64,000 nt of DNA from an uncultured Chloroflexia bacterium (GTDB taxonomy: Bacteria > Chloroflexota > Limnocylindria > Limnocylindrales > CSP1-4), in assembly GCA_963713975.1 (NCBI GenBank), contig OY970218.1:256001-320000 (forward strand), written 5' to 3'. Below the pieces are notes generated by a model. It ran no database searches, had not been told where the DNA came from, and saw nothing but the letters and a program-made list of their open reading frames with translations. Shown here piece after piece: positions 1 to 64,000 of the stretch; positions within the stretch are counted from its first letter, which is position 1; every line of letters begins with the position of its first letter. Both the position numbers and the translations under genes were made by a program.

Positions 1-2
1 CG

Positions 3-194
3 CGGGAGCGGATCCTGCACGTGGCGCAGAGCCTGTTCCACGACCACGTGCCCGCGAAGGAGCTGGGCGTGGCCACGGTCTGGATCGACCGCCGACACGG
101 GCGGGTGGGCGGGGGTGCAACCCCAACGGCCCAGGCGACGCCTGACGTCACCGCGACATCGATGGCGTCGTTCGCGGACATGGCGCTGGGCTGA
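3..194 (+). CDS. HAD-family hydrolase (haloacid dehalogenase type II-like), 3' end only
   Basis: Frame 3 reads RERILHVAQSLFHDHVPAKELGVATVWIDRR...TGA; HVAQSLFHD is the C-terminal motif of this HAD subfamily. Confidence 0.8.
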   Translation, partial: RERILHVAQSLFHDHVPAKELGVATVWIDRRHGRVGGGATPTAQATPDVTATSMASFADMALG

Positions 195-252
195 CGCCGC
201 CCCGCGCGGCGCGGAGCCGATCCGCGGCCGGCTGCTGCGGGTCAGCTGCGGG

Positions 253-522
253 TCAGCTCCCCGCGAGCAGGTCCACAACGCGCGGCTTGGCGCTCTCGGC
301 CAGGTGTGCGTCCAGCATCCGCGATGCGGCCTCGACATGGGGGCAGACGCGCGTCCCAGCGAAGAAGTCGCAGTCGCACGTCCAGCCACCCTCGCCCAGC
401 CCGATCACGTGGGTACCACCACCCGCATCGAAGGTTGCCGCAAGCCCGCCGATCTGAAGCCGGTCGTGCTCCAGGGCGTATCGATGTGCCTTCTCGGCCT
501 TCGTGACGATGGTGCTCTGCAT
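253..522 (-). CDS. Small SWIM zinc-finger protein (89 aa)
   Basis: MQSTIVTKAEKAHRYALE...WTCDCDFFAGTRVCPH: CxC-x7-CxH SWIM motif; start placed at ATG 522. Confidence 0.75.
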   Translation of the reverse strand: MQSTIVTKAEKAHRYALEHDRLQIGGLAATFDAGGGTHVIGLGEGGWTCDCDFFAGTRVCPHVEAASRMLDAHLAESAKPRVVDLLAGS

Positions 523-668
523 GCTGATTGGCCCTCGGCTCTGGTGGCGGCGGATCGGCGGGTGTCCCTCCATGGTCGTGCCGACGTCGCCGGTGGTCAA
601 GCCCGGCGGCCGTGCGACCGGCGGCGGGCCGTCCCGGCGAGGGCCGGGGTGCTGATGGCCTGCCGGAA

Positions 669-881
669 CGGTACGGTTGGCCCCTCACCCGCCGGTTGCC
701 GGGCCGTGATGCTACGCCGCGTCGATCCACCTTTCCCCGAGATGGAGCGACACCGGAGGCGCGGCCACGGGCAGGGCCACCGCTTCCTGCGGCATTCGTG
801 CCGTACGGACGAGCGGCAATTCCACGGAGCTCTTCCCCCGAGCCGTGGGATCGCCGCTCGACTCCCGTCCAGCTCGTACCG
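669..881 (-). ncRNA. Candidate structured RNA (multi-stem, two GGGG(G)AA-loop hairpins), family unassigned
   Basis: Closing helix CGGUACG/CGUACCG and several nested helices; G-U pairs form only on the minus strand; no convincing ORF. Confidence 0.5.
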
Positions 882-894
882 GGGTGCACCGCGG

Positions 895-911
895 ATACTC
901 CCCACGGGTAT
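895..911. promoter_or_regulatory. CsoR/RcnR-family operator-like site
   Basis: ATAC-TCCCCACGG-GTAT (ATAC-N9-GTAT with C/G tracts); minus-strand TTGACA at 930-925 nearby. Confidence 0.5.
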
Positions 912-962
912 TGAGTTGGGGGGTTGTCAAGCGGCGCGCGATGGCCTAGACTACTGGTCCAA

Positions 963-984
963 TGGCGTGTCATTTGACACGCCA
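963..984. promoter_or_regulatory. Perfect inverted repeat upstream of sigma gene
   Basis: TGGCGTGTCA-TT-TGACACGCCA; contains TTGACA at 974-979. Confidence 0.5.
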
Positions 985-1096
985 CTACGTGTGTCGGGTG
1001 GCGTGGATCCGGCACTCGCCCTGCCTGCGGGCCGGGCGGCTGGTCGCAAGTCCACGGACCGCACGGTCGGGTGCGGCACCGTTCAGCTGGAGCAAC

Positions 1097-2665
1097 GTGA
1101 TTTCAATCGATCCGTCTACCCCCGCCTCCGACAAGGAGGCCGAGCTCGCCGCGGCTGCCATCGAGCTGGACCCCGTGGCCGCCGCGCTCGAGGCCGATGC
1201 GCTGATCGCCGAAGATGCCAGCGCGGAGGTGCCTGCCGCCAAGGTGGCCGTCGCCAAGGCGCCGGTCGCCGCCCCCGTCAAGGTCGACGCCGAAGCAGAG
1301 CCTGAGCCCGTCCAGGCCGAGGTCCTCGACACGGACGACTCCGTCCGTCTCTACCTGCGGGAGATCGGTCGCGTGCCGCTCCTCACCGCGGAGGAGGAGG
1401 TCATCCTGGCCAAGGGCATGGAGCTGGGTGGCCAGGGCGAGACCGAGCCGTGGAAGGCCATCCTCGCCATCCATGAGTGGACGCTGCATCGCACCGAGCC
1501 CACCGCCCGCGCCAAGGACAAGCGCTACGTGCTGCCGTTCGAGGCGGCGTCGCACCGCATCGTCGAGACGGCGATCCGCTCCGACGACGCGCTCGACCTG
1601 CTGGTCACCGCTCCGCCGCTCGGCCTCGCCGACGCCCTCAAGAAGGTGGAGACGGACGGCCTCAAGGAGCGCCTCATCCATGCCGGCGACATGCGCTCCG
1701 TCTACAACGAGCGGCTGGACAGCGACACCTTCCTGGACCTGCTCAACTGGATCGAGGGCGAGCTGGGCCGGCCGAATGCCGAGATCCGCGCCAGCGCCGC
1801 GCTCAAGGACCTGCGCGAGTGGGCTCGCACCGAGATCGCCTACCCGGCGATCCAGCGCTACCTGGATGCGGGCAACGACGGCGAGACGCTCGACGAGCTC
1901 GGCCCGACGCTCAAGGCGCTGGCGAAGACCTCGCGGGACCACCTGACGTCGGCCAACCTGCGCCTCGTCGTGTCGATCGCCCGCAAGTACATCAACCAGG
2001 CCGGGATGGGCCTGCTGGACCTCGTCCAGGAGGGCAACGCCGGCCTGATCCGCGCCGTCGACAAGTTCGAGTACGAGCGCGGCTTCAAGTTCAGCACCTA
2101 CGCCACCTGGTGGATCCGCCAGGCGATCCAGCGCGGCCTCGCGGACCAGAGCCGGACCATCCGGATCCCGGTCCACATGGTCGAGACGATGGGGCGCGTC
2201 GCACGCGTCGTGCGGGAGCTGTCGACCCAGCTGGGCCGCGAGCCCACGAACACCGAGATCGCCGCGGCCCTTCCCGACGAGACGCCGGCGATGACGCCGC
2301 AGCGCGTCGAGGAGATCCGCAAGCTCGGCCGGGAGCCCGTCTCCCTGCAGTCACCGGTGGGGGACGAGGGCGACGCGGAGCTGGGCGAGCTGATCCCGGA
2401 CGAGGACGCGGTCTCCCCGCTGGACGTGGTCGCTGACCGCATGCGCCGGGAGCAGATCGAGCACGTGCTCGCCAGCCTCGACGGACGCGAGCAGCGCGTC
2501 CTGCGCCTCCGCTTCGGCCTCGACGACGGGCATGCCCGGACGCTCGAGGAGGTTGGTCGCGAGTTCGGCCTGACCCGTGAGCGCATCCGCCAGATCGAGG
2601 TCCAGGCGCTGCGCAAGCTGCGCCACCCCTCCCGCAGCCGCAAGCTCCGGGAGTTCGCCGCCTAG
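1097..2665 (+). CDS. RNA polymerase sigma-70 factor, RpoD/SigA-like (group 1/2)
   Basis: Region 1.2 [11 protein letters not shown], region 2 [21 protein letters not shown], region 4 [20 protein letters not shown]; GTG start after GGAG. Confidence 0.93.
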
Positions 2666-2687
2666 TCTTCTGTCCGAACAGACACAG

Positions 2688-2726
2688 AACGGCCGCGTCG
2701 CACGCCGACGCGGCCGTTTCGTTTGT
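2688..2726 (+). terminator. Intrinsic terminator hairpin between convergent genes
   Basis: AACGGCCGCGTCG-CACGC-CGACGCGGCCGTT followed by TCGTTTGT. Confidence 0.7.
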
Positions 2727-2739
2727 CCGGATCCCGGTA

Positions 2740-4731
2740 CTACCCGACGATCGCACCTGCGCAGTCCAGGGCCGACATGGCTGCCCCATCGACCGTCACG
2801 GGCGTGCAGGCCGAGGCCACCCAGGAGGTGACATCGGACGTGCCGGCCTGGCCACCGCGTGCCTCACCACCGGTCGAGACGAACCTGAGCTCGCCGGACG
2901 CGACCAGCGCCTGGAGCCGCTCCAGGGACAGCGCGTTGTCGCTGCCGCTGAATCCACCCATGGCCATGGCGGCCCGGCCCGTGGACAGCTCGACCTGACT
3001 GGCCGTGGTCGCATCGCTGACGGCCACGATCCACGTCGCCGCTCCCTGTTCCGCGATCAGGTACTCCAGCGTGGCGGCATCGAGGGAACCACCCTGGGCG
3101 CTGCCGGAGCCGCCATTGCCGGAGCTGCCGGCGGGGCCGTTGCCGGTGCCGTCGGCTGGCGTTTGGCCGATCGCGCCACGCGCGCCCGGAATGCCGTTCG
3201 CGGGGGCGCCGTCGATGGAGGTCGAGGTCGGACCCGCCGACGGGTCGCCGCCGGAGTAGGCCGTCGCCATGGTGTCGACCGCGTAGGCTGCCGGTCCCGC
3301 CAGGAGCATCGCGAGGGCAAGCCCCGCGGCCGCGGCCTGGACCCGGCCCCACCTTGCGGAGACCGGGAGCGCAAGGATCGGCAGCATGACTGCCGTCACA
3401 ACGATAGCGGCGAGCCCGAGCCCCGGCACGAAGCTTGGGGTCCGGTCGAGCAGCATCATGGCGACGCCGGCCGATCCCAGGATGACGATGCCCAGCACGA
3501 CGCCCACCCACGGGTACCGCTCGCGGGCCCGCCACATGGCCACCACGCCCCCGCCGACGAGCGCGCCGACCGCAGGTGCCATCGCCACGACGTAGTAGCT
3601 GTGGATCACGCCGGACATGAAGCTGAAGACGATCACGTGGACCGCCAGCCACCCGCCCCACATCAGGAACGCGGCGCGTGCGAGGTCCGTTCGTGGGGCA
3701 CGCAGGCGCGACGCGAGGCCGGCGGCTAGGCCAACCACGGACAGGGGCAGGAACCAGGCGATCTGGCCGCCCAGCTGGCTGTTGAACAGCCGCAGGATCC
3801 CGGGGGTGCCGGAGAAGCCACCGCCACCCCCACCGGACGCCGCGCCAGCCCCACCCTGGCCAAAGATCCGGCCAAGGCCGTCGTAGCCCAGGACGAGGTC
3901 CAGCGCGGAGTTGTTGGTGCTGCCGCCGACGTAGGCGCGCGACCCGGCCGGGATGAGCTCCATGGCAACGACCCACCACGAGGAGGCGACGATGACGGAG
4001 AATGCCGCGACCGTGAGGCCGGCGATCCGGCGACGGACCGAACCCGGAGCAGCGATCGCATAGACGATGGCGAACACCGGCAGCACGAGGAATGCCTGGA
4101 GGAGCTTGGTCTCGAACCCGAGACCGACGAGGATCCCTGCCATCGCGATCCAGCGAAGGCTGTTGTGCTCGAGCGCCCGCATGAACGCATACGCAGACCC
4201 GACGAGGAGCAGCGTTAGCAGAGCGTCCGGGTTGTTGTAGCGGAAGATCAGGACGGCTGCGGGGGTCAGGGCCGTGACGAGGCCGGCGATGATCGACGCC
4301 GGGGCGCCGAACGTCCGGCGCACCGTCGCCATCAACAGGGCCACCGTTCCGACACCCATGAGGGCCTGGGGCAGCAGGATGGAAGCGGGGCTGAGCCCGA
4401 AGATCCGCACCGAGAGCCCCATCACCATCGTCGCGAGCGGCGGCTTGTCCACCGTGATGAAGTTCGCGGGGTCGATCGAGCCCATGAACCAGGCGGACCA
4501 GCTCTGCGAGGCAGCCCACGCGGCGCCTGAGTAGTACACGTTGGCGTAGCCACTCACAGTGAGGTTGACGATGTACAGGAGCGAGGCCAGAGCGAGCACA
4601 GCGGCGGTCGCTGGGAGCACCCAGGTGGCCTCGCCTGCGCGGGCTCGGATCAGGAGCCGCTCGAGTCGCGCGGTCGGAGCCTGGGCGGGGCGGACACGCG
4701 GTTCGGCGCTGGGCGGGGCGAGGGTGGTCAT
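2740..4731 (-). CDS. Glycosyltransferase family 39 (ArnT/PMT-like, YkcB-like) membrane protein
   Basis: ANVYYS, FITVDKPP, RYNNPDALL, YVGGSTNNS, HSYY motifs; many TM segments; Gly-rich loops. Confidence 0.9.
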   Translation of the reverse strand: MTTLAPPSAEPRVRPAQAPTARLERLLIRARAGEATWVLPATAAVLALASLLYIVNLTVSGYANVYYSGAAWAASQSWSAWFMGSIDPANFITVDKPPLATMVMGLSVRIFGLSPASILLPQALMGVGTVALLMATVRRTFGAPASIIAGLVTALTPAAVLIFRYNNPDALLTLLLVGSAYAFMRALEHNSLRWIAMAGILVGLGFETKLLQAFLVLPVFAIVYAIAAPGSVRRRIAGLTVAAFSVIVASSWWVVAMELIPAGSRAYVGGSTNNSALDLVLGYDGLGRIFGQGGAGAASGGGGGGFSGTPGILRLFNSQLGGQIAWFLPLSVVGLAAGLASRLRAPRTDLARAAFLMWGGWLAVHVIVFSFMSGVIHSYYVVAMAPAVGALVGGGVVAMWRARERYPWVGVVLGIVILGSAGVAMMLLDRTPSFVPGLGLAAIVVTAVMLPILALPVSARWGRVQAAAAGLALAMLLAGPAAYAVDTMATAYSGGDPSAGPTSTSIDGAPANGIPGARGAIGQTPADGTGNGPAGSSGNGGSGSAQGGSLDAATLEYLIAEQGAATWIVAVSDATTASQVELSTGRAAMAMGGFSGSDNALSLERLQALVASGELRFVSTGGEARGGQAGTSDVTSWVASACTPVTVDGAAMSALDCAGAIVG

Positions 4732-5240
4732 GACTGGCTCCTGGTCGAAGGCTGGACGACGTGGGGTGAGGGCCGTCGGTCGGTCCGGATCCACGCCCTG
4801 AGGAGGACGAAACGCGCCACCGTTGCAAGGGTGTTCGCGACGATGAGGACCGCCAGCTCCACCATCCGCCCGGCGCCCGGGGCGACTGCGTCCAGGAATC
4901 GCACGGAGAGGGTGGTGATGGCCAGGGCGACGCCCAGTGCGGCGAGGCCGCCGGCCTGGTCGCGGAGCATCGAGCGGCGGCCGCGAACACCGAAGGTGAG
5001 GCGCCGGTTCGCGGCCGTGTTGCCGATCGCGGTGACGACCAGTGCGGCGGCGTTGGAGGCCGTCGCGCCGAGGACGGTACGCAGCGCCAGGTACAGGACC
5101 GCGTAGGCGACCGTGCTGACGATCCCGATCGCCGCGAACGAGATCACCTCGCGCCCGAGGCCCGACCGCAGGATCGCGGTGGCAATGGCGACCGGTGCAG
5201 CCGCCGTCATTCGGAGCCGGAGTTGGGTGGGGGCAGTCAT
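4728..5240 (-). CDS. GtrA-family flippase-like protein
   Basis: SFAAIGIVSTVAY...NTAANRRLTF...ANTLATVARF; four TM; stop overlaps the GT39 start. Confidence 0.82.
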   Translation of the reverse strand: MTAPTQLRLRMTAAAPVAIATAILRSGLGREVISFAAIGIVSTVAYAVLYLALRTVLGATASNAAALVVTAIGNTAANRRLTFGVRGRRSMLRDQAGGLAALGVALAITTLSVRFLDAVAPGAGRMVELAVLIVANTLATVARFVLLRAWIRTDRRPSPHVVQPSTRSQS

Positions 5241-5461
5241 CGGGAGCCGCCCGTGGACGCGCGGCCGGGACCGGCGGCGCCGGCTGTCAAGGGCTGGTGA
5301 GGAGACGTCGGGCAACGACCCTGGGTCGGGTCCGGGGAGGGTGTCGTATCCATGCCCGGAGTCTCGGGGTGGGCCCCTTTCGGACCGGTTACACGCAGGC
5401 GTTGCTGGGCCGTAGAGTCCCCCACATGACCGGCCCCGACGCCGGACAGCCCCGGTCCGCC

Positions 5462-6706
5462 TCAGCCCGGCGAGGCGTGGCTCCAGGTCACGGCGAAGCG
5501 AGCTCCACCGGAGGGCGACCTGCCAACCGTCCAGCGGCCGGCCGTCGCGCGCACGATCGTCTCGCCGATCGCCAGGCCCAGTCCCGCTCCACCGGCGTCT
5601 CCGGCTGTGGCCAGCGAGCGGTGGAACCGGTCGAAGATGCGAGCCTCGTCCTCCGGGGCGATCCCGGGGCCCGAGTCGTCCACGGTGACGGTAGCCCGCG
5701 AGCCGTCGAGGCTGACGGTGAGGTCCACGGTCCCCTCCTCCGGGGCGTACTTGCAGGCGTTGTCCAGCAGCACGCCGACGAGGCGGTCGAGCAGATCCGG
5801 GGGCGCCGTCACCAGCACCGGGCCGGCGGGGACGTGGATCCCGAGCCGAAGGCGCCGGGTCTCGGCGACGGCGGCGAAACGGTCGGCGGCGTGGGTCGCC
5901 AGCACGCCAAGGTCCACCGGCCCGGTCGTCGTGGACGGGGCGGCGGCATCGAAGCGCGCCAGCCAGAGCATGTCCTCCAGGAGCCGGCGCATCCGCTTCG
6001 ACTCGCGGTCGATGCGCCCGAAGGCACCGCGGTACCAGTCCGTGTCGCGGTCCTGGGCCAGCGCGAGGCTGGTATGGGCCTCGATGACCGAGAGTGGCGT
6101 GCGCAGCTCGTGCGAGGCATCGGCCGTGAACTCGAGCTGGCGGCGGCGTGCCGCCTCGATCGGCTCGGCGACCCGCCGACCGATCAGCACGGCACCGGCG
6201 AACACGAATCCAAGCAGGAAGGGCGCGATCAGCAGGACCCCGACGACGATGGTCCGCTGCGCATCCCCGACCTGCTCCGCCGACTGGGCAACCACCAGCC
6301 GCCCGTCGGCGACGTCTCCGCCGGCCACCCGCATCGCGGTGCCGTCGATGGTCGCGGTCACCGGCGTCGTCACGTCGACGAGATCGTCCGGCAGCGCCGG
6401 CGTGGTGCTGGCCGCCACGACCGTGCCGTCGTCCATGACGATCCACACCAGGAATGGTGCCCCATAGGGGCGCCCGGGGTCCCGGCCCGGCGATGGTAGC
6501 GTTCCGTCCGGCTGATCGCCCGGAGTGCCGTCCGGAGGCACTCGGAGCATCGCCTCGGTCAGGCGCTGGTCGACCTGGGCTGTCAAGTCCCTCGTGGCGT
6601 AGGCGATGACGCCCGCCGCGATCGCGAAGTACACGACCGCCACCACGAGGGTCGCCGAGAGCGCCACCCGGATGGACTGGCGGCGGACCCCGGGTGCGCC
6701 GCTCAT
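5462..6706 (-). CDS. Sensor histidine kinase
   Basis: Two TM; ADASHELRTP H-box; DNACKY, DSGPGI, GAGLGL boxes. Confidence 0.93.
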   Translation of the reverse strand: MSGAPGVRRQSIRVALSATLVVAVVYFAIAAGVIAYATRDLTAQVDQRLTEAMLRVPPDGTPGDQPDGTLPSPGRDPGRPYGAPFLVWIVMDDGTVVAASTTPALPDDLVDVTTPVTATIDGTAMRVAGGDVADGRLVVAQSAEQVGDAQRTIVVGVLLIAPFLLGFVFAGAVLIGRRVAEPIEAARRRQLEFTADASHELRTPLSVIEAHTSLALAQDRDTDWYRGAFGRIDRESKRMRRLLEDMLWLARFDAAAPSTTTGPVDLGVLATHAADRFAAVAETRRLRLGIHVPAGPVLVTAPPDLLDRLVGVLLDNACKYAPEEGTVDLTVSLDGSRATVTVDDSGPGIAPEDEARIFDRFHRSLATAGDAGGAGLGLAIGETIVRATAGRWTVGRSPSGGARFAVTWSHASPG

Positions 6707-7377
6707 CGTCCCTCCGGCTCCACGCGGTAGCCGGCACCGCGGACCGTGACGATCCGGATGCCCGCATCGGGCAGCTTGGCACGGAGGCGGCTGAGCTGGA
6801 CATCGATGGCGTTGGAGCCCAGGGGATCCGTCTCGTCCGCCCAGGCATGCTCCGCGATGGCCTTCCGGTCGACGACCGCCGGCATCCGGCGCAGCAGGAG
6901 CTCCAGGATCCGGTACTCGGTGGCGGTGAGCGACCGCTCCAGGCCATCGACGGTGACGAGGCGGGTCACCGGGTCCAGGGCCAGCTTGCCGACGCGCAGG
7001 ACCGGAGCGTCCACCCCGCGTGGACGGCGCTGGAGGGCCCGCACCCTGGCCAGCAGCTCCCCGAAGTCAAAGGGCTTGACGAGGTAGTCATCGGCGCCGC
7101 TGTCCAGGCCCCGGATCCGGTCCGCGGGCGTGTCCCGCGCCGTCAGCATCAGGAGCCCGGTCGGCCGGTCATGCCTCCGCGCCCAGGCCACGACGTCGAC
7201 CCCCTCGGCGCCCGGCATCCGCCAGTCGATCACGGCGACGTCGTACTCGTACCACCTCAGCTGGTCAATGGCATCGTCGCCACGGGCCACGGCATCGACG
7301 TGGTAGCCGGCATCGGCGAGGCCGAGGACCAGGACCTCACGGAGGCCCTCGTCATCCTCGGCCACCAGGATCCTCAT
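6703..7377 (-). CDS. OmpR-family response regulator
   Basis: MRILVAEDD, LTARD, GADDYLVKPF, TVRGAGY. Confidence 0.95.
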   Translation of the reverse strand: MRILVAEDDEGLREVLVLGLADAGYHVDAVARGDDAIDQLRWYEYDVAVIDWRMPGAEGVDVVAWARRHDRPTGLLMLTARDTPADRIRGLDSGADDYLVKPFDFGELLARVRALQRRPRGVDAPVLRVGKLALDPVTRLVTVDGLERSLTATEYRILELLLRRMPAVVDRKAIAEHAWADETDPLGSNAIDVQLSRLRAKLPDAGIRIVTVRGAGYRVEPEGR

Positions 7378-7747
7378 GCCGTCAGCCTCCGTTGCGGCTC
7401 GTCAGTCGGGCAGCTTCTGCCGTGGTGATCGTGCCACGGGGGATCATGCGCCACGCGGGGTGCGGTGCGTCGACCGTCACGCACGCCAGGTCGGTCACGA
7501 GCATCGTGGTCGAGCATCGGTGGGCCTCCTTGGGCAAGAGGTGCGGGCCCGGGCCGGGGGGAGGGCGCCGGGCCCGCGGTGGCGTTCAGGGACCAGTCTC
7601 GCCGCCGGACCCTTGCGATCCGGTTACGCGACGCCAGCCGCGCCGTGGTCCCGGGGCGTCAGCGCAGCGTCCACCGGTCCGCGTCGGCCTCCGGTCGGGG
7701 CCATCCGGCAGATGCGGGACGGCGCGCCGGGGTCGATCCTCGGCGAC

Positions 7748-10039
7748 GTGGGTACTGCGTCAGCGACTCCCGCAGCTACGGCGCCAACCGGCACGGTGGT
7801 TCACTCGCCGCTCAGGCGAGAGGGACCGGCGAAGCTGACCGGCGCCGCCCGCTTCACGGACGACATGGTCGTTTCCGGGGCGTGGTACGGCGTGACCGTG
7901 CGCTCCACGGAGCCCCACGCCAGGCTGCTGGGCATCGACCTCGATCCGGGCTTCGACTGGTCGGCGGTCGTGGTGGTCACGGCCGCGGACATCCCCGGCG
8001 ACAACGTGGTGACCCTGCTCGTCGACGACCAGCCCGCCCTCGTCGACGGTGAGATCCGGCACGTGGCGGAGCCCGTGGTCCTGGTCGCCGCCCCGGACCC
8101 GATCCTGGCCCGGGCTGCCCGCGACGCGGTCCACCTTCGCACCGAGCCCCTGCTCGCGGTCCTGGATCCATTGGCGGCAACCGAGTTCTGCAAGGTGTTC
8201 GAGATCGCCAGGGGAGACCTCGACGCCGGGCTCGCGAGTGCCGATCTCGTCCTGGAGGGCACGTACAGGACCGGCTACCAGGAACAGCTCTACATCGAGC
8301 CGCAGGCGATGATCGCGATCCCCCGCCCCGACGGCGGCCTGACCATCCACGGCTCGATGCAGTGCCCGTACTACGTGCACAAGGCGGTCGTGCGGGCGCT
8401 CGGCCTCGATCGCGATCGGGTCGCCATCGTGCAGGAGGAGACGGGAGGCGGCTTCGGCGGCAAGGAGGAGTACCCGTCCATCCTGGCGATCCATGCCGCC
8501 CTGCTCGCCCGCAAGGCGGGGCGCCCCGTGCGCATGGTGTATGAGCGGCACGAGGACCTCGCCGCGACCACCAAGCGACATCCGTCGATCATCCGCCACC
8601 GGACCGGCGTGACCCGTGACGGCCGGCTGGTGGCCCAGGACATCGAGATCGTCCTCGACGCGGGCGCCTACGCAACCGTGTCACCGGTCGTCCTGTCCCG
8701 CGGCGGCATCCACTGCGCGGGACCGTATGCCTGCCCCAACACACGGATCCGCGCCCGCGCGGCCGTGACCAACACGCCGCCCAACGGCGCCTTCCGGGGG
8801 TTCGGCGCGCCACAGGCCGCGTTCGCCGTCGAGACGCACCTGGACCGCCTCGCGGCCGCAGCGGGCATCTCGCCGCTCGAGATCCGGCGGCGCAATGCCT
8901 ACCGGCTCGGTGACGCCACGGCCACGGGCCAGGTCCTGCGCGAGAGCGTGGGGGCACTGGAGACGCTCGAGGCGGCGGCGGAGGCCTCCGGGTTCGAACG
9001 CGTCCGACGCGACCACGATGCGCGGCGCGAGGCGCGGCGCGAGGCGCGGTCCCGGCGAGGTGACGGGAACGCCGGGGCGCGCCTGGACGATCGGTCGGCC
9101 TCGGGGATCGGGATCGCGCTTGGCTGGCATGGCGCCGGGTTCACCGGCTCCGGGGAGGCGAGGCTCGCGAGCACCGCCTCGGTCGAGGTCGACGGCGGCG
9201 GGCAGATCCGGGCCTTCTCCGCGAACACGGAGATGGGCCAGGGATCGCGAACGGTGCTCGCCCAGGTGGTTGCCGAGGCGCTGGGCGTGGACCCCGACGA
9301 GGTCGACATCGCCCCCCAGGACACCGCGCTCGTCGCGGACAGCGGCCCGACCGTGGCGTCACGTACGACGATGGTGGTCGGCGCGTTGCTGGCGACCGCA
9401 TCCACGCACCTGCGTTCAGACGTGGAGGCCGTGACCGGCCGTCCGTTCGCGGCATCCTACCGCTCGTTCGCCCGTGAGCACGGTCCCCTGCGCGCCACGG
9501 AGCGGTTCCACGGCTTCCCGGGGATCGAGTGGGACGACGAGGCCTACCGGGGTGACGCCTACCCTGCCTACAGTTGGGCGTGCGCGGTGGCGGCCGTGGA
9601 CGTGGACCTCGACACGGGCGAGGTGCGGGTCCGGTCGGTCGTCCAGGCCGCCGACGCCGGCCGTATCGTCAACCGGGTCCTGGCCGAGGGCCAGGTCGAG
9701 GGCGGCACGCTGCAGGCCGTGGGCTACGCCACGCTCGAGGAGCTGCAGGCTGCGGACGGCCGCTACCGGAATGACCGGCTCTCGACCTACCTGATCCCGA
9801 CCGCGCTCGACGCGCCCCGGATCGAGACCCTCTTCGTGGGACAGCCGTTCGGTGCCGTCCCGCACGGGGCCAAGGGCCTGGGCGAGCTGCCGATGGACGT
9901 GCCCGCCCCCGCGGTGATCGCGGCGATCCACGATGCGACCGGGGCATGGATCCCGGACCTGCCGGCGACACCCGAGAAGATCCTCGCCGCGCTCTTGGCA
10001 CTGGATATCGAGGCGGGAGCGGAGGAGGCGGCCCGATGA
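7748..10039 (+). CDS. Xanthine dehydrogenase-family molybdopterin-binding subunit
   Basis: GGGFGGK, AFRGFG, EMGQG, SGPTVASR, GQVEGG, AKGLGE; start uncertain (7712 or 7748). Confidence 0.9.
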   Translation: MGTASATPAATAPTGTVVHSPLRREGPAKLTGAARFTDDMVVSGAWYGVTVRSTEPHARLLGIDLDPGFDWSAVVVVTAADIPGDNVVTLLVDDQPALVDGEIRHVAEPVVLVAAPDPILARAARDAVHLRTEPLLAVLDPLAATEFCKVFEIARGDLDAGLASADLVLEGTYRTGYQEQLYIEPQAMIAIPRPDGGLTIHGSMQCPYYVHKAVVRALGLDRDRVAIVQEETGGGFGGKEEYPSILAIHAALLARKAGRPVRMVYERHEDLAATTKRHPSIIRHRTGVTRDGRLVAQDIEIVLDAGAYATVSPVVLSRGGIHCAGPYACPNTRIRARAAVTNTPPNGAFRGFGAPQAAFAVETHLDRLAAAAGISPLEIRRRNAYRLGDATATGQVLRESVGALETLEAAAEASGFERVRRDHDARREARREARSRRGDGNAGARLDDRSASGIGIALGWHGAGFTGSGEARLASTASVEVDGGGQIRAFSANTEMGQGSRTVLAQVVAEALGVDPDEVDIAPQDTALVADSGPTVASRTTMVVGALLATASTHLRSDVEAVTGRPFAASYRSFAREHGPLRATERFHGFPGIEWDDEAYRGDAYPAYSWACAVAAVDVDLDTGEVRVRSVVQAADAGRIVNRVLAEGQVEGGTLQAVGYATLEELQAADGRYRNDRLSTYLIPTALDAPRIETLFVGQPFGAVPHGAKGLGELPMDVPAPAVIAAIHDATGAWIPDLPATPEKILAALLALDIEAGAEEAAR
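9020..9049 (+). repeat. In-frame 12-bp tandem repeat (2.5 copies, ARRE)
   Basis: GCGCGGCGCGAG x2 + GCGCGG inside the xdh large-subunit gene. Confidence 0.6.
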
Positions 10040-11505
10040 TCGAGTCGTCGCCCCTCGCCGCCCCTCCGATCCGGTTCCGGGTCAACGGCCGCGCGGTCGA
10101 GATCACGGACGAGCCAGGGGGCCGGCGCCTGCTCGACGTCCTGCGACTCGACCTGGGCCTTACGGGGGCGAAGGAGGGATGCGGCGAGGGCGAGTGCGGC
10201 GCCTGCTCCGTGCTGCTCGACGGCGCCGTCGTCAACAGCTGCCTGCTGCCGGTGGGCCAGGCCGACGGTCACGAGGTCGTCACCGTGGAGGGGCTGGCCG
10301 ACGGCGACCGCCTGTCGCCCCTCCAGCAGTCGTTCCTCGAGACGGGTGGGACGCAGTGCGGGATGTGCACCCCGGGGTTGCTCGTGGCCGCCCATGCGCT
10401 CCTCGAATTGGGACGACCCGCCGGCGAGCCCGACGTCCGCGAGGCGATCGCGGGCAACCTCTGCCGCTGCACTGGCTACACCAAGGTGGTCGAGGCGATC
10501 GAGGCGGCGGGGGCGGTCCACCGGCCGGCAAGGGTCGCGGGCGTCCAGGACGCACCGGTCGCGGGCGAGCTGCCGGCATCGCCGGCCGTTCCCGCAACGG
10601 TGCGACGCCACCACGGGTCCATCCGGTCCGATCCGCGCCTGGTCCGCCCCACCTCCCTGCCCGATGCGGTGGCGCGGCTCACCGCCGATCCGGCGCTCCG
10701 CCCGTTCGCCGGTGGGACGGACCTGATGGTCGAGCTGGCCCACGGATCGGCATCGCCGGGACGCCCGCTGCTGGACCTGTGGGAGCTCGACGAGCTGCGC
10801 GGGATCGAGGTCATCCACGATGAGCTGGCCCTGGGCGCATTGACCACCTGGACGGAGCTCCTCGACTCCACCGTCGCGCGCCACGCGCTGCCGGTGCTCG
10901 GCGAGGCGGCCGCGACGGTCGGTGCCGTCCAGGTCCGGAACCGGGGCACCATCGGCGGCAACTGCGTCACCGCCTCCCCCGCGGGCGATCTCCTGCCGGT
11001 GCTGCTTGCCACGGACGCGAGCCTTGAGGTGGCGGGGCCAGGCGGGACCCGGACGATCCGGGCGGATGCCTTCTGGACGGGCTACCGCACGACCGCCCTC
11101 GCCCCCGGGGAGCTGCTGGTGGCCGTGCGGGTCCCGCTGGTCCCCGGCCGAAGGGTGCGCTACCGGAAGGTCGGCACGCGTCGCGCGCTGGCGATCGCCA
11201 AGGTATCGATCGCCCTCGCCTGGCAGGACGGGGCGACGGCGGCAGGAACCGGCGGCACCGGCCGCGGACGCTGGCGGGGCGTCCGGGTCGCTCTGGGTTC
11301 AGTCGCGCCCACGCCCATTCGCGTGCTCCGGACCGAGGCGGTGCTGGAAGGGCGGCTGCCGGATCTCGCGATCGCGAACGAGGCCGCCGCCACGGTCCGG
11401 GCCGAGATCACGCCGATCGACGACATCCGCTCGACCGCCGACTACCGCCGCGAGGTCACGGGCCGGATCCTGCGCCGCATCGTGCTCGACGGCGCCCAGG
11501 GCTGA
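10036..11505 (+). CDS. Fused 2x[2Fe-2S] + FAD-binding subunit of a xanthine dehydrogenase-family enzyme
   Basis: GCGEGECGAC, QCGMC, NLCRCTGY, then AGGTDL, RNRGTIGGN, DDIRSTADYR; GGAGGAGG RBS; overlaps upstream stop. Confidence 0.9.
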   Translation: MIESSPLAAPPIRFRVNGRAVEITDEPGGRRLLDVLRLDLGLTGAKEGCGEGECGACSVLLDGAVVNSCLLPVGQADGHEVVTVEGLADGDRLSPLQQSFLETGGTQCGMCTPGLLVAAHALLELGRPAGEPDVREAIAGNLCRCTGYTKVVEAIEAAGAVHRPARVAGVQDAPVAGELPASPAVPATVRRHHGSIRSDPRLVRPTSLPDAVARLTADPALRPFAGGTDLMVELAHGSASPGRPLLDLWELDELRGIEVIHDELALGALTTWTELLDSTVARHALPVLGEAAATVGAVQVRNRGTIGGNCVTASPAGDLLPVLLATDASLEVAGPGGTRTIRADAFWTGYRTTALAPGELLVAVRVPLVPGRRVRYRKVGTRRALAIAKVSIALAWQDGATAAGTGGTGRGRWRGVRVALGSVAPTPIRVLRTEAVLEGRLPDLAIANEAAATVRAEITPIDDIRSTADYRREVTGRILRRIVLDGAQG

Positions 11506-11542
11506 CCGGCCGGCAACGCGACCGCGAGCCGGCGGACATGGT

Positions 11543-12049
11543 TCAGATCGCGGGCGCGTCCAGCCCCAGCGTCGCCGCCAGCTCCTGTACCGCTGCCCGC
11601 TCCGCATCGTTGACCAGGACGCCGCCGCTGCCGAGGAACCCCTGGTCCTCCATGCCCGCCTGCGCCACCGCCACCGCGATCCCGAGCAGCCACGACCTGT
11701 ACGCCGAGGTCTCATCGGGGGTAGCGCCGGCCTCTACCGCCGCCATGGCCGATCGCACCGTCGCGACCGCCCTGTCGCGCGCATCGGGGGCCGTCACGAT
11801 CCTGGCGTAGTCGGGGAACGCGCCACCGGACGCCGCGTGGTCCTGGAGGGTCACGATGATCGACGAGAGCAGCGGATGGGCGACCTGGCCGCGGGCGCTG
11901 TCGAGCACGTAGGCGGCCATCGCGAAGCCCTCGCTGGCCGTCTCCTCCTTGCGACCAGGGCTCGCCGTCGAGATCAGCACGGCCGCCGCCTCCAGGCCCT
12001 GAAGGATCAGCCGCCGGTCATCGGGTTCGAAGTCGCCGAGCAGGGTCAT
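11543..12049 (-). CDS. Hypothetical helical protein
   Basis: 168-aa ORF with GGAGG RBS; VAQAGMEDQGFLGSGGVLVNDAE C-terminal motif. Confidence 0.7.
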   Translation of the reverse strand: MTLLGDFEPDDRRLILQGLEAAAVLISTASPGRKEETASEGFAMAAYVLDSARGQVAHPLLSSIIVTLQDHAASGGAFPDYARIVTAPDARDRAVATVRSAMAAVEAGATPDETSAYRSWLLGIAVAVAQAGMEDQGFLGSGGVLVNDAERAAVQELAATLGLDAPAI

Positions 12050-12149
12050 GTCGCATCCTCCGTGCACCGGAATGGTTGACGACGGTGCACGATGTCGACC
12101 TTACCGCCATTCGACCCCGCGAGGCGTGGAAATGTCCGTGGTGAGCCGA

Positions 12150-13298
12150 TCAGGCCGTCGATGGGGACCCGGGCGCCCACAGGATCGCGGCGGGCCGACA
12201 GCGGGTGAGGCACAGGCCACAGCGCTCGCATCGCTCCTGGTCCAGCTCGGCCTTGCCGTTCACGACGTGGATGGCGTCGTAGACGCACGAGCCCTCGCAC
12301 AGCGCGCAGCCGTTGCACAGGTCGAGATCCACCATCGGCGGGCCGGGAACCTGGGCGGCAACGGGCTCGCGCAGGGCCATGCCCCGCACGTCGTCGAGAC
12401 CGGCGTATCCGTGGCCGGCGAGCCAGGCGGCCGCCTCTCCCGCGATCTTCCCGAACACGCCGCGACCGCGGAGGATTGCCGCGGTGCACACCTGCACGGC
12501 CGACGCGCCCGCCATCGCCATCTCGATCACGTCCGTGCCGCGGCTGATCCCGCCACAGCCGATGACGGGCAGGTCCACGGCGCGGGCCACATCGAACACG
12601 GAGCGCACGGCAAGGGGCTTGAGGGCCGGACCGGAGAGCCAGCCAGAGCCGTCGCCGCCACCCAGGCGCGGCCGGCCGCTCTCGATGTCGACGGCCAGGC
12701 AGGGGCCAAACGAGTTGATGGCGACGATCGCGTCCGCACCGGCGCGTGCCGCCTGCTCGGCAGCCCGTGACATCTGGCGTCCGAGCGGGCTGAGCTTGAC
12801 CCACACGGGCACGTCCACGGCGTCCTTGGCCGCCCGGATCGCGTCGACCATCGGGCCCGCGTCCTCGCCGATGTAGTGCGTCGAGAGCTCCAGGGCATCC
12901 GCGAACGGCCGGACGCGGGGCGCGAGCCACGCGATGTCCGCGGCGGAATAGCCCAGGCTCACGATCAGCGGCAGGTCCGGCGTCCTCGCCTGCGGCAGCT
13001 CGTACTCCAGCCACTGCTCCGGCGGGAGCTCGGACCACAGCTCGGCGTTGAGGAACCCATGAGCGATCTCGGCCATGTTAGGCGTGGGGACGACGGCCGC
13101 GGAGCGCGAGATGGTCTTGCTGACCAGGCCCCCGGCGCCACCCGCGGCGCAGGCCAGCATGGCGGCCCCGTCACGCACCGGCGGCCCCGCCGCCGTGAGG
13201 ACCGGGTTGCGGAACCGGATGCCACAGACCTCGACGGAGGCGTCGACGGGCGGTGCCGTCGCGGCGGCAGCCGAGGCGGGCGTTGCGCGCCGGGTCAC
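12150..13298 (-). CDS. Dihydroorotate/dihydropyrimidine dehydrogenase (PreA)-like FMN enzyme with C-terminal 2x[4Fe-4S] domain
   Basis: NPVLTAAGP, SKTIS, VKLSP, AINS, LSGPALKP, GCGGI; CNGCALCEGSC and CERCGLCLTRC; GTG start overlaps the ssnA stop. Confidence 0.85.
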   Translation of the reverse strand: MTRRATPASAAAATAPPVDASVEVCGIRFRNPVLTAAGPPVRDGAAMLACAAGGAGGLVSKTISRSAAVVPTPNMAEIAHGFLNAELWSELPPEQWLEYELPQARTPDLPLIVSLGYSAADIAWLAPRVRPFADALELSTHYIGEDAGPMVDAIRAAKDAVDVPVWVKLSPLGRQMSRAAEQAARAGADAIVAINSFGPCLAVDIESGRPRLGGGDGSGWLSGPALKPLAVRSVFDVARAVDLPVIGCGGISRGTDVIEMAMAGASAVQVCTAAILRGRGVFGKIAGEAAAWLAGHGYAGLDDVRGMALREPVAAQVPGPPMVDLDLCNGCALCEGSCVYDAIHVVNGKAELDQERCERCGLCLTRCRPAAILWAPGSPSTA

Positions 13299-14671
13299 CG
13301 AAGCGGCGCCGTGCGCGGATCGAACGGGTGCTCGCCGATCGTGGCGAGGCGGCCCCACAAGCGTGTCGCCTGGGCACGAGCGGCGTCGAGGAGCCAGTCC
13401 TCGCCTACGAACCGGAGGCGGTGGCCAAGGACGGCGACCTCGCCTGCAACGACCACGTCGCGCACGTTGCGCGCCGAGAGGCCGAACACCCAGTGGCCGG
13501 GGAAGGTGTCCGCATCGGCCGGCGTGGGGACCGCGTGATCCAGGACGACGAGGTCCGCCGGCGCGCCCGCCTCGATCCGTCCGAGCAGGGGCTCGCCGAA
13601 GGCACGGCCCGCGACCCGTGCCGACTCCGCCAGGCGCGCCAGCACCCAGCGCGGATCGGGCGCCACCCCCTCCTCGCGCGCCGCGAGCCAGGCGGTCCGG
13701 GACTCCTCGAACATGTCCGCGCCGATGCCGTCCGTGCCGAGGGCGACCCGGGACCCCGGGAGTGCACGGGACCCCAGGAGCGCCGGTCGCCCCACGGCGT
13801 TGTTCATGTTGGACCGGATGTTGTGCACCACGGTCGCCCCGGCTTCGCGCACGGCCTCGGCCTCCCGCTCGTCGAGGTGCACCCCGTGGGCGAGCAGCGA
13901 CAGCTCGTCCAGGGCACCTGCCCGGGCGAGTCGTTCGATGACGGGGATCCCGAAGCGGGCCCGGCAGTCCGCCTGGTCCACGGCGTCCTCGGCAACGTGC
14001 ACGTGGAGGCCGGTCCCCGTGTGACCGGCGGCCTCGACGCAGGCAGCCAGGGTCGCGTCCGAGAGCGTGAACGAGGCGTGCGCCCCGACCATCGAGCGGG
14101 CGAGCGGCAGCGCCCCACCCGCCGCATGCTCGGCGAAGCGGCGGTTCTCGCGCAGGCCTGCCGCGGAGCACTCGGGTCCGTCCCGATCCGACACCTCGTA
14201 CGCGAGGATGCTGCGGATCCCGGTGGCCGCGAGCGACTCCGCGATGATGTCGAGCGAGCCGGCGATGGCATGCGGGGAGGCGTGATGGTCGACCACGGTG
14301 GTCGTGCCGGCCAGCAGGGCCTCCATGCCGCCGACGAGCGCGGAGGCGCGGATCGATCCCTCGTCCAGCCCGCGGTCCAGCCGCCACCAGACGCGTCGCA
14401 GGATGTCGACGAAGTCCCGGGGAGGCTCCAGGCCGTAGGGCATCCCCCGGGCCAGCGCCGCGTACAGGTGGGTGTGGGCGCAGACGTTGCCCGGGATCAC
14501 GACGCAGCCCCGTGCGTCGATGCGGTTCACGCCGGGATCATCGTCCCCGGACGCGTCCGCCACGGGGCTCACCTCGAGGACGCGGCCGTCGCCCACGAGG
14601 ACGTCGGCGACCTCGACCCGCACCGGGTCCAGGGACGTGACCACCGTGCCGCCGGTTACGAGCAGGTTCAT
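13295..14671 (-). CDS. ssnA: SsnA-like amidohydrolase
   Basis: PGNVCAHTHLY, ILRRVWWRLD, DHHASP, YEVSDRDG, GAHASFT, HVAE, RSNMNNAVG. Confidence 0.85.
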   Translation of the reverse strand: MNLLVTGGTVVTSLDPVRVEVADVLVGDGRVLEVSPVADASGDDDPGVNRIDARGCVVIPGNVCAHTHLYAALARGMPYGLEPPRDFVDILRRVWWRLDRGLDEGSIRASALVGGMEALLAGTTTVVDHHASPHAIAGSLDIIAESLAATGIRSILAYEVSDRDGPECSAAGLRENRRFAEHAAGGALPLARSMVGAHASFTLSDATLAACVEAAGHTGTGLHVHVAEDAVDQADCRARFGIPVIERLARAGALDELSLLAHGVHLDEREAEAVREAGATVVHNIRSNMNNAVGRPALLGSRALPGSRVALGTDGIGADMFEESRTAWLAAREEGVAPDPRWVLARLAESARVAGRAFGEPLLGRIEAGAPADLVVLDHAVPTPADADTFPGHWVFGLSARNVRDVVVAGEVAVLGHRLRFVGEDWLLDAARAQATRLWGRLATIGEHPFDPRTAPLR

Positions 14672-17307
14672 CGCCGGGTCCCTCCGCCGGCGGGCTCACG
14701 ATCGAGTCGTGGCAGCAGCGCGTGGGCTGCGGCCGAGTCGCGCATCGGGAGCCTGGTCCTGCGGACGCCGTCGAAGGCGTGCAGCGCCGAGGCTACGGCC
14801 GCCGCCGTCGGGACGAGCACCGCCTCGCCCATTCCCTTGGCGCCGCGGGGGCCCTCGGGCTGGGGGACCTCCACCAGGATCGTCTCGACCGGCGGCATCG
14901 TGGCGGCCGGGATGATCCCGAGCGACTTGAGGGTGTCGTTGACGGGCATGCCATCCTCCACGATGAACTCCTCCGTCAGGGCCATGCCGAGGCCCATGTG
15001 GACCCCGCCCTCGACCTGCCCCTTGAGCAGTGCGGGGTTGAGCGCGCGCCCCACGTCCTGGGCCGCGATCACGCGTTCGATCCGTCCGTGGTCATCCAGG
15101 ACCACCACCTGGGTCGCCCAGCCGTAGGCGAAGTGGGTGACCGGCTCGTCGACATCGGGCCCGAGCGGTGTGGTCCAGTCGACGACGAACTCGCCCGGGA
15201 ACTCCCTGCCGGCGAGATCCTCCATGAGCCCATCGCCGACGGCCGCGGCAAGCACGGCGCAGGCATCGAGGACGGCCCGGCCGCCCAGCATCGTGGCGCG
15301 CGACGCCGTGGTCTCCCCGGTGTCGAGCTCGTGGCCCGTGTCGACGACGACCCGGATCCGCTCCGGTGCGATGCCCAGCTCCTCGGCGGCGAGCTGGCGG
15401 AACACGGTGTGGCACCCCTGGCCCATCTCGGTCCAGGAGTGGAACAGCGTCACGGTCCCGTCGGCCTCCGGCCGCAGGACGGCCCGTCCACGCTCGATGA
15501 GGCCGTTGCCGACGCCCACGTTCTTGGCGCCGCAGGCGATCCCCGCGCACCTCGCCGCCCGGTAGGCATCGCGCACGGCAAGCAGCGTGGCCCGGATCCC
15601 GACGCCGGGCCCCAGCCGCTGGCCCGTCCCGAACCGGTCGCCCACGTCGAGCGCGTTTCGCCAGCGGATCTCCCAGCCGTCGATGCCCGCCTGCTCGGCC
15701 AGCATGTCCATCACGCCCTCGAGCGCGAAAGCAGCCTGGTTGGCCCCAAAGCCCCGCATCGCGCCCGACGGCGGGTTGTTGGTGTAGACGGCTCGCGCCT
15801 CGACGTCCACGTTGGGGACGCGATACGGCCCGCAGGCGTGGCCGGCCGCCCGCTCCAGCACCTTGCCGCCCACGCTGGCATACGCCCCGTTGTCCCCGAC
15901 GATGCGCGCCCGGATCGCGACGAGCCGGCCGTCGGCATCGCAGCCCGCCGTGTAGTCCAGCCACATCGGGTGGCGCTTGACGTGGAACCGGAGGCTCTCG
16001 ACGCGGCTCAGCCGCAGGAGGACCGGCCGGCCGGTACTGACGGCGAGGAGCGCGGCCTGCCCCTGGACGCTCAGATCCTCCTTGCCGCCGAAGGCTCCGC
16101 CCGTCGACACCTGGGTGACCATGACCTCGGCCGGCTCGAGGGCGAGGAACGACGCGACCTGGCGCCGGTCCTCCCAGGCACCCTGGCCCTCCGAGTAGAC
16201 GTGGACGCGCGGCAGGGTGACCCGCACGCCATCCGGTCCGACGGCCCCGCGCGGGACCGCGAGGCTCGCCTCAGGCTCCAGGAACGCATGCTCGATCGCC
16301 TGCGTGCGGAAGCTGGCGCTGGCCACGTGGGTGGCCGAGGCGAGGGCCGCCACCGCGTCGCCACGCCGGATGGCGGAGCTCGAGAGCACGTTGCCGCCCT
16401 CGTGGACGGCCGGGGCTCCCTCCTCGAGGGCCTTGAACGGATCGGTCACGGGCGGCAGCGGTTCCAGCGCCACCTCGATCAGCGCCGCGGCCCGGATCGC
16501 GATCGCGCGCGTCTCCGCGGCCACGGCCGCGAGGATGTCGCCCACGTAGCGTGTCGTCTCGCCCTCGGCCACCAGCAGCGGCCAGTCGGGGACGATGAGC
16601 CCCTGCTCCCGCCGGCCCGGGACGTCCGCAGCGGTCACGACGGCGACAACACCGGGCAGCGCGGCTGCGCGGGTGGCGTCGATGCGGTGCACGACCGCCC
16701 GCGGCGCACCGGCGAAGCGGAGCGCGCCGTGGAGCATGCCGGGCGCCACGAGGTCCGCGACGAACGGCTTCTCCCCCAGCGCCAGGGCATGGCCCTCGTG
16801 GCGAGCTCCGAGACCACGGGTCGCGCCCGGATCCCTGGCCAGCAGCGCCCCACCGCGCCGCGTCCGGGCCGCCAGCTCGATCGCGTCGACGATGGCCACA
16901 TACCCCGTGCAGCGGCACAGGTTCCCGGCCAGGGCGTGCGCGATCACCTCGCGGGCGGGTTCGGGGTTGCGCCGCAGCAGGGCCTCGGCCTTCATCACCA
17001 CGCCCGGCGAGCAGAAGCCGCACTGCGACGCCCCGGTCGCCACGAACGCGTCCGCCCACCCGTCCCGGACATGGGCCGACAGGCCCTCGAGCGTCTCCAC
17101 GGCACGGCCCCGCACCCGGTCCACCGGCTGGGCACAGGACACGACCGCGTGACCGTCCACGATCACGGTGCACGCCCCACAGGAGCCCTCTGGCGAGCAG
17201 CCGTCCTTCATCGACCGGAGGCCGCACGTATCCCGCAGGACGTCCAGCAGCGATGCCCCGGGCGCCGCATCCACAGCGACGGCCCGGCCGTTGAGCGTGA
17301 AGTCCAT
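14668..17307 (-). CDS. Molybdenum hydroxylase with N-terminal [2Fe-2S] domains (selenium-dependent xanthine dehydrogenase/XdhD-like)
   Basis: KDGCSPEGSCGAC, QCGFC, CRCTGY, EHAFLEPE, GGAFGGKED, AMRGFG, TTASR, GQVEGG, AKGMGE. Confidence 0.88.
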   Translation of the reverse strand: MDFTLNGRAVAVDAAPGASLLDVLRDTCGLRSMKDGCSPEGSCGACTVIVDGHAVVSCAQPVDRVRGRAVETLEGLSAHVRDGWADAFVATGASQCGFCSPGVVMKAEALLRRNPEPAREVIAHALAGNLCRCTGYVAIVDAIELAARTRRGGALLARDPGATRGLGARHEGHALALGEKPFVADLVAPGMLHGALRFAGAPRAVVHRIDATRAAALPGVVAVVTAADVPGRREQGLIVPDWPLLVAEGETTRYVGDILAAVAAETRAIAIRAAALIEVALEPLPPVTDPFKALEEGAPAVHEGGNVLSSSAIRRGDAVAALASATHVASASFRTQAIEHAFLEPEASLAVPRGAVGPDGVRVTLPRVHVYSEGQGAWEDRRQVASFLALEPAEVMVTQVSTGGAFGGKEDLSVQGQAALLAVSTGRPVLLRLSRVESLRFHVKRHPMWLDYTAGCDADGRLVAIRARIVGDNGAYASVGGKVLERAAGHACGPYRVPNVDVEARAVYTNNPPSGAMRGFGANQAAFALEGVMDMLAEQAGIDGWEIRWRNALDVGDRFGTGQRLGPGVGIRATLLAVRDAYRAARCAGIACGAKNVGVGNGLIERGRAVLRPEADGTVTLFHSWTEMGQGCHTVFRQLAAEELGIAPERIRVVVDTGHELDTGETTASRATMLGGRAVLDACAVLAAAVGDGLMEDLAGREFPGEFVVDWTTPLGPDVDEPVTHFAYGWATQVVVLDDHGRIERVIAAQDVGRALNPALLKGQVEGGVHMGLGMALTEEFIVEDGMPVNDTLKSLGIIPAATMPPVETILVEVPQPEGPRGAKGMGEAVLVPTAAAVASALHAFDGVRRTRLPMRDSAAAHALLPRLDREPAGGGTRR

Positions 17308-17504
17308 GGGACCCCTCGCGGCCGGTCCCCGCTGGACCGTCTGGCCCTAGCCGGGAGCGCTCCGATGTCGAATCGTAGGGACGACTCGAGGGACCCCGCG
17401 CGTGCCAAGTGTCCCGACTCCGCACGAGGCCTGTCCCGAGCCGTCGGGCGACCGACCCACCGTCACGGCTGAAGCCGGGCCGTCGCCAACAGCAGGAGGT
17501 CGTG

Positions 17505-19001
17505 ATGCGCCGACTGGGACTTGAACGGGACGTCGTGGACCCGGTCGTCCGGGACCGTGCTGCCGATCGCTGCCGGTCCCTGGGCGTGGTCCTGCCGACC
17601 TTCGCCCAGCTGGCCGATCCCGACCTCGTCCCCAGCGCCGTGGCCGAGCGGCTTGCCGCCGTCGATCCTGATGCGCCCGATCCGCTCAACCTGTACCGCG
17701 TCCACTGGTTCAATGACGGCACGCGGGCCGCCCGGACACACGTCCCCGACCACCTGGTCCTGCCCGAGGCGCTGACCGGCGTCGTCTCGCCGATCGTGAT
17801 CGCGCTGGGCGACCGGTTCCCGATGATCCGGTCGCACAAGGTCATCGCGGCCTACGGCTGCCTCGCGCCGCGGATCGTGACCGGCCAGTTCGATCCCGCG
17901 ACGGAGCGGGCGGTCTGGCCGTCCACCGGCAACTACTGCCGGGGCGGCGCGGCGATCTCCCGGATCATGGGCTGCCGCGGCGTGGCGGTCCTCCCCGAGG
18001 GAATGAGCCGCGAGCGGTTCGAGTGGCTCGAGCGGTGGGTTGCCGACCCGTCGGACATCATCCGGACGCCGGGCACGGAGAGCAACGTCAAGGAGATCTA
18101 CGACCGCTGCGCGGAGCTCGACCGCGAGCCGGACACGGTGATCTTCAACCAGTTCAGCGAGTTCGGGAACCACGTCGCCCACTACGCCCTCACTGGCCGT
18201 GCCCTGGCGCACGTGTTCGAGGCGGTCCGGGCCCGGCAGCCGAGCGTCCGCGCCGCCGCGTTCGTGTCGGCGACCGGGTCCGCCGGGACCATCGGGGCCG
18301 GCGACTACCTCAAGGAACGGCTCGGCTCGCGGACGGTGGCCGTCGAGGCACTGGAGTGCCCGACCATGCTCGCCAACGGCTTCGGCGAGCACAACATCCA
18401 GGGGATCGGCGACAAGCACATCCCGCTCATCCACAACGTGATGGCGACCGACCTCGTGGCGGCCGTCTCTGACCGGGCCACCGATGCGCTCCTAGTGCTG
18501 TTCAACACGGCCGTCGGTCGCGAGTACCTCGTGCGGCGACGCGGCGTGCCCGCCGAGATCGTGAGCGCCCTCGGGTCGCTCGGCGTGTCCTCGATCTGCA
18601 ACGTGCTGGCCGCGATCAAGGTGGCCCGCCACCAGCACCTCGGACCCGACGACGTGATCCTGACGGTCGCCACGGACGGCGCGGAGATGTACGCGACCGA
18701 GCTGGAGCGGATCGCCGCCCGCGACTTCCCGGGCGGGTTCGACGAGGTGGCGGCCGGGGAGACCTTCGGGGCCTACCTCAACGCCGTCGCGGAGGACCAC
18801 GTCCTGGAGGCGACCCGCGCCGATCGCGAGCGGATCTTCAACCTCGGCTACTACACCTGGGTCGAACAGCAGGGGGTGCCGATCGACGAGTTCGAGGCCC
18901 GCCGCCAACCGGACTTCTGGACGACGATGCGCGGGATCGTCGACCGCTGGGACCAACTGATCGACGAGTTCAATGCGCACGTCGCCGGTGGACCGGCCTA
19001 G
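17505..19001 (+). CDS. PLP-dependent fold-type II enzyme (cysteine synthase/beta-family like)
   Basis: SHKV PLP lysine, [22 protein letters not shown]; AGGAGG RBS. Confidence 0.85.
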
Positions 19002-19017
19002 TCGAGGAGGTGGCCGC

Positions 19018-20481
19018 ATGAGCGCTCCATCGCCGCGCCGGAGAGAGGTCCCACCGCCACCCGCGGTCGAGACGGGGCTCGCGTGTGCCGGGTGTGGCGC
19101 GCTGGGACCCGCCCACCACCCGTTCACGCCACGCTGCCCGAACCGCCGCGCCGGCGACGACATCGACCACGTGATGGCGCGCGGCATCGACCTCAACCGC
19201 CTCGACCCGCCCGCCGACCCGGACCCGAATCCGTTCGTCCGCTACCGGGCCCTGTTCCACGCCTACCACGTTGCCCGGGCGGCGGGCTGGGGTGACAGCC
19301 GCTACGTGGGCCTGGTGCGCGAGCTCGACGATGCCGTGGCACGCGTGGACGGCAAGGGGTTCCGGGTCACGCCCCTGGTGCGGGCGCCGGGGATCGCGCA
19401 TGCCGCCGGCCTCGGCGCGCGGGGGACGGTCTGGGTCAAGGATGAGACGGGCAACGTCGCGGGATCCCACAAGGCGCGCCACCTGTTCGGGGTCATGCTG
19501 GAGCTGCGCGTGGCCGAGGCGATCGCGGGCAGGGAGCCCATTGAGCCCGCGGCACCGCTGGCCATCGCGAGCTGCGGCAACGCCGCCCTGGCCGCCACCT
19601 TGGTCGCCCGGGCGGCCCAGCGCGAGCTCCAGGTATTCGTCCCCGCCAGTGCCGACGTCGCCGTGGTCGACAGGCTGCGCGATCTCGGTGCAGCTGTCGT
19701 CGTCTGCCCCCGCCGTCCTGGCGAGACGGGCGATCCGTCGTACCACCGGATGCAGGAGGCCCTGGCCGAGGGCGCCATCCCGTTCACCTGCCAGGGCCCC
19801 GACAACGGCCTCGCGATCGAGGGCGGGGCGACCGTCGCCTGGGAGATCGTGGACGCCATGCGCGCCGCCGGCGCGTCCCTCGACCGCATCGTCGTCCAGG
19901 TTGGCGGCGGGGCACTCGCATCGGGGATCATGCTCGGGTTCGACGACGCTGCGGTCATCGGCGCGCTCGGGGTCGTCCCGCGCCTCGACACGGTCCAGGC
20001 GCGCGGTGGCTGGCCGCTCGTCCGCGCCTACCGGCAGGTGCTCGCCGACCTCGGCACCGCCGCCGGGGTGCCGCTCCGCCCGGACGTCGTGCACGACGCC
20101 ATCCGTCACGCGGCCAACCACCGGTCGCGCTACATGTGGCCCTGGGAGACGGAGCCCGTGAGCGTCGCCCACGGCATCCTGGACGACGAGACCTACGACT
20201 GGCTCGCGGTCGTGCGGGCGATGCTGGCCACCGGGGGTCGCGCGATCGTCGTCGACGAGGCCGACCTCGTCGAGGCCAACGAGATCGCCCGGGGGGCCAC
20301 CGGCATCGACGCGGACGAGACCGGCACCGCGGGGGTCGCGGGCCTGCTGGCCCTTGCCCGCGGCGGGTTTGTACGACCCGGCGAATCGGTCGCCGTGGTC
20401 CTCAGCGGCGCCCGCCGTCCCGCCCCATCGGCAGCAGCGTCCTCCACTCAGCCCAGGTCATCGCAACGGAGCACGCCATGA
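19018..20481 (+). CDS. Threonine-synthase-like PLP enzyme with N-terminal Cys ribbon
   Basis: CAGC...RCP, VKDETGNVAGSHKAR, ASCGNA, QVGGGAL; GAGGAG RBS. Confidence 0.85.
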   Translation: MSAPSPRRREVPPPPAVETGLACAGCGALGPAHHPFTPRCPNRRAGDDIDHVMARGIDLNRLDPPADPDPNPFVRYRALFHAYHVARAAGWGDSRYVGLVRELDDAVARVDGKGFRVTPLVRAPGIAHAAGLGARGTVWVKDETGNVAGSHKARHLFGVMLELRVAEAIAGREPIEPAAPLAIASCGNAALAATLVARAAQRELQVFVPASADVAVVDRLRDLGAAVVVCPRRPGETGDPSYHRMQEALAEGAIPFTCQGPDNGLAIEGGATVAWEIVDAMRAAGASLDRIVVQVGGGALASGIMLGFDDAAVIGALGVVPRLDTVQARGGWPLVRAYRQVLADLGTAAGVPLRPDVVHDAIRHAANHRSRYMWPWETEPVSVAHGILDDETYDWLAVVRAMLATGGRAIVVDEADLVEANEIARGATGIDADETGTAGVAGLLALARGGFVRPGESVAVVLSGARRPAPSAAASSTQPRSSQRSTP

Positions 20482-21431
20482 GAAGCTTCCTCGGCCGCGA
20501 CATCCTCTCGCTCAAGGACTTCAGCCGCGACGAGTACTTCCGGGTCTTCCAGGTCGCCGACGACCTCCGTCCCTTCGCCCGGGACCGCCGGAACACCGAC
20601 CTGCTCAAGGGCAAGACCCTGCTGACGGCCTTCTACCAGCCGAGCACCCGCACGCGCCTCTCCCACGAGGCCGCGATGCACCGGCTGGGCGGCGCCGTGC
20701 TGGGGTTCAGCGACGCCAAGATGACCCGCGCCGGGGACTTCTACCAGGAGTCGATCAAGGACACGTTCCACATGCTGGAGTACTACGCGGACGTGATCGC
20801 GATCCGCCACTTCCGGCAGGGAGCACCGCACGAGGCGGCCAAGTGGGCGTCCGTCCCGGTCATCAACTGCGGCGACGGATGGGGCGAGCACCCGACCCAG
20901 GTCCTCACCGACCTGTACACGATCCTCCACGAGAAGGGCACCCTCGATGGGCTGACCTACCTCCTGGTCGGCGACATGCGGATGCGGACGATGCACTCGA
21001 TCCTGTACGCGCTCTCGCAGTTCGACGCCCGGGCCATCGTGGTCGGCCCTCCGGACATGAGCCTCCTGCCGGAGTTCAAGGAGGAGATCGACGCGCTGAA
21101 CGTGGACTACGTGGAGGCGGGCGACGTCCGGGACGTGATCGGCGAGGCGGACATCATCTACATGGAGCCGGTGGTCCAGGCGGACTACACGGCGTCGCGC
21201 GTGGAGCGCAGCGGCGATACGGGCCTCACGCCACCGGAGTACGTGGTCACGCGCCAGCTGCTGGCCGACAAGGCACGGCGCTCGTCGATCATCCTCCACT
21301 CGCTGCCGCGGATGGACGAGCTGCCCGAGGACGTGGACGCGACCCGCCACCAGCGGTACTGGTCGGAGGCCTTCAACGGCGTCGCGCTCAAGATGGGCCT
21401 GCTCGCGCTGATCCTCGGCGCCGCCGAGTAG
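20478..21431 (+). CDS. Aspartate-carbamoyltransferase-like protein with altered substrate pocket
   Basis: FYQPSTRT, ESIKDT, HPTQ, HSLPR; lacks the RxQ aspartate-binding motif (YMEPVVQ). Confidence 0.85.
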   Translation: MRSFLGRDILSLKDFSRDEYFRVFQVADDLRPFARDRRNTDLLKGKTLLTAFYQPSTRTRLSHEAAMHRLGGAVLGFSDAKMTRAGDFYQESIKDTFHMLEYYADVIAIRHFRQGAPHEAAKWASVPVINCGDGWGEHPTQVLTDLYTILHEKGTLDGLTYLLVGDMRMRTMHSILYALSQFDARAIVVGPPDMSLLPEFKEEIDALNVDYVEAGDVRDVIGEADIIYMEPVVQADYTASRVERSGDTGLTPPEYVVTRQLLADKARRSSIILHSLPRMDELPEDVDATRHQRYWSEAFNGVALKMGLLALILGAAE

Positions 21432-21440
21432 GGGCGCGTC

Positions 21441-22418
21441 ATGCAGACCGACCTCCGTGGCCGCGACCTCATCAGCCTCCAGGAGTGGACGAAGGAGGAG
21501 ATCGACACCGTCCTGGAGGTGGCGCTCCAGCTCAAGCGGGAGCGTGCGCTGGGCATCGCCCACCCGCTGCTGCGGGACCGGGTCCTCGCGATGCTGTTCT
21601 TCTTCTCGTCCACCAGGACCCGGGCCTCGTTCGAGGCAGGCATGGCCCAGCTCGGCGGCCACGCCCAGTTCATCGAGAGCCGTACCACCCAGATCGCCCA
21701 TGGCGACACGGCCACCGAGATCGGCGAGATCCTGGGCCGCTACAACGACGGCATCGCGATCCGCAACGTGGACTGGGGCATCGGCAACGGCTACATCCGT
21801 GACGTAGCGGCGGCCAGCCGGGTCCCCGTCCTCAACATGCAGTGCGATCTCTACCACCCGCACCAGTCCCTCGCCGACCTGCTCACGATCATCGAGAAGA
21901 AGGGCGACCCGAAGGGGCGCACGATCGACATCAGCTGGGCGTACGCGGCCAGCTACCAGAAGCCGATCAGCGTCCCGGTGGACCTCTCCCTGCTGACGAC
22001 GCGCTACGGGATGCACGTCCGGCTTGTCCACCCGCCGGAGTTCCGGCTGCCGCAGGACCTGGTGGACCAGGCCGCCGAGAACGCGCGCCGGAGCGGAGGG
22101 TCGTTCCAGCTGATGGACGACTTCGAGACCGGCATGCGTGGCGCGGACATCGTCTACGCCAAGAGCTGGGGGGCGCTCCTTTCGGCGACGTCCGAGGAGG
22201 AGGGCGCCGCAACGGCCAGGCGGTACACGGACTGGATCACAGACGAGCGGCGGATCGCGCTGGCCGCCGAGGACGCGATCTACATGCACCCGCTCCCCGC
22301 GGACCGCAACGTGGAGGTGGCCGACGCCGTGATCGACGGTCCGCACTCGGTCGTCTACGACGAGGCCGAGAACCGGCTGCACGTGCAGAAGGCGGTGATG
22401 GCGCTCACGATGCGCTAG
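21441..22418 (+). CDS. YgeW/AOTCase-like (knotted) carbamoyltransferase
   Basis: SSTRT, HPHQ, SWAYAASYQKPISVP (resembles the YgeW WAYSPSYGKPLSVP loop), YAKSW, MHPLP, AENR. Confidence 0.85.
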   Translation: MQTDLRGRDLISLQEWTKEEIDTVLEVALQLKRERALGIAHPLLRDRVLAMLFFFSSTRTRASFEAGMAQLGGHAQFIESRTTQIAHGDTATEIGEILGRYNDGIAIRNVDWGIGNGYIRDVAAASRVPVLNMQCDLYHPHQSLADLLTIIEKKGDPKGRTIDISWAYAASYQKPISVPVDLSLLTTRYGMHVRLVHPPEFRLPQDLVDQAAENARRSGGSFQLMDDFETGMRGADIVYAKSWGALLSATSEEEGAATARRYTDWITDERRIALAAEDAIYMHPLPADRNVEVADAVIDGPHSVVYDEAENRLHVQKAVMALTMR

Positions 22419-22550
22419 GCCGTCCCGTCCCTCCGTGGGGCACGCCAGCCAGCCGTCCTCGCTCATGGTGGTGCGCGGCGCATGTTGCCGCCATAGGTCA
22501 GACTTGACGCCGCCACGATCGGGCGCGGCCCCGAAGACCAGGGAGCATCG

Positions 22551-23921
22551 ATGATCCACGACCACGCGCACGACAACGACGAGCTCACTCCGGCCTACGC
22601 CGGCCGGCTGCAGAACGCCCGGATGCCCAAGAACTCGCTGCCGGACGGGGAGCTATCCGCGACGTCCGTGTACCGGTACATCCACGATGAGCTGATGCTC
22701 GACGGCAGCTCCCGGCTCAACATGGCGACGTTCGTCACGACCTGGATGGAGCCCGAGGCCGACAGGCTGATGGCCGAGACGTTCGACAAGAACATGATCG
22801 ACAAGGACGAGTACCCGCAGACCGCCGAGATCGAGCGGCGCTGCGTCAACATCGTCGCCAATCTGTTCCACGCTCCCATGGATGCCGAGGCGGTTGGCGT
22901 GTCCACGATAGGCTCGAGCGAGGCGGTCATGCTGGCCGGCCTGGCCATGAAGTGGCGCTGGCGCCAGCGGCGCGAGGCAGCCGGACTGCCCACGGATCGG
23001 CCCAACATGGTGATGGGCTCCAACGTCCAAGTCGTGTGGGAGAAGTTCTGCCGGTACTGGGACGTGGAGCCGCGCTACGTTCCGGTGACCTCGAGCCGTT
23101 TCGTCGTGGACCCGGACGATGTGATGGCCCGCGTCGACGAGCGCACCATCGGTGTCATCCCCATCCTCGGGACGACATACACGGGTGAGTTCGAGCCCGT
23201 CAAGGAGATCCACGACCGGGTCGTTGCCTACAACGCGGCCCACGGACTCGACATCCCCATCCATGTCGACGCCGCGAGCGGCGGGTTCGTCGCGCCGTTC
23301 CTGCATCCAGACCTGGAGTGGGACTTCCGGCTCCCCCAAGTGAAGTCGATCAACGTGTCCGGGCACAAGTACGGCCTTGTCTATCCGGGACTGGGGTTCG
23401 CAATCTGGCGCTCGAAGGAGGAACTGCCCGAGGACCTCGTGTTCCACGTGAACTACCTCGGCGGCGATATGCCCACCTTCACGCTGAACTTCTCGCGACC
23501 GGGCAACCAGATCGTGGGGCAGTACTACAACTTCCTGCGCCTCGGTCGCGAGGGCTACACGCGGATCATGGAGTCGCTCCGCGATGTCGCGCTGTACCTG
23601 TCGGGCGAGATCGCCGGGATGGACCAGTTCGAGGTCATCAGCGACGGCAGCGCCATCCCGGTCCTGTCGTTCAGGACCAAGGGCGACCAGCCGTTCACGG
23701 TGTTCCATGTCTCCGACCAGCTGCGAATGGGCGGCTGGCAGGTGCCCGCGTACACGATGCCGGCGGACGCCACCGATGTCGCGGTCCTGCGGATCGTCGT
23801 CCGCGAGGGCTTCAGCATGGACCTCGCCGAGGGGTTGGTCGCGGCCCTGCACAAGGCCGTGGACCATCTCGTGCAGTACCCGCCGGCCCACCCGCCGGAG
23901 TCCGGCCACTTCGCGCACTGA
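22551..23921 (+). CDS. gadB: Glutamate decarboxylase
   Basis: NMATFVTTWME, NMIDKDEYP, IGSSEA, HVDAASGGF, SGHKY. Confidence 0.95.
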   Translation: MIHDHAHDNDELTPAYAGRLQNARMPKNSLPDGELSATSVYRYIHDELMLDGSSRLNMATFVTTWMEPEADRLMAETFDKNMIDKDEYPQTAEIERRCVNIVANLFHAPMDAEAVGVSTIGSSEAVMLAGLAMKWRWRQRREAAGLPTDRPNMVMGSNVQVVWEKFCRYWDVEPRYVPVTSSRFVVDPDDVMARVDERTIGVIPILGTTYTGEFEPVKEIHDRVVAYNAAHGLDIPIHVDAASGGFVAPFLHPDLEWDFRLPQVKSINVSGHKYGLVYPGLGFAIWRSKEELPEDLVFHVNYLGGDMPTFTLNFSRPGNQIVGQYYNFLRLGREGYTRIMESLRDVALYLSGEIAGMDQFEVISDGSAIPVLSFRTKGDQPFTVFHVSDQLRMGGWQVPAYTMPADATDVAVLRIVVREGFSMDLAEGLVAALHKAVDHLVQYPPAHPPESGHFAH

Positions 23922-23953
23922 GGGTGGCGCAGGCCGGCGGGTCGCCCGCAACG

Positions 23954-24625
23954 ATGCGCTGGCGGCGCGAGGTCCGCTGGACACCCCGCGACCTGGGCTG
24001 GCGCATCGGTGCGCTGTTCATCGTCGGTTCGTTCCTGTTCGCCCTCGGGGCGTTCCCGCCGTACTTCAACCTGGTCGATCCCCGGCTCGTGGCCGTCACG
24101 TTCGCGGCCGGGTCGGTGTTCTTCACATCCGCCGGCTACAGCCAGTTCCTCCAGGCGCTCAACGAGGGTTCGGAGACGTTCCGCTTCATCGGGGCAAGGC
24201 CGCGGGACATGGTGTGGTGGGCGGTAACCGTGCAGCTCGCCGGCACCATCTTCTTCAACATCAGCACGTTCGGCGCCCTCGTACAGGGCCTCGACACGCA
24301 GCGGGTCGACCGGCTGGTCTGGACGCCGGACATCTTCGGCTCGATCGCGTTCCTCGTGGCGAGCGCCCTCGCATGGATCGCGCTCGTCGGGTTCCGGTGG
24401 GCCGTCAGAAGCGGCGTCGCCGACTGGTGGATCAACCTGCTCAACGCCGTCGGCTCGATCTTCTTCATGCTGTCCGCGATCGCGGCGCTGGTCCTGCCGA
24501 CCACGGACGAGATGGTGAGCATCACGATCGTGAACGCCGGCACGTTCTTCGGCGCCGCGTGCTTCCTGGTCGGCGGCTACCTGCTCTGGCCGGCGGAGGC
24601 ATCGCAGGGCCAGCGCGACACCTGA
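23954..24625 (+). CDS. YrhK-like membrane protein
   Basis: Six hydrophobic segments with repeated GS..F motifs (FIVGSFLF, GSVFF, GSIAFL, GSIFF). Confidence 0.75.
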   Translation: MRWRREVRWTPRDLGWRIGALFIVGSFLFALGAFPPYFNLVDPRLVAVTFAAGSVFFTSAGYSQFLQALNEGSETFRFIGARPRDMVWWAVTVQLAGTIFFNISTFGALVQGLDTQRVDRLVWTPDIFGSIAFLVASALAWIALVGFRWAVRSGVADWWINLLNAVGSIFFMLSAIAALVLPTTDEMVSITIVNAGTFFGAACFLVGGYLLWPAEASQGQRDT

Positions 24626-24635
24626 CCCGGGCTCC

Positions 24636-25466
24636 TCAGGCGGGCGTCGCCCGCCGATCCCGCCCCGCGGCCCGCAGCGCGACCTCGATGAACGGACGGA
24701 GTCGCGTGGAGATGTCCAGCTCCGTCCGCCTGAAGCCGGCCAGCTTCTCGGCCTCGCTGCCTTCGACCTCTGATGGGTCGTCGAGACCCCAGTGGAGCGT
24801 GTTCTCCGAGCCCGGGAACACCGGGCATGTCTGGCGGGCGCGGTCGCAGACCGTGATGACGTAGTCGAACCGCTGGTCGAGGAACTCCGTGATCGGCTTG
24901 CTACGGGCGCCGGACCAGTCGATGCCATGATCAGCAAGCACCCGCACGGCGTAGGGATTGACCTGCGAGACCTCGGTGCCGGCCGAGAACACCTCAAAGG
25001 CGGTGCCGCCGTATTCGCGCAGGAGCGCCTCGGCGATCTGGCTGCGGGCGCTGTTGTGGGTGCACACGAAGAGCACGCGGATGGGACGGTCGGACACGGG
25101 TCGCTTCCTCCTCGCGCGGCCGGCTGCCGCGATGGTCATCTCCAGGTCCATGAGCTCCCCCTCGAGCCGGTCGAGGTCGGCACGCTGGCGGGCGATGACC
25201 TCATGCTGCTCTGCGAGCAGTGGCGCGAGGTCGATGTCGATCCCGCCGGGGTCGAGGCAGAGACGCGCGAGCCGACCAGCGTCCTCAGGCCCGAGCCCCA
25301 GCCGTCGCAGCGCAACGAGCAGGCGCAGCCGGGCAAGATCCGCCTCGCCGTAGTCGCGGTAGCCGTTCTCGCGCCGGGGTGCGACGGGCAGGACGCCCGC
25401 CTGTTCGTACCAGCGGACAGCCGAGGCCGCGATCCCGGCGCGACGAGCAAGCTCGGCGATCCTCAC
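24636..25466 (-). CDS. MerR-family HTH fused to thioredoxin-type arsenate reductase ArsC (LMW-PTP fold)
   Basis: N-term IAELARRAG..VRWYE..RENGYRDY; C-term VLFVCTHNSARSQIAE, TVCD, CPVFP, HWGLDDP. Confidence 0.9.
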   Translation of the reverse strand: MRIAELARRAGIAASAVRWYEQAGVLPVAPRRENGYRDYGEADLARLRLLVALRRLGLGPEDAGRLARLCLDPGGIDIDLAPLLAEQHEVIARQRADLDRLEGELMDLEMTIAAAGRARRKRPVSDRPIRVLFVCTHNSARSQIAEALLREYGGTAFEVFSAGTEVSQVNPYAVRVLADHGIDWSGARSKPITEFLDQRFDYVITVCDRARQTCPVFPGSENTLHWGLDDPSEVEGSEAEKLAGFRRTELDISTRLRPFIEVALRAAGRDRRATPA

Positions 25467-26181
25467 CGGTAGCCGCGCGCCTCGCGGAGCTGCGCGGCGA
25501 ACTCGACGGGCAGATCGGTCGCCTCGATCGCGCGGGCTGCCGCCTCCACGTCGTAGGCGACGCGCCGGAACTCGACCTTGTCCGCGACTGTATCTAGGAG
25601 CGCCCAGCAGGCGCGCGGGTCGCCGTCCTTGGGCTTGCCGGCGGATCCGACATTGATGAACCGGGTGCCGGCTACCGTCTTGTCGTAGGGCTTGTGGGTG
25701 TGGCCGCAGACGATGACGTCTGCAGCAGCCCCCGCCGCGATCCGCGCGAAGGTCTCATCGGGCTTGTCCTCGTAGAGGTACTCGTTGATCCGCCGCGGGC
25801 TGCCATGGACGAGCAGGTAGCGCCTGCCGTCGATCTCGAACCGGATCTCCGGATGCAGCGTCCTCAGCCAGGCCGTATTCGTCTCGCTCGTGTGCGCCTT
25901 CGTCCATGCGAAGCCGGCGTCACCCTCGGCCTTGTCGCGTTCCTTGACGTAGGCACAGCCGCACTCGGCTCGTCCGAACCCCGTGCCGTCGTCGTAGTTG
26001 CCCATGACGATCGGGAAGCCCTCGGCCGCCAGGCGCTCCAGCACCTCATTGGGCCAGGGGCGTAGCCAACGAGGTCGCCCAGGGCATACCGCGCGTCTAC
26101 GTCGGCACCCTCGATGTCGGCGAGTACGGCCTCCAGGGCGGGCAGGTTGGCATGAACGTCGGAGAAGATCGCAATGCGCAT
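25463..26181 (-). pseudogene. Metallophosphoesterase (YfcE-like, CGC motif) with a 1-nt frameshift
   Basis: SDVHAN...GDLVGYAP in one frame, WPNEV...GNYD...CGC...HGSP...GHTH...NVGS in another; one extra C at 26057-26060 restores a 239-aa ORF. Confidence 0.8.
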
Positions 26182-26187
26182 GCCGGT

Positions 26188-26218
26188 AGCGTAGACCTTC
26201 GAGTGGCTTGAAGGTCAA
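26188..26218 (-). promoter_or_regulatory. MerR-type promoter/operator
   Basis: TTGACC-19 bp-TACGCT with dyad GACCTTC-N9-GAAGGTC; ATG 6 nt after the -10. Confidence 0.8.
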
Positions 26219-26357
26219 GCGGGGAACCGGGCCGTGCGACTGGCTTGACGGGTGCCCCCGCATGTGCGGCGCGTGCTCTCCGGGCTCCGCCGCCGACCGG
26301 CGCCACGGCCGATCGGGGTCCGGGCCGTCGGGTCCCGGTTCGTGACACTCGGCATGT

Positions 26358-26381
26358 TTGACATCTCACGTACCCGTGACA
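26358..26381 (+). promoter_or_regulatory. -35 TTGACA with ArsR-like dyad
   Basis: TTGACATCTCACGTACCCGTGACA (TCAC-N6-GTGA); similar dyad at about 27680-27698. Confidence 0.5.
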
Positions 26382-26395
26382 CATTAGGGCTTGAG

Positions 26396-27145
26396 ATGTT
26401 GCTTGTCTTGACACCCCTGCTGTTCGGCCTCAGCTTCCTGTCCGGGATGCTGGGCCTGGGCGTGGCGTTCGTTGCAATCCCGGTACTCGGACTGTTCGGG
26501 TACGACCTCAAGGACGTCATCCAGCCGTGGGCGCTCCTCCTCAACGGCCTCACCGCCATCAGCGCCGCAATCGCGTTCTGGAAGGCCGGGATGGTCGACA
26601 AGCGGGGAGCGCTGCTCCTGATCGTGATCACCACGATCTGCGCGCCGATCGGCGTCTGGCTGCTCCAGTTCGCCTCGACCGAGCTCGTGTGGTGGCTGTA
26701 CGTCGGCGTTCTGGTGTTCCTCGCAGTGCGCATGCTGATGCCGAAACGTGCCTCGACCGAGGTCGTCGCTGAGATCGCGGATGCCAATCGCGGGAGGGCG
26801 GCGGTGGCCGCCGCACCGATCTCGGTCTTCGCGGGGTTCCTGGGTGTAGGGCCCGGCTTCCTGCTGATGCCGACCCTGGCACTCGTCGGGTACAGCGCGC
26901 GCCTGGCAGCCGCCACCAACTCGGTCGTCGTGATCGTGCCCTCCTTTTCGGCATTCGCCTCGCACCTCGGTACTGCGAGCTTCGACTGGCCGACCGTGAT
27001 CGTGACCTCCATCGCATGCGTCATCGGCTCGTGGCTGGGGGCGCGCTTCACGGCCGGCAGGGTCAAGAGCGCCACCCTCTCGCGGATCTTCGCCATTGCC
27101 CTCGTCGTGCTCGCGGTGCAGCGGGCGTGGATACTGCTGTCATAG
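26396..27145 (+). CDS. TSUP (TauE/SafE) family membrane transporter
   Basis: SGMLGLGVAF..P and AGFLGVGPGFLLMP repeats, AAATN; about eight TM. Confidence 0.88.
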   Translation: MLLVLTPLLFGLSFLSGMLGLGVAFVAIPVLGLFGYDLKDVIQPWALLLNGLTAISAAIAFWKAGMVDKRGALLLIVITTICAPIGVWLLQFASTELVWWLYVGVLVFLAVRMLMPKRASTEVVAEIADANRGRAAVAAAPISVFAGFLGVGPGFLLMPTLALVGYSARLAAATNSVVVIVPSFSAFASHLGTASFDWPTVIVTSIACVIGSWLGARFTAGRVKSATLSRIFAIALVVLAVQRAWILLS

Positions 27146-27191
27146 GTGGCTCCGCCCCGTGCGCTGTCCGCCGCCCGACCGGAGATGTGGT

Positions 27192-27521
27192 ATGCGCACT
27201 GAACTTCCCATCCTGGGAGACCTGCGGATGGACCTGGCCTCGCCAGACGTGGCAGACGCCGCTTCGGCAGCTGCGCTCCTCGCCGACCCGATCCGGGCGA
27301 GCATCGTGAAGATGCTCCGCGGTGGGCCTGTCTGCGTCTGCGAGATGGCCGCTGCGCTGAAGGCACGCGAGAACAACGTGAGCAATCACCTCGCCCGGCT
27401 CCGAGACGCCGGTCTCGTGCGTGCCAGCAAGTACGGCGCCGACACGCGTCGGGTCTACTACGAGCGTGATGCCGCGGCGTGCGAACGCGCGCTCGAGGCC
27501 CTGAGGGACGTGCTGCGCTGA
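27192..27521 (+). CDS. ArsR/SmtB-family repressor
   Basis: LADPIRASI, CVCEM, VSNHLARLRDAGLV, RVYY; GGAG RBS. Confidence 0.88.
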   Translation: MRTELPILGDLRMDLASPDVADAASAAALLADPIRASIVKMLRGGPVCVCEMAAALKARENNVSNHLARLRDAGLVRASKYGADTRRVYYERDAAACERALEALRDVLR

Positions 27522-27677
27522 AGAACGTCGGAAGGGCCCCAGGAGACGGTCAGGATCTTGCGCAAGGGGCGCGGGCCACGGGCACTGAATGAGGGCGGAC
27601 GAGCGGCAGCCCAGGCCCGCGGCAGGGCGTAGGACGGGTCACAAGGATGCTGGGTAGGGGCCATCCGGCCCACGATG

Positions 27678-27699
27678 TATCTCAGATCCTACTGATACA
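27678..27699 (+). promoter_or_regulatory. ArsR-like dyad upstream of the second arsR
   Basis: GTATCTCAGATCCTACTGATAC (TCAG-N6-CTGA). Confidence 0.5.
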
Positions 27700-27745
27700 G
27701 TCGTGGTTGAGATGTATCCCCTCCCACCGTCCGTCGAGGCCCTCC

Positions 27746-28075
27746 ATGGCGATTGAGCTGCCCGTCCTTCCCGATCTCCGGCTGGGCCTGGTGCCGCCGA
27801 ACGTTGGTCCGTCGGTCGAGGTCGCGATGCTCCTTGCCGATCGCAACCGGATGGCGATCCTTGCCCTGCTGCGCTCGGGTCCGCACTGCGTGTGCGAGAT
27901 GGCCGCCGCTCTCGGTTCGCGCGAGAACAACGTCAGCAACCACTTGGCGCGCCTTCGTGACGCAGGTCTTGTGAAGGCCGCCCGAGTGTCGCCTGACCAG
28001 CGACGCGTCTACTACGAGCGGGATGAGGCCGCTGTCTCAGAGGCCATTGCGACGCTGATCGGAGTGGTCCGATGA
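27746..28075 (+). CDS. ArsR/SmtB-family repressor (paralog)
   Basis: LADRNR, CVCEM, VSNHLARLRDAGLV, RVYY. Confidence 0.88.
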   Translation: MAIELPVLPDLRLGLVPPNVGPSVEVAMLLADRNRMAILALLRSGPHCVCEMAAALGSRENNVSNHLARLRDAGLVKAARVSPDQRRVYYERDEAAVSEAIATLIGVVR

Positions 28076-29118
28076 CCACCCTTGCAGTCCGGCGCCCGGC
28101 AATTCCCTTCTGGGCAACCGTCGCGGGCGGGGCGGTGCTCTGGTTGATCGCATGGTTCATGACCCTGCCACTCGCCAACTGGCTCACCTATGACCTGCTC
28201 GGACTGGAACAGGGCTCACAGTTCGGTGACGCCGTCGCGTTCTTCCTGTACGACGTCCCGAAGGTCCTGCTTCTGCTGACCGGGATCGTCACGCTCGTCT
28301 CGTTCCTTCGATCATTCGTGTCACCAGAGCGGGTGCGCCGGACCCTCGCCGGCCGCGGCGTCCTCCCGGGGACGATGGCCGCCGCGGGTTTCGGGGTCGT
28401 GACGCCGTTCTGCTCCTGCTCCGCCGTGCCGCTGTTCATCGGCTTCGTGGAGGCCGGAGTGCCGCTGGGCGTGACCTTCGCGTTCCTCGTCGCCTCGCCG
28501 ATGGTCAACGAGGTCGCGATCGTGCTGCTCTGGGGGCTGTTCGGTCCTGGCGTCGCGATCGCCTACATGGCCGCCGGCCTCGTGGTCGCGATCTTGGCCG
28601 GACTCCTGATCGGGAAGCTCCACCTCGAGCGCTATGTCGAGGACTATGTCTGGCAGATCCAGGCGGGTACGGGCGCAGCGTCGGTCGAGTTCAAGCCGAC
28701 GCCCGAGGATCGCGTGCGGGACGCTTGGCGCTCGACGGTCGACATCATCCGGCGCGTGCTCCCGTTCGTCGTCGTGGGCATCGGGATCGGGGCCCTCATC
28801 CACGGGTTTGTGCCCACGGACTTCGTCCTGTCTGTTGGTGGCACGGAAAACCCGCTGGCTGTCCCGGTGCTCGTGACCCTGGGCGTTCCGCTGTACAGCA
28901 ACGCCGCGGGCATGATCCCGATCGTCGAGGCGCTGATCGGGAAGGGCCTGCCGCTGGGTTCCGCCCTCGCGTTCATGATGGCCGTCACCGCCCTCTCCTT
29001 GCCCGAGCTCGTGATCTTGCGCAAGGTCATGAAGCCGCACTTGATCGCCGTTTTCGTCGGTGTCGTCGGAGCGGGAATCCTCCTCGTCGGCTACGGCTTC
29101 AACGCCTTCATCAACTGA
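28072..29118 (+). CDS. arsP: ArsP-family permease (DUF318)
   Basis: TPFCSCSAVPLFIG, ASPMVNE, GVPLYSN, LSLPE. Confidence 0.9.
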   Translation: MTTLAVRRPAIPFWATVAGGAVLWLIAWFMTLPLANWLTYDLLGLEQGSQFGDAVAFFLYDVPKVLLLLTGIVTLVSFLRSFVSPERVRRTLAGRGVLPGTMAAAGFGVVTPFCSCSAVPLFIGFVEAGVPLGVTFAFLVASPMVNEVAIVLLWGLFGPGVAIAYMAAGLVVAILAGLLIGKLHLERYVEDYVWQIQAGTGAASVEFKPTPEDRVRDAWRSTVDIIRRVLPFVVVGIGIGALIHGFVPTDFVLSVGGTENPLAVPVLVTLGVPLYSNAAGMIPIVEALIGKGLPLGSALAFMMAVTALSLPELVILRKVMKPHLIAVFVGVVGAGILLVGYGFNAFIN

Positions 29119-29144
29119 TCGCATACTGATCGAAAGGAGCACCC

Positions 29145-29381
29145 ATGAAGAAGATCGAGGTCCTGGGACCAGGCTGCAACAATTGCGTCCGCCTCGAGAA
29201 GAACACACGCGAGGCACTCGCGATCGCGGGCATCGAGGCGGAGGTGGTCAAGGTCACCGATTACGCCGAGATCATGGCCTACGGGATCATGAGCACCCCC
29301 GGCCTTGTCGTGGACGGAAGGGTCGTGAGCTACGGGCGCGTCCCGTCCGCAGCCGACATCGTTCCGCTGCTGGGCGACTGA
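29145..29381 (+). CDS. Small thioredoxin-like protein (MTH895 type)
   Basis: IEVLGPGCNNC, YGIMSTPGLVVDG. Confidence 0.9.
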   Translation: MKKIEVLGPGCNNCVRLEKNTREALAIAGIEAEVVKVTDYAEIMAYGIMSTPGLVVDGRVVSYGRVPSAADIVPLLGD

Positions 29382-29387
29382 CCGGAC

Positions 29388-29981
29388 TCAGGGCCTCGGG
29401 CGCCCCTGGCTGGCCCGCTCGTCACGCGCGGCCAGCGTGGCGGTCTGCTCGATCCGGGCCGCGCGCGTCGCGGGCCGCTTCGCCTGCCGGATCCACCCCA
29501 GGATCATGCGGCGCGCGGAGGGCGGAAAGCCGGCCCAGTGATCCGCGGCGGGCGGGTTGGCATCGAGCGCCGCCCGCAGGTCGTCCGGCACCACCAGGTT
29601 CTCGACGTCGTCGAGCATCGTCCAGCTGCCGTTCTCCTTCGCGCGCTCGATGGCCGCCAGGCCGGCCGGCGCCATCAGCCCCGCCGCGGTGAGGAGCTCC
29701 ACCCGCGCCTTGTTGGTGCGGGCCCAGCCGCTGCGTGGCCGCCGCGGGGCGTAGTACTGCCTGCGACGTTGCTCGTCGACCGTCCCGGCAGTGCCGTCGA
29801 TCCACCCGAAGCACAGCGCCTCCAGGACGCCTTCCTCGTACCCGAGCACGCCATGCCCGTGGCCGGCACGCCAGGTGACGAGCCACGCGTTCGCGGCGGT
29901 CGCGTGGTTGGCCTCCAGCCAAGCGCGCCACTCCTCGCTCGTCTCGCACTGGACCAGGGGGGCGTCGTCGAACGCGGACAT
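29388..29981 (-). CDS. YdeI/OmpD-associated family protein
   Basis: WRAWLEANH, EALCFGWIDG, PRRPRSGW..TNK, AKRPATRAARI. Confidence 0.88.
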   Translation of the reverse strand: MSAFDDAPLVQCETSEEWRAWLEANHATAANAWLVTWRAGHGHGVLGYEEGVLEALCFGWIDGTAGTVDEQRRRQYYAPRRPRSGWARTNKARVELLTAAGLMAPAGLAAIERAKENGSWTMLDDVENLVVPDDLRAALDANPPAADHWAGFPPSARRMILGWIRQAKRPATRAARIEQTATLAARDERASQGRPRP

Positions 29982-30012
29982 GGCGCGGAGTGTATGGCGC
30001 AACCGCACGGGC

Positions 30013-30690
30013 ATGTCTCGGGTTCCCCATGATGTGCCCGTGCTTCCTGCTGCCCTGTCCGATGCCGACCTGCCCGCCGCAGTCGCGATCCTCGCCGCGC
30101 GTGATGAGGGCCTCGCCGCCATTGCCGAACGCTTCGGCACCCCGCCACTGTGGGCCAGGGAGCCAGGCTTCCCAACGCTCGTCCACCTGATCCTGGAGCA
30201 GCAGGTGTCGCTGGCCTCCGCGCTGGCCGCCTTCGATCGCCTGGTGGCCGCGACCGACCCCCTGACACCCGAGGCCCTCCTGGCGCTGGACGATGCGCAG
30301 CTGCTGGCCATCGGGTTCAGCCGCCAGAAGGCCAGGTATGCGCGGGCCCTCGGCGTCGCGGTCCGGGACGGTGCGCTCGACCTGCCCGATCTCGCCTCGG
30401 CGGACGACGACGAGGTGGACCGACGGCTCACGACGCTGCCGGGCATCGGGCCCTGGACGGCGACCATCTACCGGCTGATGGTGCTGCTGCGACCGGACGC
30501 ATGGCCGATCCATGACATCGCGCTGGCCCAGGCGATCGCGGAGGTGCGCGGGCTCTCGACCCGCCCTTCGCCCGAGGAGCTGCACGCCATCGCCGAGGCC
30601 TGGCGCCCGTGGCGCGCGGTCGCGGCCAGGCTCTTGTGGCACCACTACCTGTCGGTGCGGGCCGAACGCCGTGCCGGCCGGCGCGCCTGA
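30013..30690 (+). CDS. DNA-3-methyladenine glycosylase II (AlkA/HhH-GPD)
   Basis: ILEQQVS, LPGIGPWTA, WPIHD, WRPWRAVAARLLW. Confidence 0.88.
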   Translation: MSRVPHDVPVLPAALSDADLPAAVAILAARDEGLAAIAERFGTPPLWAREPGFPTLVHLILEQQVSLASALAAFDRLVAATDPLTPEALLALDDAQLLAIGFSRQKARYARALGVAVRDGALDLPDLASADDDEVDRRLTTLPGIGPWTATIYRLMVLLRPDAWPIHDIALAQAIAEVRGLSTRPSPEELHAIAEAWRPWRAVAARLLWHHYLSVRAERRAGRRA

Positions 30691-30693
30691 GGG

Positions 30694-32331
30694 CTAGGAG
30701 CCCGTCCTCGACCCCGCCTTGGCCCGGTCCCGGTCCGTCACGATCCGCTGCGCGGCGAACTTGCCGGGGGCGCCGGTCACGCAGCCGCCCGGATGCGTCC
30801 CGGAGCCGCACTGGTAGTACCCGCCGATCGGCGTCCGGTAGTCGGCCCAGCCGGGTGCCGGCCGGAAGCTGAACATCTGGGGAGCGAGGAGCTCGCCGTG
30901 GAAGATGTTGCCCTCCGTCAGGCCCGCCACCTGCTCGATGTCGAGCGGCGTGACCACCTCGCGCTGCAGGACCAGGTCCCCGAACCCGGGGAAGAACGAC
31001 TCCAGCGTGCGCTGGACGGTGTCGCCCAAGTTCTGGCGCTCGACGTTCCAGTCGCTCTCGCGGAGCTGGTACGGGACCCACTGGACGAAGCAGGACATGA
31101 CGTGCTTGCCGGGTGGTGCCATGTCCGGGTCGATCGTGCTCTGGATGGCACAGTCGAGGTACGGCCGGGTGCTGTACCAGCCGTACTTCGCCTCGTCGTA
31201 GGCGCGCTCGAGGTAGTCCAGGCTCGGGGCCACGTTGGTGAAGCCACGGTAGTGGTCCTCGCGGTCCGACAACGCCGGGTAGGTGGGGAGCCCGTCGAGC
31301 GCGAAGTTGACCTTTGCCGACGTGCCCTGGAACCGGTAGCGCCGGATCGCGTCCACGAGGTCCGACGGCAGCTCCCGCGGGTCCACCAGCTCCATGAACG
31401 TCCGGCGCGGGTCCAGCGCGGAGACGACCACCGGGGCGTGGTACTCCGTGCCATCTTCGAGGGCGACGCCGGTCGCCCGGCCATCCCTCGTGATCACGTT
31501 CGCCACCGGGGACTCGAGGCGGATCTCCGCCCCCAGCGCCGTCGCCGCGCGTGACAGCACCTGCGTGAAGCCGCCGTTGCCGCCCTTGTGGAACGACCAC
31601 GCGCCCATCACCCCGTCGTGCTCGCCAAGCAGGTGGTAGAGCAGCACCAGCCCCGAACCCTGCGAGCGCGGCCCGACCTTGGTTCCGATGATCGAGGAGC
31701 TGGCGAGGTAGCCCTTGATGATCTCCGACTCGAAGTAGTCGTCGAGGAAGTCCGCCGCGCTGCCCGTCAGCAGCCGGACCGCGTTGTGCAGGACGTCCTT
31801 GGGCAGCGCCTTGAACCGGGCCCCGAGGCCGGCCAGGGCGAGCAGCTCCTCAGGGTCATCGCTGAACAGGTTGGGCGGCGGCGCGTCCATCAGCGGCTTG
31901 AACGCCTGGAGGACCTTGCCCAGGTCCTTGTCGAAGCGGTCGTAGGCGTCCGCATCGTGCCGGGAGTGGCGGGCGATCTCCTGCTGGTTGGCGCCGTGGT
32001 CCTGGCCCAGCAGCAGGTAGTCGCCGTTCTCCATCGGCGCGAAGGTGGACGACATCAGCAGGGGCATGAAGCCGTGTCGGACGAGGTCAAGCTCCTGGAC
32101 GATGTCCGGGCGGAGCAGGGACAGGGCGTAGCTGAACGTCGTGAACGAGAAGCCGGGGCGGAGCTCCTCGGTGATGGCCGCTCCGCCGACCAGCGGGCGC
32201 CGTTCGAGCACCAACGTCCGCAGGCCGGACTTCGCGAGGTACGCGGCGTTGACGAGCCCGTTGTGCCCGCCGCCGACGACGATGGCGTCCCAGGTGCGGT
32301 CGGTACGGGAGGTGCGATCGGTCTTCGACAT
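30694..32331 (-). CDS. Phytoene-desaturase-like FAD oxidoreductase (PYROXD2 type)
   Basis: VVGGGHNGL, LERR..GGA, GNIFHG, CGSGTHPGGCVTGAPG. Confidence 0.88.
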   Translation of the reverse strand: MSKTDRTSRTDRTWDAIVVGGGHNGLVNAAYLAKSGLRTLVLERRPLVGGAAITEELRPGFSFTTFSYALSLLRPDIVQELDLVRHGFMPLLMSSTFAPMENGDYLLLGQDHGANQQEIARHSRHDADAYDRFDKDLGKVLQAFKPLMDAPPPNLFSDDPEELLALAGLGARFKALPKDVLHNAVRLLTGSAADFLDDYFESEIIKGYLASSSIIGTKVGPRSQGSGLVLLYHLLGEHDGVMGAWSFHKGGNGGFTQVLSRAATALGAEIRLESPVANVITRDGRATGVALEDGTEYHAPVVVSALDPRRTFMELVDPRELPSDLVDAIRRYRFQGTSAKVNFALDGLPTYPALSDREDHYRGFTNVAPSLDYLERAYDEAKYGWYSTRPYLDCAIQSTIDPDMAPPGKHVMSCFVQWVPYQLRESDWNVERQNLGDTVQRTLESFFPGFGDLVLQREVVTPLDIEQVAGLTEGNIFHGELLAPQMFSFRPAPGWADYRTPIGGYYQCGSGTHPGGCVTGAPGKFAAQRIVTDRDRAKAGSRTGS

Positions 32332-32333
32332 GG

Positions 32334-33536
32334 TCAGGCCGTCTTCCGCTGCGGGTTGTAGTGGGGAAGGCGCGCGGTCTGCGCGGCGACGTGCACGTAG
32401 CGATGGTTGATCGGGATCTCCAGGTTGACCCTGGAGCCGGCGACCGCCGAGGCGACCGGCACGCGGGCGATGCCGATGTGGCGCTGGAGGACCGGCGAGT
32501 ACATGAAGCTGGTCGCGAAGCCCACCTGCTCCCCGTCGTCGTCGTACAGGAACATCTCCTCCTGGACAGGCGTGTGATCCATCGGTGGGACCAGCCCCGC
32601 CTCGTCGTGGAGCCGGTTCCAGTCCCGGTAGTCCACCACGATCCCGGTCGTCCGGAAGCGCGAGGCCTTGCCGGCGATCTCGCGACGGATGGCGTCGCGA
32701 CCGATGAACCGGCGGTCGTCCGTGTCGACGCCACGGAGCATCCAGGCCAGGCCCATCTCGCTGGGGGTGGCCCGGTCCGCGTCGGTCCATGCGAAGCGGC
32801 TGGACGCGAAGTCCACGTCCAGGAGCAGTAGCCCCGCCTCGATGCGCGTCATGTACAGGGCCTGGAGCCCGAAGGGCATCACGCCGTACCCGCGCGTCGC
32901 CGCCCAGACCGCGTCCCAGACCGGGAGCGCGTCCTCGGCGCGGCACCAGACCTCGTAGCCAAGGTCCCCGGTGTAGCCCGTGCGCGACACGTGGACCTTG
33001 TGGCCGCCGATCCTGGCCTTGCGATGCTCGAAGTAGTCGAGCCTGCCGATCCCCTTGTCCAGGCCCTCGAGGAGCAGCCGCGAACGGGGTCCCTGGAGGG
33101 ACAGGACGGCCCACTCGTCCGACACGTCCTCGATGACCACGGCATCGCGGGGACCGACCAGGTCCGCGAAGTAGGCGAGGTTGGGTTCCGCGGCGGTCAG
33201 GACGAACTCGTCGTCCGCGTGCCGGAGCAGGACGCCGTCCTCCACCAGGAACCCCCGGTCGTCACACCAGATCGTGTACTGGGCCTCGCCCGGCTTGAGG
33301 GTCCGCGGGTCGCGGGCGAGGACCCCGGCCAGGAACCGCTCCGCACCGGGACCCGAGAAGCGGTACTTGAACAGCGGCGAGGTGTCGAGGAGGCCGGCGG
33401 CATTGCGCACGGCGACGTACTCGAACTTCTCGCTCAGCTGGTACTTCTCCGCGGCCAGCCGGCCGGACCAGTGACTCCAGAGGCCGGTCTCGTTGAGCGC
33501 GGACGTGCGCTCGTGGAACGGTGTGGTACGGATCAT
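32334..33536 (-). CDS. GcvT-like aminomethyltransferase/demethylase family
   Basis: TTPFH, VRNAAGLLDTS, LQGP, SRTGYTGDLGYE, RIEAG. Confidence 0.88.
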   Translation of the reverse strand: MIRTTPFHERTSALNETGLWSHWSGRLAAEKYQLSEKFEYVAVRNAAGLLDTSPLFKYRFSGPGAERFLAGVLARDPRTLKPGEAQYTIWCDDRGFLVEDGVLLRHADDEFVLTAAEPNLAYFADLVGPRDAVVIEDVSDEWAVLSLQGPRSRLLLEGLDKGIGRLDYFEHRKARIGGHKVHVSRTGYTGDLGYEVWCRAEDALPVWDAVWAATRGYGVMPFGLQALYMTRIEAGLLLLDVDFASSRFAWTDADRATPSEMGLAWMLRGVDTDDRRFIGRDAIRREIAGKASRFRTTGIVVDYRDWNRLHDEAGLVPPMDHTPVQEEMFLYDDDGEQVGFATSFMYSPVLQRHIGIARVPVASAVAGSRVNLEIPINHRYVHVAAQTARLPHYNPQRKTA

Positions 33537-33621
33537 CGGGACGCGCTCCTACCTCCCTGCGGGGTCCGTGCACGGTAGCGCGTCGAGGCCCCGGTGGGCA
33601 GCAGGTGTTGCCGCAGGTGGA

Positions 33622-34104
33622 TCAGGCGGTTGCGAGCTCCTCGCCGGGCGGCTCGCTCGAGATCCCCCAGCCGCCGAAGACCGCGGTGCCCTCCAGGCGG
33701 AGCACCGGGGCCCCCTCGTCGCGGTTGCCGTCCGGGCGGCTGTCGCCTGCGCCACCGATCCCGACCAGCTTTGTCTCGACCCGCCAGTCCTCCGGGACCA
33801 CCAGGCTGCCGCCCCCGAACAACGCGTTGACCCGGAGGGTCGCACCGGCCGGGTCCAGCGTCGCCCCGCGCAGGTCGACCGTCCCTCCACCGAACCAGGT
33901 CGTCACGCTACCGCCGCGGAACGCGCCGGCCGCGCTCTTGAACTCGAGTGGACCGAAGGTCGCGACGAGGTCGACCTCGTCCGCCGCGGGATCCTGGTCG
34001 ACCGCCTTCCGGCCCTTGAGCTTCGCGTAGATGACCGCGCCCATGACGAACACGAACCAGCCGAACAGGAGAATGGAGGCGACGCGAGCAAGACGACCGA
34101 GCAT
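33622..34104 (-). CDS. LiaF/DUF2154-like membrane-anchored beta-repeat protein
   Basis: N-terminal TM; TWFGGGTVDLR, ALFGGGSLVVP, AVFGG repeats. Confidence 0.75.
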   Translation of the reverse strand: MLGRLARVASILLFGWFVFVMGAVIYAKLKGRKAVDQDPAADEVDLVATFGPLEFKSAAGAFRGGSVTTWFGGGTVDLRGATLDPAGATLRVNALFGGGSLVVPEDWRVETKLVGIGGAGDSRPDGNRDEGAPVLRLEGTAVFGGWGISSEPPGEELATA

Positions 34105-34378
34105 CGTGGATACCCCGAGGCGAGCGGCCGCGCGAGTGCAGCCGGTTGGCCACCAGCATCGCCGCTGCCCGGGTCCGCGTAAAGGGCCGGGCAGCCTCGC
34201 CACGCCCGTCGGATTCGCCAGGTTCACCCTGTCCCGGTATCGTTGCGCCCTCAACTCGTGTTCGATGGGCGCCCCCGGTCGGCGCCCCGGTCTTCACTCG
34301 ACCGCCTGATCCCGACCCCCAACCCGCCCTGACCGGAGCCCGCCGCGCGGGAATGGGCCCGTCAGGAGCGTTCCTTCC

Positions 34379-36079
34379 GTGTCGTTTGATGGTCTCGGGC
34401 TGTCGCCCGAGCTTCTCCGCGCCGTAGCCGACCAGGGCTACGAGACCCCAACCCCCGTCCAGCAGGCGGCGATCCCACTCGTCCTAGAGGGACGTGACCT
34501 GCTCGCCGGCGCCCAGACCGGCACCGGCAAGACGGCCGCGTTCGTGCTTCCGATCATCCACCGCCTCCACGAGACCCGGCGCGACGGCACGGGCCGCCAC
34601 CACATCCGCGTGCTCGTCGTGGTGCCCACCCGAGAGCTCGCCATCCAGGTCGAGGAGTCGGTCCGAACGTACGGCTCCCATCGGCCGGTGCGCTCCGCAA
34701 CCGTCTACGGCGGCGTCGGCTTCGGACCGCAGCTGACGAAGCTGCGCGCCGGCCCGGAGATCGTGGTCGCCACACCGGGGCGCCTCCTCGATCACGTCTC
34801 GCAGCGGACCATCGACCTCTCGCACGTCGAGGTCCTCGTCCTCGACGAGGCGGACCGGATGCTCGACATGGGCTTCATCCGGGACATCCGCAAGATCCTC
34901 GCCCTGCTGCCCGCGAAGCGCCAGAACCTGCTGTTCTCGGCCACCTTCTCCGATGACATCCGCGACCTCGCGGGCGGCTTGCTGGACAACCCCGCACATG
35001 TCCAGGTCACACCCCGGAACAGCACCACGGAGCTCATCGACCAGCTGGTCATCCCCGTAGATCGCGAGCGCAAGCGAGACCTCCTGCGGGAGCTCGTCGC
35101 CCTGGGCCGCGTGCGCCAGGCCTTGGTGTTCACCCGAACCAAGCACGGTGCCAACCGCCTCGCCGAGCAGCTCCGCAAGGACGGCATCGAAGCGGCGGCG
35201 ATCCACGGCAACCGCAGCCAGTCGCAGCGCGTGAAGGCCCTCTCGGACTTCAAGACGGGACGCGTCGCCATCCTCGTCGCCACCGACATCGCCGCCCGAG
35301 GCCTCGACATCGAGCAGCTGCCGCACGTCGTCAACTTCGAGCTGCCGATGGTGCCCGAGGACTACGTCCACCGGATCGGCCGGACCGGGCGCGCGGGCGT
35401 CGACGGCCAGGCGATCTCACTCGTCTGCGTCGACGAGACGCCGCTGCTCCGCGCGATCCAGGGCCTGCTCAAGCGCGTGATCCCGTCCGAGGTCATCGCG
35501 GGCTTCGAGCCCGACCGCAGCATCCGGCCCGAGGCGATCCGGCTCAGGTCCACACCTGCCGAGCGACGCCAGTTCGCCATCGAGCGTGCGGAACGCGCTC
35601 CTGCGGCCCGGGGCGGCGCGCCCCGCGGGTACGAGGCGGCGCCTGTACGGCATGCCGGGGCAGCGCGCGAGGAGACGGCCGCGACCTCGGCCCGAGCCCA
35701 GGGACCGGCCCACGGACACGCACCGGGTCGACCGGGCGCCGGCGAGCGATCCGGCCGCCGGGGCCAGCAGCCATCCCGCGGCCAGTCCGGGCGGGGCGGC
35801 CATGGTGGCGGTCACGCGGGCGGACGGACGACCCAGGCACCGGGCACCGGGATCGGCAACGGGATGGCCCGGCCCGCCGGCCCGCATCGCACCCAGCCGG
35901 GCGGCCACCGCCCACGGCCCGGGGGACCCCAGGATCGAGGCGATCGCCGGGACAGCCGCCGGGACGGCCAGCCCGCCGGCGGGTCTCAGCGCGGCTCGAC
36001 GGGCCCGAGGTCCGCGGGACCCGGCCAGGTCCGGGCGATGCCGGGCGAACGCCTCCGGCGCCTCGCTCCGGAGGCCTGA
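34379..36079 (+). CDS. rhlE: DEAD-box RNA helicase RhlE-like with long RG-rich tail
   Basis: [34 protein letters not shown]. Confidence 0.92.
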
Positions 36080-36092
36080 TCCCCGCTCGCGA

Positions 36093-37274
36093 TCAGATGC
36101 CGCCTGCGGCGGCCTCGATCGTAGGCGGCACGCCGATCGACGCGCCCTCGCCCTTGAGCCACGCTCGCAGGCTGGCTCGCCAGATGGCCCGCTCGTGGTA
36201 GCTGCCGTTGGCCTGTAAGCCGTCGAAGCCACCGGTCCGGATCAGCGTCTCCAGGATCGGGGCCAACTGCGACCCGTAGACGTGCATGCAGGGCTCGGGA
36301 CGCACACCCGGCCATGAGTAGCAGGTGACGGTCGTTCGTCGTTGATCCGTGGGGATCTCGGGCGGGAGACGGTCCCAGGCCGGATCGTCGGGCGAGAACT
36401 CCCACTGGTCCAGGTCGCCCTGCGGGATCCCCTCGATCCCACGCACGGTCACCGGGTCGTTGTCCAGGAGGTACGGGTCCACGACCAGGTCGCAGATGAC
36501 GCCGTGCGCCGGCATCAGGCCGATCCAACTGTTGGGGATCAGCGGGACCGACGCGTCGCGTCTCTGGGTGGCGTCGACCAGGATGTCCGTCATCGTCAGG
36601 CGGCCCCGCAGGTAGTCCGGATCGCGGGTCAGGTTGCGCCCGACCGTGGCGACCTCCACGCCAGCCAGTCCGCTGCGCATGAATGCCTCGTTGCGGGCGT
36701 CGTCGCCGTACTTCGTCGCGAAGTCCACAGCGTGCTTGCCCACCGTGCCGGTGCCCATGATGGTCACCCGCACCGGGGGGCGCCCGCGGACGGTCATCGC
36801 CGGCCAGTAGCGCTCCAGGGCCTGGAACGCCGAGCCGATCCCGTTCCAGGCGACACTGCGCAGGTTCTCGATCAGCCGCCTGCCCTCGTCGTCGACGATG
36901 GTGTCGAGGCTGATGGCGTCCACGCCGAGGTCCGCCAGGGTCTGCACGCGGGCCGGCCGGGTCGGGAAGTGGAGCATGGAGACCAGGACGGCACCGCGGC
37001 GCAGTCGCTCGTAGTGACCCTCGGGCGCACGGAGGGCAACGACGATGTCCTGCTGGTATGCGGTGTCCTCGTCGGTCGCGTGGACGTGCGGCGAGATCGA
37101 CGTGTAGTCGGTGTCGTCATAGCCCATCCCTGAGCCGACGCCGGACTCCACGAACACGTCCGCCCCGAGCCCGACCAGGAGGCCGATCAGGGGTGGCAGG
37201 AAGTCCCGACGCTCGCCCGGCTCCTTGTGCATCCGGGGAAAGCCGACCGTCATCCGGCCAGACGCATCTGCCAT
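36093..37274 (-). CDS. Alanine dehydrogenase/PNT-family NAD(P) oxidoreductase (carboxyethyl-ornithine-synthase-like)
   Basis: VGFPRMHKEPGERR, VESGVG, GTGTVG Rossmann motif, ICDL. Confidence 0.7.
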   Translation of the reverse strand: MADASGRMTVGFPRMHKEPGERRDFLPPLIGLLVGLGADVFVESGVGSGMGYDDTDYTSISPHVHATDEDTAYQQDIVVALRAPEGHYERLRRGAVLVSMLHFPTRPARVQTLADLGVDAISLDTIVDDEGRRLIENLRSVAWNGIGSAFQALERYWPAMTVRGRPPVRVTIMGTGTVGKHAVDFATKYGDDARNEAFMRSGLAGVEVATVGRNLTRDPDYLRGRLTMTDILVDATQRRDASVPLIPNSWIGLMPAHGVICDLVVDPYLLDNDPVTVRGIEGIPQGDLDQWEFSPDDPAWDRLPPEIPTDQRRTTVTCYSWPGVRPEPCMHVYGSQLAPILETLIRTGGFDGLQANGSYHERAIWRASLRAWLKGEGASIGVPPTIEAAAGGI

Positions 37275-37452
37275 GGCACCGCTCCGCTACGGGTGGGCTC
37301 CAACCCTATTGTGGGCGCTCCGGAGCCGCCGCGGCCGAGCGGCCCGATAGGACCGGCCATCGGACCCCAACCTCCATCGCAGCGACCCGGCGGTCACCGC
37401 GCGCGGCCGACTCGCGTGCGCGCCTGTTCTCGCATGCCCGTAGACTTCCGCC

Positions 37453-38298
37453 ATGCCGCTGTACCACCTCGAGGAACCGCTGGCCATCCTGCACGAGCCG
37501 GTCGTGGTCGCCGCGTTCGACGGCTGGGTCGACGCCGGGTCTGCCGCGACCAGCGTCATCGGGATCCTGGGCGAGAGCGCGCCGGTCATCGCCCGTTTCG
37601 ACTCCGACCAGCTGTTCGACTACCGCTCCCGTCGTCCGACCCTCGAGATCCAGGACGGCCGGCTCGCCTCCCTGGACTGGCCCGAGATGACGCTGCGAGC
37701 AGCACGCTTCGGGGGGCGTGACATCCTCGTCTTCACCGGCGCGGAACCCGATGACCGCTGGCGACGCTTCGCCGTGGAAACCGTGGAGCTGCTTGCCCGA
37801 CTCGACGTGCGGGAATGGATCAGCCTGGGGGCGATCCCGGCCGCGGTCGCGCACACCCGGTCCGTGCCGATCCTCGGGACGGCGTCGCGCCCCGGCCTCC
37901 TGCGCGGAGGGGTGAGCCCCGGTCCAACTGGGCTGCTCAAGGTGCCGGCGGCCGCGCTGTCGATGCTGGAGATGACGGTGGCGGAGGCCGGCGTTCCCGC
38001 CGTTGGCTACTTCGCCCAGATCCCCCACTACGTCACGGGGTCGTACGCGCTCGCCGCGCTGGAGCTCATGAAGACGCTCGAGCAGCATCTCGCCCTGTCA
38101 CTGCCGCGGGGAGATCTCGTCGAGGAGAGCCGGCAGCTGCGCATGCGCCTGGACGCCGCCACGGCCGCCGATGAGGCCACCCGCGCCTACGTGGAGCGGC
38201 TGGAGGCGATGGTGGACGAGTCACGCCAGCCGGCCGGCGACGACCTGATCGCGGACATCGAGCGCTTCCTGCGCGACCGGAGCGGCGAGGGCTCCTGA
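37453..38298 (+). CDS. PAC2 (proteasome assembly chaperone) family protein
   Basis: FDGWVDAG, DYRSRRP, GAEP..W, AQIPHY, DIERFLR. Confidence 0.9.
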   Translation: MPLYHLEEPLAILHEPVVVAAFDGWVDAGSAATSVIGILGESAPVIARFDSDQLFDYRSRRPTLEIQDGRLASLDWPEMTLRAARFGGRDILVFTGAEPDDRWRRFAVETVELLARLDVREWISLGAIPAAVAHTRSVPILGTASRPGLLRGGVSPGPTGLLKVPAAALSMLEMTVAEAGVPAVGYFAQIPHYVTGSYALAALELMKTLEQHLALSLPRGDLVEESRQLRMRLDAATAADEATRAYVERLEAMVDESRQPAGDDLIADIERFLRDRSGEGS

Positions 38299-38732
38299 CG
38301 CAGGCGCGGTCGCGTGCGGGCGGGCGTGCGTCGCGCGCACAGCAGCGACACCGCGGGCCGGCGCGCGGGCCGGCGCGCGTCGCGCGCACGGTTTTCGAGC
38401 ACTAGATGTCCCGGGCGTACGCCCTGCGCACCCCCAAGGCGGAACAGCAAGGAAACGCCGCCCCGACACCGCCCGGAACGTGCTTCCCCCGCACGTCCCG
38501 ACCGCACAGGAGCGGAATTCGTGCGTGGCGCGCACGGCGATGTCGCGTCGTTGCCGAGCGCGGCGCCTTTCCGCCCGCATCAACCCCTGAGCACTCAGGC
38601 GGTGCAGGGAACCGCGACGGACCAGGTCGACCGGCCAGCGGCTCATCCGTTGCAGGCCTGGCCCATGGGCGTAACGGCTGCACGGCCCCGCGAGCGACCT
38701 TCGCCCCGGCGGGATCGTGGCGCCGGCCTCGC

Positions 38733-40823
38733 CTAGTAGCGCTCCCGGCGAACCATCACCTTTTGGCCGCGGATCGTTGCCGCCCGGAGGGCGCGGATCA
38801 CGTGGTCGGCAGAAGCCTCGGGGACGTCCACGAGGGAGAAGCCGTCGGCGATCTGGATCGCCCCGACGTCGCCACCCCGCAGGCCGGCCTCGTTGGTGAT
38901 CGCGCCCACCAGGTCTCCCGGACGCATCCCCGCCGCGCGCCCCGCGCCAACGAAGAGCCGCGTGATGCCGCCGCCGCCCGAACCGGTATTGGGTGCACGG
39001 AGGACCGGACGACCCTCTGGGTCGTGCCAGCCAGAGAGGCGGAACCCGCGGCGCGGACCACCGGTTGGAGCGGGTCGCCCGTGGCCTGGTCGCGGGTCGT
39101 ACGGTCGCCCCGGGCCAGGTCCCATCTGCTGGACCTGGAACTGGCCCTGGTCGGCGCCGAAGGGGGGCGGAGCGCCGACGCCCTGGCCGGAGGGACCGGG
39201 ACGATAGCGCGGGTCCCGACCCGGCTGTCCTTGGGCCTGCTGATACTGCGGCGGCACATCGTAGGGGCCGCGCGGTCCCGGTCGGCCCTGAGCGTAGCCA
39301 CGATCCTGGCCGTACGGACGCCTCCCGGGTCCGCGCTGGCCCGGGCGATCGAACGTGGGCAGGGAGGCTGGCGCGAGCTCAGCGGTGTCCTCCGCCCCGC
39401 GCGCCTCTGCGTCGGCCTGGCTGATGGCTGCCAGGGCGATGTCCACGAGGTCGAACTCCCCCGAGAGCGGCTCCACCACGGCGCGGTAGCGGTCGAAGTC
39501 GCCGGCAACCAGAGCCTCGCGCAGCTGGGCACGCAGGAGATCCATCCGGTGCTCCCGGACGTCGGAGATGGTCGGCAGGCCGGCGATCTCCAGCGGCTGG
39601 CCGATCGCGCGCTCGATGTCGCGCAGCAACCGGTGCTCGCGCGGCTCAACGAGCGTGATCGCCACGCCCTCGCGCCCGGCGCGCCCGGTCCGCCCGATCC
39701 GGTGGACATAGACGTCCGTCGACGAGGGGACGTCGTAGTTGACGACATGGCTGATGTGGCCGATGTCGAGCCCGCGGGCCGCGACGTCGGTGGCGACGAG
39801 CACGTCCAGGGCACCATCGCGGAAGCGACCCATGATCCGGTCCCGCTGCTCCTGCGAGAGCCCGCCGTGCAGGGCTGCCGCGTCCCGCCCGCGGCCGGAG
39901 AGCGCCTCGGCGAGGTCGTCGACCTCACCCCGGGTGCGGGCGAACACCAGGGTCGCGGCACCGTCCTCCAGGTCCAGGATCCGGCCGAGGGCGGCGAGCT
40001 TGTCCGAGCGACGCACGACGTACGCCACCTGGCGGACACGGGCGCTTTCCCCCTTGGCCTGGGGCGTCTCATGGACGCGGACCCGGATTGGTTCGGAGAG
40101 ATGGCGTTCGGCGAGGCGGGCGATCGGACCCGCGATCGTCGCCGAGAAGAGCGCGGTCTGGCGCTCCTTCCGGAGGGCGCCGAGGATCCGGTCCAGGTCG
40201 TCAGCGAAGCCCATGTCGAGCATCTCATCGGCCTCGTCGAGGACGACGGTATCGACCTCGTCGAAGCGGAGCGTGCCGCGGTCCAGGTGGTCGACGGCCC
40301 GACCCGGGGTCGCCACGACGACGTCCACGCCGCGTGCGAGGCGCGCGAGCTGGGTCGTGATCGGCTGGCCGCCGTAGACGGGGACGACGCGCACGCCGAG
40401 GTCCTTGCCGTAGCGGTGGATCGCCTCGGCGACCTGCATCGCGAGCTCGCGCGTCGGTGCCAGCACGAGCGACGACGGCCGGCTGCCACGGCCATCACGG
40501 GGGACGCCGCGACCACCGGCCGGGAGGCCAGCGGCACGAGCCTCGTCGAGACGACGGGCGAGGTGCTGCAGGATGGGCAGGGCGAAGGCGGCCGTCTTGC
40601 CGGTACCGGTCGGCGCCTCGGCGAGCAGGTCACGCCCCTCGAGCAGCGGCGGGATGGCGGCGAGCTGGACGGGTGTCGGCTCCTCGTAGCCGAGGGCGGC
40701 CAGCGTGCTCAGGAGACGGGGGTCGAGGCCCAGCGAGGTGAAGCCGGAGGCGTCGGGATCGGACGCCAGGTCGTCAGCGGGCGTGTCGGGAGCCTCGGCG
40801 GGCTCAGGGTGTTCTTCGTTCAC
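38733..40823 (-). CDS. deaD: DEAD-box RNA helicase DeaD/CsdA-like with C-terminal DbpA RNA-binding domain
   Basis: [31 protein letters not shown]; RLFVGAGR..RPGDLVGAITNE. Confidence 0.92.
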   Translation of the reverse strand: MNEEHPEPAEAPDTPADDLASDPDASGFTSLGLDPRLLSTLAALGYEEPTPVQLAAIPPLLEGRDLLAEAPTGTGKTAAFALPILQHLARRLDEARAAGLPAGGRGVPRDGRGSRPSSLVLAPTRELAMQVAEAIHRYGKDLGVRVVPVYGGQPITTQLARLARGVDVVVATPGRAVDHLDRGTLRFDEVDTVVLDEADEMLDMGFADDLDRILGALRKERQTALFSATIAGPIARLAERHLSEPIRVRVHETPQAKGESARVRQVAYVVRRSDKLAALGRILDLEDGAATLVFARTRGEVDDLAEALSGRGRDAAALHGGLSQEQRDRIMGRFRDGALDVLVATDVAARGLDIGHISHVVNYDVPSSTDVYVHRIGRTGRAGREGVAITLVEPREHRLLRDIERAIGQPLEIAGLPTISDVREHRMDLLRAQLREALVAGDFDRYRAVVEPLSGEFDLVDIALAAISQADAEARGAEDTAELAPASLPTFDRPGQRGPGRRPYGQDRGYAQGRPGPRGPYDVPPQYQQAQGQPGRDPRYRPGPSGQGVGAPPPFGADQGQFQVQQMGPGPGRPYDPRPGHGRPAPTGGPRRGFRLSGWHDPEGRPVLRAPNTGSGGGGITRLFVGAGRAAGMRPGDLVGAITNEAGLRGGDVGAIQIADGFSLVDVPEASADHVIRALRAATIRGQKVMVRRERY

Positions 40824-40902
40824 CCGTAGAGGGTAGCCCCGATCAGCAATCCGGCCCGCCGATGCGTCGACTCGCGTCGCATGCGGATGCGCACAAGGCC
40901 CG

Positions 40903-41982
40903 CTAGCGTGTCTCCGTCACCTTCCGGAGGCCACGGGGCTGCTCCGGGTCAAGGCCCCGCGCCAGCGCCAGGTGCATCGCGTGGAGCTGCGCCGGGACGA
41001 TCGCGGCGATCGGGCTCAGCCACTCCGCCAGACCCGACGGGACGGCCAGGGCCCAACGCCCCACGGCGCGCGCCTCGGCATCGTCGGAGAGGACCATCAC
41101 GTCGGCGCCCACATCCCGGCCCAGGGCTCGCACGGGATCCAGCAGCGCATCGCGGGCAGATCCCGCGACGATGGTGGCGAACACCGCCGACCCCGGTGAG
41201 AGCAGGGCGACGGGCCCGTGGGCGAAGTCCGCGGCGGAATAGGGGTCCGCCCAGAGCTGTGCGACCTCCTTGAGCTTGAGGCCCCATTCCCGCGCGGTCG
41301 CATACCCGAACCCGCGCCCCAGCACCACGGCCCTGTCCAGACCGGCCTGATCCGCGGCGATCCGCTGCGCGTCCGGCTCCGAGTCCAGTGCACGCCCCAG
41401 CGCGTCCGGCACCATGGCCAGCTCCGCTCGCGCGCCAGCATCGGCACCTGCCCCATCGAGCGCTGCCGACAGCAGCGCCACCGCGAGCAGCTCGGCCGTG
41501 TAGGTCTTGGTGGCCGCCACCGAGCGCTCCTCGCCGGCCCCGAGGTCCATGCAGTGCTCCGCGGCCATCGCGAGAGGCGAGCCCGGGTCGTTCGTGATCG
41601 CCATGGTCAGGGCGCCCTGGGCCCGGGCCGCCTCGACGACACCGACCACGTCCGGGCTGCGACCCGACTGGCTGAGGCCGATGACGAGGGCATTCCCATA
41701 GCGCGGGGACGCGCCGTAGAGGGTTACCAGCGATGGCGCCGCGAGCGCCACCGTGAGCCCGTTTCGCGCGCCAAGGACGTACTGGGCATACACGGCCGCG
41801 TGGTCCGACGTACCGCGCGCGGCGATCACAACCAGCCCGATTCCGCGCCGGCGGACGTCTGCAGCGACGGCTCGGGCGACAGGGTCGCCTGCGATGAGGA
41901 GGCGGGCGGCAACGTCCGGCTGCTCTCGGATCTCGGTGCGGAGCCGGCCGCCCGCGTGGCTGGGGACATCGTGATGCAACAT
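40903..41982 (-). CDS. Double-SIS-domain sugar-phosphate isomerase/deaminase (GlmS C-terminal-like)
   Basis: EIREQP, ARGTS, SQSG, AATKTY, LKLKE, HGP, PRGLRKVT. Confidence 0.88.
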   Translation of the reverse strand: MLHHDVPSHAGGRLRTEIREQPDVAARLLIAGDPVARAVAADVRRRGIGLVVIAARGTSDHAAVYAQYVLGARNGLTVALAAPSLVTLYGASPRYGNALVIGLSQSGRSPDVVGVVEAARAQGALTMAITNDPGSPLAMAAEHCMDLGAGEERSVAATKTYTAELLAVALLSAALDGAGADAGARAELAMVPDALGRALDSEPDAQRIAADQAGLDRAVVLGRGFGYATAREWGLKLKEVAQLWADPYSAADFAHGPVALLSPGSAVFATIVAGSARDALLDPVRALGRDVGADVMVLSDDAEARAVGRWALAVPSGLAEWLSPIAAIVPAQLHAMHLALARGLDPEQPRGLRKVTETR

Positions 41983-42070
41983 CGGCCCATTGTCGCCCGA
42001 GTTCGCCCCGGGCGGGACTCGCGCACGGCGGGGCTCGCACCGGACGGCACCGCGCGGGATACTGGTCCCG

Positions 42071-42520
42071 ATGCGACGAGTCGAGGCGGACGCCCTGGTG
42101 GGTGCGTCACGCGATGAGGTCTGGGAGCTCTACGACGACATCCCCGGGACCCCCCGGTGGGTGCCCTCCGTGCGCGAGATCCGCTATGTCTCGGGCCCGG
42201 CACGCGTGAGTACGGTCTACCGCGAGCGCACCAGGACGCTGGGCGTGGGCAGCACCGCTCAATGGGAGATCGTGGAGCACCGACGGCCGACCCGGCAGGT
42301 GCACGTCAGCCAGGGAGGCGGCCTGGAGCGCCGGCGGGTGATCACCTTCGAGGCTCGCGGCTCCGGCACCTGGGTCCACCAGGCGGTAGAACTGCGGTCA
42401 AGCCTCTGGGGACCACTGGCCTGGCTCCACGAGCAGGCGGCAGCCATCCCGGCCGGTGCGAGCGTGCGATCGGTGGTCGCGGCGGGGAAGCGCGCCTTCG
42501 AGGGCTATCCGCGGCGCTGA
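42071..42520 (+). CDS. SRPBCC family protein
   Basis: ASRDEVW..DD..PRWVP; START-like size. Confidence 0.75.
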   Translation: MRRVEADALVGASRDEVWELYDDIPGTPRWVPSVREIRYVSGPARVSTVYRERTRTLGVGSTAQWEIVEHRRPTRQVHVSQGGGLERRRVITFEARGSGTWVHQAVELRSSLWGPLAWLHEQAAAIPAGASVRSVVAAGKRAFEGYPRR

Positions 42521-42831
42521 GCACGGCCCGCAGCGGCGATGGCCCAGAGAATGCAGGCGGAGCGGGAATCGGGAACGGACCGCCGGGGAGGACAGGTTCG
42601 GGGCTCCGCCGCCGCCCGGCATCCCGCCGGAGGAACGACGCGCCGCCCCATGTGGTCCGAATGTTGGCGGTCCGTTCGATGGCCGAACCGTACGCTCGGG
42701 CCCTGGCTGCCGGTACCGGCCAAGAGTCACGGGGCTGGTCGGACAAACGTCGTGGGTGGCCCCGGCGACCAACTTGCCCGCACCGGACCACGCGGGACTG
42801 CCCCGGGCCGCACCCGGCGGCCACCAGGAGG

Positions 42832-43002
42832 TCAGGCTCGGCCTCGCCCCGAGCGGCGGAGCCGATCGCGGATCCGGCCGGCCAGCGAGCCCGAGACCGG
42901 TGCGCCGGCCTCGGCGATGTCAAACCGGGCGACACGCAGCAGCTCCTTGTCGGCAAACGCGGCGGCGGAGCGTGGGGCGAGGCGGGGCACGATCTCGGTC
43001 AT
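42832..43002 (-). CDS. Small hypothetical protein (56 aa)
   Basis: AAGGAGG RBS just upstream of ATG; MTEIVPRLAPRSAAAFADKELLRVARFD... Confidence 0.5.
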   Translation of the reverse strand: MTEIVPRLAPRSAAAFADKELLRVARFDIAEAGAPVSGSLAGRIRDRLRRSGRGRA

Positions 43003-43174
43003 CTGGCCCTCCTTGGGCGGTGTCGGCAGGGTCGGCAAGCGGCTTCACGGGCTTGTTCTGATGTCCAGCGTGGACGCCGGCACCTCCGGCCAGCCATCCC
43101 CCGGATGGGCCACCCATGGCCCGGACCAGGACGACGCCGGACCAGATCGGCCACCGGGGATACGCTTGGGCGCG

Positions 43175-43894
43175 ATGACCACGACCCAGCCCGACCGCCA
43201 CATCGTCCTCGCCGGCACCCGCAACGTGCGCGATGTCGGCGGCTATCCCGCCGGCAGCGGCCGCCAGACCCGGTGGCGGACTCTGCTGCGATCCGATGAG
43301 CTCACCCGGATCCCCGACGACACGAAGGCCGCCCTGGAGACCCTGGGTCTCCGTCAGGTGATCGACCTCCGCTGGCCGGAGGAGCTGGTGCTCTCGCCGA
43401 ACGCGTTCCGCCACTCCGGCCACGTCCGCTACACGAGCATCCCGCTCCTGGCCGATGACCCGACACCGCACTCCGGCCTCGCCGGGATGTACCGCCACGT
43501 CCTGGATGCGAGAGGCACGCAGCTCGCCGACGTGGTTCGATCCCTGCTCGAGCTCGATGGCCTCCCGGCCGTGATCGGGTGCGCCGCCGGCAAGGACCGG
43601 ACCGGCGTGACGATCGCGCTCCTGCTGGACCTGGTGGGCGTTCCCCGGTCGATCATCGTGGAGGATTACGCGGTCTCTGCGCACTACTTCGCGTCGCCGG
43701 TCGCCCACATCGAGCTGGATGACTGGCGCAGCCGGAGCCTCGTCGTGGACAGCCCGCCGGAGTTCATGGAGAGCGCGCTCGCCCACCTCGACCAGCGCCA
43801 CGGCGGCGCGCGCCGCCTGCTGGTCCGGCACGGGATCGAGGAGTCGGAGCTGGACCTCCTGGTCGATCGCCTCACGGAGCCGGCTCTCGCCTGA
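43175..43894 (+). CDS. Tyrosine/phosphoinositide phosphatase (PtpB/IphP-like)
   Basis: NVRDVGGY, RSD, IDLR, CAAGKDRTG, IVEDY. Confidence 0.88.
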   Translation: MTTTQPDRHIVLAGTRNVRDVGGYPAGSGRQTRWRTLLRSDELTRIPDDTKAALETLGLRQVIDLRWPEELVLSPNAFRHSGHVRYTSIPLLADDPTPHSGLAGMYRHVLDARGTQLADVVRSLLELDGLPAVIGCAAGKDRTGVTIALLLDLVGVPRSIIVEDYAVSAHYFASPVAHIELDDWRSRSLVVDSPPEFMESALAHLDQRHGGARRLLVRHGIEESELDLLVDRLTEPALA

Positions 43895-43959
43895 CGGCAC
43901 GGAGGCGTCATCGCGCCGATTTGCAGCCGCGACGTGAGGTGGCCAAGTAGGATGGCGCC

Positions 43960-44400
43960 ATGGGCCGGATCACCGCCTCCATCGAGCTGCCGTACGCCGC
44001 GGACCGTGTGTTCCGCGTGGCGACCCGTGTTCCGGACATGCCGCGCTGGCTGCCCGAGGTGGCGAGCGCGGAGCTCCTGGACCCGGACCTCGCGGTCGGG
44101 AGCCGGATCCTGCTGCGCATGGGCCCTGCCACCGGAGGCGCCGAGATCACCGGCACGGTCGAGACCCTCCGCGCCCCCGAGTTGCTCGAGATCACCGGCA
44201 GCGGCGGCCCGCTGGGAATCCGGGTCCGCACCATCCTCGAGGCCACAGACGCCGTCGCGACGCGCGTGTCGCTGGAGTTGGACATCAGCACCCCGCCGCT
44301 GCTCGGCTTCATCGCCAAGGAGGCGGAGCGGCGGATCAACGCCGAGTTGCCGGCGTCGCTGGAACGGTTCCGTGCCCTGATGGACGCCGAACCCTCCTGA
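43960..44400 (+). CDS. SRPBCC/CoxG-like protein
   Basis: ADRVF...MPRWLP; C-terminal helix SLERFRALM; TGATG coupling to kinase. Confidence 0.75.
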   Translation: MGRITASIELPYAADRVFRVATRVPDMPRWLPEVASAELLDPDLAVGSRILLRMGPATGGAEITGTVETLRAPELLEITGSGGPLGIRVRTILEATDAVATRVSLELDISTPPLLGFIAKEAERRINAELPASLERFRALMDAEPS

Positions 44401-45176
44401 TGCTGCGCACCGTCACCGCGACCCGCTACGTCACGCCCCTGCGCGAGGGAGGATCCGTGCCCGCGCTCGTGGAGGCGGACGACGATGGCCTGTACGTCGT
44501 CAAGCTGCTGGGCGCCGGACACGGTCGCAAGGCGCTGGTCGCAGAGCTCCTCGCCGGAGAGCTGGCACGACACCTCGGCCTGCCCGTGCCCGACCAGGTG
44601 CTGGTGGAGCTGGACGCCACGCTCGCGAAGGCCGAGCCGGACGGCGAGATCCGGGACCTGCTGGGGCGATCCGCCGGGACCAACATCGGCCTCGACTTCC
44701 TTCCCGGGGCGCTGGCCTTTGCCCCGGCGATCGGCCCTGCCCCGGATCCGGAGCTGGCCGCGGGCATCGTGTGGCTGGACGCGTTCACGACCAACGTGGA
44801 CAGGACACCGCGCAATCCCAACCTGATCGTGTGGCACCGCCGGCTGCACCTGATCGACCACGGCTCTGCGCTGTACATCCACCACAGCTGGAAGGGCGCC
44901 GACGAGCACGCCCGGCGACCGTTCTCCGAGATTCGCGATCACGTCCTGCTGCCCTTCGCCGGCTCCATCCAGGAGGCGGACCGACGCCTGGCGTCCATCG
45001 TGGATCTCGAGCTCCTTCGGGGCCTTGCCGACGCGATCCCCGATGACTGGCTCCAACCCGAGGTCGGGCTTCCGGACCCTGAGGCGCATCGCCGCGCCTA
45101 TGTCGACTACCTCGTCACCCGTCTCGAGGGCCGTGACGCATTCGTGGAGGAGGCCGAGCGTGCCCGCCTCGTCTGA
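44400..45176 (+). CDS. HipA-like (HipA_2) kinase
   Basis: TPLREGGSVP, YVVK, LVAELL, NVDRT.RNPN, LIDHG. Confidence 0.85.
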   Translation: MLRTVTATRYVTPLREGGSVPALVEADDDGLYVVKLLGAGHGRKALVAELLAGELARHLGLPVPDQVLVELDATLAKAEPDGEIRDLLGRSAGTNIGLDFLPGALAFAPAIGPAPDPELAAGIVWLDAFTTNVDRTPRNPNLIVWHRRLHLIDHGSALYIHHSWKGADEHARRPFSEIRDHVLLPFAGSIQEADRRLASIVDLELLRGLADAIPDDWLQPEVGLPDPEAHRRAYVDYLVTRLEGRDAFVEEAERARLV

Positions 45177-45564
45177 AGCCACCGTGCGCAGCCCGTTCGA
45201 GTACGCGATCGTCCAGGTCATCCCCCGCGTGGAACGCGGCGAGGGCCTGAACGCCGGGATCGTGCTGATGTGCCGGCCGCGCCGCTTCATCGGGGCGCGC
45301 GTGGCGCTGGACGAGGCGCTGCTGGTGGCGATGGCCCACGACTGCGACCCCGAGATCGTCAGGGCCCACCTCGCGGCGATCGAGGGGATCGCCGCCGGCG
45401 ATCCCGATGCGGGCCCGATCGCCAGCCTGTCGGCGCCGGAACGGTTCCACTGGCTGGTGGCGCCGTCGTCCACGATCATCCAGCCGTCGGCGGTCCACAC
45501 CGGGCTGACGGCCGACCCGGGGGCCACCCTGGAGCACCTGTTCCGGACGCTCGTCCTCCGCTGA
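45160..45564 (+). CDS. DUF3037 family protein
   Basis: FEYAIVQVIPRVERGE..NAG, RFHWLVAP.STIIQ.S.VHTG; GGAGGAGG RBS. Confidence 0.85.
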   Translation: MPASSEATVRSPFEYAIVQVIPRVERGEGLNAGIVLMCRPRRFIGARVALDEALLVAMAHDCDPEIVRAHLAAIEGIAAGDPDAGPIASLSAPERFHWLVAPSSTIIQPSAVHTGLTADPGATLEHLFRTLVLR

Positions 45565-45618
45565 ACACCGTCGGGGAGCGCCGCCGAACTGGGACGGCCG
45601 GGCTCGGGCCGCCCGAAC

Positions 45619-45999
45619 CTATGCGCCCGGGACGTACTCCTCGCCCGGTGCCGGCGCCTCGGCCTCCGGGACGACCCGGTCTGCCGGCGGAGGGCTCAAC
45701 GCCGCCGCTCCCGCGGCCGCCTGCCGGACCCCGCCGCGCCGGAACCTGAGGGCCACGCTGATCGTGACCAGCATGAACGTGAGCGATGCGGCGTTCGAGA
45801 TGAGCATCGCCGGGTTGCCCAGCGACCAGCCGTAGGCGAGCCAGGCGATGAAGCCCGCGCACAGCAGCGACAGATACAGCAGCGAGACGTCGTTGCTGGA
45901 CCTCGTGCGCCGCATCCGCCGGATCTGCAGCACTGGCGAGATCGCCATCAGCACGCCCGCGAGCGTCGCCAGGACGGCCAGGATCTCCGTGTTGGTCAT
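45619..45999 (-). CDS. SemiSWEET/PQ-loop transporter
   Basis: SPVLQIRR..RTRSS.DVS, WLAYG, N; three TM. Confidence 0.8.
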   Translation of the reverse strand: MTNTEILAVLATLAGVLMAISPVLQIRRMRRTRSSNDVSLLYLSLLCAGFIAWLAYGWSLGNPAMLISNAASLTFMLVTISVALRFRRGGVRQAAAGAAALSPPPADRVVPEAEAPAPGEEYVPGA

Positions 46000-46577
46000 T
46001 GGCTGTTGGCCGCTTCACGGATCTCGGCCTTGCGAGCCCGCTTGCCGGCCTGGTACTGGGCGAGTGCCTCCGGGGAGTCGACGTCGCCCAGCGTCGGCTG
46101 GTCCGGGATGACCGCCTCCCAGCCCGGCGGCGTGATCCCGAACTGCTTGGCAAGCAGCGCCACGATGGTCCCGGCCTTCATCTCGCCGATCCCCGGCAGC
46201 GCCATGAGGCGCGCCTGGAGGTCTCGGGCGTCGGCCGCCGCGGACCAGACCAGAGAGGCATCGCCGCCGTAGGAGTCGGCAATGGCGGCACACAGGTCGC
46301 GCACCCGCTTGGCCATGTTGCCCGGGAATCGATGGAGCGCGGGCGGCGTCCGAAACGCGTTGTCGAGTACCTCGGGATCCATCGTCGCGATGGCCGTGGC
46401 ATCGAGCGTGCCGATGCGCCGCCGCAGCTCGAGGGGCCCTGCGAAGGCCTTCTGGACGGTGACCTGCTGGTCGAGCGCGAACCCGATCAGCAGCGCGAGC
46501 GGATCGGTCGCGAGGAGACGGTCCGCCTCGTCGTTGCCAGTGAAGGGGAGGCGGTCGGGCGGGACGGGATGGCTCAT
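45996..46577 (-). CDS. HhH-GPD-type putative DNA repair protein
   Basis: DPLALLIGFALDQQ, AFAGP, HRFP..MA, LPGIG..KA. Confidence 0.85.
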   Translation of the reverse strand: MSHPVPPDRLPFTGNDEADRLLATDPLALLIGFALDQQVTVQKAFAGPLELRRRIGTLDATAIATMDPEVLDNAFRTPPALHRFPGNMAKRVRDLCAAIADSYGGDASLVWSAAADARDLQARLMALPGIGEMKAGTIVALLAKQFGITPPGWEAVIPDQPTLGDVDSPEALAQYQAGKRARKAEIREAANSQ

Positions 46578-46636
46578 GGGATGCATCGTACGCGTCGTCG
46601 GGCTTCGGGGCCCCCGACACGGACTACGATCCACCG

Positions 46637-47920
46637 ATGACCATGCCCGCCCCCTATGCCGATTTGGTCGGCACCCTCGCGGTCCGGGCCGGCCGCCTGC
46701 TCGACGTGGAGACCGGCGAGACCGCCCCCGGCCGCGTCCTGCTCGTGCGCGATGGCCGGGTCGAGGCCGTGCTCGGTCCCGACGACGGCCTGCCCGATGG
46801 CACGCCCGTGATCGACCTCGGCGGCCTGACCGTCCTGCCCGGACTCATCGACACCCACAGCCACCTCGTGGGCGAGGTGCAGACGGCGGGCGTCCCGGCG
46901 ACGACCACGACCGGTGCCCAGGACGCCCTGCTCAGCGTCCGCAACGCGCGGGTCACCCTCCAGGCAGGCTTCACGACGGTCCGCGACCTCGGGGCATTCC
47001 GGGCGTTCGTGGACTGCGCCCTGCGGGACACGATCGACGCGGGCGAGCTGGAGGGGCCGCGGATGCTCTGCGCGGGCGCCTTCGTCACGGTGCCCTGGGG
47101 CGGAGGCGACGTGGTGGGGCTGGCCCACGACATCCGGCTGCCCGAGGAGCTGCGGTTCGGGGTGGTCACGTCCCCGGTCGAGGTCCGGGAGCGGGTACGG
47201 CGGCTGCTCATCGGAGGCGTGGACGTCATCAAGTGCATCGGCACTGGGGCGGTCCTTACGCGCGGCGGCGTCCCGGGTGCCCCGGAGCTGTCCGAGGAGG
47301 AGATCCGGGCCGCGGTGGAGGAGGCTGAGCAGTACGGCCGGTTCGTGGCCGTCCACGCGCACGGGGCCGAGGGAGCCCGCCGGGCGATCCGGGCCGGCGC
47401 CCGCTCCGTGGAGCACGGATCGATGCTGGACCGCGGGACGGTCGCGATGCTCGCCGACTCCGGCACCTACCTGGGCGTTGACCTGTACGACGGGGAGTGG
47501 GCGCTCTCGGAGGGCAACGCGATCGGCTGGCCGACGGAGACGATGCGCAAGCTGCGCGAGACGATGGAGACGGGCATCGCTGCCTTCCAATGGGCCATGG
47601 AGGCCGGCGTGCGGATCACCTACTCCACCGACAGCGGTGTCTACCCGCACGAGCTGGTGGCGAACCAGTTCGACACGTGCGTGCGGTTCGGCATGACGCC
47701 GCTCGCGGCGATCCGCTCCGCGACCATCGTGGCGGCCGAGTGCCTGGGGCGGGCGGAGTCCGTGGGCACCCTGCGACCGGGGCGCTTCGCCGACCTGGTG
47801 GCCGTCGAGGGTGACCCGCTCGATGACATCCGCGCCCTCGAGCTGCCCGTGGCCGTGATCAAGGGCGGACGCCTCGCGCTCGATCGTCGCGCGGAGGCCG
47901 CCGGGAGCTCCGGCGACTGA
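46637..47920 (+). CDS. Metal-dependent amidohydrolase (prolidase-like)
   Basis: PGLIDTHSH, GFTTVRD, IK, HAHG, EHG, STD, ADLVAV. Confidence 0.9.
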   Translation: MTMPAPYADLVGTLAVRAGRLLDVETGETAPGRVLLVRDGRVEAVLGPDDGLPDGTPVIDLGGLTVLPGLIDTHSHLVGEVQTAGVPATTTTGAQDALLSVRNARVTLQAGFTTVRDLGAFRAFVDCALRDTIDAGELEGPRMLCAGAFVTVPWGGGDVVGLAHDIRLPEELRFGVVTSPVEVRERVRRLLIGGVDVIKCIGTGAVLTRGGVPGAPELSEEEIRAAVEEAEQYGRFVAVHAHGAEGARRAIRAGARSVEHGSMLDRGTVAMLADSGTYLGVDLYDGEWALSEGNAIGWPTETMRKLRETMETGIAAFQWAMEAGVRITYSTDSGVYPHELVANQFDTCVRFGMTPLAAIRSATIVAAECLGRAESVGTLRPGRFADLVAVEGDPLDDIRALELPVAVIKGGRLALDRRAEAAGSSGD

Positions 47921-47925
47921 CGCCC

Positions 47926-48684
47926 GTGCTACTCGGGATCGACCATCTGGTCATCGTCGTCCACGACGTCGACGCTGCGGCCGGGACGCTCGAGCGGGAC
48001 CTGGGCCTCGAGTTCACGGGCGGCGGACGCCACGAGGCCATGGGCACGTACAACCGGCTCGCATTTCTCGGGGACACGTACCTGGAGCTGATCGGCGTGT
48101 TCGACCGGGATCTCGTGCTGTCCTCGCGCACGTTCGCCGTGAGCAACGCGGCCTTGGCGTTCCTGGAGGGCCAGGGTGAGGGGCTCGCCACGTACGCGCT
48201 GGCCACCGACGACGTCGCCGGCGACGTGGCGCGGCTCCACGCCGCGGGGTCGCCGATCGGTGAACCCGTCACCGGCTCGCGCGTGCGTCCGGACGGCGAG
48301 GTCGTGCGCTGGGCCACCGCGTTCCCGGAGCTGGGGCCGGATCGGCCGCCGTTCCTCATCGAGCACGAGCCGGTCGGCGCGGAGTGGGGCGACGAGGCCA
48401 GGTCTGCCCGGGCGAGGTTCCGTCACCCGGGTGCCGGGAGCGTGCGGCTGGTCTCGCTGGAGCTGCCGACGGAGGATCCGGCGGCCGTGGCGGGCGAGTA
48501 CGGCTCGGTCCTGGGCATCACCTTCTCCGCGGACTGGCGAGCGGCGGTGGACGGGCAGGCGATCGTGCTGCGGCCGGCCGGAGCCGGTGAGCCCATCGTG
48601 GGTCTCGACGTCGGGCCGGACGCGGTCCCGCTGGACCTCGTGCGGTTCGGCGCTCGCTGGCGACTCACGCCGACGCCGCCCTGA
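47926..48684 (+). CDS. VOC/glyoxalase-like protein
   Basis: IDHLVI, GGRH...GTYN, YLELI, RPDG..W, PFLI. Confidence 0.85.
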   Translation: MLLGIDHLVIVVHDVDAAAGTLERDLGLEFTGGGRHEAMGTYNRLAFLGDTYLELIGVFDRDLVLSSRTFAVSNAALAFLEGQGEGLATYALATDDVAGDVARLHAAGSPIGEPVTGSRVRPDGEVVRWATAFPELGPDRPPFLIEHEPVGAEWGDEARSARARFRHPGAGSVRLVSLELPTEDPAAVAGEYGSVLGITFSADWRAAVDGQAIVLRPAGAGEPIVGLDVGPDAVPLDLVRFGARWRLTPTPP

Positions 48685-48703
48685 CACGGGCTACCCTGAT
48701 CGC

Positions 48704-49480
48704 ATGACCGACGGACGCGACATCGCCCTGCGCACCACCCGTACGGGGCGCGAGCTGCCGGCCTTCCTAGCCCGCCCGAAGGGCGATCCGGCCCAGCCCG
48801 GCGCTGCAGTGATCGTGGTCCACGAGATCATGGGCCTCAACGACGACATCCGGCGGATCGCGACCGTGTTCGCGGACCACGGGTACGTGGCACTCGCGCC
48901 GGACCTGCTCGGGGCAGGCTGGAAGCCGCTGTGTATCGCACGGTTCTTCCAGGGGATCGGCAAGGTCGGCACGGGCCGCCCGTATCACGAGGTGGCGGCG
49001 CTCCAGGACTGGCTGGCGCGGCAGCCGGACGTGGACCCGGACCGGATCGGGATGGCGGGGTTCTGCGCCGGGGGCGGCTTAGCGATGCTCTACGCGGCTC
49101 GCGGTGGCCGCAATCTGCGCGCGGTGGCACCGTTCTACGGCGCACTCCCGGGTGACCCGGTCATCCCGGACCTGTGCCCGACCGTCGCTTCCTATGGTGG
49201 CCGCGATGGGGCCTTTGGCAAGGTCGGGCCGAAGCTCGCGGCCGCTCTGGACGCGGCCGGGATCCCGAACGACGTCAGGACCTACCCGGAGGCCGGGCAC
49301 TCGTTCATGAACCGCCACGGGGGCTTGATGAACGCGATCGGATCGCGCATGCCGATGCATTCCGGGTTCGACGAGACAGCGTCGACGGATGCATGGGCCC
49401 GCGTGCTCGCGTTCTTCGAGGAGCACCTGGCCCCGCCGCCGGACGGCCGGACGGCGTCACCCGGCACCCGCGAGGGCTAG
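48704..49480 (+). CDS. Dienelactone hydrolase family
   Basis: HEIMG, APDL, GFCAGG, YGGRD, AGHSF. Confidence 0.9.
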   Translation: MTDGRDIALRTTRTGRELPAFLARPKGDPAQPGAAVIVVHEIMGLNDDIRRIATVFADHGYVALAPDLLGAGWKPLCIARFFQGIGKVGTGRPYHEVAALQDWLARQPDVDPDRIGMAGFCAGGGLAMLYAARGGRNLRAVAPFYGALPGDPVIPDLCPTVASYGGRDGAFGKVGPKLAAALDAAGIPNDVRTYPEAGHSFMNRHGGLMNAIGSRMPMHSGFDETASTDAWARVLAFFEEHLAPPPDGRTASPGTREG

Positions 49481-50304
49481 CCTCCCGACACCGGGTTGCG
49501 CCGCAGCGCCCCGCCGTCCCGCACCGACGTCGGCCGCGAGGCGCCGGGCGATGCGGCAGGCGAGGCGGCACTGAAGCCGATGGGCAACGGGTCGGAGCGC
49601 CCCGGCCCGCTGCGCGGGTTGGCCCCTGCCTCTCCACGGGACGCCATCGCCATCCCGATGCGGTAGGTGAGCAGGAACAGGACGGCCGCTGTCGCGGCCA
49701 GGTAGATGGCCTCGGCCCAGGGCGCGTTGCTGTCCGAGCCGGAGGCGATGCCGTGGATCGTGGCGCCGGCGAATGCCAGGAATGTCACGTAGTGGAACGT
49801 CCGCCAGGCGCGCTGTCCGATGCGCTTGCGCAGGTAGAAGCTGGCGGTCACGGCGGCCATGAGGTACAGGGCAACCTGGCCGAAGGCCACGGCGATGGGC
49901 GCATGGGGTGCCAGTCCCGGCACCAGGATCTGGGCAAGGGTGAACGGGACGGAATGGTCCAGCGCAAGGAGCATCCCGTGGATGCCGGCGAGGCCCAGCG
50001 CGAAGGCGGCGAGGTCCTGGTGCAGCGAGAAGCTGATCGGCCGATGCGCGATCGCATCGAGGATCTTCGACGACAGCAGCAGGCCATAGATGACGGAGCC
50101 CGCCAACGCAAGGTAGGCAAGCCAGGCGAACATCCGCTCGAACAGCCAGACGAGGCTCTGCGGGTTCAGCTCGACCACGGTCGCCAGACCACGGGCCGCC
50201 GCGGGGGCGCTGACCCCCGCGACGATCCCGATCGCCACGGCCGCGAGACCCCAGCGGGCCATGGCGGTGCGGGGATTGAGCCCGCGGAACTTCACTGCAG
50301 CCAT
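49477..50304 (-). CDS. Ferric-reductase-like (MsrQ-type) di-heme membrane protein
   Basis: Several TM with His pairs LHQ..IHG and FHY..IHG; WRTFHY. Confidence 0.85.
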   Translation of the reverse strand: MAAVKFRGLNPRTAMARWGLAAVAIGIVAGVSAPAAARGLATVVELNPQSLVWLFERMFAWLAYLALAGSVIYGLLLSSKILDAIAHRPISFSLHQDLAAFALGLAGIHGMLLALDHSVPFTLAQILVPGLAPHAPIAVAFGQVALYLMAAVTASFYLRKRIGQRAWRTFHYVTFLAFAGATIHGIASGSDSNAPWAEAIYLAATAAVLFLLTYRIGMAMASRGEAGANPRSGPGRSDPLPIGFSAASPAASPGASRPTSVRDGGALRRNPVSGG

Positions 50305-51218
50305 CGCACCATCCCTGGAGTCGCGCGGAGCTCGCCGCGCTCGGTGAGGAGGAGGAGCCCGAGCACGCCGGGGTGGTCGAGGAGACCGAACGCACGATCC
50401 GTGCCCGCGATGACGGCCGTCTTGGCGAATGCCTCGGCGACGCGCGCAGAGGACGCCAGCACGGTGGCCTGGACGACGTCGGTGAGGGCGGGGCGCCGCG
50501 TGCGCGGATCGACGAGGTGGTGTGCGTCCCCGCCGGCGTGCGCCCAGCGATGGATGCTGGTGCCGGAGGTCGCGATCCCCCACTCCCGCGTGACGCCGCC
50601 ATCCGCGCCGAGGCACAGCGCGCCGAGCAGCGAGGCGGGCGTCCGCGGATCCCCGATGCCGATCGACCAGCTGTCGCCGGGCGCGACGCGGATGGCAACG
50701 TCGCCGTCGCCGTCGACCAGTGCGGAGCGACCGGGCGTGATCGCGAGCGCGCGGTCCGCCAGCCAGCCCTTCGCGACGCCGTCCAGGTCGAAGCGGACCC
50801 CGGGCGTGCGCTCGACGGCGGCACCGCGGGCCGTGCGATGGAGGGACCACCGCCGGCCGGCCGAGATCGGGATGACCGGGTCCAGGCCCTCCTCCGCGGC
50901 CAGGCGCTCGTCGAGCAGCGACGCATCGACGAGCCCCCCGGTCATCCCTTCCGCCATCCGTGCCCAGTCGAGTGCTGCGGTCAGGGTGGGTCCGATCGGG
51001 ACGATCGCCGCGGGTGCGGCATTGAGGCGCATGAGCTCGGAATCCGGCGAGAAGCGCGTCAGCCGCGCGGCCCAGGCCTCGATTCGGTCGAGGACCATGC
51101 CGGCCGCTCGTTCGAGCGCCATGTCGTCGGACGATCCGCCGAGGATCTGCACGGACACCATGCCGCCCATCAGGGGACGCGAGACGTCGGCGCTGGAGTC
51201 CACGGCGAGCGCGGTCAC
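50292..51218 (-). CDS. apbE: FAD:protein FMN transferase ApbE
   Basis: LMG, RFSPDSEL..LN, DLDGVAKG, GDV, ATSG, HHLVDPRT. Confidence 0.9.
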   Translation of the reverse strand: MTALAVDSSADVSRPLMGGMVSVQILGGSSDDMALERAAGMVLDRIEAWAARLTRFSPDSELMRLNAAPAAIVPIGPTLTAALDWARMAEGMTGGLVDASLLDERLAAEEGLDPVIPISAGRRWSLHRTARGAAVERTPGVRFDLDGVAKGWLADRALAITPGRSALVDGDGDVAIRVAPGDSWSIGIGDPRTPASLLGALCLGADGGVTREWGIATSGTSIHRWAHAGGDAHHLVDPRTRRPALTDVVQATVLASSARVAEAFAKTAVIAGTDRAFGLLDHPGVLGLLLLTERGELRATPGMVRWLQ

Positions 51219-51601
51219 GGCTTGCCCGACTGCCGGGTGACGGCCTTCACGTGAACGCGCGGCGTCGGCTGGGGCGGGATCACCACGGAGCTGTTGGGCG
51301 GGGCGGTCTCGCCGGGCGCGAGGGTCACGGCCCTGGTCACGTGCACTACCGACGGCTCCGGCCCCACGGCCGTGGTCGTGTCGACGGCCCCGGCGACCGC
51401 GACCGGGGTCGGCATGACCGATGGCAGCATCGCGGCCATCAGCGCACTCGCCGAGGCGATGCCGGCCATGCCGAAGATGACGCGCATCGGGTTCGGGTCG
51501 GGCTTGCTGCGCTGCGGACGCGGTGCCTGGCCGGCGGTGCTGGTGCCGGCACCACGGACCGCCGTCGACGGGAGCGGGCGGGGGGATCGAGGGTCGGCCA
51601 T
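51215..51601 (-). CDS. Small membrane-anchored Pro/Thr-rich protein ending TRQSGKP
   Basis: 128 aa; one TM (VIFGMAGIASASALMAAML); coupled to both neighbours. Confidence 0.7.
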   Translation of the reverse strand: MADPRSPRPLPSTAVRGAGTSTAGQAPRPQRSKPDPNPMRVIFGMAGIASASALMAAMLPSVMPTPVAVAGAVDTTTAVGPEPSVVHVTRAVTLAPGETAPPNSSVVIPPQPTPRVHVKAVTRQSGKP

Positions 51602-51882
51602 CAATCGTCCGACCCTTCGTGCTCGTTCGCGCCATCGTCGCCCGAGCGGGACGCTGAGACGACCTTGGTGACGAAGACGTCCTTGGGTGTCGGCTTCGGC
51701 GCGAGGTAGACCGTGTCGACCTGGACGACCGGAGCCGGCGCGTCCGTCGTGGCCACGGGGCTGGACACCGGTTCGGCGGCCACGGGAGCGGTCGTCGGGC
51801 CGAGGCCGGCGATGACGAGGCCCACGGCCAGCCCGGCGGCCGCGACCAGCGTCGCGGCGAAGATGGCGAGTCGGTGGATCAT
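51601..51882 (-). CDS. Small secreted/membrane-anchored Pro/Thr-rich protein with acidic tail
   Basis: 93 aa; N-terminal hydrophobic helix; ends SGDDGANEHEGSDD. Confidence 0.7.
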   Translation of the reverse strand: MIHRLAIFAATLVAAAGLAVGLVIAGLGPTTAPVAAEPVSSPVATTDAPAPVVQVDTVYLAPKPTPKDVFVTKVVSASRSGDDGANEHEGSDD

Positions 51883-52027
51883 GGTTGGGTTCCCCAGAAG
51901 CGGAGTGGCTTGTGTCCCCACTGTCGGGCCGAACCATTCACCACGCCGTGAGCGCCGGATGAGAGTTTGCACAGAGAAGGGCTCCAGCCCTCGACCGGCG
52001 CCCCGGCGGGTTGCACAATGCGCGGCG

Positions 52028-52702
52028 ATGCGGGTACTGGTAGTCGAAGACGAACCGAAGATGGCGGCCCTGATCAAGAGGGTCCTCGTGGCCGAGCGCC
52101 ACGTGGTGGACGTCGCCCCCGACGGCGTGTCGGCCATCGCGTTCGCGGAGGCCGCGCCGAGCGACGTGGTGATCCTGGATCGCGGCCTCCCGGACATCGA
52201 CGGCGTCACGGTCCTGCGCCTGCTGCGCGCCAAGGGCATCGCCACTCCTGTCCTGATGCTGACCGCGCTGGGAGGCGTCGATGACCGCGTCGCCGGTCTT
52301 GATGCGGGTGCGGACGACTACCTCGCCAAGCCCTTCGCCTTCTCGGAGCTCCTGGCCCGGATCCGGGCCCTCGGACGGCGCCCGGCCCCGGCCGCCGATG
52401 GCCGGCTCGCCGCCGGCGATCTCGTGCTCGACGAGCTGCGCCACGTCGCACAGGTGGGCGATCAAACGGTCGACCTCTCGGCGCGCGAGTTCGCGCTGCT
52501 CGGCTTCTTCATCCGCCACGCGGGCCAGGTCGTGACCCGGCAGCAGATCCTGGACCAGGTCTGGGGCGCGGAGCCAGACGTCTACTCCAACGTGGTGGAC
52601 CTCTACGTGTCATACCTGCGTCGCAAGCTGGGCGAGCTCGACCGGGCGGACCGCCTGAAGACCGTTCGCGGGGTCGGCTACACGCTCAAGGCCGAAGGCT
52701 GA
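52028..52702 (+). CDS. OmpR-family response regulator
   Basis: MRVLVVED, ILD, GADDYLAKPF, TVRGVGY. Confidence 0.95.
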   Translation: MRVLVVEDEPKMAALIKRVLVAERHVVDVAPDGVSAIAFAEAAPSDVVILDRGLPDIDGVTVLRLLRAKGIATPVLMLTALGGVDDRVAGLDAGADDYLAKPFAFSELLARIRALGRRPAPAADGRLAAGDLVLDELRHVAQVGDQTVDLSAREFALLGFFIRHAGQVVTRQQILDQVWGAEPDVYSNVVDLYVSYLRRKLGELDRADRLKTVRGVGYTLKAEG

Positions 52703-52705
52703 GCC

Positions 52706-54019
52706 GTGGCGACCAGCCACACGGAGCGCCTGCTCCGCCGGACACGGCGGCGCCTGTTCGTGACCACGCTGGCGCTGCTGACGCTCCTGGTCGCCGGGGT
52801 TGGCGCCGCGACCGTCGTCGTGGCGACATCGGCCCTTGACTCGGATCTGGACCGGGCACTCGAGGCGGCGGTGCAGGCACAGGTCACGGCGCTCGCCGGC
52901 CAGCTGCCGGGCGGCGAGGAGCAGCACGAGACGGCCGAGCACACCCCGGCCGTCGCGGACACGGTGCTGCTGGTGCTGGACCCGGGTGGTCGCGTCCTCC
53001 TCAATCGGACCGGCCAGACCCTGCCCGGCCTCCCGACGGCAGGGGCGCTCACCGCGGCGGCAGGCGGGCGGGACGTCCGGACGATCGAGACGGCCGGAGT
53101 CGAGGTGCGGGTGCTCACGATGCCCGTCGTCCGGGACGAGGCCCTGGCGGGCTTCGTGCAGGGCGGTTTCGACATGACGCTCCACGATCGGCAGGCCCAG
53201 AGCCTGATGCTGGCGGTGCTCATCGTCGGAGCCGTCGGGCTGATCGCTGCGGCAGCGATCGCCTACGTGGTCACGGGCCGCGCGCTCGTCCCGATCCGCG
53301 AAGGCTTCGAGGGCCAGCGGCGGTTCGTCGCGGACGCCTCGCACGAGCTGCGCACCCCCGCCGCGCTCATCCGGGCGAACGCCGAGGTGCTGGAGCGCGA
53401 GGGTCTCGTGGAGGCGGACGGCCGGGACCTGCTGGACGACGTGATCGCCGAGGCGGACCGGCTTGGGGGGCTCGTGGGCGATCTCCTGCAGCTCGCGGCC
53501 TGGGACCAGACCAGCCTGAGCATCGCCCGTGAGCCGCTCGACGTCGCCGAGGTTGCCCGCGACACCGTGCGCGGTGCGACCGCCCTGGCCGCCGAACGAG
53601 GGGTGAGGCTTGCCGTCGATGCCCCCGGCCCCGCGCCGGCCTCGGCAGATCGCGGGCGCCTCGTGCAGCTGCTGGTCGTCCTCATCGACAACGCGATCGA
53701 TCACTCCCCGGCCGACGGGGAGGTCGGCGTCCGGGTCCGGCAGCGGGGCGTCGCGATCCTCGTCGAGGTGGACGACCACGGCCCCGGGATCCCCGAGGCG
53801 GACCGGGAACGGATCTTTGATCCGTTCACCCGGCTGCCGGGCACCACTCGTCACGGTTCCGGGGGCACGGGCCTGGGGCTCGCGATCGCGCGCCGTATCG
53901 CCGAGGCGCATGGCGGCTCGATCGCCGCGGGCTCGCCGCCGGCAGGAGGGGCCCGGTTCACGATCACCCTCCCCGCCGGCAACCCGCATGGGCAAACCCA
54001 CAACCCGACCACACGCTGA
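52706..54019 (+). CDS. Sensor histidine kinase
   Basis: Two TM; ADASHELRTP, DNA, DHGPGI, GTGLGL. Confidence 0.93.
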   Translation: MATSHTERLLRRTRRRLFVTTLALLTLLVAGVGAATVVVATSALDSDLDRALEAAVQAQVTALAGQLPGGEEQHETAEHTPAVADTVLLVLDPGGRVLLNRTGQTLPGLPTAGALTAAAGGRDVRTIETAGVEVRVLTMPVVRDEALAGFVQGGFDMTLHDRQAQSLMLAVLIVGAVGLIAAAAIAYVVTGRALVPIREGFEGQRRFVADASHELRTPAALIRANAEVLEREGLVEADGRDLLDDVIAEADRLGGLVGDLLQLAAWDQTSLSIAREPLDVAEVARDTVRGATALAAERGVRLAVDAPGPAPASADRGRLVQLLVVLIDNAIDHSPADGEVGVRVRQRGVAILVEVDDHGPGIPEADRERIFDPFTRLPGTTRHGSGGTGLGLAIARRIAEAHGGSIAAGSPPAGGARFTITLPAGNPHGQTHNPTTR

Positions 54020-54120
54020 CCACACACCGAAACCGGACGCTGAAACCATCGAGCCCGATCCTGGCTCGATAGGGACAACCGGCCGGACCCTCGTCCCGGC
54101 CACCAGCGCTGGAGCCAACC

Positions 54121-54411
54121 ATGGCCTACGTCATCGCCGCCCCGTGCGTCGACCACACCGACCAGTCCTGCGTCGCGGTGTGCCCGGTGGACTGCATCTA
54201 CGGCGACCTCTCGGTCGACCGCAAGCTCTACGTCGACCCCGACGCGTGCATCGAGTGCGGCTCGTGCGAGACCGCGTGCCCCAACAACGCGATCATGCCG
54301 GAGAAGAAGCTGCCCGGGGAATGGCGCGACTGGGCGTGGGTCGACGCGGCCTGGTTCGCGGACCCGAGTGCGGCCCGCCAGGTCGTGGACGAGCTGGCGG
54401 GGGCGGCATAG
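54121..54411 (+). CDS. Ferredoxin (7Fe FdxA type)
   Basis: YVIAAPC...CVAVCPVDCI...CIECGSCETACP. Confidence 0.9.
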   Translation: MAYVIAAPCVDHTDQSCVAVCPVDCIYGDLSVDRKLYVDPDACIECGSCETACPNNAIMPEKKLPGEWRDWAWVDAAWFADPSAARQVVDELAGAA

Positions 54412-54413
54412 TC

Positions 54414-55223
54414 ATGCACGCCGCTCCCACGGTCCGTCCCCTGGCTGCACCGCGATCGGCACGGGTTGCGCCGACCGGCCCCAACGCCACGCTCGTGGAG
54501 CGCCACCCCGTCTCGCCCTCGATCCTCCGGCTCCGGGTGCGCCCCGACGACGGCATCCCCGCGTTCGTTCCCGGCCAGTACCTGGCGGTGGGCGTGGACG
54601 TGGCGGATCGGCCCCTCCAGCGCCCCTACTCCACGGCCTCCGGGATCGACGAGGCCGACGCCCTCGAGTTCCTGGTCCGCCTCGTCCCCGGTGGCGCACT
54701 GACCCCGCGCCTGTGGTCGCTCCGAACCGGTGACCGGGTCCGGCTCGGGCGCCCCAAGGGGCTGTTCACGGCAGACGGGGCGGATGACCGGCGTCCCGTG
54801 TTCATCGCAACGGGCACCGGCATCGCACCGCTGCTGTCGATGCTGGAGGCGCGGCTCCTCGGGCGGGCGGACGGCCATGCCCGGTCCCGGCCCGTGATGG
54901 TGCACGGCGTCGCCCGGGCGGACGATCTCGCCTACCGGGAGCGCCTCCAGGCCCTCGCCGATACGGGCCGGATCACCTACGTGCCGGCCGTCTCCCGCCC
55001 CTCAGACGCGGCGAACGCCGGCTGGAGCGGCCATACGGGCCGGATCGACGCGCTGCTGCCGCGGATCCTCGCCGACGCCGGAGCTGATCCAGCCGACACG
55101 ACCGCGTACGTCTGTGGCAACCCTGGGATGACCCAGGCCTCGACGGCCACCCTGGCGGGCTGGGGCATGCCCGCCGAGGCCGTGCACTCCGAACCCTACT
55201 GGGTGGCCGGCTCCAGCTCCTGA
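54414..55223 (+). CDS. Ferredoxin-NAD(P) reductase (FNR-like)
   Basis: PGQY, RPYS, GALT, ATGTGIAP, YVCGNPGM, EPYW. Confidence 0.9.
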   Translation: MHAAPTVRPLAAPRSARVAPTGPNATLVERHPVSPSILRLRVRPDDGIPAFVPGQYLAVGVDVADRPLQRPYSTASGIDEADALEFLVRLVPGGALTPRLWSLRTGDRVRLGRPKGLFTADGADDRRPVFIATGTGIAPLLSMLEARLLGRADGHARSRPVMVHGVARADDLAYRERLQALADTGRITYVPAVSRPSDAANAGWSGHTGRIDALLPRILADAGADPADTTAYVCGNPGMTQASTATLAGWGMPAEAVHSEPYWVAGSSS

Positions 55224-55260
55224 CCGACGGGCTGCTGGGCCCCTGCGTCGGCGATGACGC

Positions 55261-55689
55261 TCATTCCAGGATGATCCGCACGGTGTCGTCGCCGTCGTCG
55301 ACCTCCAGGACCGGGCCGCGCAGGCCGCTGCTCAACGCCTCCCGGACACGGTCGACCTGGTCTCCGGACAGGCCAGGCACACGATCGAGGGCAAGCCTGC
55401 CGACGGCCATCGGCAGGCGGAGGTTCACGACCTGGCGACCGCCCTCGCGGACCTCGAGCCGGAGTGACGTCGGCGGCCCGCCGGCAGGAGCGAAGCCGGG
55501 CGGCGGGTTGGAGCCGAAGCCGCCGGGCGGCTCGTCACGGGGCGGCGTCGTACCGGGCTCTTCCCCGACAGCGCCGGGGCTCCGGTCGGACCGAGCGTCA
55601 AGCGCCGCAAGGATGGATGCGGCCTCCTCGGGGCTCACCGTGCCGTTGGCGACAAGGTCAAGGACCTGCTGCAGCGGATCGGCGGCCAT
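55261..55689 (-). CDS. SHOCT-like domain protein
   Basis: VLDLVANGTVSPEEA..LAAL; VNLRLP; VRIILE. Confidence 0.75.
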   Translation of the reverse strand: MAADPLQQVLDLVANGTVSPEEAASILAALDARSDRSPGAVGEEPGTTPPRDEPPGGFGSNPPPGFAPAGGPPTSLRLEVREGGRQVVNLRLPMAVGRLALDRVPGLSGDQVDRVREALSSGLRGPVLEVDDGDDTVRIILE

Positions 55690-56720
55690 CAGCACCACCC
55701 CCGGAACGAGACCGGACCCGCTTCCTCCAGCGCCTCGAGGCGACGGGAGGCGGCTTCGACGTCGAGGTCCCCGCGCTCGAGTGCCCGGAGCACGCTCAGC
55801 CGCTCCGCCTCGCGCCGGTCGACCACGGGCTCGGCGGCGTTCCAGGGCTGGGTGTCATCGTCGCCGGCCAGGCGGGGTGAGGCGATCGGCGCGGTGGCCG
55901 GCGGTGGCACGGGTGGCGCCGGCGCGACCGGGTCCCCCGGCACGCGGAGCCGGATGTCACCCGACGTCGTGTGGACGGTGAGGGTCACGGACCCGTCGCC
56001 CACCACGAGCGTCCGGCGACCCCGGCCACCCTCCGTGGCGTGCGGTCCCGTTGCCCGGATGTCCCCGGCGATCGTCTGGGCCTCGAGTCGCACGGCGCTC
56101 CGGGTGATCACGTCGACGTCACCCGACACCGAGTTGATCGCGTGCCGGGCGCCGGTGGCGAGGTCACCCTCCACCCGGACGTCCCCGCTGGTGGTGCTGG
56201 CGTCCAAGGAGTCGAGTCGGGGGGCCCGGACCGCCATGTCACCGGACACGGTGCGTGCCGTCAGGGCGATCGAGGTCGAGGCCTCCAACACGGCATCGCC
56301 CGACATCGACTCAAGGTGCACCGGCCCGGCCGTGACCGCGACCCGCAGATCGCCCGACGCGGACGCCCACCGGCTGGCGCCGCCGATCCCGTGGGCCTCG
56401 ACGTCACCACTCAACGTGCGCAGGGACACGGTCGCGGTCCTTGGCACGTCGATGTCGAGGTCCGGGGCGTGGCGGGTCTGGAGCCGGATCGGCCCCAGCC
56501 GGAAGGTGCCTTCGCCATCCCGGATCCGGACGACGCCGGAGGCGGCCTCGAGGCGGATGCCGTCGTCGAGGGGCGCCCCGCCCCGGCTCCGGATGATCAC
56601 GCGATCGCCGTCGATCCCGCGGACCCGCAGGTCGCTGGCCGCCAGGACGATCTCCACGGACCCGCCCGGGTCCAGGGGCAGCTCGCGGACTGCCGCCGCG
56701 TTGGCCACGGTGCTCGTCAT
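55689..56720 (-). CDS. DUF4097 (Toastrack) beta-repeat protein with C-terminal SHOCT-like helix
   Basis: Repeated (T/S)xSGD motifs; RLSVLRALERGDLDVEAA. Confidence 0.82.
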   Translation of the reverse strand: MTSTVANAAAVRELPLDPGGSVEIVLAASDLRVRGIDGDRVIIRSRGGAPLDDGIRLEAASGVVRIRDGEGTFRLGPIRLQTRHAPDLDIDVPRTATVSLRTLSGDVEAHGIGGASRWASASGDLRVAVTAGPVHLESMSGDAVLEASTSIALTARTVSGDMAVRAPRLDSLDASTTSGDVRVEGDLATGARHAINSVSGDVDVITRSAVRLEAQTIAGDIRATGPHATEGGRGRRTLVVGDGSVTLTVHTTSGDIRLRVPGDPVAPAPPVPPPATAPIASPRLAGDDDTQPWNAAEPVVDRREAERLSVLRALERGDLDVEAASRRLEALEEAGPVSFRGWC

Positions 56721-57154
56721 CGGACACTCCTTCCTAGCGCGCGGATCGCCTCGGCGGCCTCCTCGGCGCTCAGCTCGTGACCGGCAAGGCGCTCGAGGAT
56801 GTCGCGCCGGCCGGCCTGGATCGCATCGGCGGTCGCTGCGCCACCGGGTGCGGTTCCCGCGTTGGACGAAGGCTCCGCCTCGTCACGTGGTCCGAACCCC
56901 AGGGCTCGGACGAGCGCCTCCACGCGCGCGCGGACCGTGGGGTAGCTGATGCCCAGCTCACGCTCCATGTCGCGGAGGTTCCCCCGGCTGCGCAGGAAGC
57001 TCTCCAGGACCTGGGTCTGCTCACGGGTCAGGCTGGCGAAGCGTCCCACCCCGAACTCCCCCTCGATGGTCGTCCCGCAGCTGCCGCAGCGCAGTCGCGT
57101 CACCGCGAGCTCGCCCACGCAGACGGGGCAGGTGGCGATGACATCGTGGGGCAC
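56717..57154 (-). CDS. DUF2089 family Zn-ribbon/HTH protein
   Basis: CPVC..RLRC..CGTTIEG.F, GNLRDM..ELGISYPTVR, C-terminal SHOCT-like. Confidence 0.88.
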   Translation of the reverse strand: MPHDVIATCPVCVGELAVTRLRCGSCGTTIEGEFGVGRFASLTREQTQVLESFLRSRGNLRDMERELGISYPTVRARVEALVRALGFGPRDEAEPSSNAGTAPGGAATADAIQAGRRDILERLAGHELSAEEAAEAIRALGRSVR

Positions 57155-57190
57155 GGCTCGGTCCTCATTAGTAGGTCGTCGATATTCGGT

Positions 57191-57219
57191 TTTATAAAGT
57201 GTCTTTGCCTTTTTGTCAA
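57191..57219 (-). promoter_or_regulatory. Near-consensus sigma-70 promoter
   Basis: TTGACA-17 bp-TATAAA in a conspicuous AT-rich patch. Confidence 0.8.
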
Positions 57220-57399
57220 TACCCATGACCAGATAGAGGTGTTCGGCGCGATGGAGTGGCGGAGCTGGCTGACCCCGAGACCCACGGGGCCTGCGCCTGC
57301 GCTACCCTTCTGGCATGCCTACAACCTGATCCCGACCGCGGTCCGGAGCGCCGCACAACCGCACGAGACACGATGCGGAGAAGTCAGACGGAGGGCCTC

Positions 57400-58152
57400 A
57401 TGACGATCCTCGATCGCGCGCGTGGGGCGCGCATGATCCGCATCGATACCAACCAGTTCGCCGACGAGCTGGCCCGAAGGCTGCCGGACACGACCGATGT
57501 CGATCCCGTCGCGTGGGCGACCGGCGCCGCCCACGACGCGGCCGGGACTGCCCGGGACCAGCTCGGGCGGGCGACCGACCTCGCGCGCGATCTCGGCCGC
57601 GATCTGGTCAAGGCCGGCGGTGACCTGCGTCTCGATGGCCGCATGGACGAGATCGCTCAGCGGATCCGGGCGGGCGGCACGCCCACCGCGCTGCGTGCCC
57701 TCGTTGCCCGCCTGGAGCGCGAGCTGCCGGACACCGATCGTGATCGGTATGACCGTGCCTATGCGCGCGGCTGGGTCCGGGCCCGCTCCACCTACCTCGT
57801 CCTCGGGCTGGCCGCCGGCATCGGCGCAGGCGTGGTGGCCGCGGTGCTCCTCGACCCCAAGCGCGGCCCGGCGCGGCGGGAGCGGATCGCGGCCAGGACC
57901 AGCAGCCTCACCCAAGGTCTCACGGACAAGGTCGGCGTCACCGTCAAGGACGTGTCGGAGCGCGCCCGTGGCGTCGCGGCCGAGCGTGGCCTCATCAAGT
58001 CCGCAACGGATGAAGCCGTCCCGTCCGTCGTTGCGGAAGCGTCGGAGACCGTCGAGTCTGCCGCCGAGTCGCTCGAGTCCGCCATGGGCGAGACCGCGGA
58101 CAGGGTCGCCGAGACCGCCGAGACCGTCGTCGAGACCGCTCAGCCCGCATAG
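57400..58152 (+). CDS. YtxH-like membrane-anchored stress protein
   Basis: TM then LLDPKRG..RRERI; acidic Ala/Glu/Thr-rich helical tail. Confidence 0.65.
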   Translation: MTILDRARGARMIRIDTNQFADELARRLPDTTDVDPVAWATGAAHDAAGTARDQLGRATDLARDLGRDLVKAGGDLRLDGRMDEIAQRIRAGGTPTALRALVARLERELPDTDRDRYDRAYARGWVRARSTYLVLGLAAGIGAGVVAAVLLDPKRGPARRERIAARTSSLTQGLTDKVGVTVKDVSERARGVAAERGLIKSATDEAVPSVVAEASETVESAAESLESAMGETADRVAETAETVVETAQPA

Positions 58153-58166
58153 GGACGACCTCGTCC

Positions 58167-59417
58167 GTGCCGGCCCCAGGCTCCCTACCGATCCGGCGCC
58201 TCTACCGTGACGGCGCACTCGCCGATGGTCGGAGCGACCGGCTGCGGGTCGGCGTCTCCGTCCTCGTGGATGACGGGCGGATCTCGTGGATCCGGCCCTC
58301 GGACGACGAGGGGCCCGTGCTCGACCCAGCCGGGACGGCGATCATCGACGCCTCGGGCTCGACCATCGTCCCGGGCATGGTGGACGCGCACAGCCACCTG
58401 ACGATGCCCGGCGGCGCGCACTGGATCGACCGCGCCTCTGACCCGACCGAGGTGCTGCTCGAGGTTGCCGAATTGAACGCCGGCCTGCTCACCCGGGCCG
58501 GGGTCCGCTGGGCGCGCGACGTCGGCTCGGTGACCCGCCGTGACCTGTACGACGTCGGGCGGTCGCGGGCCGTGGCGATCAGGGTCCGGGACCGGTGGGC
58601 TGACCGTCCCGGCTACCCGCACGTGCGCGCAGCCGGGACCTGGATCATGGCCTCGGGCCTGATGCCTGCGCTCTCTGTGGAGGCGGCGAACGCGGACGAG
58701 CTCCTCGCGGCAGCGATGACGCAGCTGGACGACGGGGCGGACATCGTCAAGCTCTACCTCGACGGGCCGGATCCCGGCACCAGCCCCTGGACGGCGGACG
58801 AGCTGCGACGCGTCGTGACCGCGGTCCATGACCGGACCTGTCGCGTGACCGCACACAGCGGGTACCTGGCGGGCGCACGGGCCGGCGCCGAGGCGGGCGT
58901 CGATGCCCTGGAGCACGGCTTCGAGCTGGATGAGACGACAGCGCGAGTCATGGCCGCGAACGGCGTCAGGCTCGTGTCCACGCTGTGCGTGCTCGCCTCG
59001 TGGCGGACGTTCGGTCACACGACCACGATCCCGCGCTTCGCCTCGGACGAGGGCCGCGCCAGGGTCGAGGCTCGTCGGGAGCGCGCAATGGAGTCCGTGC
59101 GGATCGCCCATCGGGCCGGCGTGGCGATCGCGACGGGGACCGACTTTGGGGGCGGCTCGACGCGGGCGAACCAGCTCGCGTGGGAGGTGGAGCAGCTCGT
59201 GGAGGCCGGCCTCGAGCCGTGGGAGGCCCTTGCCTCGGCGACGTGGCGCGGCGGCGAGCTGCTGGGTGAGCCCGATGCCGGCACCCTGCGAGAGGGCGGG
59301 CCGGCCGACCTGGTGCTCGTGCACGGCGACCCGCTGTCCGACCCATCGGCACTGTGGCGCGTGTGGCACGTGAGCTGGGCGACGTCCGATACCACGGGCC
59401 CGGGCGCGCATTCCTGA
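58167..59417 (+). CDS. Metal-dependent amidohydrolase
   Basis: PGMVDAHSH, VKLY, AH, EHG, GTD, ADLVLV. Confidence 0.88.
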   Translation: MPAPGSLPIRRLYRDGALADGRSDRLRVGVSVLVDDGRISWIRPSDDEGPVLDPAGTAIIDASGSTIVPGMVDAHSHLTMPGGAHWIDRASDPTEVLLEVAELNAGLLTRAGVRWARDVGSVTRRDLYDVGRSRAVAIRVRDRWADRPGYPHVRAAGTWIMASGLMPALSVEAANADELLAAAMTQLDDGADIVKLYLDGPDPGTSPWTADELRRVVTAVHDRTCRVTAHSGYLAGARAGAEAGVDALEHGFELDETTARVMAANGVRLVSTLCVLASWRTFGHTTTIPRFASDEGRARVEARRERAMESVRIAHRAGVAIATGTDFGGGSTRANQLAWEVEQLVEAGLEPWEALASATWRGGELLGEPDAGTLREGGPADLVLVHGDPLSDPSALWRVWHVSWATSDTTGPGAHS

Positions 59418-59424
59418 TACGAGA

Positions 59425-59450
59425 ACTGCCGCGCCTCGTGGCGCGGCAGT
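59425..59450. terminator. Hairpin between convergent genes
   Basis: ACTGCCGCGCC-TCGT-GGCGCGGCAGT, 11-bp perfect stem, no U tract. Confidence 0.55.
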
Positions 59451-59476
59451 CCATGTTCCCAGCCGGTCGCCCTTGG

Positions 59477-60349
59477 TCAGGGCATCGTGGCCTGGTACCC
59501 CACCTGGAGCGCGCCGCCGTCATCGCGCAGCTCGAGGCTGCCGTTGACGAAGTCGAAGGTCGTGGCCGCCTCCAACGCCGCGTAGTACGCGGCCTCTTGG
59601 GTGTTGACGTCCTCCGCGCACGCCTTCAAGGTGCCGGCGATCGGGCCGATCTTGATGCTCGTCCCATCGACGGTGTAGGGGCCGCTGTACTCGTTGCAGC
59701 CGCCCGAGCCCGCCACCGTGCCGTCCTCGGCGAAGATCGCGGTCACCTCGACGCCGCCCATGATGCTCACGACGGCCTGCTTGCCGTTGTTGATGCCAGT
59801 CGCCAGCCAGCGCGTCCCGGTCAACGTCGGGACAGCGGCCGCTGCGAACTTGAGGCCAACCTTTCCATCGGCGGTCTTGAGCTCGAGGGTGTCGCCCATG
59901 ACGGACCAGGTCTCAACCCTGCCGAGCAGGCCCGTGAACGCCGTCTCGAGTGCGTTCTGGACGTCGCCGCAGGCCATCCTCGTCATGGCCAGCGGGCCGA
60001 CCTTGATCGTGTCGCCATCGAGCGTGTAGGTCCCGTTGTAGTTGTTGCAGCCGCCGGTGCCGGAGACGGTTCCGCCCTCGAACGATGCGGTGGCGGCCAG
60101 CTTGTCCGGGACGGGAACGGTGTTGCCCTGGGGCCCGGCGTATTCGGTCAGCTGCCAGGTGGTGCCCTCGATGGCCGGCGCAGCACCGGGGGCCGAGGAC
60201 GGCGCCTCGGCGCTGGCGGCCGGTGAGGCAGCGTCCGTGGCGGCGGACCCGCCGCCGCTCGAGCAGGCGGCGAGGACGAGTGCCACGGCGGCGATGGGCA
60301 CGGCGAGACGGAGGGTGGTGCGACCCCCCGTGGGGCGTTGTCGATCCAA
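59477..60349 (-). CDS. Lipoprotein with two META (HslJ-like) domains
   Basis: Lipobox LAAC; two GxGGCN.Y.G and T.xAC repeats; TTG start after AGGAGAGG (alternative ATG 60370). Confidence 0.85.
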   Translation of the reverse strand: MDRQRPTGGRTTLRLAVPIAAVALVLAACSSGGGSAATDAASPAASAEAPSSAPGAAPAIEGTTWQLTEYAGPQGNTVPVPDKLAATASFEGGTVSGTGGCNNYNGTYTLDGDTIKVGPLAMTRMACGDVQNALETAFTGLLGRVETWSVMGDTLELKTADGKVGLKFAAAAVPTLTGTRWLATGINNGKQAVVSIMGGVEVTAIFAEDGTVAGSGGCNEYSGPYTVDGTSIKIGPIAGTLKACAEDVNTQEAAYYAALEAATTFDFVNGSLELRDDGGALQVGYQATMP

Positions 60350-60471
60350 TTCCTCTCCTTGATTGGTCATGCGGGGATGGCCGCGGTGCGGCACGCGCGC
60401 CCAGACGCCGCGAGCAGGCGCCAGGTTCCGGGCCAGAATAGGGCCGTTGACGCGTGACGGCTCGCGACGCC

Positions 60472-61308
60472 CTACCGGCGTGGCAGGTCGACGGTCTCGC
60501 CCGGGGCGAGGATCCGGACCGGGACGTCCGGGGCCAGCCGGGCGGCGGCCTCCGCGAAGGCAGCCCCTGGCGATTCGAACGGGGCCGGCAGGACCCGTCG
60601 CAACCCCGCCGGGTAGAAGGTCCCCCAGTGGATGGGGATGGCGAGGGCCGGACGCAGGATCGCCGCCGCCCTGGCGGCGCGCTCAGGATCCATGTGCCCG
60701 GGGCCGATGTTCGGGCCCCAGCCCCACACGGGCAGCATGGCGACGTCAAGCGTCCCCGCGAGGTCCGCCATCCCCGGGAACAGGTCGGTGTCGCCGGGGA
60801 AGTAGATGCTGCGTGAGCCCTCGATCACGCACCCGATTGGCGGACCCTCCGGCCCGAACGGCTCCCGACGCCCGGAATGCAGCGCCTCGATCACCGAGAA
60901 GTGGACCCGGTCGATGGTCAGTCGGTCGCCGGGCTCGACCTCCTCCACGGGCCCCAGGCCCACCTTGCCGACCACGCCACCGAATCCTCGCGGGACGATG
61001 ACTGTCGGCCTGCCCGGGATCTGGCGCAGCGATGCGGCATCGAGGTGGTCGTGGTGGCCATGGCTGATGAAGACGGCATCGAGATCCGCGAACAGCTCGG
61101 GTAGCACGGCCTGCACCTGGCGTCGGATGGGACCCATTCCGGCACGCAGGACCGGGTCCGTCAGGATCCGCAGGTCGTCCACCTCGATCAGCACCGTCGC
61201 GTGGCCGAGGAACGTCAGGCGCGCATGGCGTGGTCCCGCCGCCTCGGCCGGCGCAGCCGCCCGAATGGCGCGCCAGGGGTGGTCGACGGCGGCATGACGA
61301 TGCGGCAT
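60472..61308 (-). CDS. MBL-fold metallo-hydrolase
   Basis: FLGHAT, TDP, SHGHHDHLD, GDT, PIHWGT; start uncertain. Confidence 0.85.
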   Translation of the reverse strand: MPHRHAAVDHPWRAIRAAAPAEAAGPRHARLTFLGHATVLIEVDDLRILTDPVLRAGMGPIRRQVQAVLPELFADLDAVFISHGHHDHLDAASLRQIPGRPTVIVPRGFGGVVGKVGLGPVEEVEPGDRLTIDRVHFSVIEALHSGRREPFGPEGPPIGCVIEGSRSIYFPGDTDLFPGMADLAGTLDVAMLPVWGWGPNIGPGHMDPERAARAAAILRPALAIPIHWGTFYPAGLRRVLPAPFESPGAAFAEAAARLAPDVPVRILAPGETVDLPRR

Positions 61309-61620
61309 CCGGCCATGTTGCCGTGAATCGCCGCGGGCCGTCGACCGGCGACCGACCACGGATCCCGAGGGGACGGCGGCCGGAGCCCCGGCCGGGACGT
61401 GTCCGAGGGGCCGCTCGGCCCGGGCATGGGTGCCGGACGGCTCGCAGGTCCCGCCCAATCCGTGACCCGCGAACCACTCCTCAGGGACCGATCGCCCGCC
61501 CGCGTCGCCGCCCAGTGGCGCAAACTGGGCAGTGGCCTCGCAGCGCCTCGGCCTGCAGGTCCCGGTCCCGTCGCCACCAACACCGGGTGGCATGTGTCAC
61601 CCGAAAGGACGCAGACACTG

Positions 61621-64000
61621 ATGAGTCAGCACTGGGAGTGCCTTGACGGCAACGAGGCGGCCGCACGCGCCGCCTACGCCATGAGCGAGGTCATCTCCAT
61701 CTACCCGATCACCCCGGCCTCGCCCATGGCCGAGTACTGCGACGACTGGGCGGCGGCGCACAAGCCCAACCTGTGGGGCACCGTCCCGTCGGTCGTCGCG
61801 ATGCAGTCCGAGGCCGGAGCCGCGGGGGCGGTGCACGGGTCGCTCCAGAAGGGTGCCCTGACGACAACGTTCACGGCGTCGCAGGGCCTGCTCCTGATGA
61901 TCCCGAACATGTTCAAGATCGCCGGCGAGCTGACGCCCGCGGTCATCCACGTGGCGGCGCGCACGCTCGCGACCCACGCGCTCTCGATCTTCGGTGACCA
62001 CAGCGACGTGATGCATGCCCGGGCGACGGGCTGGGCGATGCTGGCCGCGGGATCGGTCCAGGAGGCGCACGATTTCGCCGCCGTGGCCCACGCCGCGACG
62101 CTCCGGTCCCGGGTGCCGTTCCTTCACTTCTTCGACGGCTTCCGGACGAGCCACGAGGTCAACAAGATCGCGATGCTGACGCCGGAGAACCTCCGCGCGC
62201 TCATCCGCGAGGACGACGTCCTGGCCTTCCGCCGCCGTGGCCTCACCTCGGAGACCCCGGTCGTGCGCGGTACTGCGCAGAACCCGGACGTCTTCTTCCA
62301 GGCCCGTGAGGCCTGCAACCCCTTCCACGATGCCGTGCCGGCAATCGTGCAGGAGGTCATGGACGAGTTCGCCGCGCAGACGGGGCGACGCTACTCGCTG
62401 GTGGAGTACCGGGGCGCACCGGACGCGGACCGCGTGGTCGTCGTCATGGGCTCGGGCACCGGCGCCGTGGAGGAGACCGTCGAGACGATGGTCGCCGCCG
62501 GCGAGAAGGTCGGCGCGATCGTCATCCGCCTGTTCCAGCCCTTCCCCGTTGCTCAGCTGATGGCAGCCCTGCCGAAGACCACGAAGCAGATCGCGGTCCT
62601 CGACCGGACCAAGGAGCCGGGCGCGGTCGGCGAGCCGATGTACCAAGCGGTCATCACGGCCCTGGCCGAGGCGCAGGACAGCGACGAGCCGCCCTTCGCC
62701 GTCGCGCCCAAGATCATCGGCGGCCGCTACGGGCTCTCCTCCAAGGAATTCACCCCGTCGATGGTGAAGCCCATCTTCGACGAGATGCTGGCCGCCAGGC
62801 CCAAGCGCCACTTCACCGTCGGCATCTATGACGATGTGACGCACCTCTCGCTGCCGATCTCCTCGACGTTCACGCACCCGCGCCCGGCGGGCGAGGTCCA
62901 GGCGCTGTTCTTCGGTCTCGGCTCGGACGGCACCGTTGGCGCGAACAAGTCATCGGTCAAGATCATCGGTGAAGGCACGGACCTGTTCGCCCAGGGCTAC
63001 TTCGTGTACGACTCGAAGAAGTCCGGCTCGGTCACGTCGTCGCACCTGCGGTTTGGCCCGCAGCCGATCCGGTCCACCTACCTCGTGGACGATGCGGACT
63101 TCGTGGCCTGCCACCAGTTCGGCCTGCTCGAGAGCGTCCCGATGCTGGATCGCGCCAAGCACGGTGCGACGTTCCTGCTCAACTCGCCCTACGGCCCGGA
63201 CGAGGTCTGGGACAGCCTCCCGACCGGCGTCCAGCAGCAGCTCGTGGACAAGCGGATCAACCTGTGGGTGATCGACGCCATGGCGGTGGCCGCCGAGACC
63301 GGCATGGGCAACCGCATCAACACCATCATGCAGCCCTGCTTCTTCCACCTCTCCGGCGTCCTGCCGGCCGAGGAGGCGATCACCCGGATCAAGGAGTTCG
63401 TCAAGAAGACGTACGGCAAGCGCGGCGACGCCGTGGTCCAGCGCAACTACGCGGCCATCGACGCCTCCATCGCCCGCCTGGGCAAGGTGACGCTGGGCAC
63501 GGTCAGCACCGACCAGGCTCTGCGCCTGCTCGTTCCCGAGACCGCGCCGGACTTCGTCCAGCAGGTCACGGCCCGGCTCATGGCCGGCGAGGGTGACCTC
63601 CTGCCGGTCAGTGCGCTGCCGGTGGACGGCACGTTCCCGACCGGCACCACCCGGTATGAGAAGCGGGCGATCGCCCAGCAGATCCCGGTCTGGGACGAGA
63701 CCATCTGCATCGACTGCGGCAAGTGCGCCATGGTCTGCCCCCATGCGTCGATCCGGATGAAGGTGTTCCCCGAAGCGGAGACGCCGGACCTCGCCGGGTT
63801 CGTCACCAAGGAGTTCAAGTCCCGCGACCTGCCGGGGCACCGCCTCACGATCCAGGTTGCCCCGGACGACTGCACCGGCTGTGGCGTGTGCGTGGACGTC
63901 TGTCCTGCCAAGAGCAAGACCGACGCCGGCCACAAGTCCATCAACATGGCACCGTACCTCGAGCATCGAGACGTGGAGCGCCAGCGCTGGGATGCCTTCC
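61621..64000 (+). CDS. nifJ: Pyruvate:ferredoxin (flavodoxin) oxidoreductase, 5' part (runs off window)
   Basis: DGNEAAA, YPITP, MQSE, TFTASQGLLLM, GLGSDGTVGA, CIDCGKC, CTGCGVC; AAAGGA RBS; absent from the ORF track because it has no stop in the window. Confidence 0.95.
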   Translation, partial: MSQHWECLDGNEAAARAAYAMSEVISIYPITPASPMAEYCDDWAAAHKPNLWGTVPSVVAMQSEAGAAGAVHGSLQKGALTTTFTASQGLLLMIPNMFKIAGELTPAVIHVAARTLATHALSIFGDHSDVMHARATGWAMLAAGSVQEAHDFAAVAHAATLRSRVPFLHFFDGFRTSHEVNKIAMLTPENLRALIREDDVLAFRRRGLTSETPVVRGTAQNPDVFFQAREACNPFHDAVPAIVQEVMDEFAAQTGRRYSLVEYRGAPDADRVVVVMGSGTGAVEETVETMVAAGEKVGAIVIRLFQPFPVAQLMAALPKTTKQIAVLDRTKEPGAVGEPMYQAVITALAEAQDSDEPPFAVAPKIIGGRYGLSSKEFTPSMVKPIFDEMLAARPKRHFTVGIYDDVTHLSLPISSTFTHPRPAGEVQALFFGLGSDGTVGANKSSVKIIGEGTDLFAQGYFVYDSKKSGSVTSSHLRFGPQPIRSTYLVDDADFVACHQFGLLESVPMLDRAKHGATFLLNSPYGPDEVWDSLPTGVQQQLVDKRINLWVIDAMAVAAETGMGNRINTIMQPCFFHLSGVLPAEEAITRIKEFVKKTYGKRGDAVVQRNYAAIDASIARLGKVTLGTVSTDQALRLLVPETAPDFVQQVTARLMAGEGDLLPVSALPVDGTFPTGTTRYEKRAIAQQIPVWDETICIDCGKCAMVCPHASIRMKVFPEAETPDLAGFVTKEFKSRDLPGHRLTIQVAPDDCTGCGVCVDVCPAKSKTDAGHKSINMAPYLEHRDVERQRWDAF

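Follow-up and report, generated by a model that had tools for sequence, protein, structure and literature searches.

A conserved folded RNA gene without a known family, between a zinc-finger gene and a sigma factor gene of an uncultured Chloroflexota bacterium

The interval between a SWIM-like zinc-finger gene and a sigma factor gene of an uncultured Chloroflexota bacterium holds a real, conserved and folded RNA gene of about 275 nt that belongs to no known family. All positions refer to the window, which is the whole 64-kb stretch of DNA that was analysed. The RNA is probably transcribed from the plus strand of the window, as judged by sequence comparison, and the favoured reading, held with about even confidence and by analogy with the 6C and RoxS RNAs, is that of an undescribed, lineage-restricted, trans-acting small RNA (sRNA) of ~275 nt (plus strand, window ~646-920) that would act via C-rich loops. 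Comparison among relatives supports the conservation of the element, its covariation, its absence from Rfam, its narrow distribution and its separability from the neighbouring gene; we infer, in addition, the strand, the terminator, base pairing in trans and a tie to the SWIM-like protein.

The element is present in a single copy in the 3.62-Mb source genome, and its homologues are found among close relatives. A BLASTN search of 40 relatives returned six clear homologues, and a covariance model (R1), built from 7 sequences and used for the search of relatives, matched in 10 of 70 genomes of the same genus (118-218 bits) and in 12 of 13 metagenome loci. These genus genomes and the 12 metagenome contigs provide 20 distinct homologous sequences. 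A pattern scan of all GTDB species representatives gave 92 stretches, 80 of which were fetched; 7 were real, all of them from already-known genomes of the same genus, and the rest were mostly chance matches. When 151 genomes drawn from across the class were searched with the covariance model, only the source genome (G000), its congener G024 and two partial matches of 24 bits were recovered. The two partial matches are not accepted as homologues, as each is without 80-100 model positions; the first is antisense between two ORFs and the other is inside an apparent ORF. Among the genomes searched, the RNA family is thus confined to part of one genus. The alignment of homologues places the conserved block at ~646-920, so that the extent of 669-881 given by an earlier, sequence-only reading of the same DNA lies inside the block but is too narrow. 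A decayed copy of the RNA is noted in genome G069 (L027:1300-1430, 24.9 bits). It retains the 5' arm and loop of the long hairpin, with a degenerate 3' arm and a deleted central domain, and shows an RNA undergoing loss while the neighbouring gene persists.

No Rfam family matches the whole 64-kb window at gathering score, and relaxed searches of window 500-1150 (E up to 10) and of 12 homologous loci (E up to 5 or 1) place only chance-level miRNA-type hairpin matches on the element. The sequence-only reading suggested 'a new sRNA', which is supported by the conserved, covarying structure together with the lack of an Rfam match. A literature search found no full-text paper joining Limnocylindria with noncoding RNA. 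That the RNA is new to print rests on the Rfam 15 blank and on this blank for noncoding RNA of Limnocylindria. Among public sequencing runs, no RNA run is listed with the element, and the sole listed run is of DNA (0.05 of words).

Taken alone, the copy in the window folds weakly better than its shuffled controls on either strand, and the shuffle check proposed earlier for the element yields little: the minus strand reaches -124.2 kcal/mol (z -1.95; 8 of 200 shuffles as good) and the plus strand -115.8 kcal/mol (z -1.66; 11 of 200). Thus, the case for structure rests on comparison. In a MAFFT alignment of 20 homologues that was not fitted to the model, 94.2% of 919 cells pair and 14 of 46 pairs are changed on both sides, values that 0 of 500 shuffles reach; slid controls in this alignment pair in 31-45% of cells. 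Pairing figures of the model-fitted alignment are similar. The covariation expected of a structured RNA is seen in three hairpins of the sequence-only reading, which are kept with compensatory changes across the 20 distinct homologues: the long hairpin (P2'), the small hairpin first written as CGGCA-CGAA-UGCCG on the minus strand (P3') and the hairpin with the second purine-rich loop (P5'). Hairpin B' is a fourth, outside the coordinates first proposed (Table 1).

Table 1. Features of the element and its flanks (window positions; strand of the RNA hairpins as favoured here, conditionally).
Feature	Position	Strand	Details
SWIM-like zinc-finger gene (CxC...CxH), 89 aa	253..522	-	beside 20/22 RNA loci
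Promoter-like motif TTGACC-N17-GACCAT of the SWIM-like gene	572..600	-	17-nt spacer in 20/21 loci
Hairpin B'	646..686 (arms 646-656 / 676-686)	+	11 pairs; 86.8% paired; 3 changed on both sides
Variable segment	687..720	+	from the alignment; length and sequence vary; local CCGG-UUG-CCGG hairpin at 692-702 in the window
Hairpin P5', C-rich apical loop	721..751	+	10 pairs; 92.0% paired; 5 changed on both sides
G-rich strand CCACGGGCAGGG (CCCUGCCCGUGG on minus)	765..776	+	12 nt; identical in 22/22 aligned copies
Small hairpin P3', CGGCA-UUCG-UGCCG	790..803	+	97.0% paired
Long hairpin P2', 17-18 bp	810..860 (arms 810-827 / 843-860)	+	two helices, 98.5% and 100% paired; 5 pairs changed on both sides
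Third hairpin AUACUC-CCCAC-GGGUAU with UUGAGUU tail	893..919 (stem-loop 893-912)	+	pairing read by eye
Promoter-like site TTGTCA-N17-TAGACT of the sigma-70 family gene	924..952	+	consensus scan

Within this framework, hairpin B' encloses a small variable hairpin and has one pair that switches from C-G (9 sequences) to G-C (6 sequences). The only nearly invariant part of the variable segment is a GAU(C/G)CU motif (708-713). The loop of P5' is CUUUCCCCG in the window and UUCCUCCCCU in most relatives, and 4 of the 5 pairs of P3' are changed on both sides in the model-fitted alignment. The apical element of P2' (CUC-UCCCC-GAG) is invariant, as is the G-rich strand, which has no established pairing partner among the long-range helices tested, none of which exceeded controls. 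The invariance of these two segments, which carries limited weight in a family that is small and composed of closely related members, suggests from sequence a specific tertiary fold or protein site beyond the needs of a simple seed-pairing sRNA. The third hairpin is found only in the subgroup of the window (3 sequences: L017, L155 and L018) and is missing from RNA-less loci that otherwise share the same intergenic region.

Other helices of the sequence-only reading fare less well. Its GGUGGCC/GGCCAACC and CCGUGG/UCACGG helices are paired in 68.9% and 74.2% of cells, respectively, without exceeding controls, and its closing helix CGGUACG/CGUACCG (P1) is weak, with 80.9% of cells paired and 1 pair changed on both sides. 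Neither P1 nor helix P4, UGGC(C/U)/GGCCA, is relied on here, the latter as it never varies on both sides and so provides no covariation. The 9-bp direct repeat described as flanking the element is present at 644-652 and 879-887, but its frequency is that of chance (5 occurrences of the 9-mer in the window vs 2.87 expected, with at least 5 in 17 of 100 shuffles), and the 9-mer is not repeated around the copies of the closest relatives.

Inverted repeats may also act in DNA, for example as protein-binding palindromes of a divergent promoter region, in which case no functional RNA would be made. Consistent with this possibility, the consensus scan near the element is blank for an RNA promoter on both strands, and the element resides between outward-facing promoters. 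The pairs that change base identity yet keep pairing (14 of the 46) speak against it, as do an asymmetry of G·U over A·C that is expected of RNA and not of DNA and the unusual nature of an operator of 275 bp with multiple hairpins. An action in DNA alone is exceedingly improbable.

The asymmetry also bears on which strand is transcribed. The sequence-only reading took G-U pairing to be possible only on the minus strand; family-wide, the reverse is found, since the conserved helices read on the minus strand have 63 A·C cells vs 12 G·U. The five helices of P2, P3, P5 and B pair canonically in 95.1% of cells on the plus strand compared to 89.6% on the minus strand. As alignment cells are not independent, events were also counted on a tree: parsimony on a FastTree of the alignment gives, for the plus strand, 30 changes into G·U vs 12 into A·C (binomial p ~0.008), a ratio of only 2.5 to 1. 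The strand call is a statistical one, and part of the asymmetry could stem from strand-biased mutation. Where covarying pairs pass through intermediates, almost all of these pair only on the plus strand, as exemplified by pair 107-127, which passes from C-G to U-A via five U·G cells. RNAalifold has a slight preference for the plus strand (-164.3 vs -157.1 on minus). Three independent hints, drawn from loop and tail sequences, agree with the plus strand. First, a clade-specific inserted hairpin has GCGA, GUGA or GAGA (GNRA) loops in 5/5 sequences, on the plus strand only. Second, the P3 loops of the 20 sequences are, on the plus strand, UUCG (5), UCCG (2), CUCG (5), CCCG (5) and other (3), the four named being members of stable tetraloop classes. 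Third, a U-rich tail follows P2. The likeness of the P5' loop to that of a 6C-like RNA ~1.25 kb away on the plus strand also favours this orientation.

A minus-strand RNA, either an sRNA or a long leader co-oriented with the SWIM-like gene, is unlikely but has several observations in its favour. On that strand, a protein or a C-rich RNA would be the ligand of two G-rich loops (GGGGAGA and AGGGGAGG) and of the invariant C-rich strand CCCUGCCCGUGG, and the RNA would be co-oriented with, and 133-202 nt upstream of, the adjoining SWIM-like gene in 19/22 loci. The copy of the window has one G·U in P5 when read on the minus strand and folds 8 kcal/mol better there; P4 pairs in every cell (100%), 6 of them being G·U on minus; and the covarying helices of the model-fitted alignment still pair in 92.4% of cells on minus. 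Single-sequence minimum free energy is, however, uninformative as a test of strand, the plus strand being more stable in 10 of 20 copies, and the invariant P4 adds no covariation. Against the minus strand stand the wobble statistics, the minus-strand loops (UCNC and CGRR), which include no recognised motif compared to GNRA/YYCG on plus, and the lack of a terminator-like tail after the structure on minus. A leader is further at odds with the conserved promoter-like motif between RNA and gene, and with the occurrence of the two apart.

The protein encoded by the SWIM-like gene is sub-threshold for PF04434 in the window (E 0.12, 12.4 bits, cut-off 19.6); 37 of 75 aligned family members match PF04434 at E up to 0.01, and residues C48, C50, C59 and H61 are invariant or nearly so in the family alignment. 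The AlphaFold model of the protein is confident (pLDDT 87.4), and Foldseek found no match to it in the PDB at E up to 0.001 (best E 1.7). The genus has two SWIM-like paralogues, one of ~35% identity that is matched in 63/70 genomes and one of 71-100% identity in 15/70. Of the 15 genomes with the 71-100% paralogue, 10 carry the RNA and an 11th has the decayed remnant; none of the 55 genomes without this paralogue has a copy. The widespread 35%-identity paralogue is, in the source genome, a protein of 92 aa (L161:2266-2544 (-), equal to G000:C1:440265-440543) encoded directly downstream of a large gene that by eye is phosphohexomutase-like; the covariance model detects no RNA of this family at that locus. 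The small SWIM-like domain is also found in tandem two-domain proteins of 166-182 aa that match the query in two stretches (P0063, P0064, P0067, P0068, P0070, P0072, P0073 and others), a hint from sequence that the 89-aa protein, with its single domain, may function as a dimer.

Gene and RNA are neighbours that can be parted. The SWIM-like gene is 133-202 nt from the RNA in the 19 loci noted above and is preceded by its own promoter-like motif, which scored below the threshold of the consensus scan and is assigned a promoter function from its conservation. In G079, 1.35 kb with opposite-strand ORFs lies between the RNA and the gene, which has retained its motif. The metagenome contig L154 has no gene within 435 nt of the RNA, and four genomes have kept gene and motif with unrelated sequence at the place of the RNA. 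Thus, with a promoter-like motif of the gene's own and the separability of the two, the RNA is not an obligatory leader of the SWIM-like gene. The cis-regulatory leader suggested by the sequence-only reading is not supported: the promoter-like motif intervenes between RNA and gene in 20/21 loci, RNA and gene each occur alone, and the RNA probably runs opposite to the gene. With the RNA on the plus strand, the two would be back-to-back (divergent), and they probably share a function or regulation, neither requiring the other in cis. A stronger tie, in which the RNA and the duplicated 89-aa SWIM-like protein form a dedicated two-part module, is distinctly doubtful; in such a module the protein would be the transcription regulator of the sRNA, or an RNA-binding partner of the P2' apical element and the G-rich strand.

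The ends of the RNA, on the favoured plus strand, are marked unequally. At the start, candidate promoters picked by eye (TACGNN ~22 nt ahead of helix B', a clade-specific GGAA-N17-CGCAAT and a GCCGAT motif) were rejected, as their spacing is not conserved. At the end, at least 5 U are found in the 10 nt after P2' on the plus strand in 12/20 sequences, and P2' with its U-rich tail is a terminator candidate in most relatives. The tail of the window's own P2' has 2 U in 10 nt, and the third hairpin with UUGAGUU is the corresponding candidate for this copy. The P2' tail is similar in style to the terminator of the sigma gene, a 12-bp stem followed by UUCGUUUGU.

The element may also be read as a plus-strand riboswitch or a protein- or RNA-controlled attenuator, since attenuators usually consist of a structured domain with a strong hairpin and U-rich tail directly after it. 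In most loci a gene for a CoA-binding-domain protein is downstream on the plus strand; the structured domain would respond to a signal, and P2' and its U tail would control read-through into this gene. Such a cis-acting leader is nonetheless improbable. The downstream gene differs in the subgroup of the window, where it encodes a sigma factor and has its own TTGTCA-N17-TAGACT site, and CCTGTC...TAG(C/G)CT promoter-like motifs are found between the RNA and the CoA-binding gene, ~20 to 130 nt from the RNA. The stem and loop of the terminator are the most conserved part of the element, which is unusual for an expression platform, and no conserved anti-terminator pairing was found. The RNA looks like a separate unit between outward-facing promoters.

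Several features of the downstream side are of separate note. TTGTCA-N17-TAGACT is the sole sigma-70-type match in window 1-20000 and is conserved in relatives. Directly downstream of it is a 10-bp perfect inverted repeat (TGGCGTGTCA..TGACACGCCA, window 963-984 (+)), which is conserved in relatives with the same arrangement and may serve the sigma gene as a leader hairpin or as an operator. The sigma-70 family protein (962-2665, +) has a long N-terminal extension, with ~170 residues between region 1.2 (126-158 of the listed ORF) and region 2 (330-399); its best NCBIfam matches are RpoD models, all below cut-offs. Most relatives have a CoA-binding-domain protein in place of the sigma factor. 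In L012, L013, L015 and other relatives, a conserved ACAGGGCCGATCGG motif is found together with GCCTA at 20-130 nt from the RNA and in some copies forms a 12-bp palindrome, GGCCGATCGGCC; the pair may be read as the -35/-10-like region, with a possible operator, of the divergent CoA-binding-domain gene. An ATCGGC core is also within the spacer of the promoter-like motif of the SWIM-like gene.

As a trans-acting sRNA on the plus strand, the transcript would be a row of hairpins (B', the variable hairpin, P5', P3' and the long P2') with the invariant G-rich strand CCACGGGCAGGG between the C-loop hairpins P5' and P2'. It would end at P2' and its U-rich tail or, in the subgroup of the window, at an extra C-loop hairpin (CCCAC loop) followed by UUGAGUU. 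Apical loops are C-rich on this strand (UCUCCCC in P2' and UUCCUCCCCU in P5'), and UUCCUCCCCU includes CCUCC, the anti-Shine-Dalgarno core. Thus, if the RNA is on the plus strand, the twin G-rich loops of the sequence-only reading are really C-rich loops, and the C-rich sRNA proposed as their partner is replaced by G-rich (Shine-Dalgarno-like) targets. The C-rich loops are proposed to pair in trans with the G-rich ribosome-binding regions of mRNAs, and this pairing would block translation, by analogy with 6C and RoxS/RsaE-type sRNAs. The invariant G-rich strand and the invariant P2' apical element fall outside the seed-pairing model and may form a protein site or a tertiary contact; the SWIM-like protein would be the most evident candidate for a partner or regulator.

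RoxS/RsaE-type sRNAs of Firmicutes have several unpaired C-rich motifs, one of them in or near the terminator hairpin, that are thought to pair with Shine-Dalgarno regions. The element, read on the plus strand, likewise has several unpaired C-rich motifs, including one in the candidate terminator hairpin; phylum, length and architecture differ, and no such Rfam family was matched. A second likeness is to 6C, which is regarded as actinobacterial. In the genome of the window, a 6C-like RNA (RF01066) is found ~1.25 kb from the element on the same strand, at G000:C1:255336-255400 (+), that is, 600-664 nt before window position 1 and between an aldehyde dehydrogenase gene and a HAD gene. Further 6C-like copies are noted at L013:54-112, L014:138-198, L015:244-302, L016:3039-3099(-) and L020:2950-3009(-), and in the homologous loci such matches are ~0.9-1.3 kb from the element. 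Scores of the 6C-like RNA in the window genome and five relatives' loci are 33-44 bits, below the gathering score of 47; a match in another genus of the family, of 47.4 bits, is above the cut-off. The second hairpin of the 6C-like RNA is long, with a CCUUCCCCCCAGG loop, and a conserved GTAGAC-type -10-like motif is upstream.

The element itself is not matched by the 6C model (RF01066, at least 47 bits) at E up to 10 in window 500-1150 or at E up to 5 or 1 in 12 loci. Both RNAs have GC-rich hairpins with cytosine-rich apical loops, in the element only if the RNA is on the plus strand, and the P5' loop UUCCUCCCCU resembles the UUCCCCCC loop of the 6C-like RNA. By contrast, 6C has ~75 nt and two hairpins, and the element has ~275 nt, at least five hairpins and an invariant G-rich strand. 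6C is reported to bind mRNA targets through its C-rich loops (Mai et al. 2019, as listed in the references of PMC8628891).

The neighbourhood also calls to mind RNA polymerase-binding regulators such as 6S RNA or the actinobacterial Ms1, which are of the same 200-300 nt length class. The element adjoins a sigma-70 family gene, and a 6C-like RNA and a HAD hydrolase gene are nearby, loosely like the M. tuberculosis locus, in which 6C/B11 (rv3660c-rv3661) and Ms1/MTS2823 (rv3661-rv3662c) flank one gene (PMC8628891, as tabulated in its Table 1). 6S RNA (RF00013) was detected neither in the window nor in the genome, a blank of little weight, as the control search found the family in only 5/14 reference genomes. 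Ms1 homologues are known to escape sequence searches, and the genes on either side of Ms1 encode a HAD-IB hydrolase and an oxidoreductase (PMC9130861). The HAD gene near the element is instead a haloacid dehalogenase of type II/IA (TIGR01428, 139.5 bits), not IB; the SWIM-like gene stands between it and the RNA, most relatives have a different gene in its place, and gene order and orientation are unlike those of M. tuberculosis. The supported helices of the element are local hairpins in a row and not long closing helices around a central bubble, as in the rod of 6S RNA. A presence in 10/70 genomes of one genus is, moreover, an unlikely spread for a housekeeping regulator. Polymerase binding is thus highly improbable, and the C-loop sRNA acting in trans remains the favoured reading. 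In the manner of its discovery, the element may be compared to the raiA motif, which is likewise an orphan motif with a conserved gene neighbour that was found from conservation and covariation; it differs from raiA-type motifs in its absence from Rfam, its confinement to part of one Chloroflexota genus and its probably divergent orientation to the conserved neighbour.

To our knowledge, almost nothing has been reported of regulatory RNAs in uncultured soil Chloroflexota. The locus provides a well-defined, covariation-backed RNA family suitable for Rfam-type curation, although its narrow spread, in part of one genus, limits its general importance. It is also a worked example of how wobble statistics taken across a family can overturn the strand assigned from a single sequence. 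C-rich-loop sRNAs, including a 6C-like RNA, may exist outside Actinobacteria and Firmicutes, and a Chloroflexota relative of 6C would merit separate study. We know of no role for small bacterial SWIM proteins; if the two-part module were true, these proteins would gain one in RNA-based regulation, and the tight co-occurrence of the RNA with the duplicated SWIM-like gene is a testable handle on this protein family of unknown function.

Follow-up and report, generated by a model that had tools for sequence, protein, structure and literature searches.

The gene cluster at positions 7748-22418 of the window (the whole 64,000-nucleotide stretch of DNA analysed) probably encodes the reductive uric-acid (2,8-dioxopurine) pathway in full, as an environmental ('soil-type') variant, with the substrates of all its enzymes assigned by analogy. 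The initial annotation had suggested a rewired reductive urate pathway, and this suggestion stands up to three checks: canonical pyrB and argF are found at other places in the genome, YgeY, YgeX, and YgfK score over cut-off nowhere in it, and the co-occurrence of the genes is conserved in related loci, including loci of other phyla.

Organization of the cluster

Third-position GC served to choose the ORFs in the window, which has a GC content of 72%, and the chosen ORFs were then checked against Pfam and NCBIfam. This confirmed the gene set first listed for the cluster (two molybdenum hydroxylases, SsnA, a PreA-like enzyme, two PLP fold-type-II enzymes, and two carbamoyltransferases) within ten real genes arranged in overlapping or tightly spaced operons (Table 1). 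The translational coupling described earlier is likewise seen in ATGA or GTGA overlaps, where the stop of XDH-L meets the ATG of XDH-S (ATGA at 10036, with GGAGGAGG in front), that of the SsnA-like gene meets the GTG of the UacX-like reductase (13298), that of XDH2 meets the ATG of the SsnA-like gene (14671), and that of PLP2 meets the start of the ATCase-like gene (ATGA at 20478). XDH2 and the SsnA-like and UacX-like genes lie on one strand, all overlap-coupled. PLP1 and PLP2 are separated by 16 nt (19001/19018) and the two transferase genes by 9 nt (21431/21441), and AGGAGG-type ribosome sites precede 17505 (the PLP1 ATG) and 19018 (PLP2). The 174-aa orphan ORF, which is not known to take part in the pathway, matched no Pfam or NCBIfam family and gave tblastn matches in 0 of 80 related loci.

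Table 1. Genes of the cluster and their positions in the window
Gene	Positions	Strand	Description	Basis
XDH-L	7748-10039	+	Mo-hydroxylase large subunit	conventional xanthine-dehydrogenase type
XDH-S	10036-11505	+	2Fe-2S + FAD subunit, same enzyme as XDH-L	Pfam
Orphan ORF	11543-12067	-	174 aa	coding-like composition, GC3 0.87
UacX-like	12150-13298	-	reductase	DHO_dh/PreA-like FMN domain + two C-terminal 4Fe-4S motifs
SsnA-like	13295-14671	-	amidohydrolase	NF005540 414.3 bits, under cut-off 444
XDH2	14668-17307	-	fused 2Fe-2S + molybdopterin hydroxylase without FAD part	TIGR03311 905.7, over cut-off 830.45
PLP1	17505-19001	+	498 aa, CysK/CBS-fold PLP enzyme	PALP domain; distant from CysK
PLP2	19018-20481	+	487 aa, ThrC/dehydratase/racemase-fold PLP enzyme	PALP domain; distant from ThrC
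ATCase-like	20478-21431	+	carbamoyltransferase	TIGR00670 244.4, over cut-off 236.95
Short YgeW-like	21441-22418	+	carbamoyltransferase, 325 aa	best YgeW homologue in genome, 34.6% identity to E. coli YgeW

The genome is a single contig of 3.62 Mb with a completeness of 92% by marker genes. At least 600 genome stretches contain relatives of PLP1, and 80 loci found with PLP1 as the search query were kept for comparison; because they were gathered via PLP1, the fraction of SsnA clusters without PLP1 is not readable from these loci. The 22 loci that hold XDH2 (at least 50% identity) together with SsnA (at least 40%) form the core set. In a separate sample of 151 genomes of the phylum, an SsnA-like gene was found in 15 of the 16 PLP1-bearing genomes, and, at E <= 1e-100, PLP1 was missing from 24 of the 39 genomes that carry an SsnA-like gene. 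Another genome of the same genus (G095) has neither PLP1 nor an SsnA-like gene.

Proposed steps from urate to an opened ring

The ORF of XDH-L opens at 7376, and its start is likely the in-frame GTG at 7748. The protein carries the Pfam domains Ald_Xan_dh_C, MoCoBD_1, and MoCoBD_2, and its top NCBIfam match is pucD (495 bits, under the cut-off of 784); XDH-S carries Fer2, Fer2_2, FAD_binding_5, and CO_deh_flav_C and scores 300 bits with TIGR02963 (cut-off 467). This enzyme would oxidize hypoxanthine or xanthine to urate. Among the 80 loci, a 75% orthologue of XDH-L is found only in the nearest relative, L026. XDH2, which shares 26.5% identity with E. coli XdhD and whose orthologues (at least 50% identity) adjoin SsnA in 22 of the 80 loci, is the proposed urate 6-dehydroxylase (2,8-dioxopurine dehydrogenase); it would remove the 6-oxo group of urate to give 2,8-dioxopurine.

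We propose that the UacX-like enzyme is the 2,8-dioxopurine reductase. It matches PF01180 at 115 bits and, in NCBIfam, the 1B-type DHOD (179.5) and PreA (148.3), both under cut-off, with ferredoxin-type matches at residues 336-391. It has no FAD/NAD domain, and a ferredoxin-type donor is therefore expected. It had been suggested that a PreA-like enzyme replaces YgfK here; the UacX architecture is in line with this, but the swap itself has already been published as UacX, a PydA/PreA-like enzyme (PydA homologue, PF01180) in the place of YgfK in C. difficile (PMC12507026). In architecture, the reductase here resembles C. difficile UacX (FMN domain and Fe-S motifs, no FAD/NAD domain), and XDH2 resembles its C. 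difficile counterpart, which also lacks an FAD subunit. In published variants YgfK is substituted by UacX or by an F420 enzyme, and the SsnA similarity network includes clusters in which SsnA is accompanied by a putative F420-dependent reductase, the F420 enzyme being named for Chloroflexota (PMC12507026). The present cluster belongs to the same lineage and cluster family. UacX orthologues (68-83% identity) occur in 5 of the 80 loci, and the 22 core loci contain UacX in 5, an F420-type luciferase-like (LLM) gene in its place in 7, and a YgfK-like gene in 4.

The SsnA-like protein is the proposed ring-opening enzyme, which would give ureidomethyl-hydantoin. It is the sole SsnA homologue in the genome (35.8% identity to E. 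coli SsnA) and scores 402 bits with TIGR03314 (cut-off 455.5); the runner-up family reaches only 159 bits, a lead of more than 250 bits.

The same enzyme logic (hydroxylase, ring reductase, amidohydrolase, ureido phosphorolysis, PLP lyase) might act on another N-heterocycle, such as another oxopurine, a pteridine, or a pyrimidine-like compound, which we consider unlikely. The SsnA-like and YgeW-like proteins are under their curated cut-offs, XDH2 has the low identity to XdhD given above, no XanQ or UacT match for a urate/xanthine permease was found in the cluster or the genome, and proteobacterial PLP1 islands with XDH-like, LLM, CoA-transferase, and oxoprolinase-like genes clearly represent a different pathway. 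However, XDH2 exceeds the TIGR03311 cut-off, and its identity to E. coli XdhD is close to that of the protein assigned as XdhD in C. difficile, reported as 25.63% (PMC12507026). Here a second enzyme that resembles xanthine dehydrogenase, of the FAD type, is adjacent, and locus L068 joins the XDH2-SsnA-PLP1-PLP2 block to YgeW, YgeY, and YqeA that are 81%, 82%, and 75% identical to those of E. coli; it also holds YgfK-like and HyuA-like genes.

Two carbamoyltransferases

For the reductive urate route, we propose that the short YgeW-like protein acts on the 3-ureido group of 2,3-diureidopropionate by phosphorolysis, cleaving it with phosphate as a catabolic OTC does with citrulline. It scores 178.6 bits with the YgeW family, far under the cut-off of 453, is about 70 aa shorter than E. 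coli YgeW, and lacks the YgeW insertion of about 19 aa, but it shares the motifs QIAHGD, SWAYAASYQKPISVP, and YAKSWG with YgeW and falls with the YgeW clade (100/97), away from the OTCs, in the tree.

The ATCase-like protein has the same fold and carbamoyl-phosphate site as the PyrB catalytic chain, with STRTR, R105, HPTQ, and R167 retained, and its best PDB sequence match is the P. abyssi ATCase 1ml4 (235.8 bits). In the tree it branches as the sister of PyrB, from which its clade is set apart with support of 96/93. Every one of the 15 clade members differs from PyrB in having EPVVQADY for TRVQKER and RAGDFYQE for the K84 loop; all 15 keep the carbamoyl-phosphate site and R167 but lack R229, Q231, and K84 (E. 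coli numbering), which we take to be the aspartate beta-carboxylate site of ATCase. No PyrI or other pyr gene is adjacent. With its aspartate site remodelled, this protein is proposed to carry out phosphorolysis of the 2-ureido (N-carbamoyl-alpha-amino) group; it would run the ATCase reaction in reverse on an N-carbamoyl-alpha-amino acid without a beta-carboxylate. The two carbamoyl phosphates would then yield ATP via carbamate kinase, which is adjacent in relatives (directly after the transferases in 12 of the 22 core loci) and unlinked here, the only one in the genome lying 1.9 Mb from the cluster.

The 22 core loci contain the ATCase-like gene in 14, the short YgeW-like gene in 12, a long YgeW in 5, a YgeY-like M20 gene in 6, and a HyuA-like gene in 4 (8 of all 80). 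Across the 80 loci the ATCase-like gene (16 loci) and the M20 gene (6 loci) never occur together; of the 16 loci with the former, 14 also have a YgeW-like gene, and of the 6 with the latter, 5 have a long YgeW. This comparison supports the view, put forward in the initial annotation, that the second transferase takes the position held elsewhere by YgeY. The ATCase-like gene is found in Chloroflexota and Actinomycetota, and most M20 loci belong to Betaproteobacteria and Acidobacteriota and one (L064) to Actinomycetes, so the split partly tracks phylogeny and the loci are not independent.

The PLP1-PLP2 pair

Both PLP enzymes retain the Schiff-base lysine. Across 29 PLP1 sequences, K112 and S140-T141-G142-N143 do not vary; the score of PLP1 with the cysK family is 78 bits (cut-off 351), and its structure model (pLDDT 90) finds CysK, CBS, and beta-cyanoalanine synthase as the best PDB folds. 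In PLP2, K152 (GSHKARH) and an N-terminal Cys3-His motif (C23, C26, C40, H51) are invariant in 25 sequences, and the model (pLDDT 89) is closest to threonine synthase, Ser/Asp racemase, and Thr deaminase. PLP2 lies downstream of PLP1 in 47-48 of the 80 loci and is present in 21 of the 22 core loci; in the remaining one (L029) it is split into two ORFs. YgeX was found in 0 of the 22, and L068 too has PLP1-PLP2 without YgeX. The comparison thus supports the earlier idea that the pair occupies the place of YgeX, and we suggest that the two enzymes jointly convert 2,3-diaminopropionate to pyruvate and ammonia. One option is that PLP2 performs a racemase or D-specific step and PLP1 the aminoacrylate-forming beta-elimination. 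PLP1 is not confined to urate clusters, and it is therefore probably not just a diaminopropionate ammonia-lyase: in Ilumatobacteraceae, PLP1-PLP2 lies amid housekeeping genes without any purine gene, and the proteobacterial loci lack PLP2 and combine PLP1 with a YgeX-like gene (9 loci), genes for F420 biosynthesis, LLM, and CoA-transferases.

The Ilumatobacteraceae loci also speak for another explanation, that the PLP1-PLP2-ATCase-like-YgeW-like operon is a separate ureido/diamino-acid module (for albizziin or a diaminopropionate derivative), catabolic or synthetic, that merely lies beside purine genes. This operon and the XDH2-SsnA-UacX operon are transcribed divergently, enzymes with the CysK fold are in most cases synthases, and carbamoyltransferase reactions are reversible; in the synthetic direction the transferases would use up carbamoyl phosphate. 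We give this little credence, since in Chloroflexota, Actinomycetota, and unclassified MAGs the four genes remain beside XDH2 and SsnA although the order of the genes varies (in L036, L060, and L073, for example, all are on one strand), carbamate kinase, the ATP-yielding partner, lies directly 3' of the transferases in the core loci counted above, and the alternation of the ATCase-like gene with the YgeY-like hydrolase is sensible only in the catabolic direction. A chance grouping of ordinary paralogues from biosynthesis (PyrB, ArgF, CysK, ThrC) is a very improbable account of the transferases and PLP enzymes: the aspartate carbamoyltransferase cut-off is exceeded by 7 bits and the automatic database names read 'cysteine synthase', but the CysK and ThrC cut-offs are missed about 4-fold, the aspartate-binding motif is gone throughout the clade, the genes co-occur across phyla, and the genome has canonical PyrB and ArgF elsewhere, the former with the LRIQKER motif and a dihydroorotase-like gene after it, the latter with the DAWTSMG and HCLP motifs.

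Unlinked functions and the host

In the reductive urate route, the hydantoin would be opened to 2,3-diureidopropionate by an unlinked hydantoinase at C1:2359742-2361106, the only HyuA homologue in the genome (TIGR02033 576 bits, cut-off 393; 41.6% identity to E. coli HyuA). Its surroundings (LLM, CN-hydrolase, aminotransferase) look like a pyrimidine-type cluster. The urate cluster itself contains no hydantoinase, carbamate kinase, purine/urate transporter, or regulator. The absence of YgeY, HyuA, and YgfK had been claimed. Genome-wide, this stands for YgeY (best 81.4 bits, cut-off 321.5) and YgfK (best 334.6, cut-off 835.3, covering only positions 440-849 of 1012) but not for HyuA; YgeX (best 29.2 bits, cut-off 274), YqeB, and YqeC (the selenium-cofactor genes) are also not found over cut-off. 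The pattern is the same in the 16 genomes bearing the ATCase-like locus, where, counting only scores over cut-off, YgeX, YgeY, YqeB, and YqeC are each found in 0 of 16 and a D-hydantoinase family member in 15. Points weighing against the urate reading include the location of the HyuA homologue in what looks like a pyrimidine-type cluster, the sub-threshold scores of the SsnA-like and YgeW-like proteins, the functions listed above that the cluster lacks, and the occurrence of PLP1 outside urate clusters.

The pathway had also been called anaerobic, which is unsupported for this host: the genome encodes a haem-copper oxidase subunit I (557.9 bits) and Rieske oxygenases, and the oxidase suggests that the bacterium is not an evident anaerobe.

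Comparison with known systems

The E. coli reductive urate ('yanthine'/2,8-dioxopurine) cluster comprises xdhD-ygfM, ygfK, ssnA, hyuA, ygeW, yqeA, ygeY, and ygeX (PMC12507026; bioRxiv 10.1101/2025.04.24.650524). The cluster studied here shares with it a Mo hydroxylase beside SsnA, a ring reductase, a YgeW-family carbamoyltransferase, a carbamate kinase in the genome, and terminal PLP fold-type-II chemistry, but the genome lacks YgfK, YgeY, YgeX, YgfM, YqeB, YqeC, and UacT, HyuA and the kinase are unlinked, and the additions are an ATCase-derived transferase and a pair of unrelated PLP enzymes. C. difficile retains HyuA, YgeY, and YgeX and cleaves the 2-ureido group hydrolytically with UacY (PMC12507026), whereas both ureido groups are proposed here to be cleaved with phosphate. 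The logic of ureido phosphorolysis to carbamoyl phosphate and ATP is that of the arginine deiminase pathway (catabolic ornithine carbamoyltransferase and carbamate kinase), except that the proposed substrates are ureido-propionates instead of citrulline and that two transferases of different ancestry would act in series. In the SsnA network, neighbourhoods are coloured by Pfam family only (PF00185, PF00291) and Actinomycetota appear solely in the list of phyla that bear SsnA; the accessible part of the main text mentions neither a second, ATCase-like transferase, nor the PLP1-PLP2 pair, nor the absence of YgeX and YgeY (PMC12507026).

Capturing both ureido groups as carbamoyl phosphate would, we infer, give extra ATP. 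Judging from the gene content, the YqeB/YqeC selenium-cofactor system seems dispensable for the variant, which sits in a bacterium capable of respiring oxygen. A second carbamoyltransferase and two uncharacterised PLP (vitamin-B6) enzymes would replace three known enzymes of the oxygen-independent route of urate degradation recently solved in gut bacteria.

Gene organization of the cluster

The cluster is probably a variant of the reductive urate (2,8-dioxopurine) pathway, to judge from its sequence. ORFs were selected on third-position GC, because the window has a GC content of 72%, and were then checked against Pfam and NCBIfam. The stretch from 7748 to 22418 contains ten genes in three transcription units, and the gene content that the initial annotation had claimed for it, translational coupling included, was borne out by the ORF calls, the Pfam and NCBIfam matches, and the start/stop overlaps. 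The genes of XDH2 (a fused 2Fe-2S and Mo hydroxylase), the SsnA-like protein, and the FMN protein are connected through ATGA and GTGA overlaps. The orphan ORF has no family in Pfam or NCBIfam. A promoter and terminator consensus scan of 7000-24500 returned none of either, as expected at such GC content; no RNA run is listed among the sequencing runs, and the DNA runs have at most 0.08 of words in common. From the transferase genes on (window 20000-30000), the GC content is only 0.67-0.70, compared with about 0.73 before them. The best-conserved proteins of the cluster are the two transferases, with 91-94% identity to the loci L026 and L027 versus 72-79% for PLP2, the second of the two fold-type-II PLP enzymes.

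Features of the cluster, the rest of the window, and the genome (contig coordinates carry the prefix C1)
Feature	Position	Strand	Remarks
Mo-hydroxylase large subunit (XDH-L)	ORF 7376-10039	+	in-frame GTG at 7748
2Fe-2S and FAD subunit (XDH-S)	10036-11505	+	own ATG overlaps upstream stop
Orphan ORF, 174 aa	11543-12067	-	GC3 0.87, coding-like; between two hydroxylase operons
DHO_dh/PreA-like FMN protein (UacX-like)	12150-13298	-	two 4Fe-4S motifs
SsnA-like amidohydrolase	13295-14671	-	
XDH2	14668-17307	-	2Fe-2S and Mo domains
PLP1	17505-19001	+	AGGAGG ahead of start; divergent from XDH2
PLP2	19018-20481	+	
ATCase-like transferase	20478-21431	+	ATGA overlap with PLP2
325-aa carbamoyltransferase (short YgeW-like)	21441-22418	+	
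Glutamate decarboxylase	22551-23921	+	TIGR01788, 682 bits
MerR-type HTH fused to low-molecular-weight phosphatase (ArsC-like) domain	24636-25466	-	beside a metallophosphoesterase and a TauE-type exporter
ArsP-type permease	28072-29118		
Amidohydrolase	46544-47920		resembles Xaa-Pro dipeptidase model
4Fe-4S ferredoxin, small	54073-54411	+	
Amidohydrolase	58014-59417		resembles Xaa-Pro dipeptidase model
Pyruvate:ferredoxin oxidoreductase	61327-63999	+	cut by window end
Canonical PyrB	C1:2160227-2161423		LRIQKER motif; ahead of dihydroorotase-like gene
L108 stretch	C1:2191600-2199336		
Third OTC-like gene	2.197-2.199 Mb		beside carbamate kinase
Carbamate kinase	C1:2198382-2199278		
HyuA homologue	C1:2359742-2361106		
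L107 stretch	C1:2359742-2368000		
ArgF	near 3.602 Mb		DAWTSMG and HCLP motifs

Proposed upper-pathway enzymes and possible electron donors

XDH2 scored 905.7 bits with TIGR03311, exceeding the cut-off of 830.45, and its stop overlaps the start of the adjoining SsnA gene. By this score and position it is an XdhD/XdhAC-type Mo hydroxylase beside SsnA, with a putative substrate. The SsnA-like protein is under the cut-offs of both SsnA models (NF005540, 414.3 versus 444; TIGR03314, 402 versus 455.5), scores about 250 bits higher than with any other family (the next being 159), has 35.8% identity to E. coli SsnA, and is the sole SsnA homologue of the genome. The FMN protein contains PF01180 and two 4Fe-4S motifs and lacks an FAD/NAD domain, and is by this domain architecture of the type of UacX, the PF01180 reductase of C. 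difficile that stands in for YgfK. The proposal that a PreA-like enzyme replaces YgfK holds insofar as this architecture is found here and YgfK is absent genome-wide, but the swap itself is not new: the part of Li et al. (PMC12507026) available to us already describes UacX in YgfK's place. The small ferredoxin and the pyruvate:ferredoxin oxidoreductase are encoded about 32-39 kb downstream; speculatively, they could link pyruvate, the end product of the pathway, to the donors of ferredoxin type that XDH2 and the UacX-like enzyme are expected to use.

Canonical genes in the genome

The genome is a single contig of 3.62 Mb, 92% complete by marker genes, in which the window spans C1:256001-320000. 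It has been considered that canonical YgeY, YgfK, and YgeX might be present elsewhere and do the steps in question. However, none of them was found over its cut-off genome-wide: the best matches scored 81.4 bits versus 321.5 for YgeY (M20), 334.6 versus 835.3 for YgfK, confined to the GltD-like middle part, and 29.2 versus 274 for YgeX, and tblastn of the genome with the E. coli K-12 proteins concurs on all three. HyuA hydantoinase is missing from the cluster as claimed, but the claim does not extend to the genome, which carries an unlinked homologue (TIGR02033, 576 bits; 41.6% identity to E. coli HyuA). Its neighbors are a luciferase-like gene, possibly F420-dependent, a CN-hydrolase, and a class-III aminotransferase, so that its surroundings (L107) look like a pyrimidine-type cluster and may form a reductive pyrimidine cluster whose reductase is non-canonical. 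The two window amidohydrolases listed in the table were rejected as hydantoinases because of their resemblance to the dipeptidase model.

The search for carbamate kinase found one gene, the only one of the genome, over cut-off (TIGR00746, 375.1 versus 358.25) and unlinked to the cluster, adjoining another OTC-like gene. In this stretch (L108), the OTC-like gene and the kinase gene stand directly behind those of two Rieske ring-hydroxylating oxygenase alpha subunits and a 258-aa protein of unknown function. The combination is unusual, and this stretch showed no arginine deiminase. The glutamate decarboxylase gene, which occupies the position held by carbamate kinase in relatives, was rejected as a cluster member since it matched in none of 80 related loci.

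Conservation of the variant in related genomes

Related loci were gathered via PLP1 from one genome per species; of at least 600 stretches, 80 loci, each up to 21 kb long, were kept. They belong to Chloroflexota (the nearest, 82-84%), Actinomycetota, Acidobacteriota, and alpha-, beta-, and gamma-proteobacteria. None of the 80 comes from a cultured organism with the full cluster: the named isolates among them (Desertimonas flava, Actibacterium pelagium, and Xanthobacter sp.) have PLP1 alone or PLP1 together with PLP2. Loci with XDH2 at 50% identity or more and SsnA at 40% or more, by no other criterion, were taken as core loci (n = 22).

Occurrence of cluster genes and canonical genes in loci gathered via PLP1 (80 loci: tblastn of window proteins, E <= 1e-10, at least 50% coverage)
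Gene	Of 80 loci	Of 22 core loci	Remarks
PLP2	48	21	split in L029
XDH2	30		
SsnA	29		
325-aa transferase (short YgeW-like)	22	12	
ATCase-like transferase	17	14	
UacX-like	5	5	
Glutamate decarboxylase	0		
Orphan ORF	0		
Long YgeW		5	
Carbamate kinase		12	adjoining transferases
YgeY-like M20		6	
HyuA-like		4	
YgeX-like		0	
Luciferase-like (F420-type)		7	
YgfK-like		4	

The genes thus co-occur in other genomes, and by sequence comparison the variant is real and conserved across them. The gene order varies between lineages: in L073 and L060 it is, on one strand, PLP1-PLP2-CT-CT-CK-XDH2-SsnA-LLM (CT, carbamoyltransferase; CK, carbamate kinase; LLM, luciferase-like), and in L036 it is PLP1-PLP2-XDH2-SsnA-LLM-CT-CT. 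This variation argues for selection on the neighborhood.

The initial annotation had placed a second transferase where YgeY stands and the PLP enzymes where YgeX stands, and the distribution of genes is consistent with both placements. No locus among the 80 has both the ATCase-like gene (found in 16) and the YgeY-like M20 gene (found in 6), a split that runs partly along phylum lines in a set of related genomes that are not independent samples and were all reached via PLP1. A YgeW-like partner is present in 14 of the 16 ATCase-like loci and a long YgeW partner in five of the six M20 loci. Locus L068 of a betaproteobacterial MAG is the most informative. It contains XDH2 (56%), SsnA (46%), PLP1 (59%), and PLP2 (52%), followed by YgeW, YgeY, and the carbamate kinase YqeA (81%, 82%, and 75% identity to the E. 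coli proteins), as well as a YgfK-like gene (36%) and part of a HyuA-like gene. L068, like all core loci, has no YgeX, and the PLP pair is present; the PLP pair would therefore occupy the YgeX slot, and the ATCase-like enzyme that of YgeY.

The 16 genomes with ATCase-like loci, MAGs of unstated completeness in which a single absence is weak, contain no YgeX, YgeY, YqeB, or YqeC family member over cut-off, and this pattern agrees with the window's own genome. In a phylum sample of 151 genomes, the SsnA-like protein (E <= 1e-60) was found in 39, a tally that includes the unpublished G161, a genome used for this count alone, and PLP1 (E <= 1e-100) in 16, with both in 15 of the latter; 24 genomes had the SsnA-like protein without PLP1, and a genome of the same genus had neither.

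Full-text literature searches found no paper on the two-transferase or PLP-pair variant. As far as their text was available, Li et al. (PMC12507026) report SsnA from both Chloroflexota and Actinomycetota, the former also with a putative F420 reductase, and score neighborhoods by Pfam family alone; this text mentions no ATCase-like second transferase, PLP pair, or lack of YgeX and YgeY, although their supplements may hold relevant neighborhood tables.

The two carbamoyltransferases

The transferases of related loci were compared with three other paralogues of the window's own genome and with E. coli PyrB, ArgI, and YgeW (40 sequences aligned, 41 in the tree). One alternative is that the two enzymes are ordinary PyrB and ArgF. 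The reading of the cluster survives this test, as canonical PyrB and ArgF are located elsewhere in the genome. The ATCase-like enzyme is over the PyrB family cut-off (TIGR00670, 244.4 versus 236.95), but lacks the aspartate-binding residues. Its clade is distinct from PyrB (96/93) within a 100/100 ATCase group, and all 15 rows retain STRTR, R105, HPTQ, R167, and the HxLP motif. In the same 15 rows, ME-P-(V/I)-VQ-(A/P)-DY (EPVVQADY in the window) replaces TRVQKER of PyrB, and RAGDFYQE replaces its K84 loop; E. coli PyrB and the PyrB of the own genome retain the canonical aspartate motifs, and the same motif change is visible against the P. abyssi ATCase. We take R229 and Q231 (TRxQxER) and K84 of the E. 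coli enzyme to be the holders of the aspartate carboxylates, chiefly the beta-carboxylate. Because these residues are lost, the site would suit an N-carbamoyl-alpha-amino acid without a beta-carboxylate, and we infer that it fits 2-ureido-3-(ureido/amino)propionate.

The 325-aa enzyme shares QIAHG(D/E), (S/T)WAYxxSYxKPxSVP, and Y(A/P)KSW with YgeW and is its sister at 100/97, away from the OTCs. It is far below the YgeW cut-offs (178.6 versus 453; 165.9 versus 500), lacks the YgeW insertion of about 19 aa, and carries HPHQ and HPLP. We therefore consider the label YgeW-like fair and the label YgeW not, since motifs and clade are common to both but the insertion is absent and the cut-offs are missed. 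The enzyme also differs from OTC (ArgF/ArgI), the motifs of which are presumably DxxxSMG and HCLP: it has YAKSWG and HPLP, and scores 250.6 versus 306 and 239.2 versus 280.85. Enzymes of the OTC type transfer a carbamoyl group to terminal amines, and citrulline has albizziin as its lower homologue. By this analogy, the YgeW-like enzyme would act on the 3-ureido group and the ATCase-like enzyme on the 2-ureido group.

The order of ureido cleavage is named as an open question in the consulted part of a commentary (PMC12990295). Liu et al. (10.1101/2025.04.24.650524), in the portion available, put YgeW on the 3-ureido group, and the order suggested here fits that work better than what is available of Li et al. 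(PMC12507026).

The PLP enzymes

What the transferases do in this variant is inferred, and this holds even more for the PLP pair. PLP1 (498 aa) is a member of a large, unnamed, and strongly conserved family, as seen from its homologues. At least 8000 candidates were scored in the homologue search, all at E <= 1e-10; among the matches listed, 118 of 120 have at least 72% identity, the others being 665-aa forms with 60% (P0056 and P0057), and the only database names are "cysteine synthase" and "pyridoxal-phosphate dependent enzyme". The identity across phyla in the compared loci is 56-84%. Across 29 sequences from four phyla, 137 residues never vary; K112, the Schiff-base lysine, and the carboxylate loop STGN are kept. 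The fold of the structure model (pLDDT 90.1) most closely resembles those of CysK, CBS, and beta-cyanoalanine synthase (TM on target 0.72-0.80), whose reactions proceed via an aminoacrylate intermediate. Although PLP1 shares the fold and catalytic motifs of CysK, its score is outside that family (78.4 versus 350.95). Since the fold, K112, and STGN are kept, PLP1 may work in the fashion of CysK-type enzymes without belonging to the family.

PLP2 (487 aa) keeps GSHK(A/G)RH, has an invariant GILDDETYDW block, and has invariant C23, C26, C40, and H51, which we interpret as resembling a zinc ribbon. The closest folds to its model (pLDDT 89.2) are those of threonine synthase, the racemases of serine and aspartate, and threonine deaminase, but PLP2 is under the ThrC cut-off (best threonine-synthase model, 71.9 versus 303). 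Neither PLP enzyme has similarity to E. coli YgeX detectable by tblastn; the ESM Atlas placed both in "pyridoxal-phosphate dependent enzyme" clusters only, and PDB sequence searches returned only distant CysK and ThrC relatives.

Nine mostly proteobacterial loci contain PLP1 and a YgeX-like gene (35-40% identity) and no PLP2. From this pattern, PLP2 may be the functional counterpart of YgeX and PLP1 may catalyze a further step. One speculative division of labor would combine a racemase-fold enzyme with an L-specific CysK-fold lyase; an R (D) configuration of the intermediates has been proposed in the consulted part of PMC12990295. Replacement of HyuA by the PLP pair was considered but dropped: a HyuA-like gene is present in 8 of the 80 PLP1 loci, and the D-hydantoinase family is over cut-off in 15 of the 16 related genomes.

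PLP1 also occurs in other settings. In Ilumatobacteraceae, PLP1-PLP2 stands amid housekeeping genes. Part of the proteobacterial loci are islands with F420-biosynthesis, luciferase-like, CoA-transferase, oxoprolinase-like, GntR regulator, XDH-like, and ABC importer genes, each accompanying family being found in three to five loci. In such islands (L059, L063, L082, L052, L074, and L078), PLP1 is present without PLP2, and the accompanying genes include those of CofC, CofD, F420 ligase, a CofG/H-like radical-SAM fusion, two CoA-transferase subunits, LamB/YcsF and carboxyltransferase (oxoprolinase-like) subunits, a YgeX-like PLP enzyme, an XDH-like enzyme accompanied by CoxG, and an ABC importer of the branched-chain type. 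They have the look of a distinct, uncharacterized catabolic island.

A search for longer proteins with PLP1 gave 12 of 897-1581 aa, of which 11 were examined. The apparent PLP1-PLP2 fusions P0127, P0128, P0131, P0133, and P0134 were rejected because frameshifted stretches replace the conserved C-terminus of PLP1; P0130, an apparent fusion with PLP2 or another neighbor, is likewise frameshifted. Such fusions have the appearance of artefacts of assembly or gene calling in MAGs of high GC content. P0125 (SsnA-like and PLP1, six members) and P0129 (ThrC-like and PLP1-like) were set aside, as they may be read-through.

Selenium and oxygen

The genome search for yqeB, yqeC, and selD found only the last: the best YqeB match scored 20.7 bits versus a cut-off of 220, YqeC had no match, and SelD is present. 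The YqeB/YqeC trait is absent in all 17 genomes checked. By contrast, as far as the preprint was available (10.1101/2025.04.24.650524), all gut strains with the cluster have YqeB, YqeC, and SelD, and the Clostridium enzyme is SelD dependent. The NCBIfam name "selenium-dependent xanthine dehydrogenase" may thus mislead for XDH2, because SelD is present alone, and the neighborhood of its gene (DAO-type oxidoreductase, MTTB-like) gave no pointer to selenium use. Genes for subunit I of a haem-copper oxidase (557.9 bits) and for Rieske oxygenases are present, and the PF01014 profile found no uricase in the genome.

Implications

It was not until 2025 that the reductive urate pathway was elucidated. 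In the parts of the sources available, it is described as occurring only in obligate or facultative anaerobes (PMC12990295) and as selenium dependent in all gut strains examined (10.1101/2025.04.24.650524). We tentatively propose, as a combined reading that is more doubtful than the identification of the pathway, that O2-respiring soil and freshwater bacteria possess a selenium-cofactor-independent reductive urate pathway in which both ureido groups yield carbamoyl phosphate (two ATP per urate), with a transferase assignment that bears on the order of ureido cleavage, and in which PLP1-PLP2 replaces diaminopropionate ammonia-lyase and also serves other N-heterocycle pathways.

The variant would widen the range of the pathway to Chloroflexota, Actinomycetota, and other environmental phyla, and to a YqeB/YqeC-free form that, in the genome studied here, is found alongside a haem-copper oxidase and without a uricase match. 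The alternation of an ATCase-derived enzyme with the YgeY hydrolase offers a natural experiment on which ureido group each transferase acts on, and the assignment, if true, would also bear on the dispute over ureido-cleavage order in the gut pathway. The PLP pair offers another, on the function of two large, strongly conserved, unnamed PLP families. If both ureido groups are captured as carbamoyl phosphate, the ATP gain per urate would be doubled, which would be of interest for engineering uricolytic strains.
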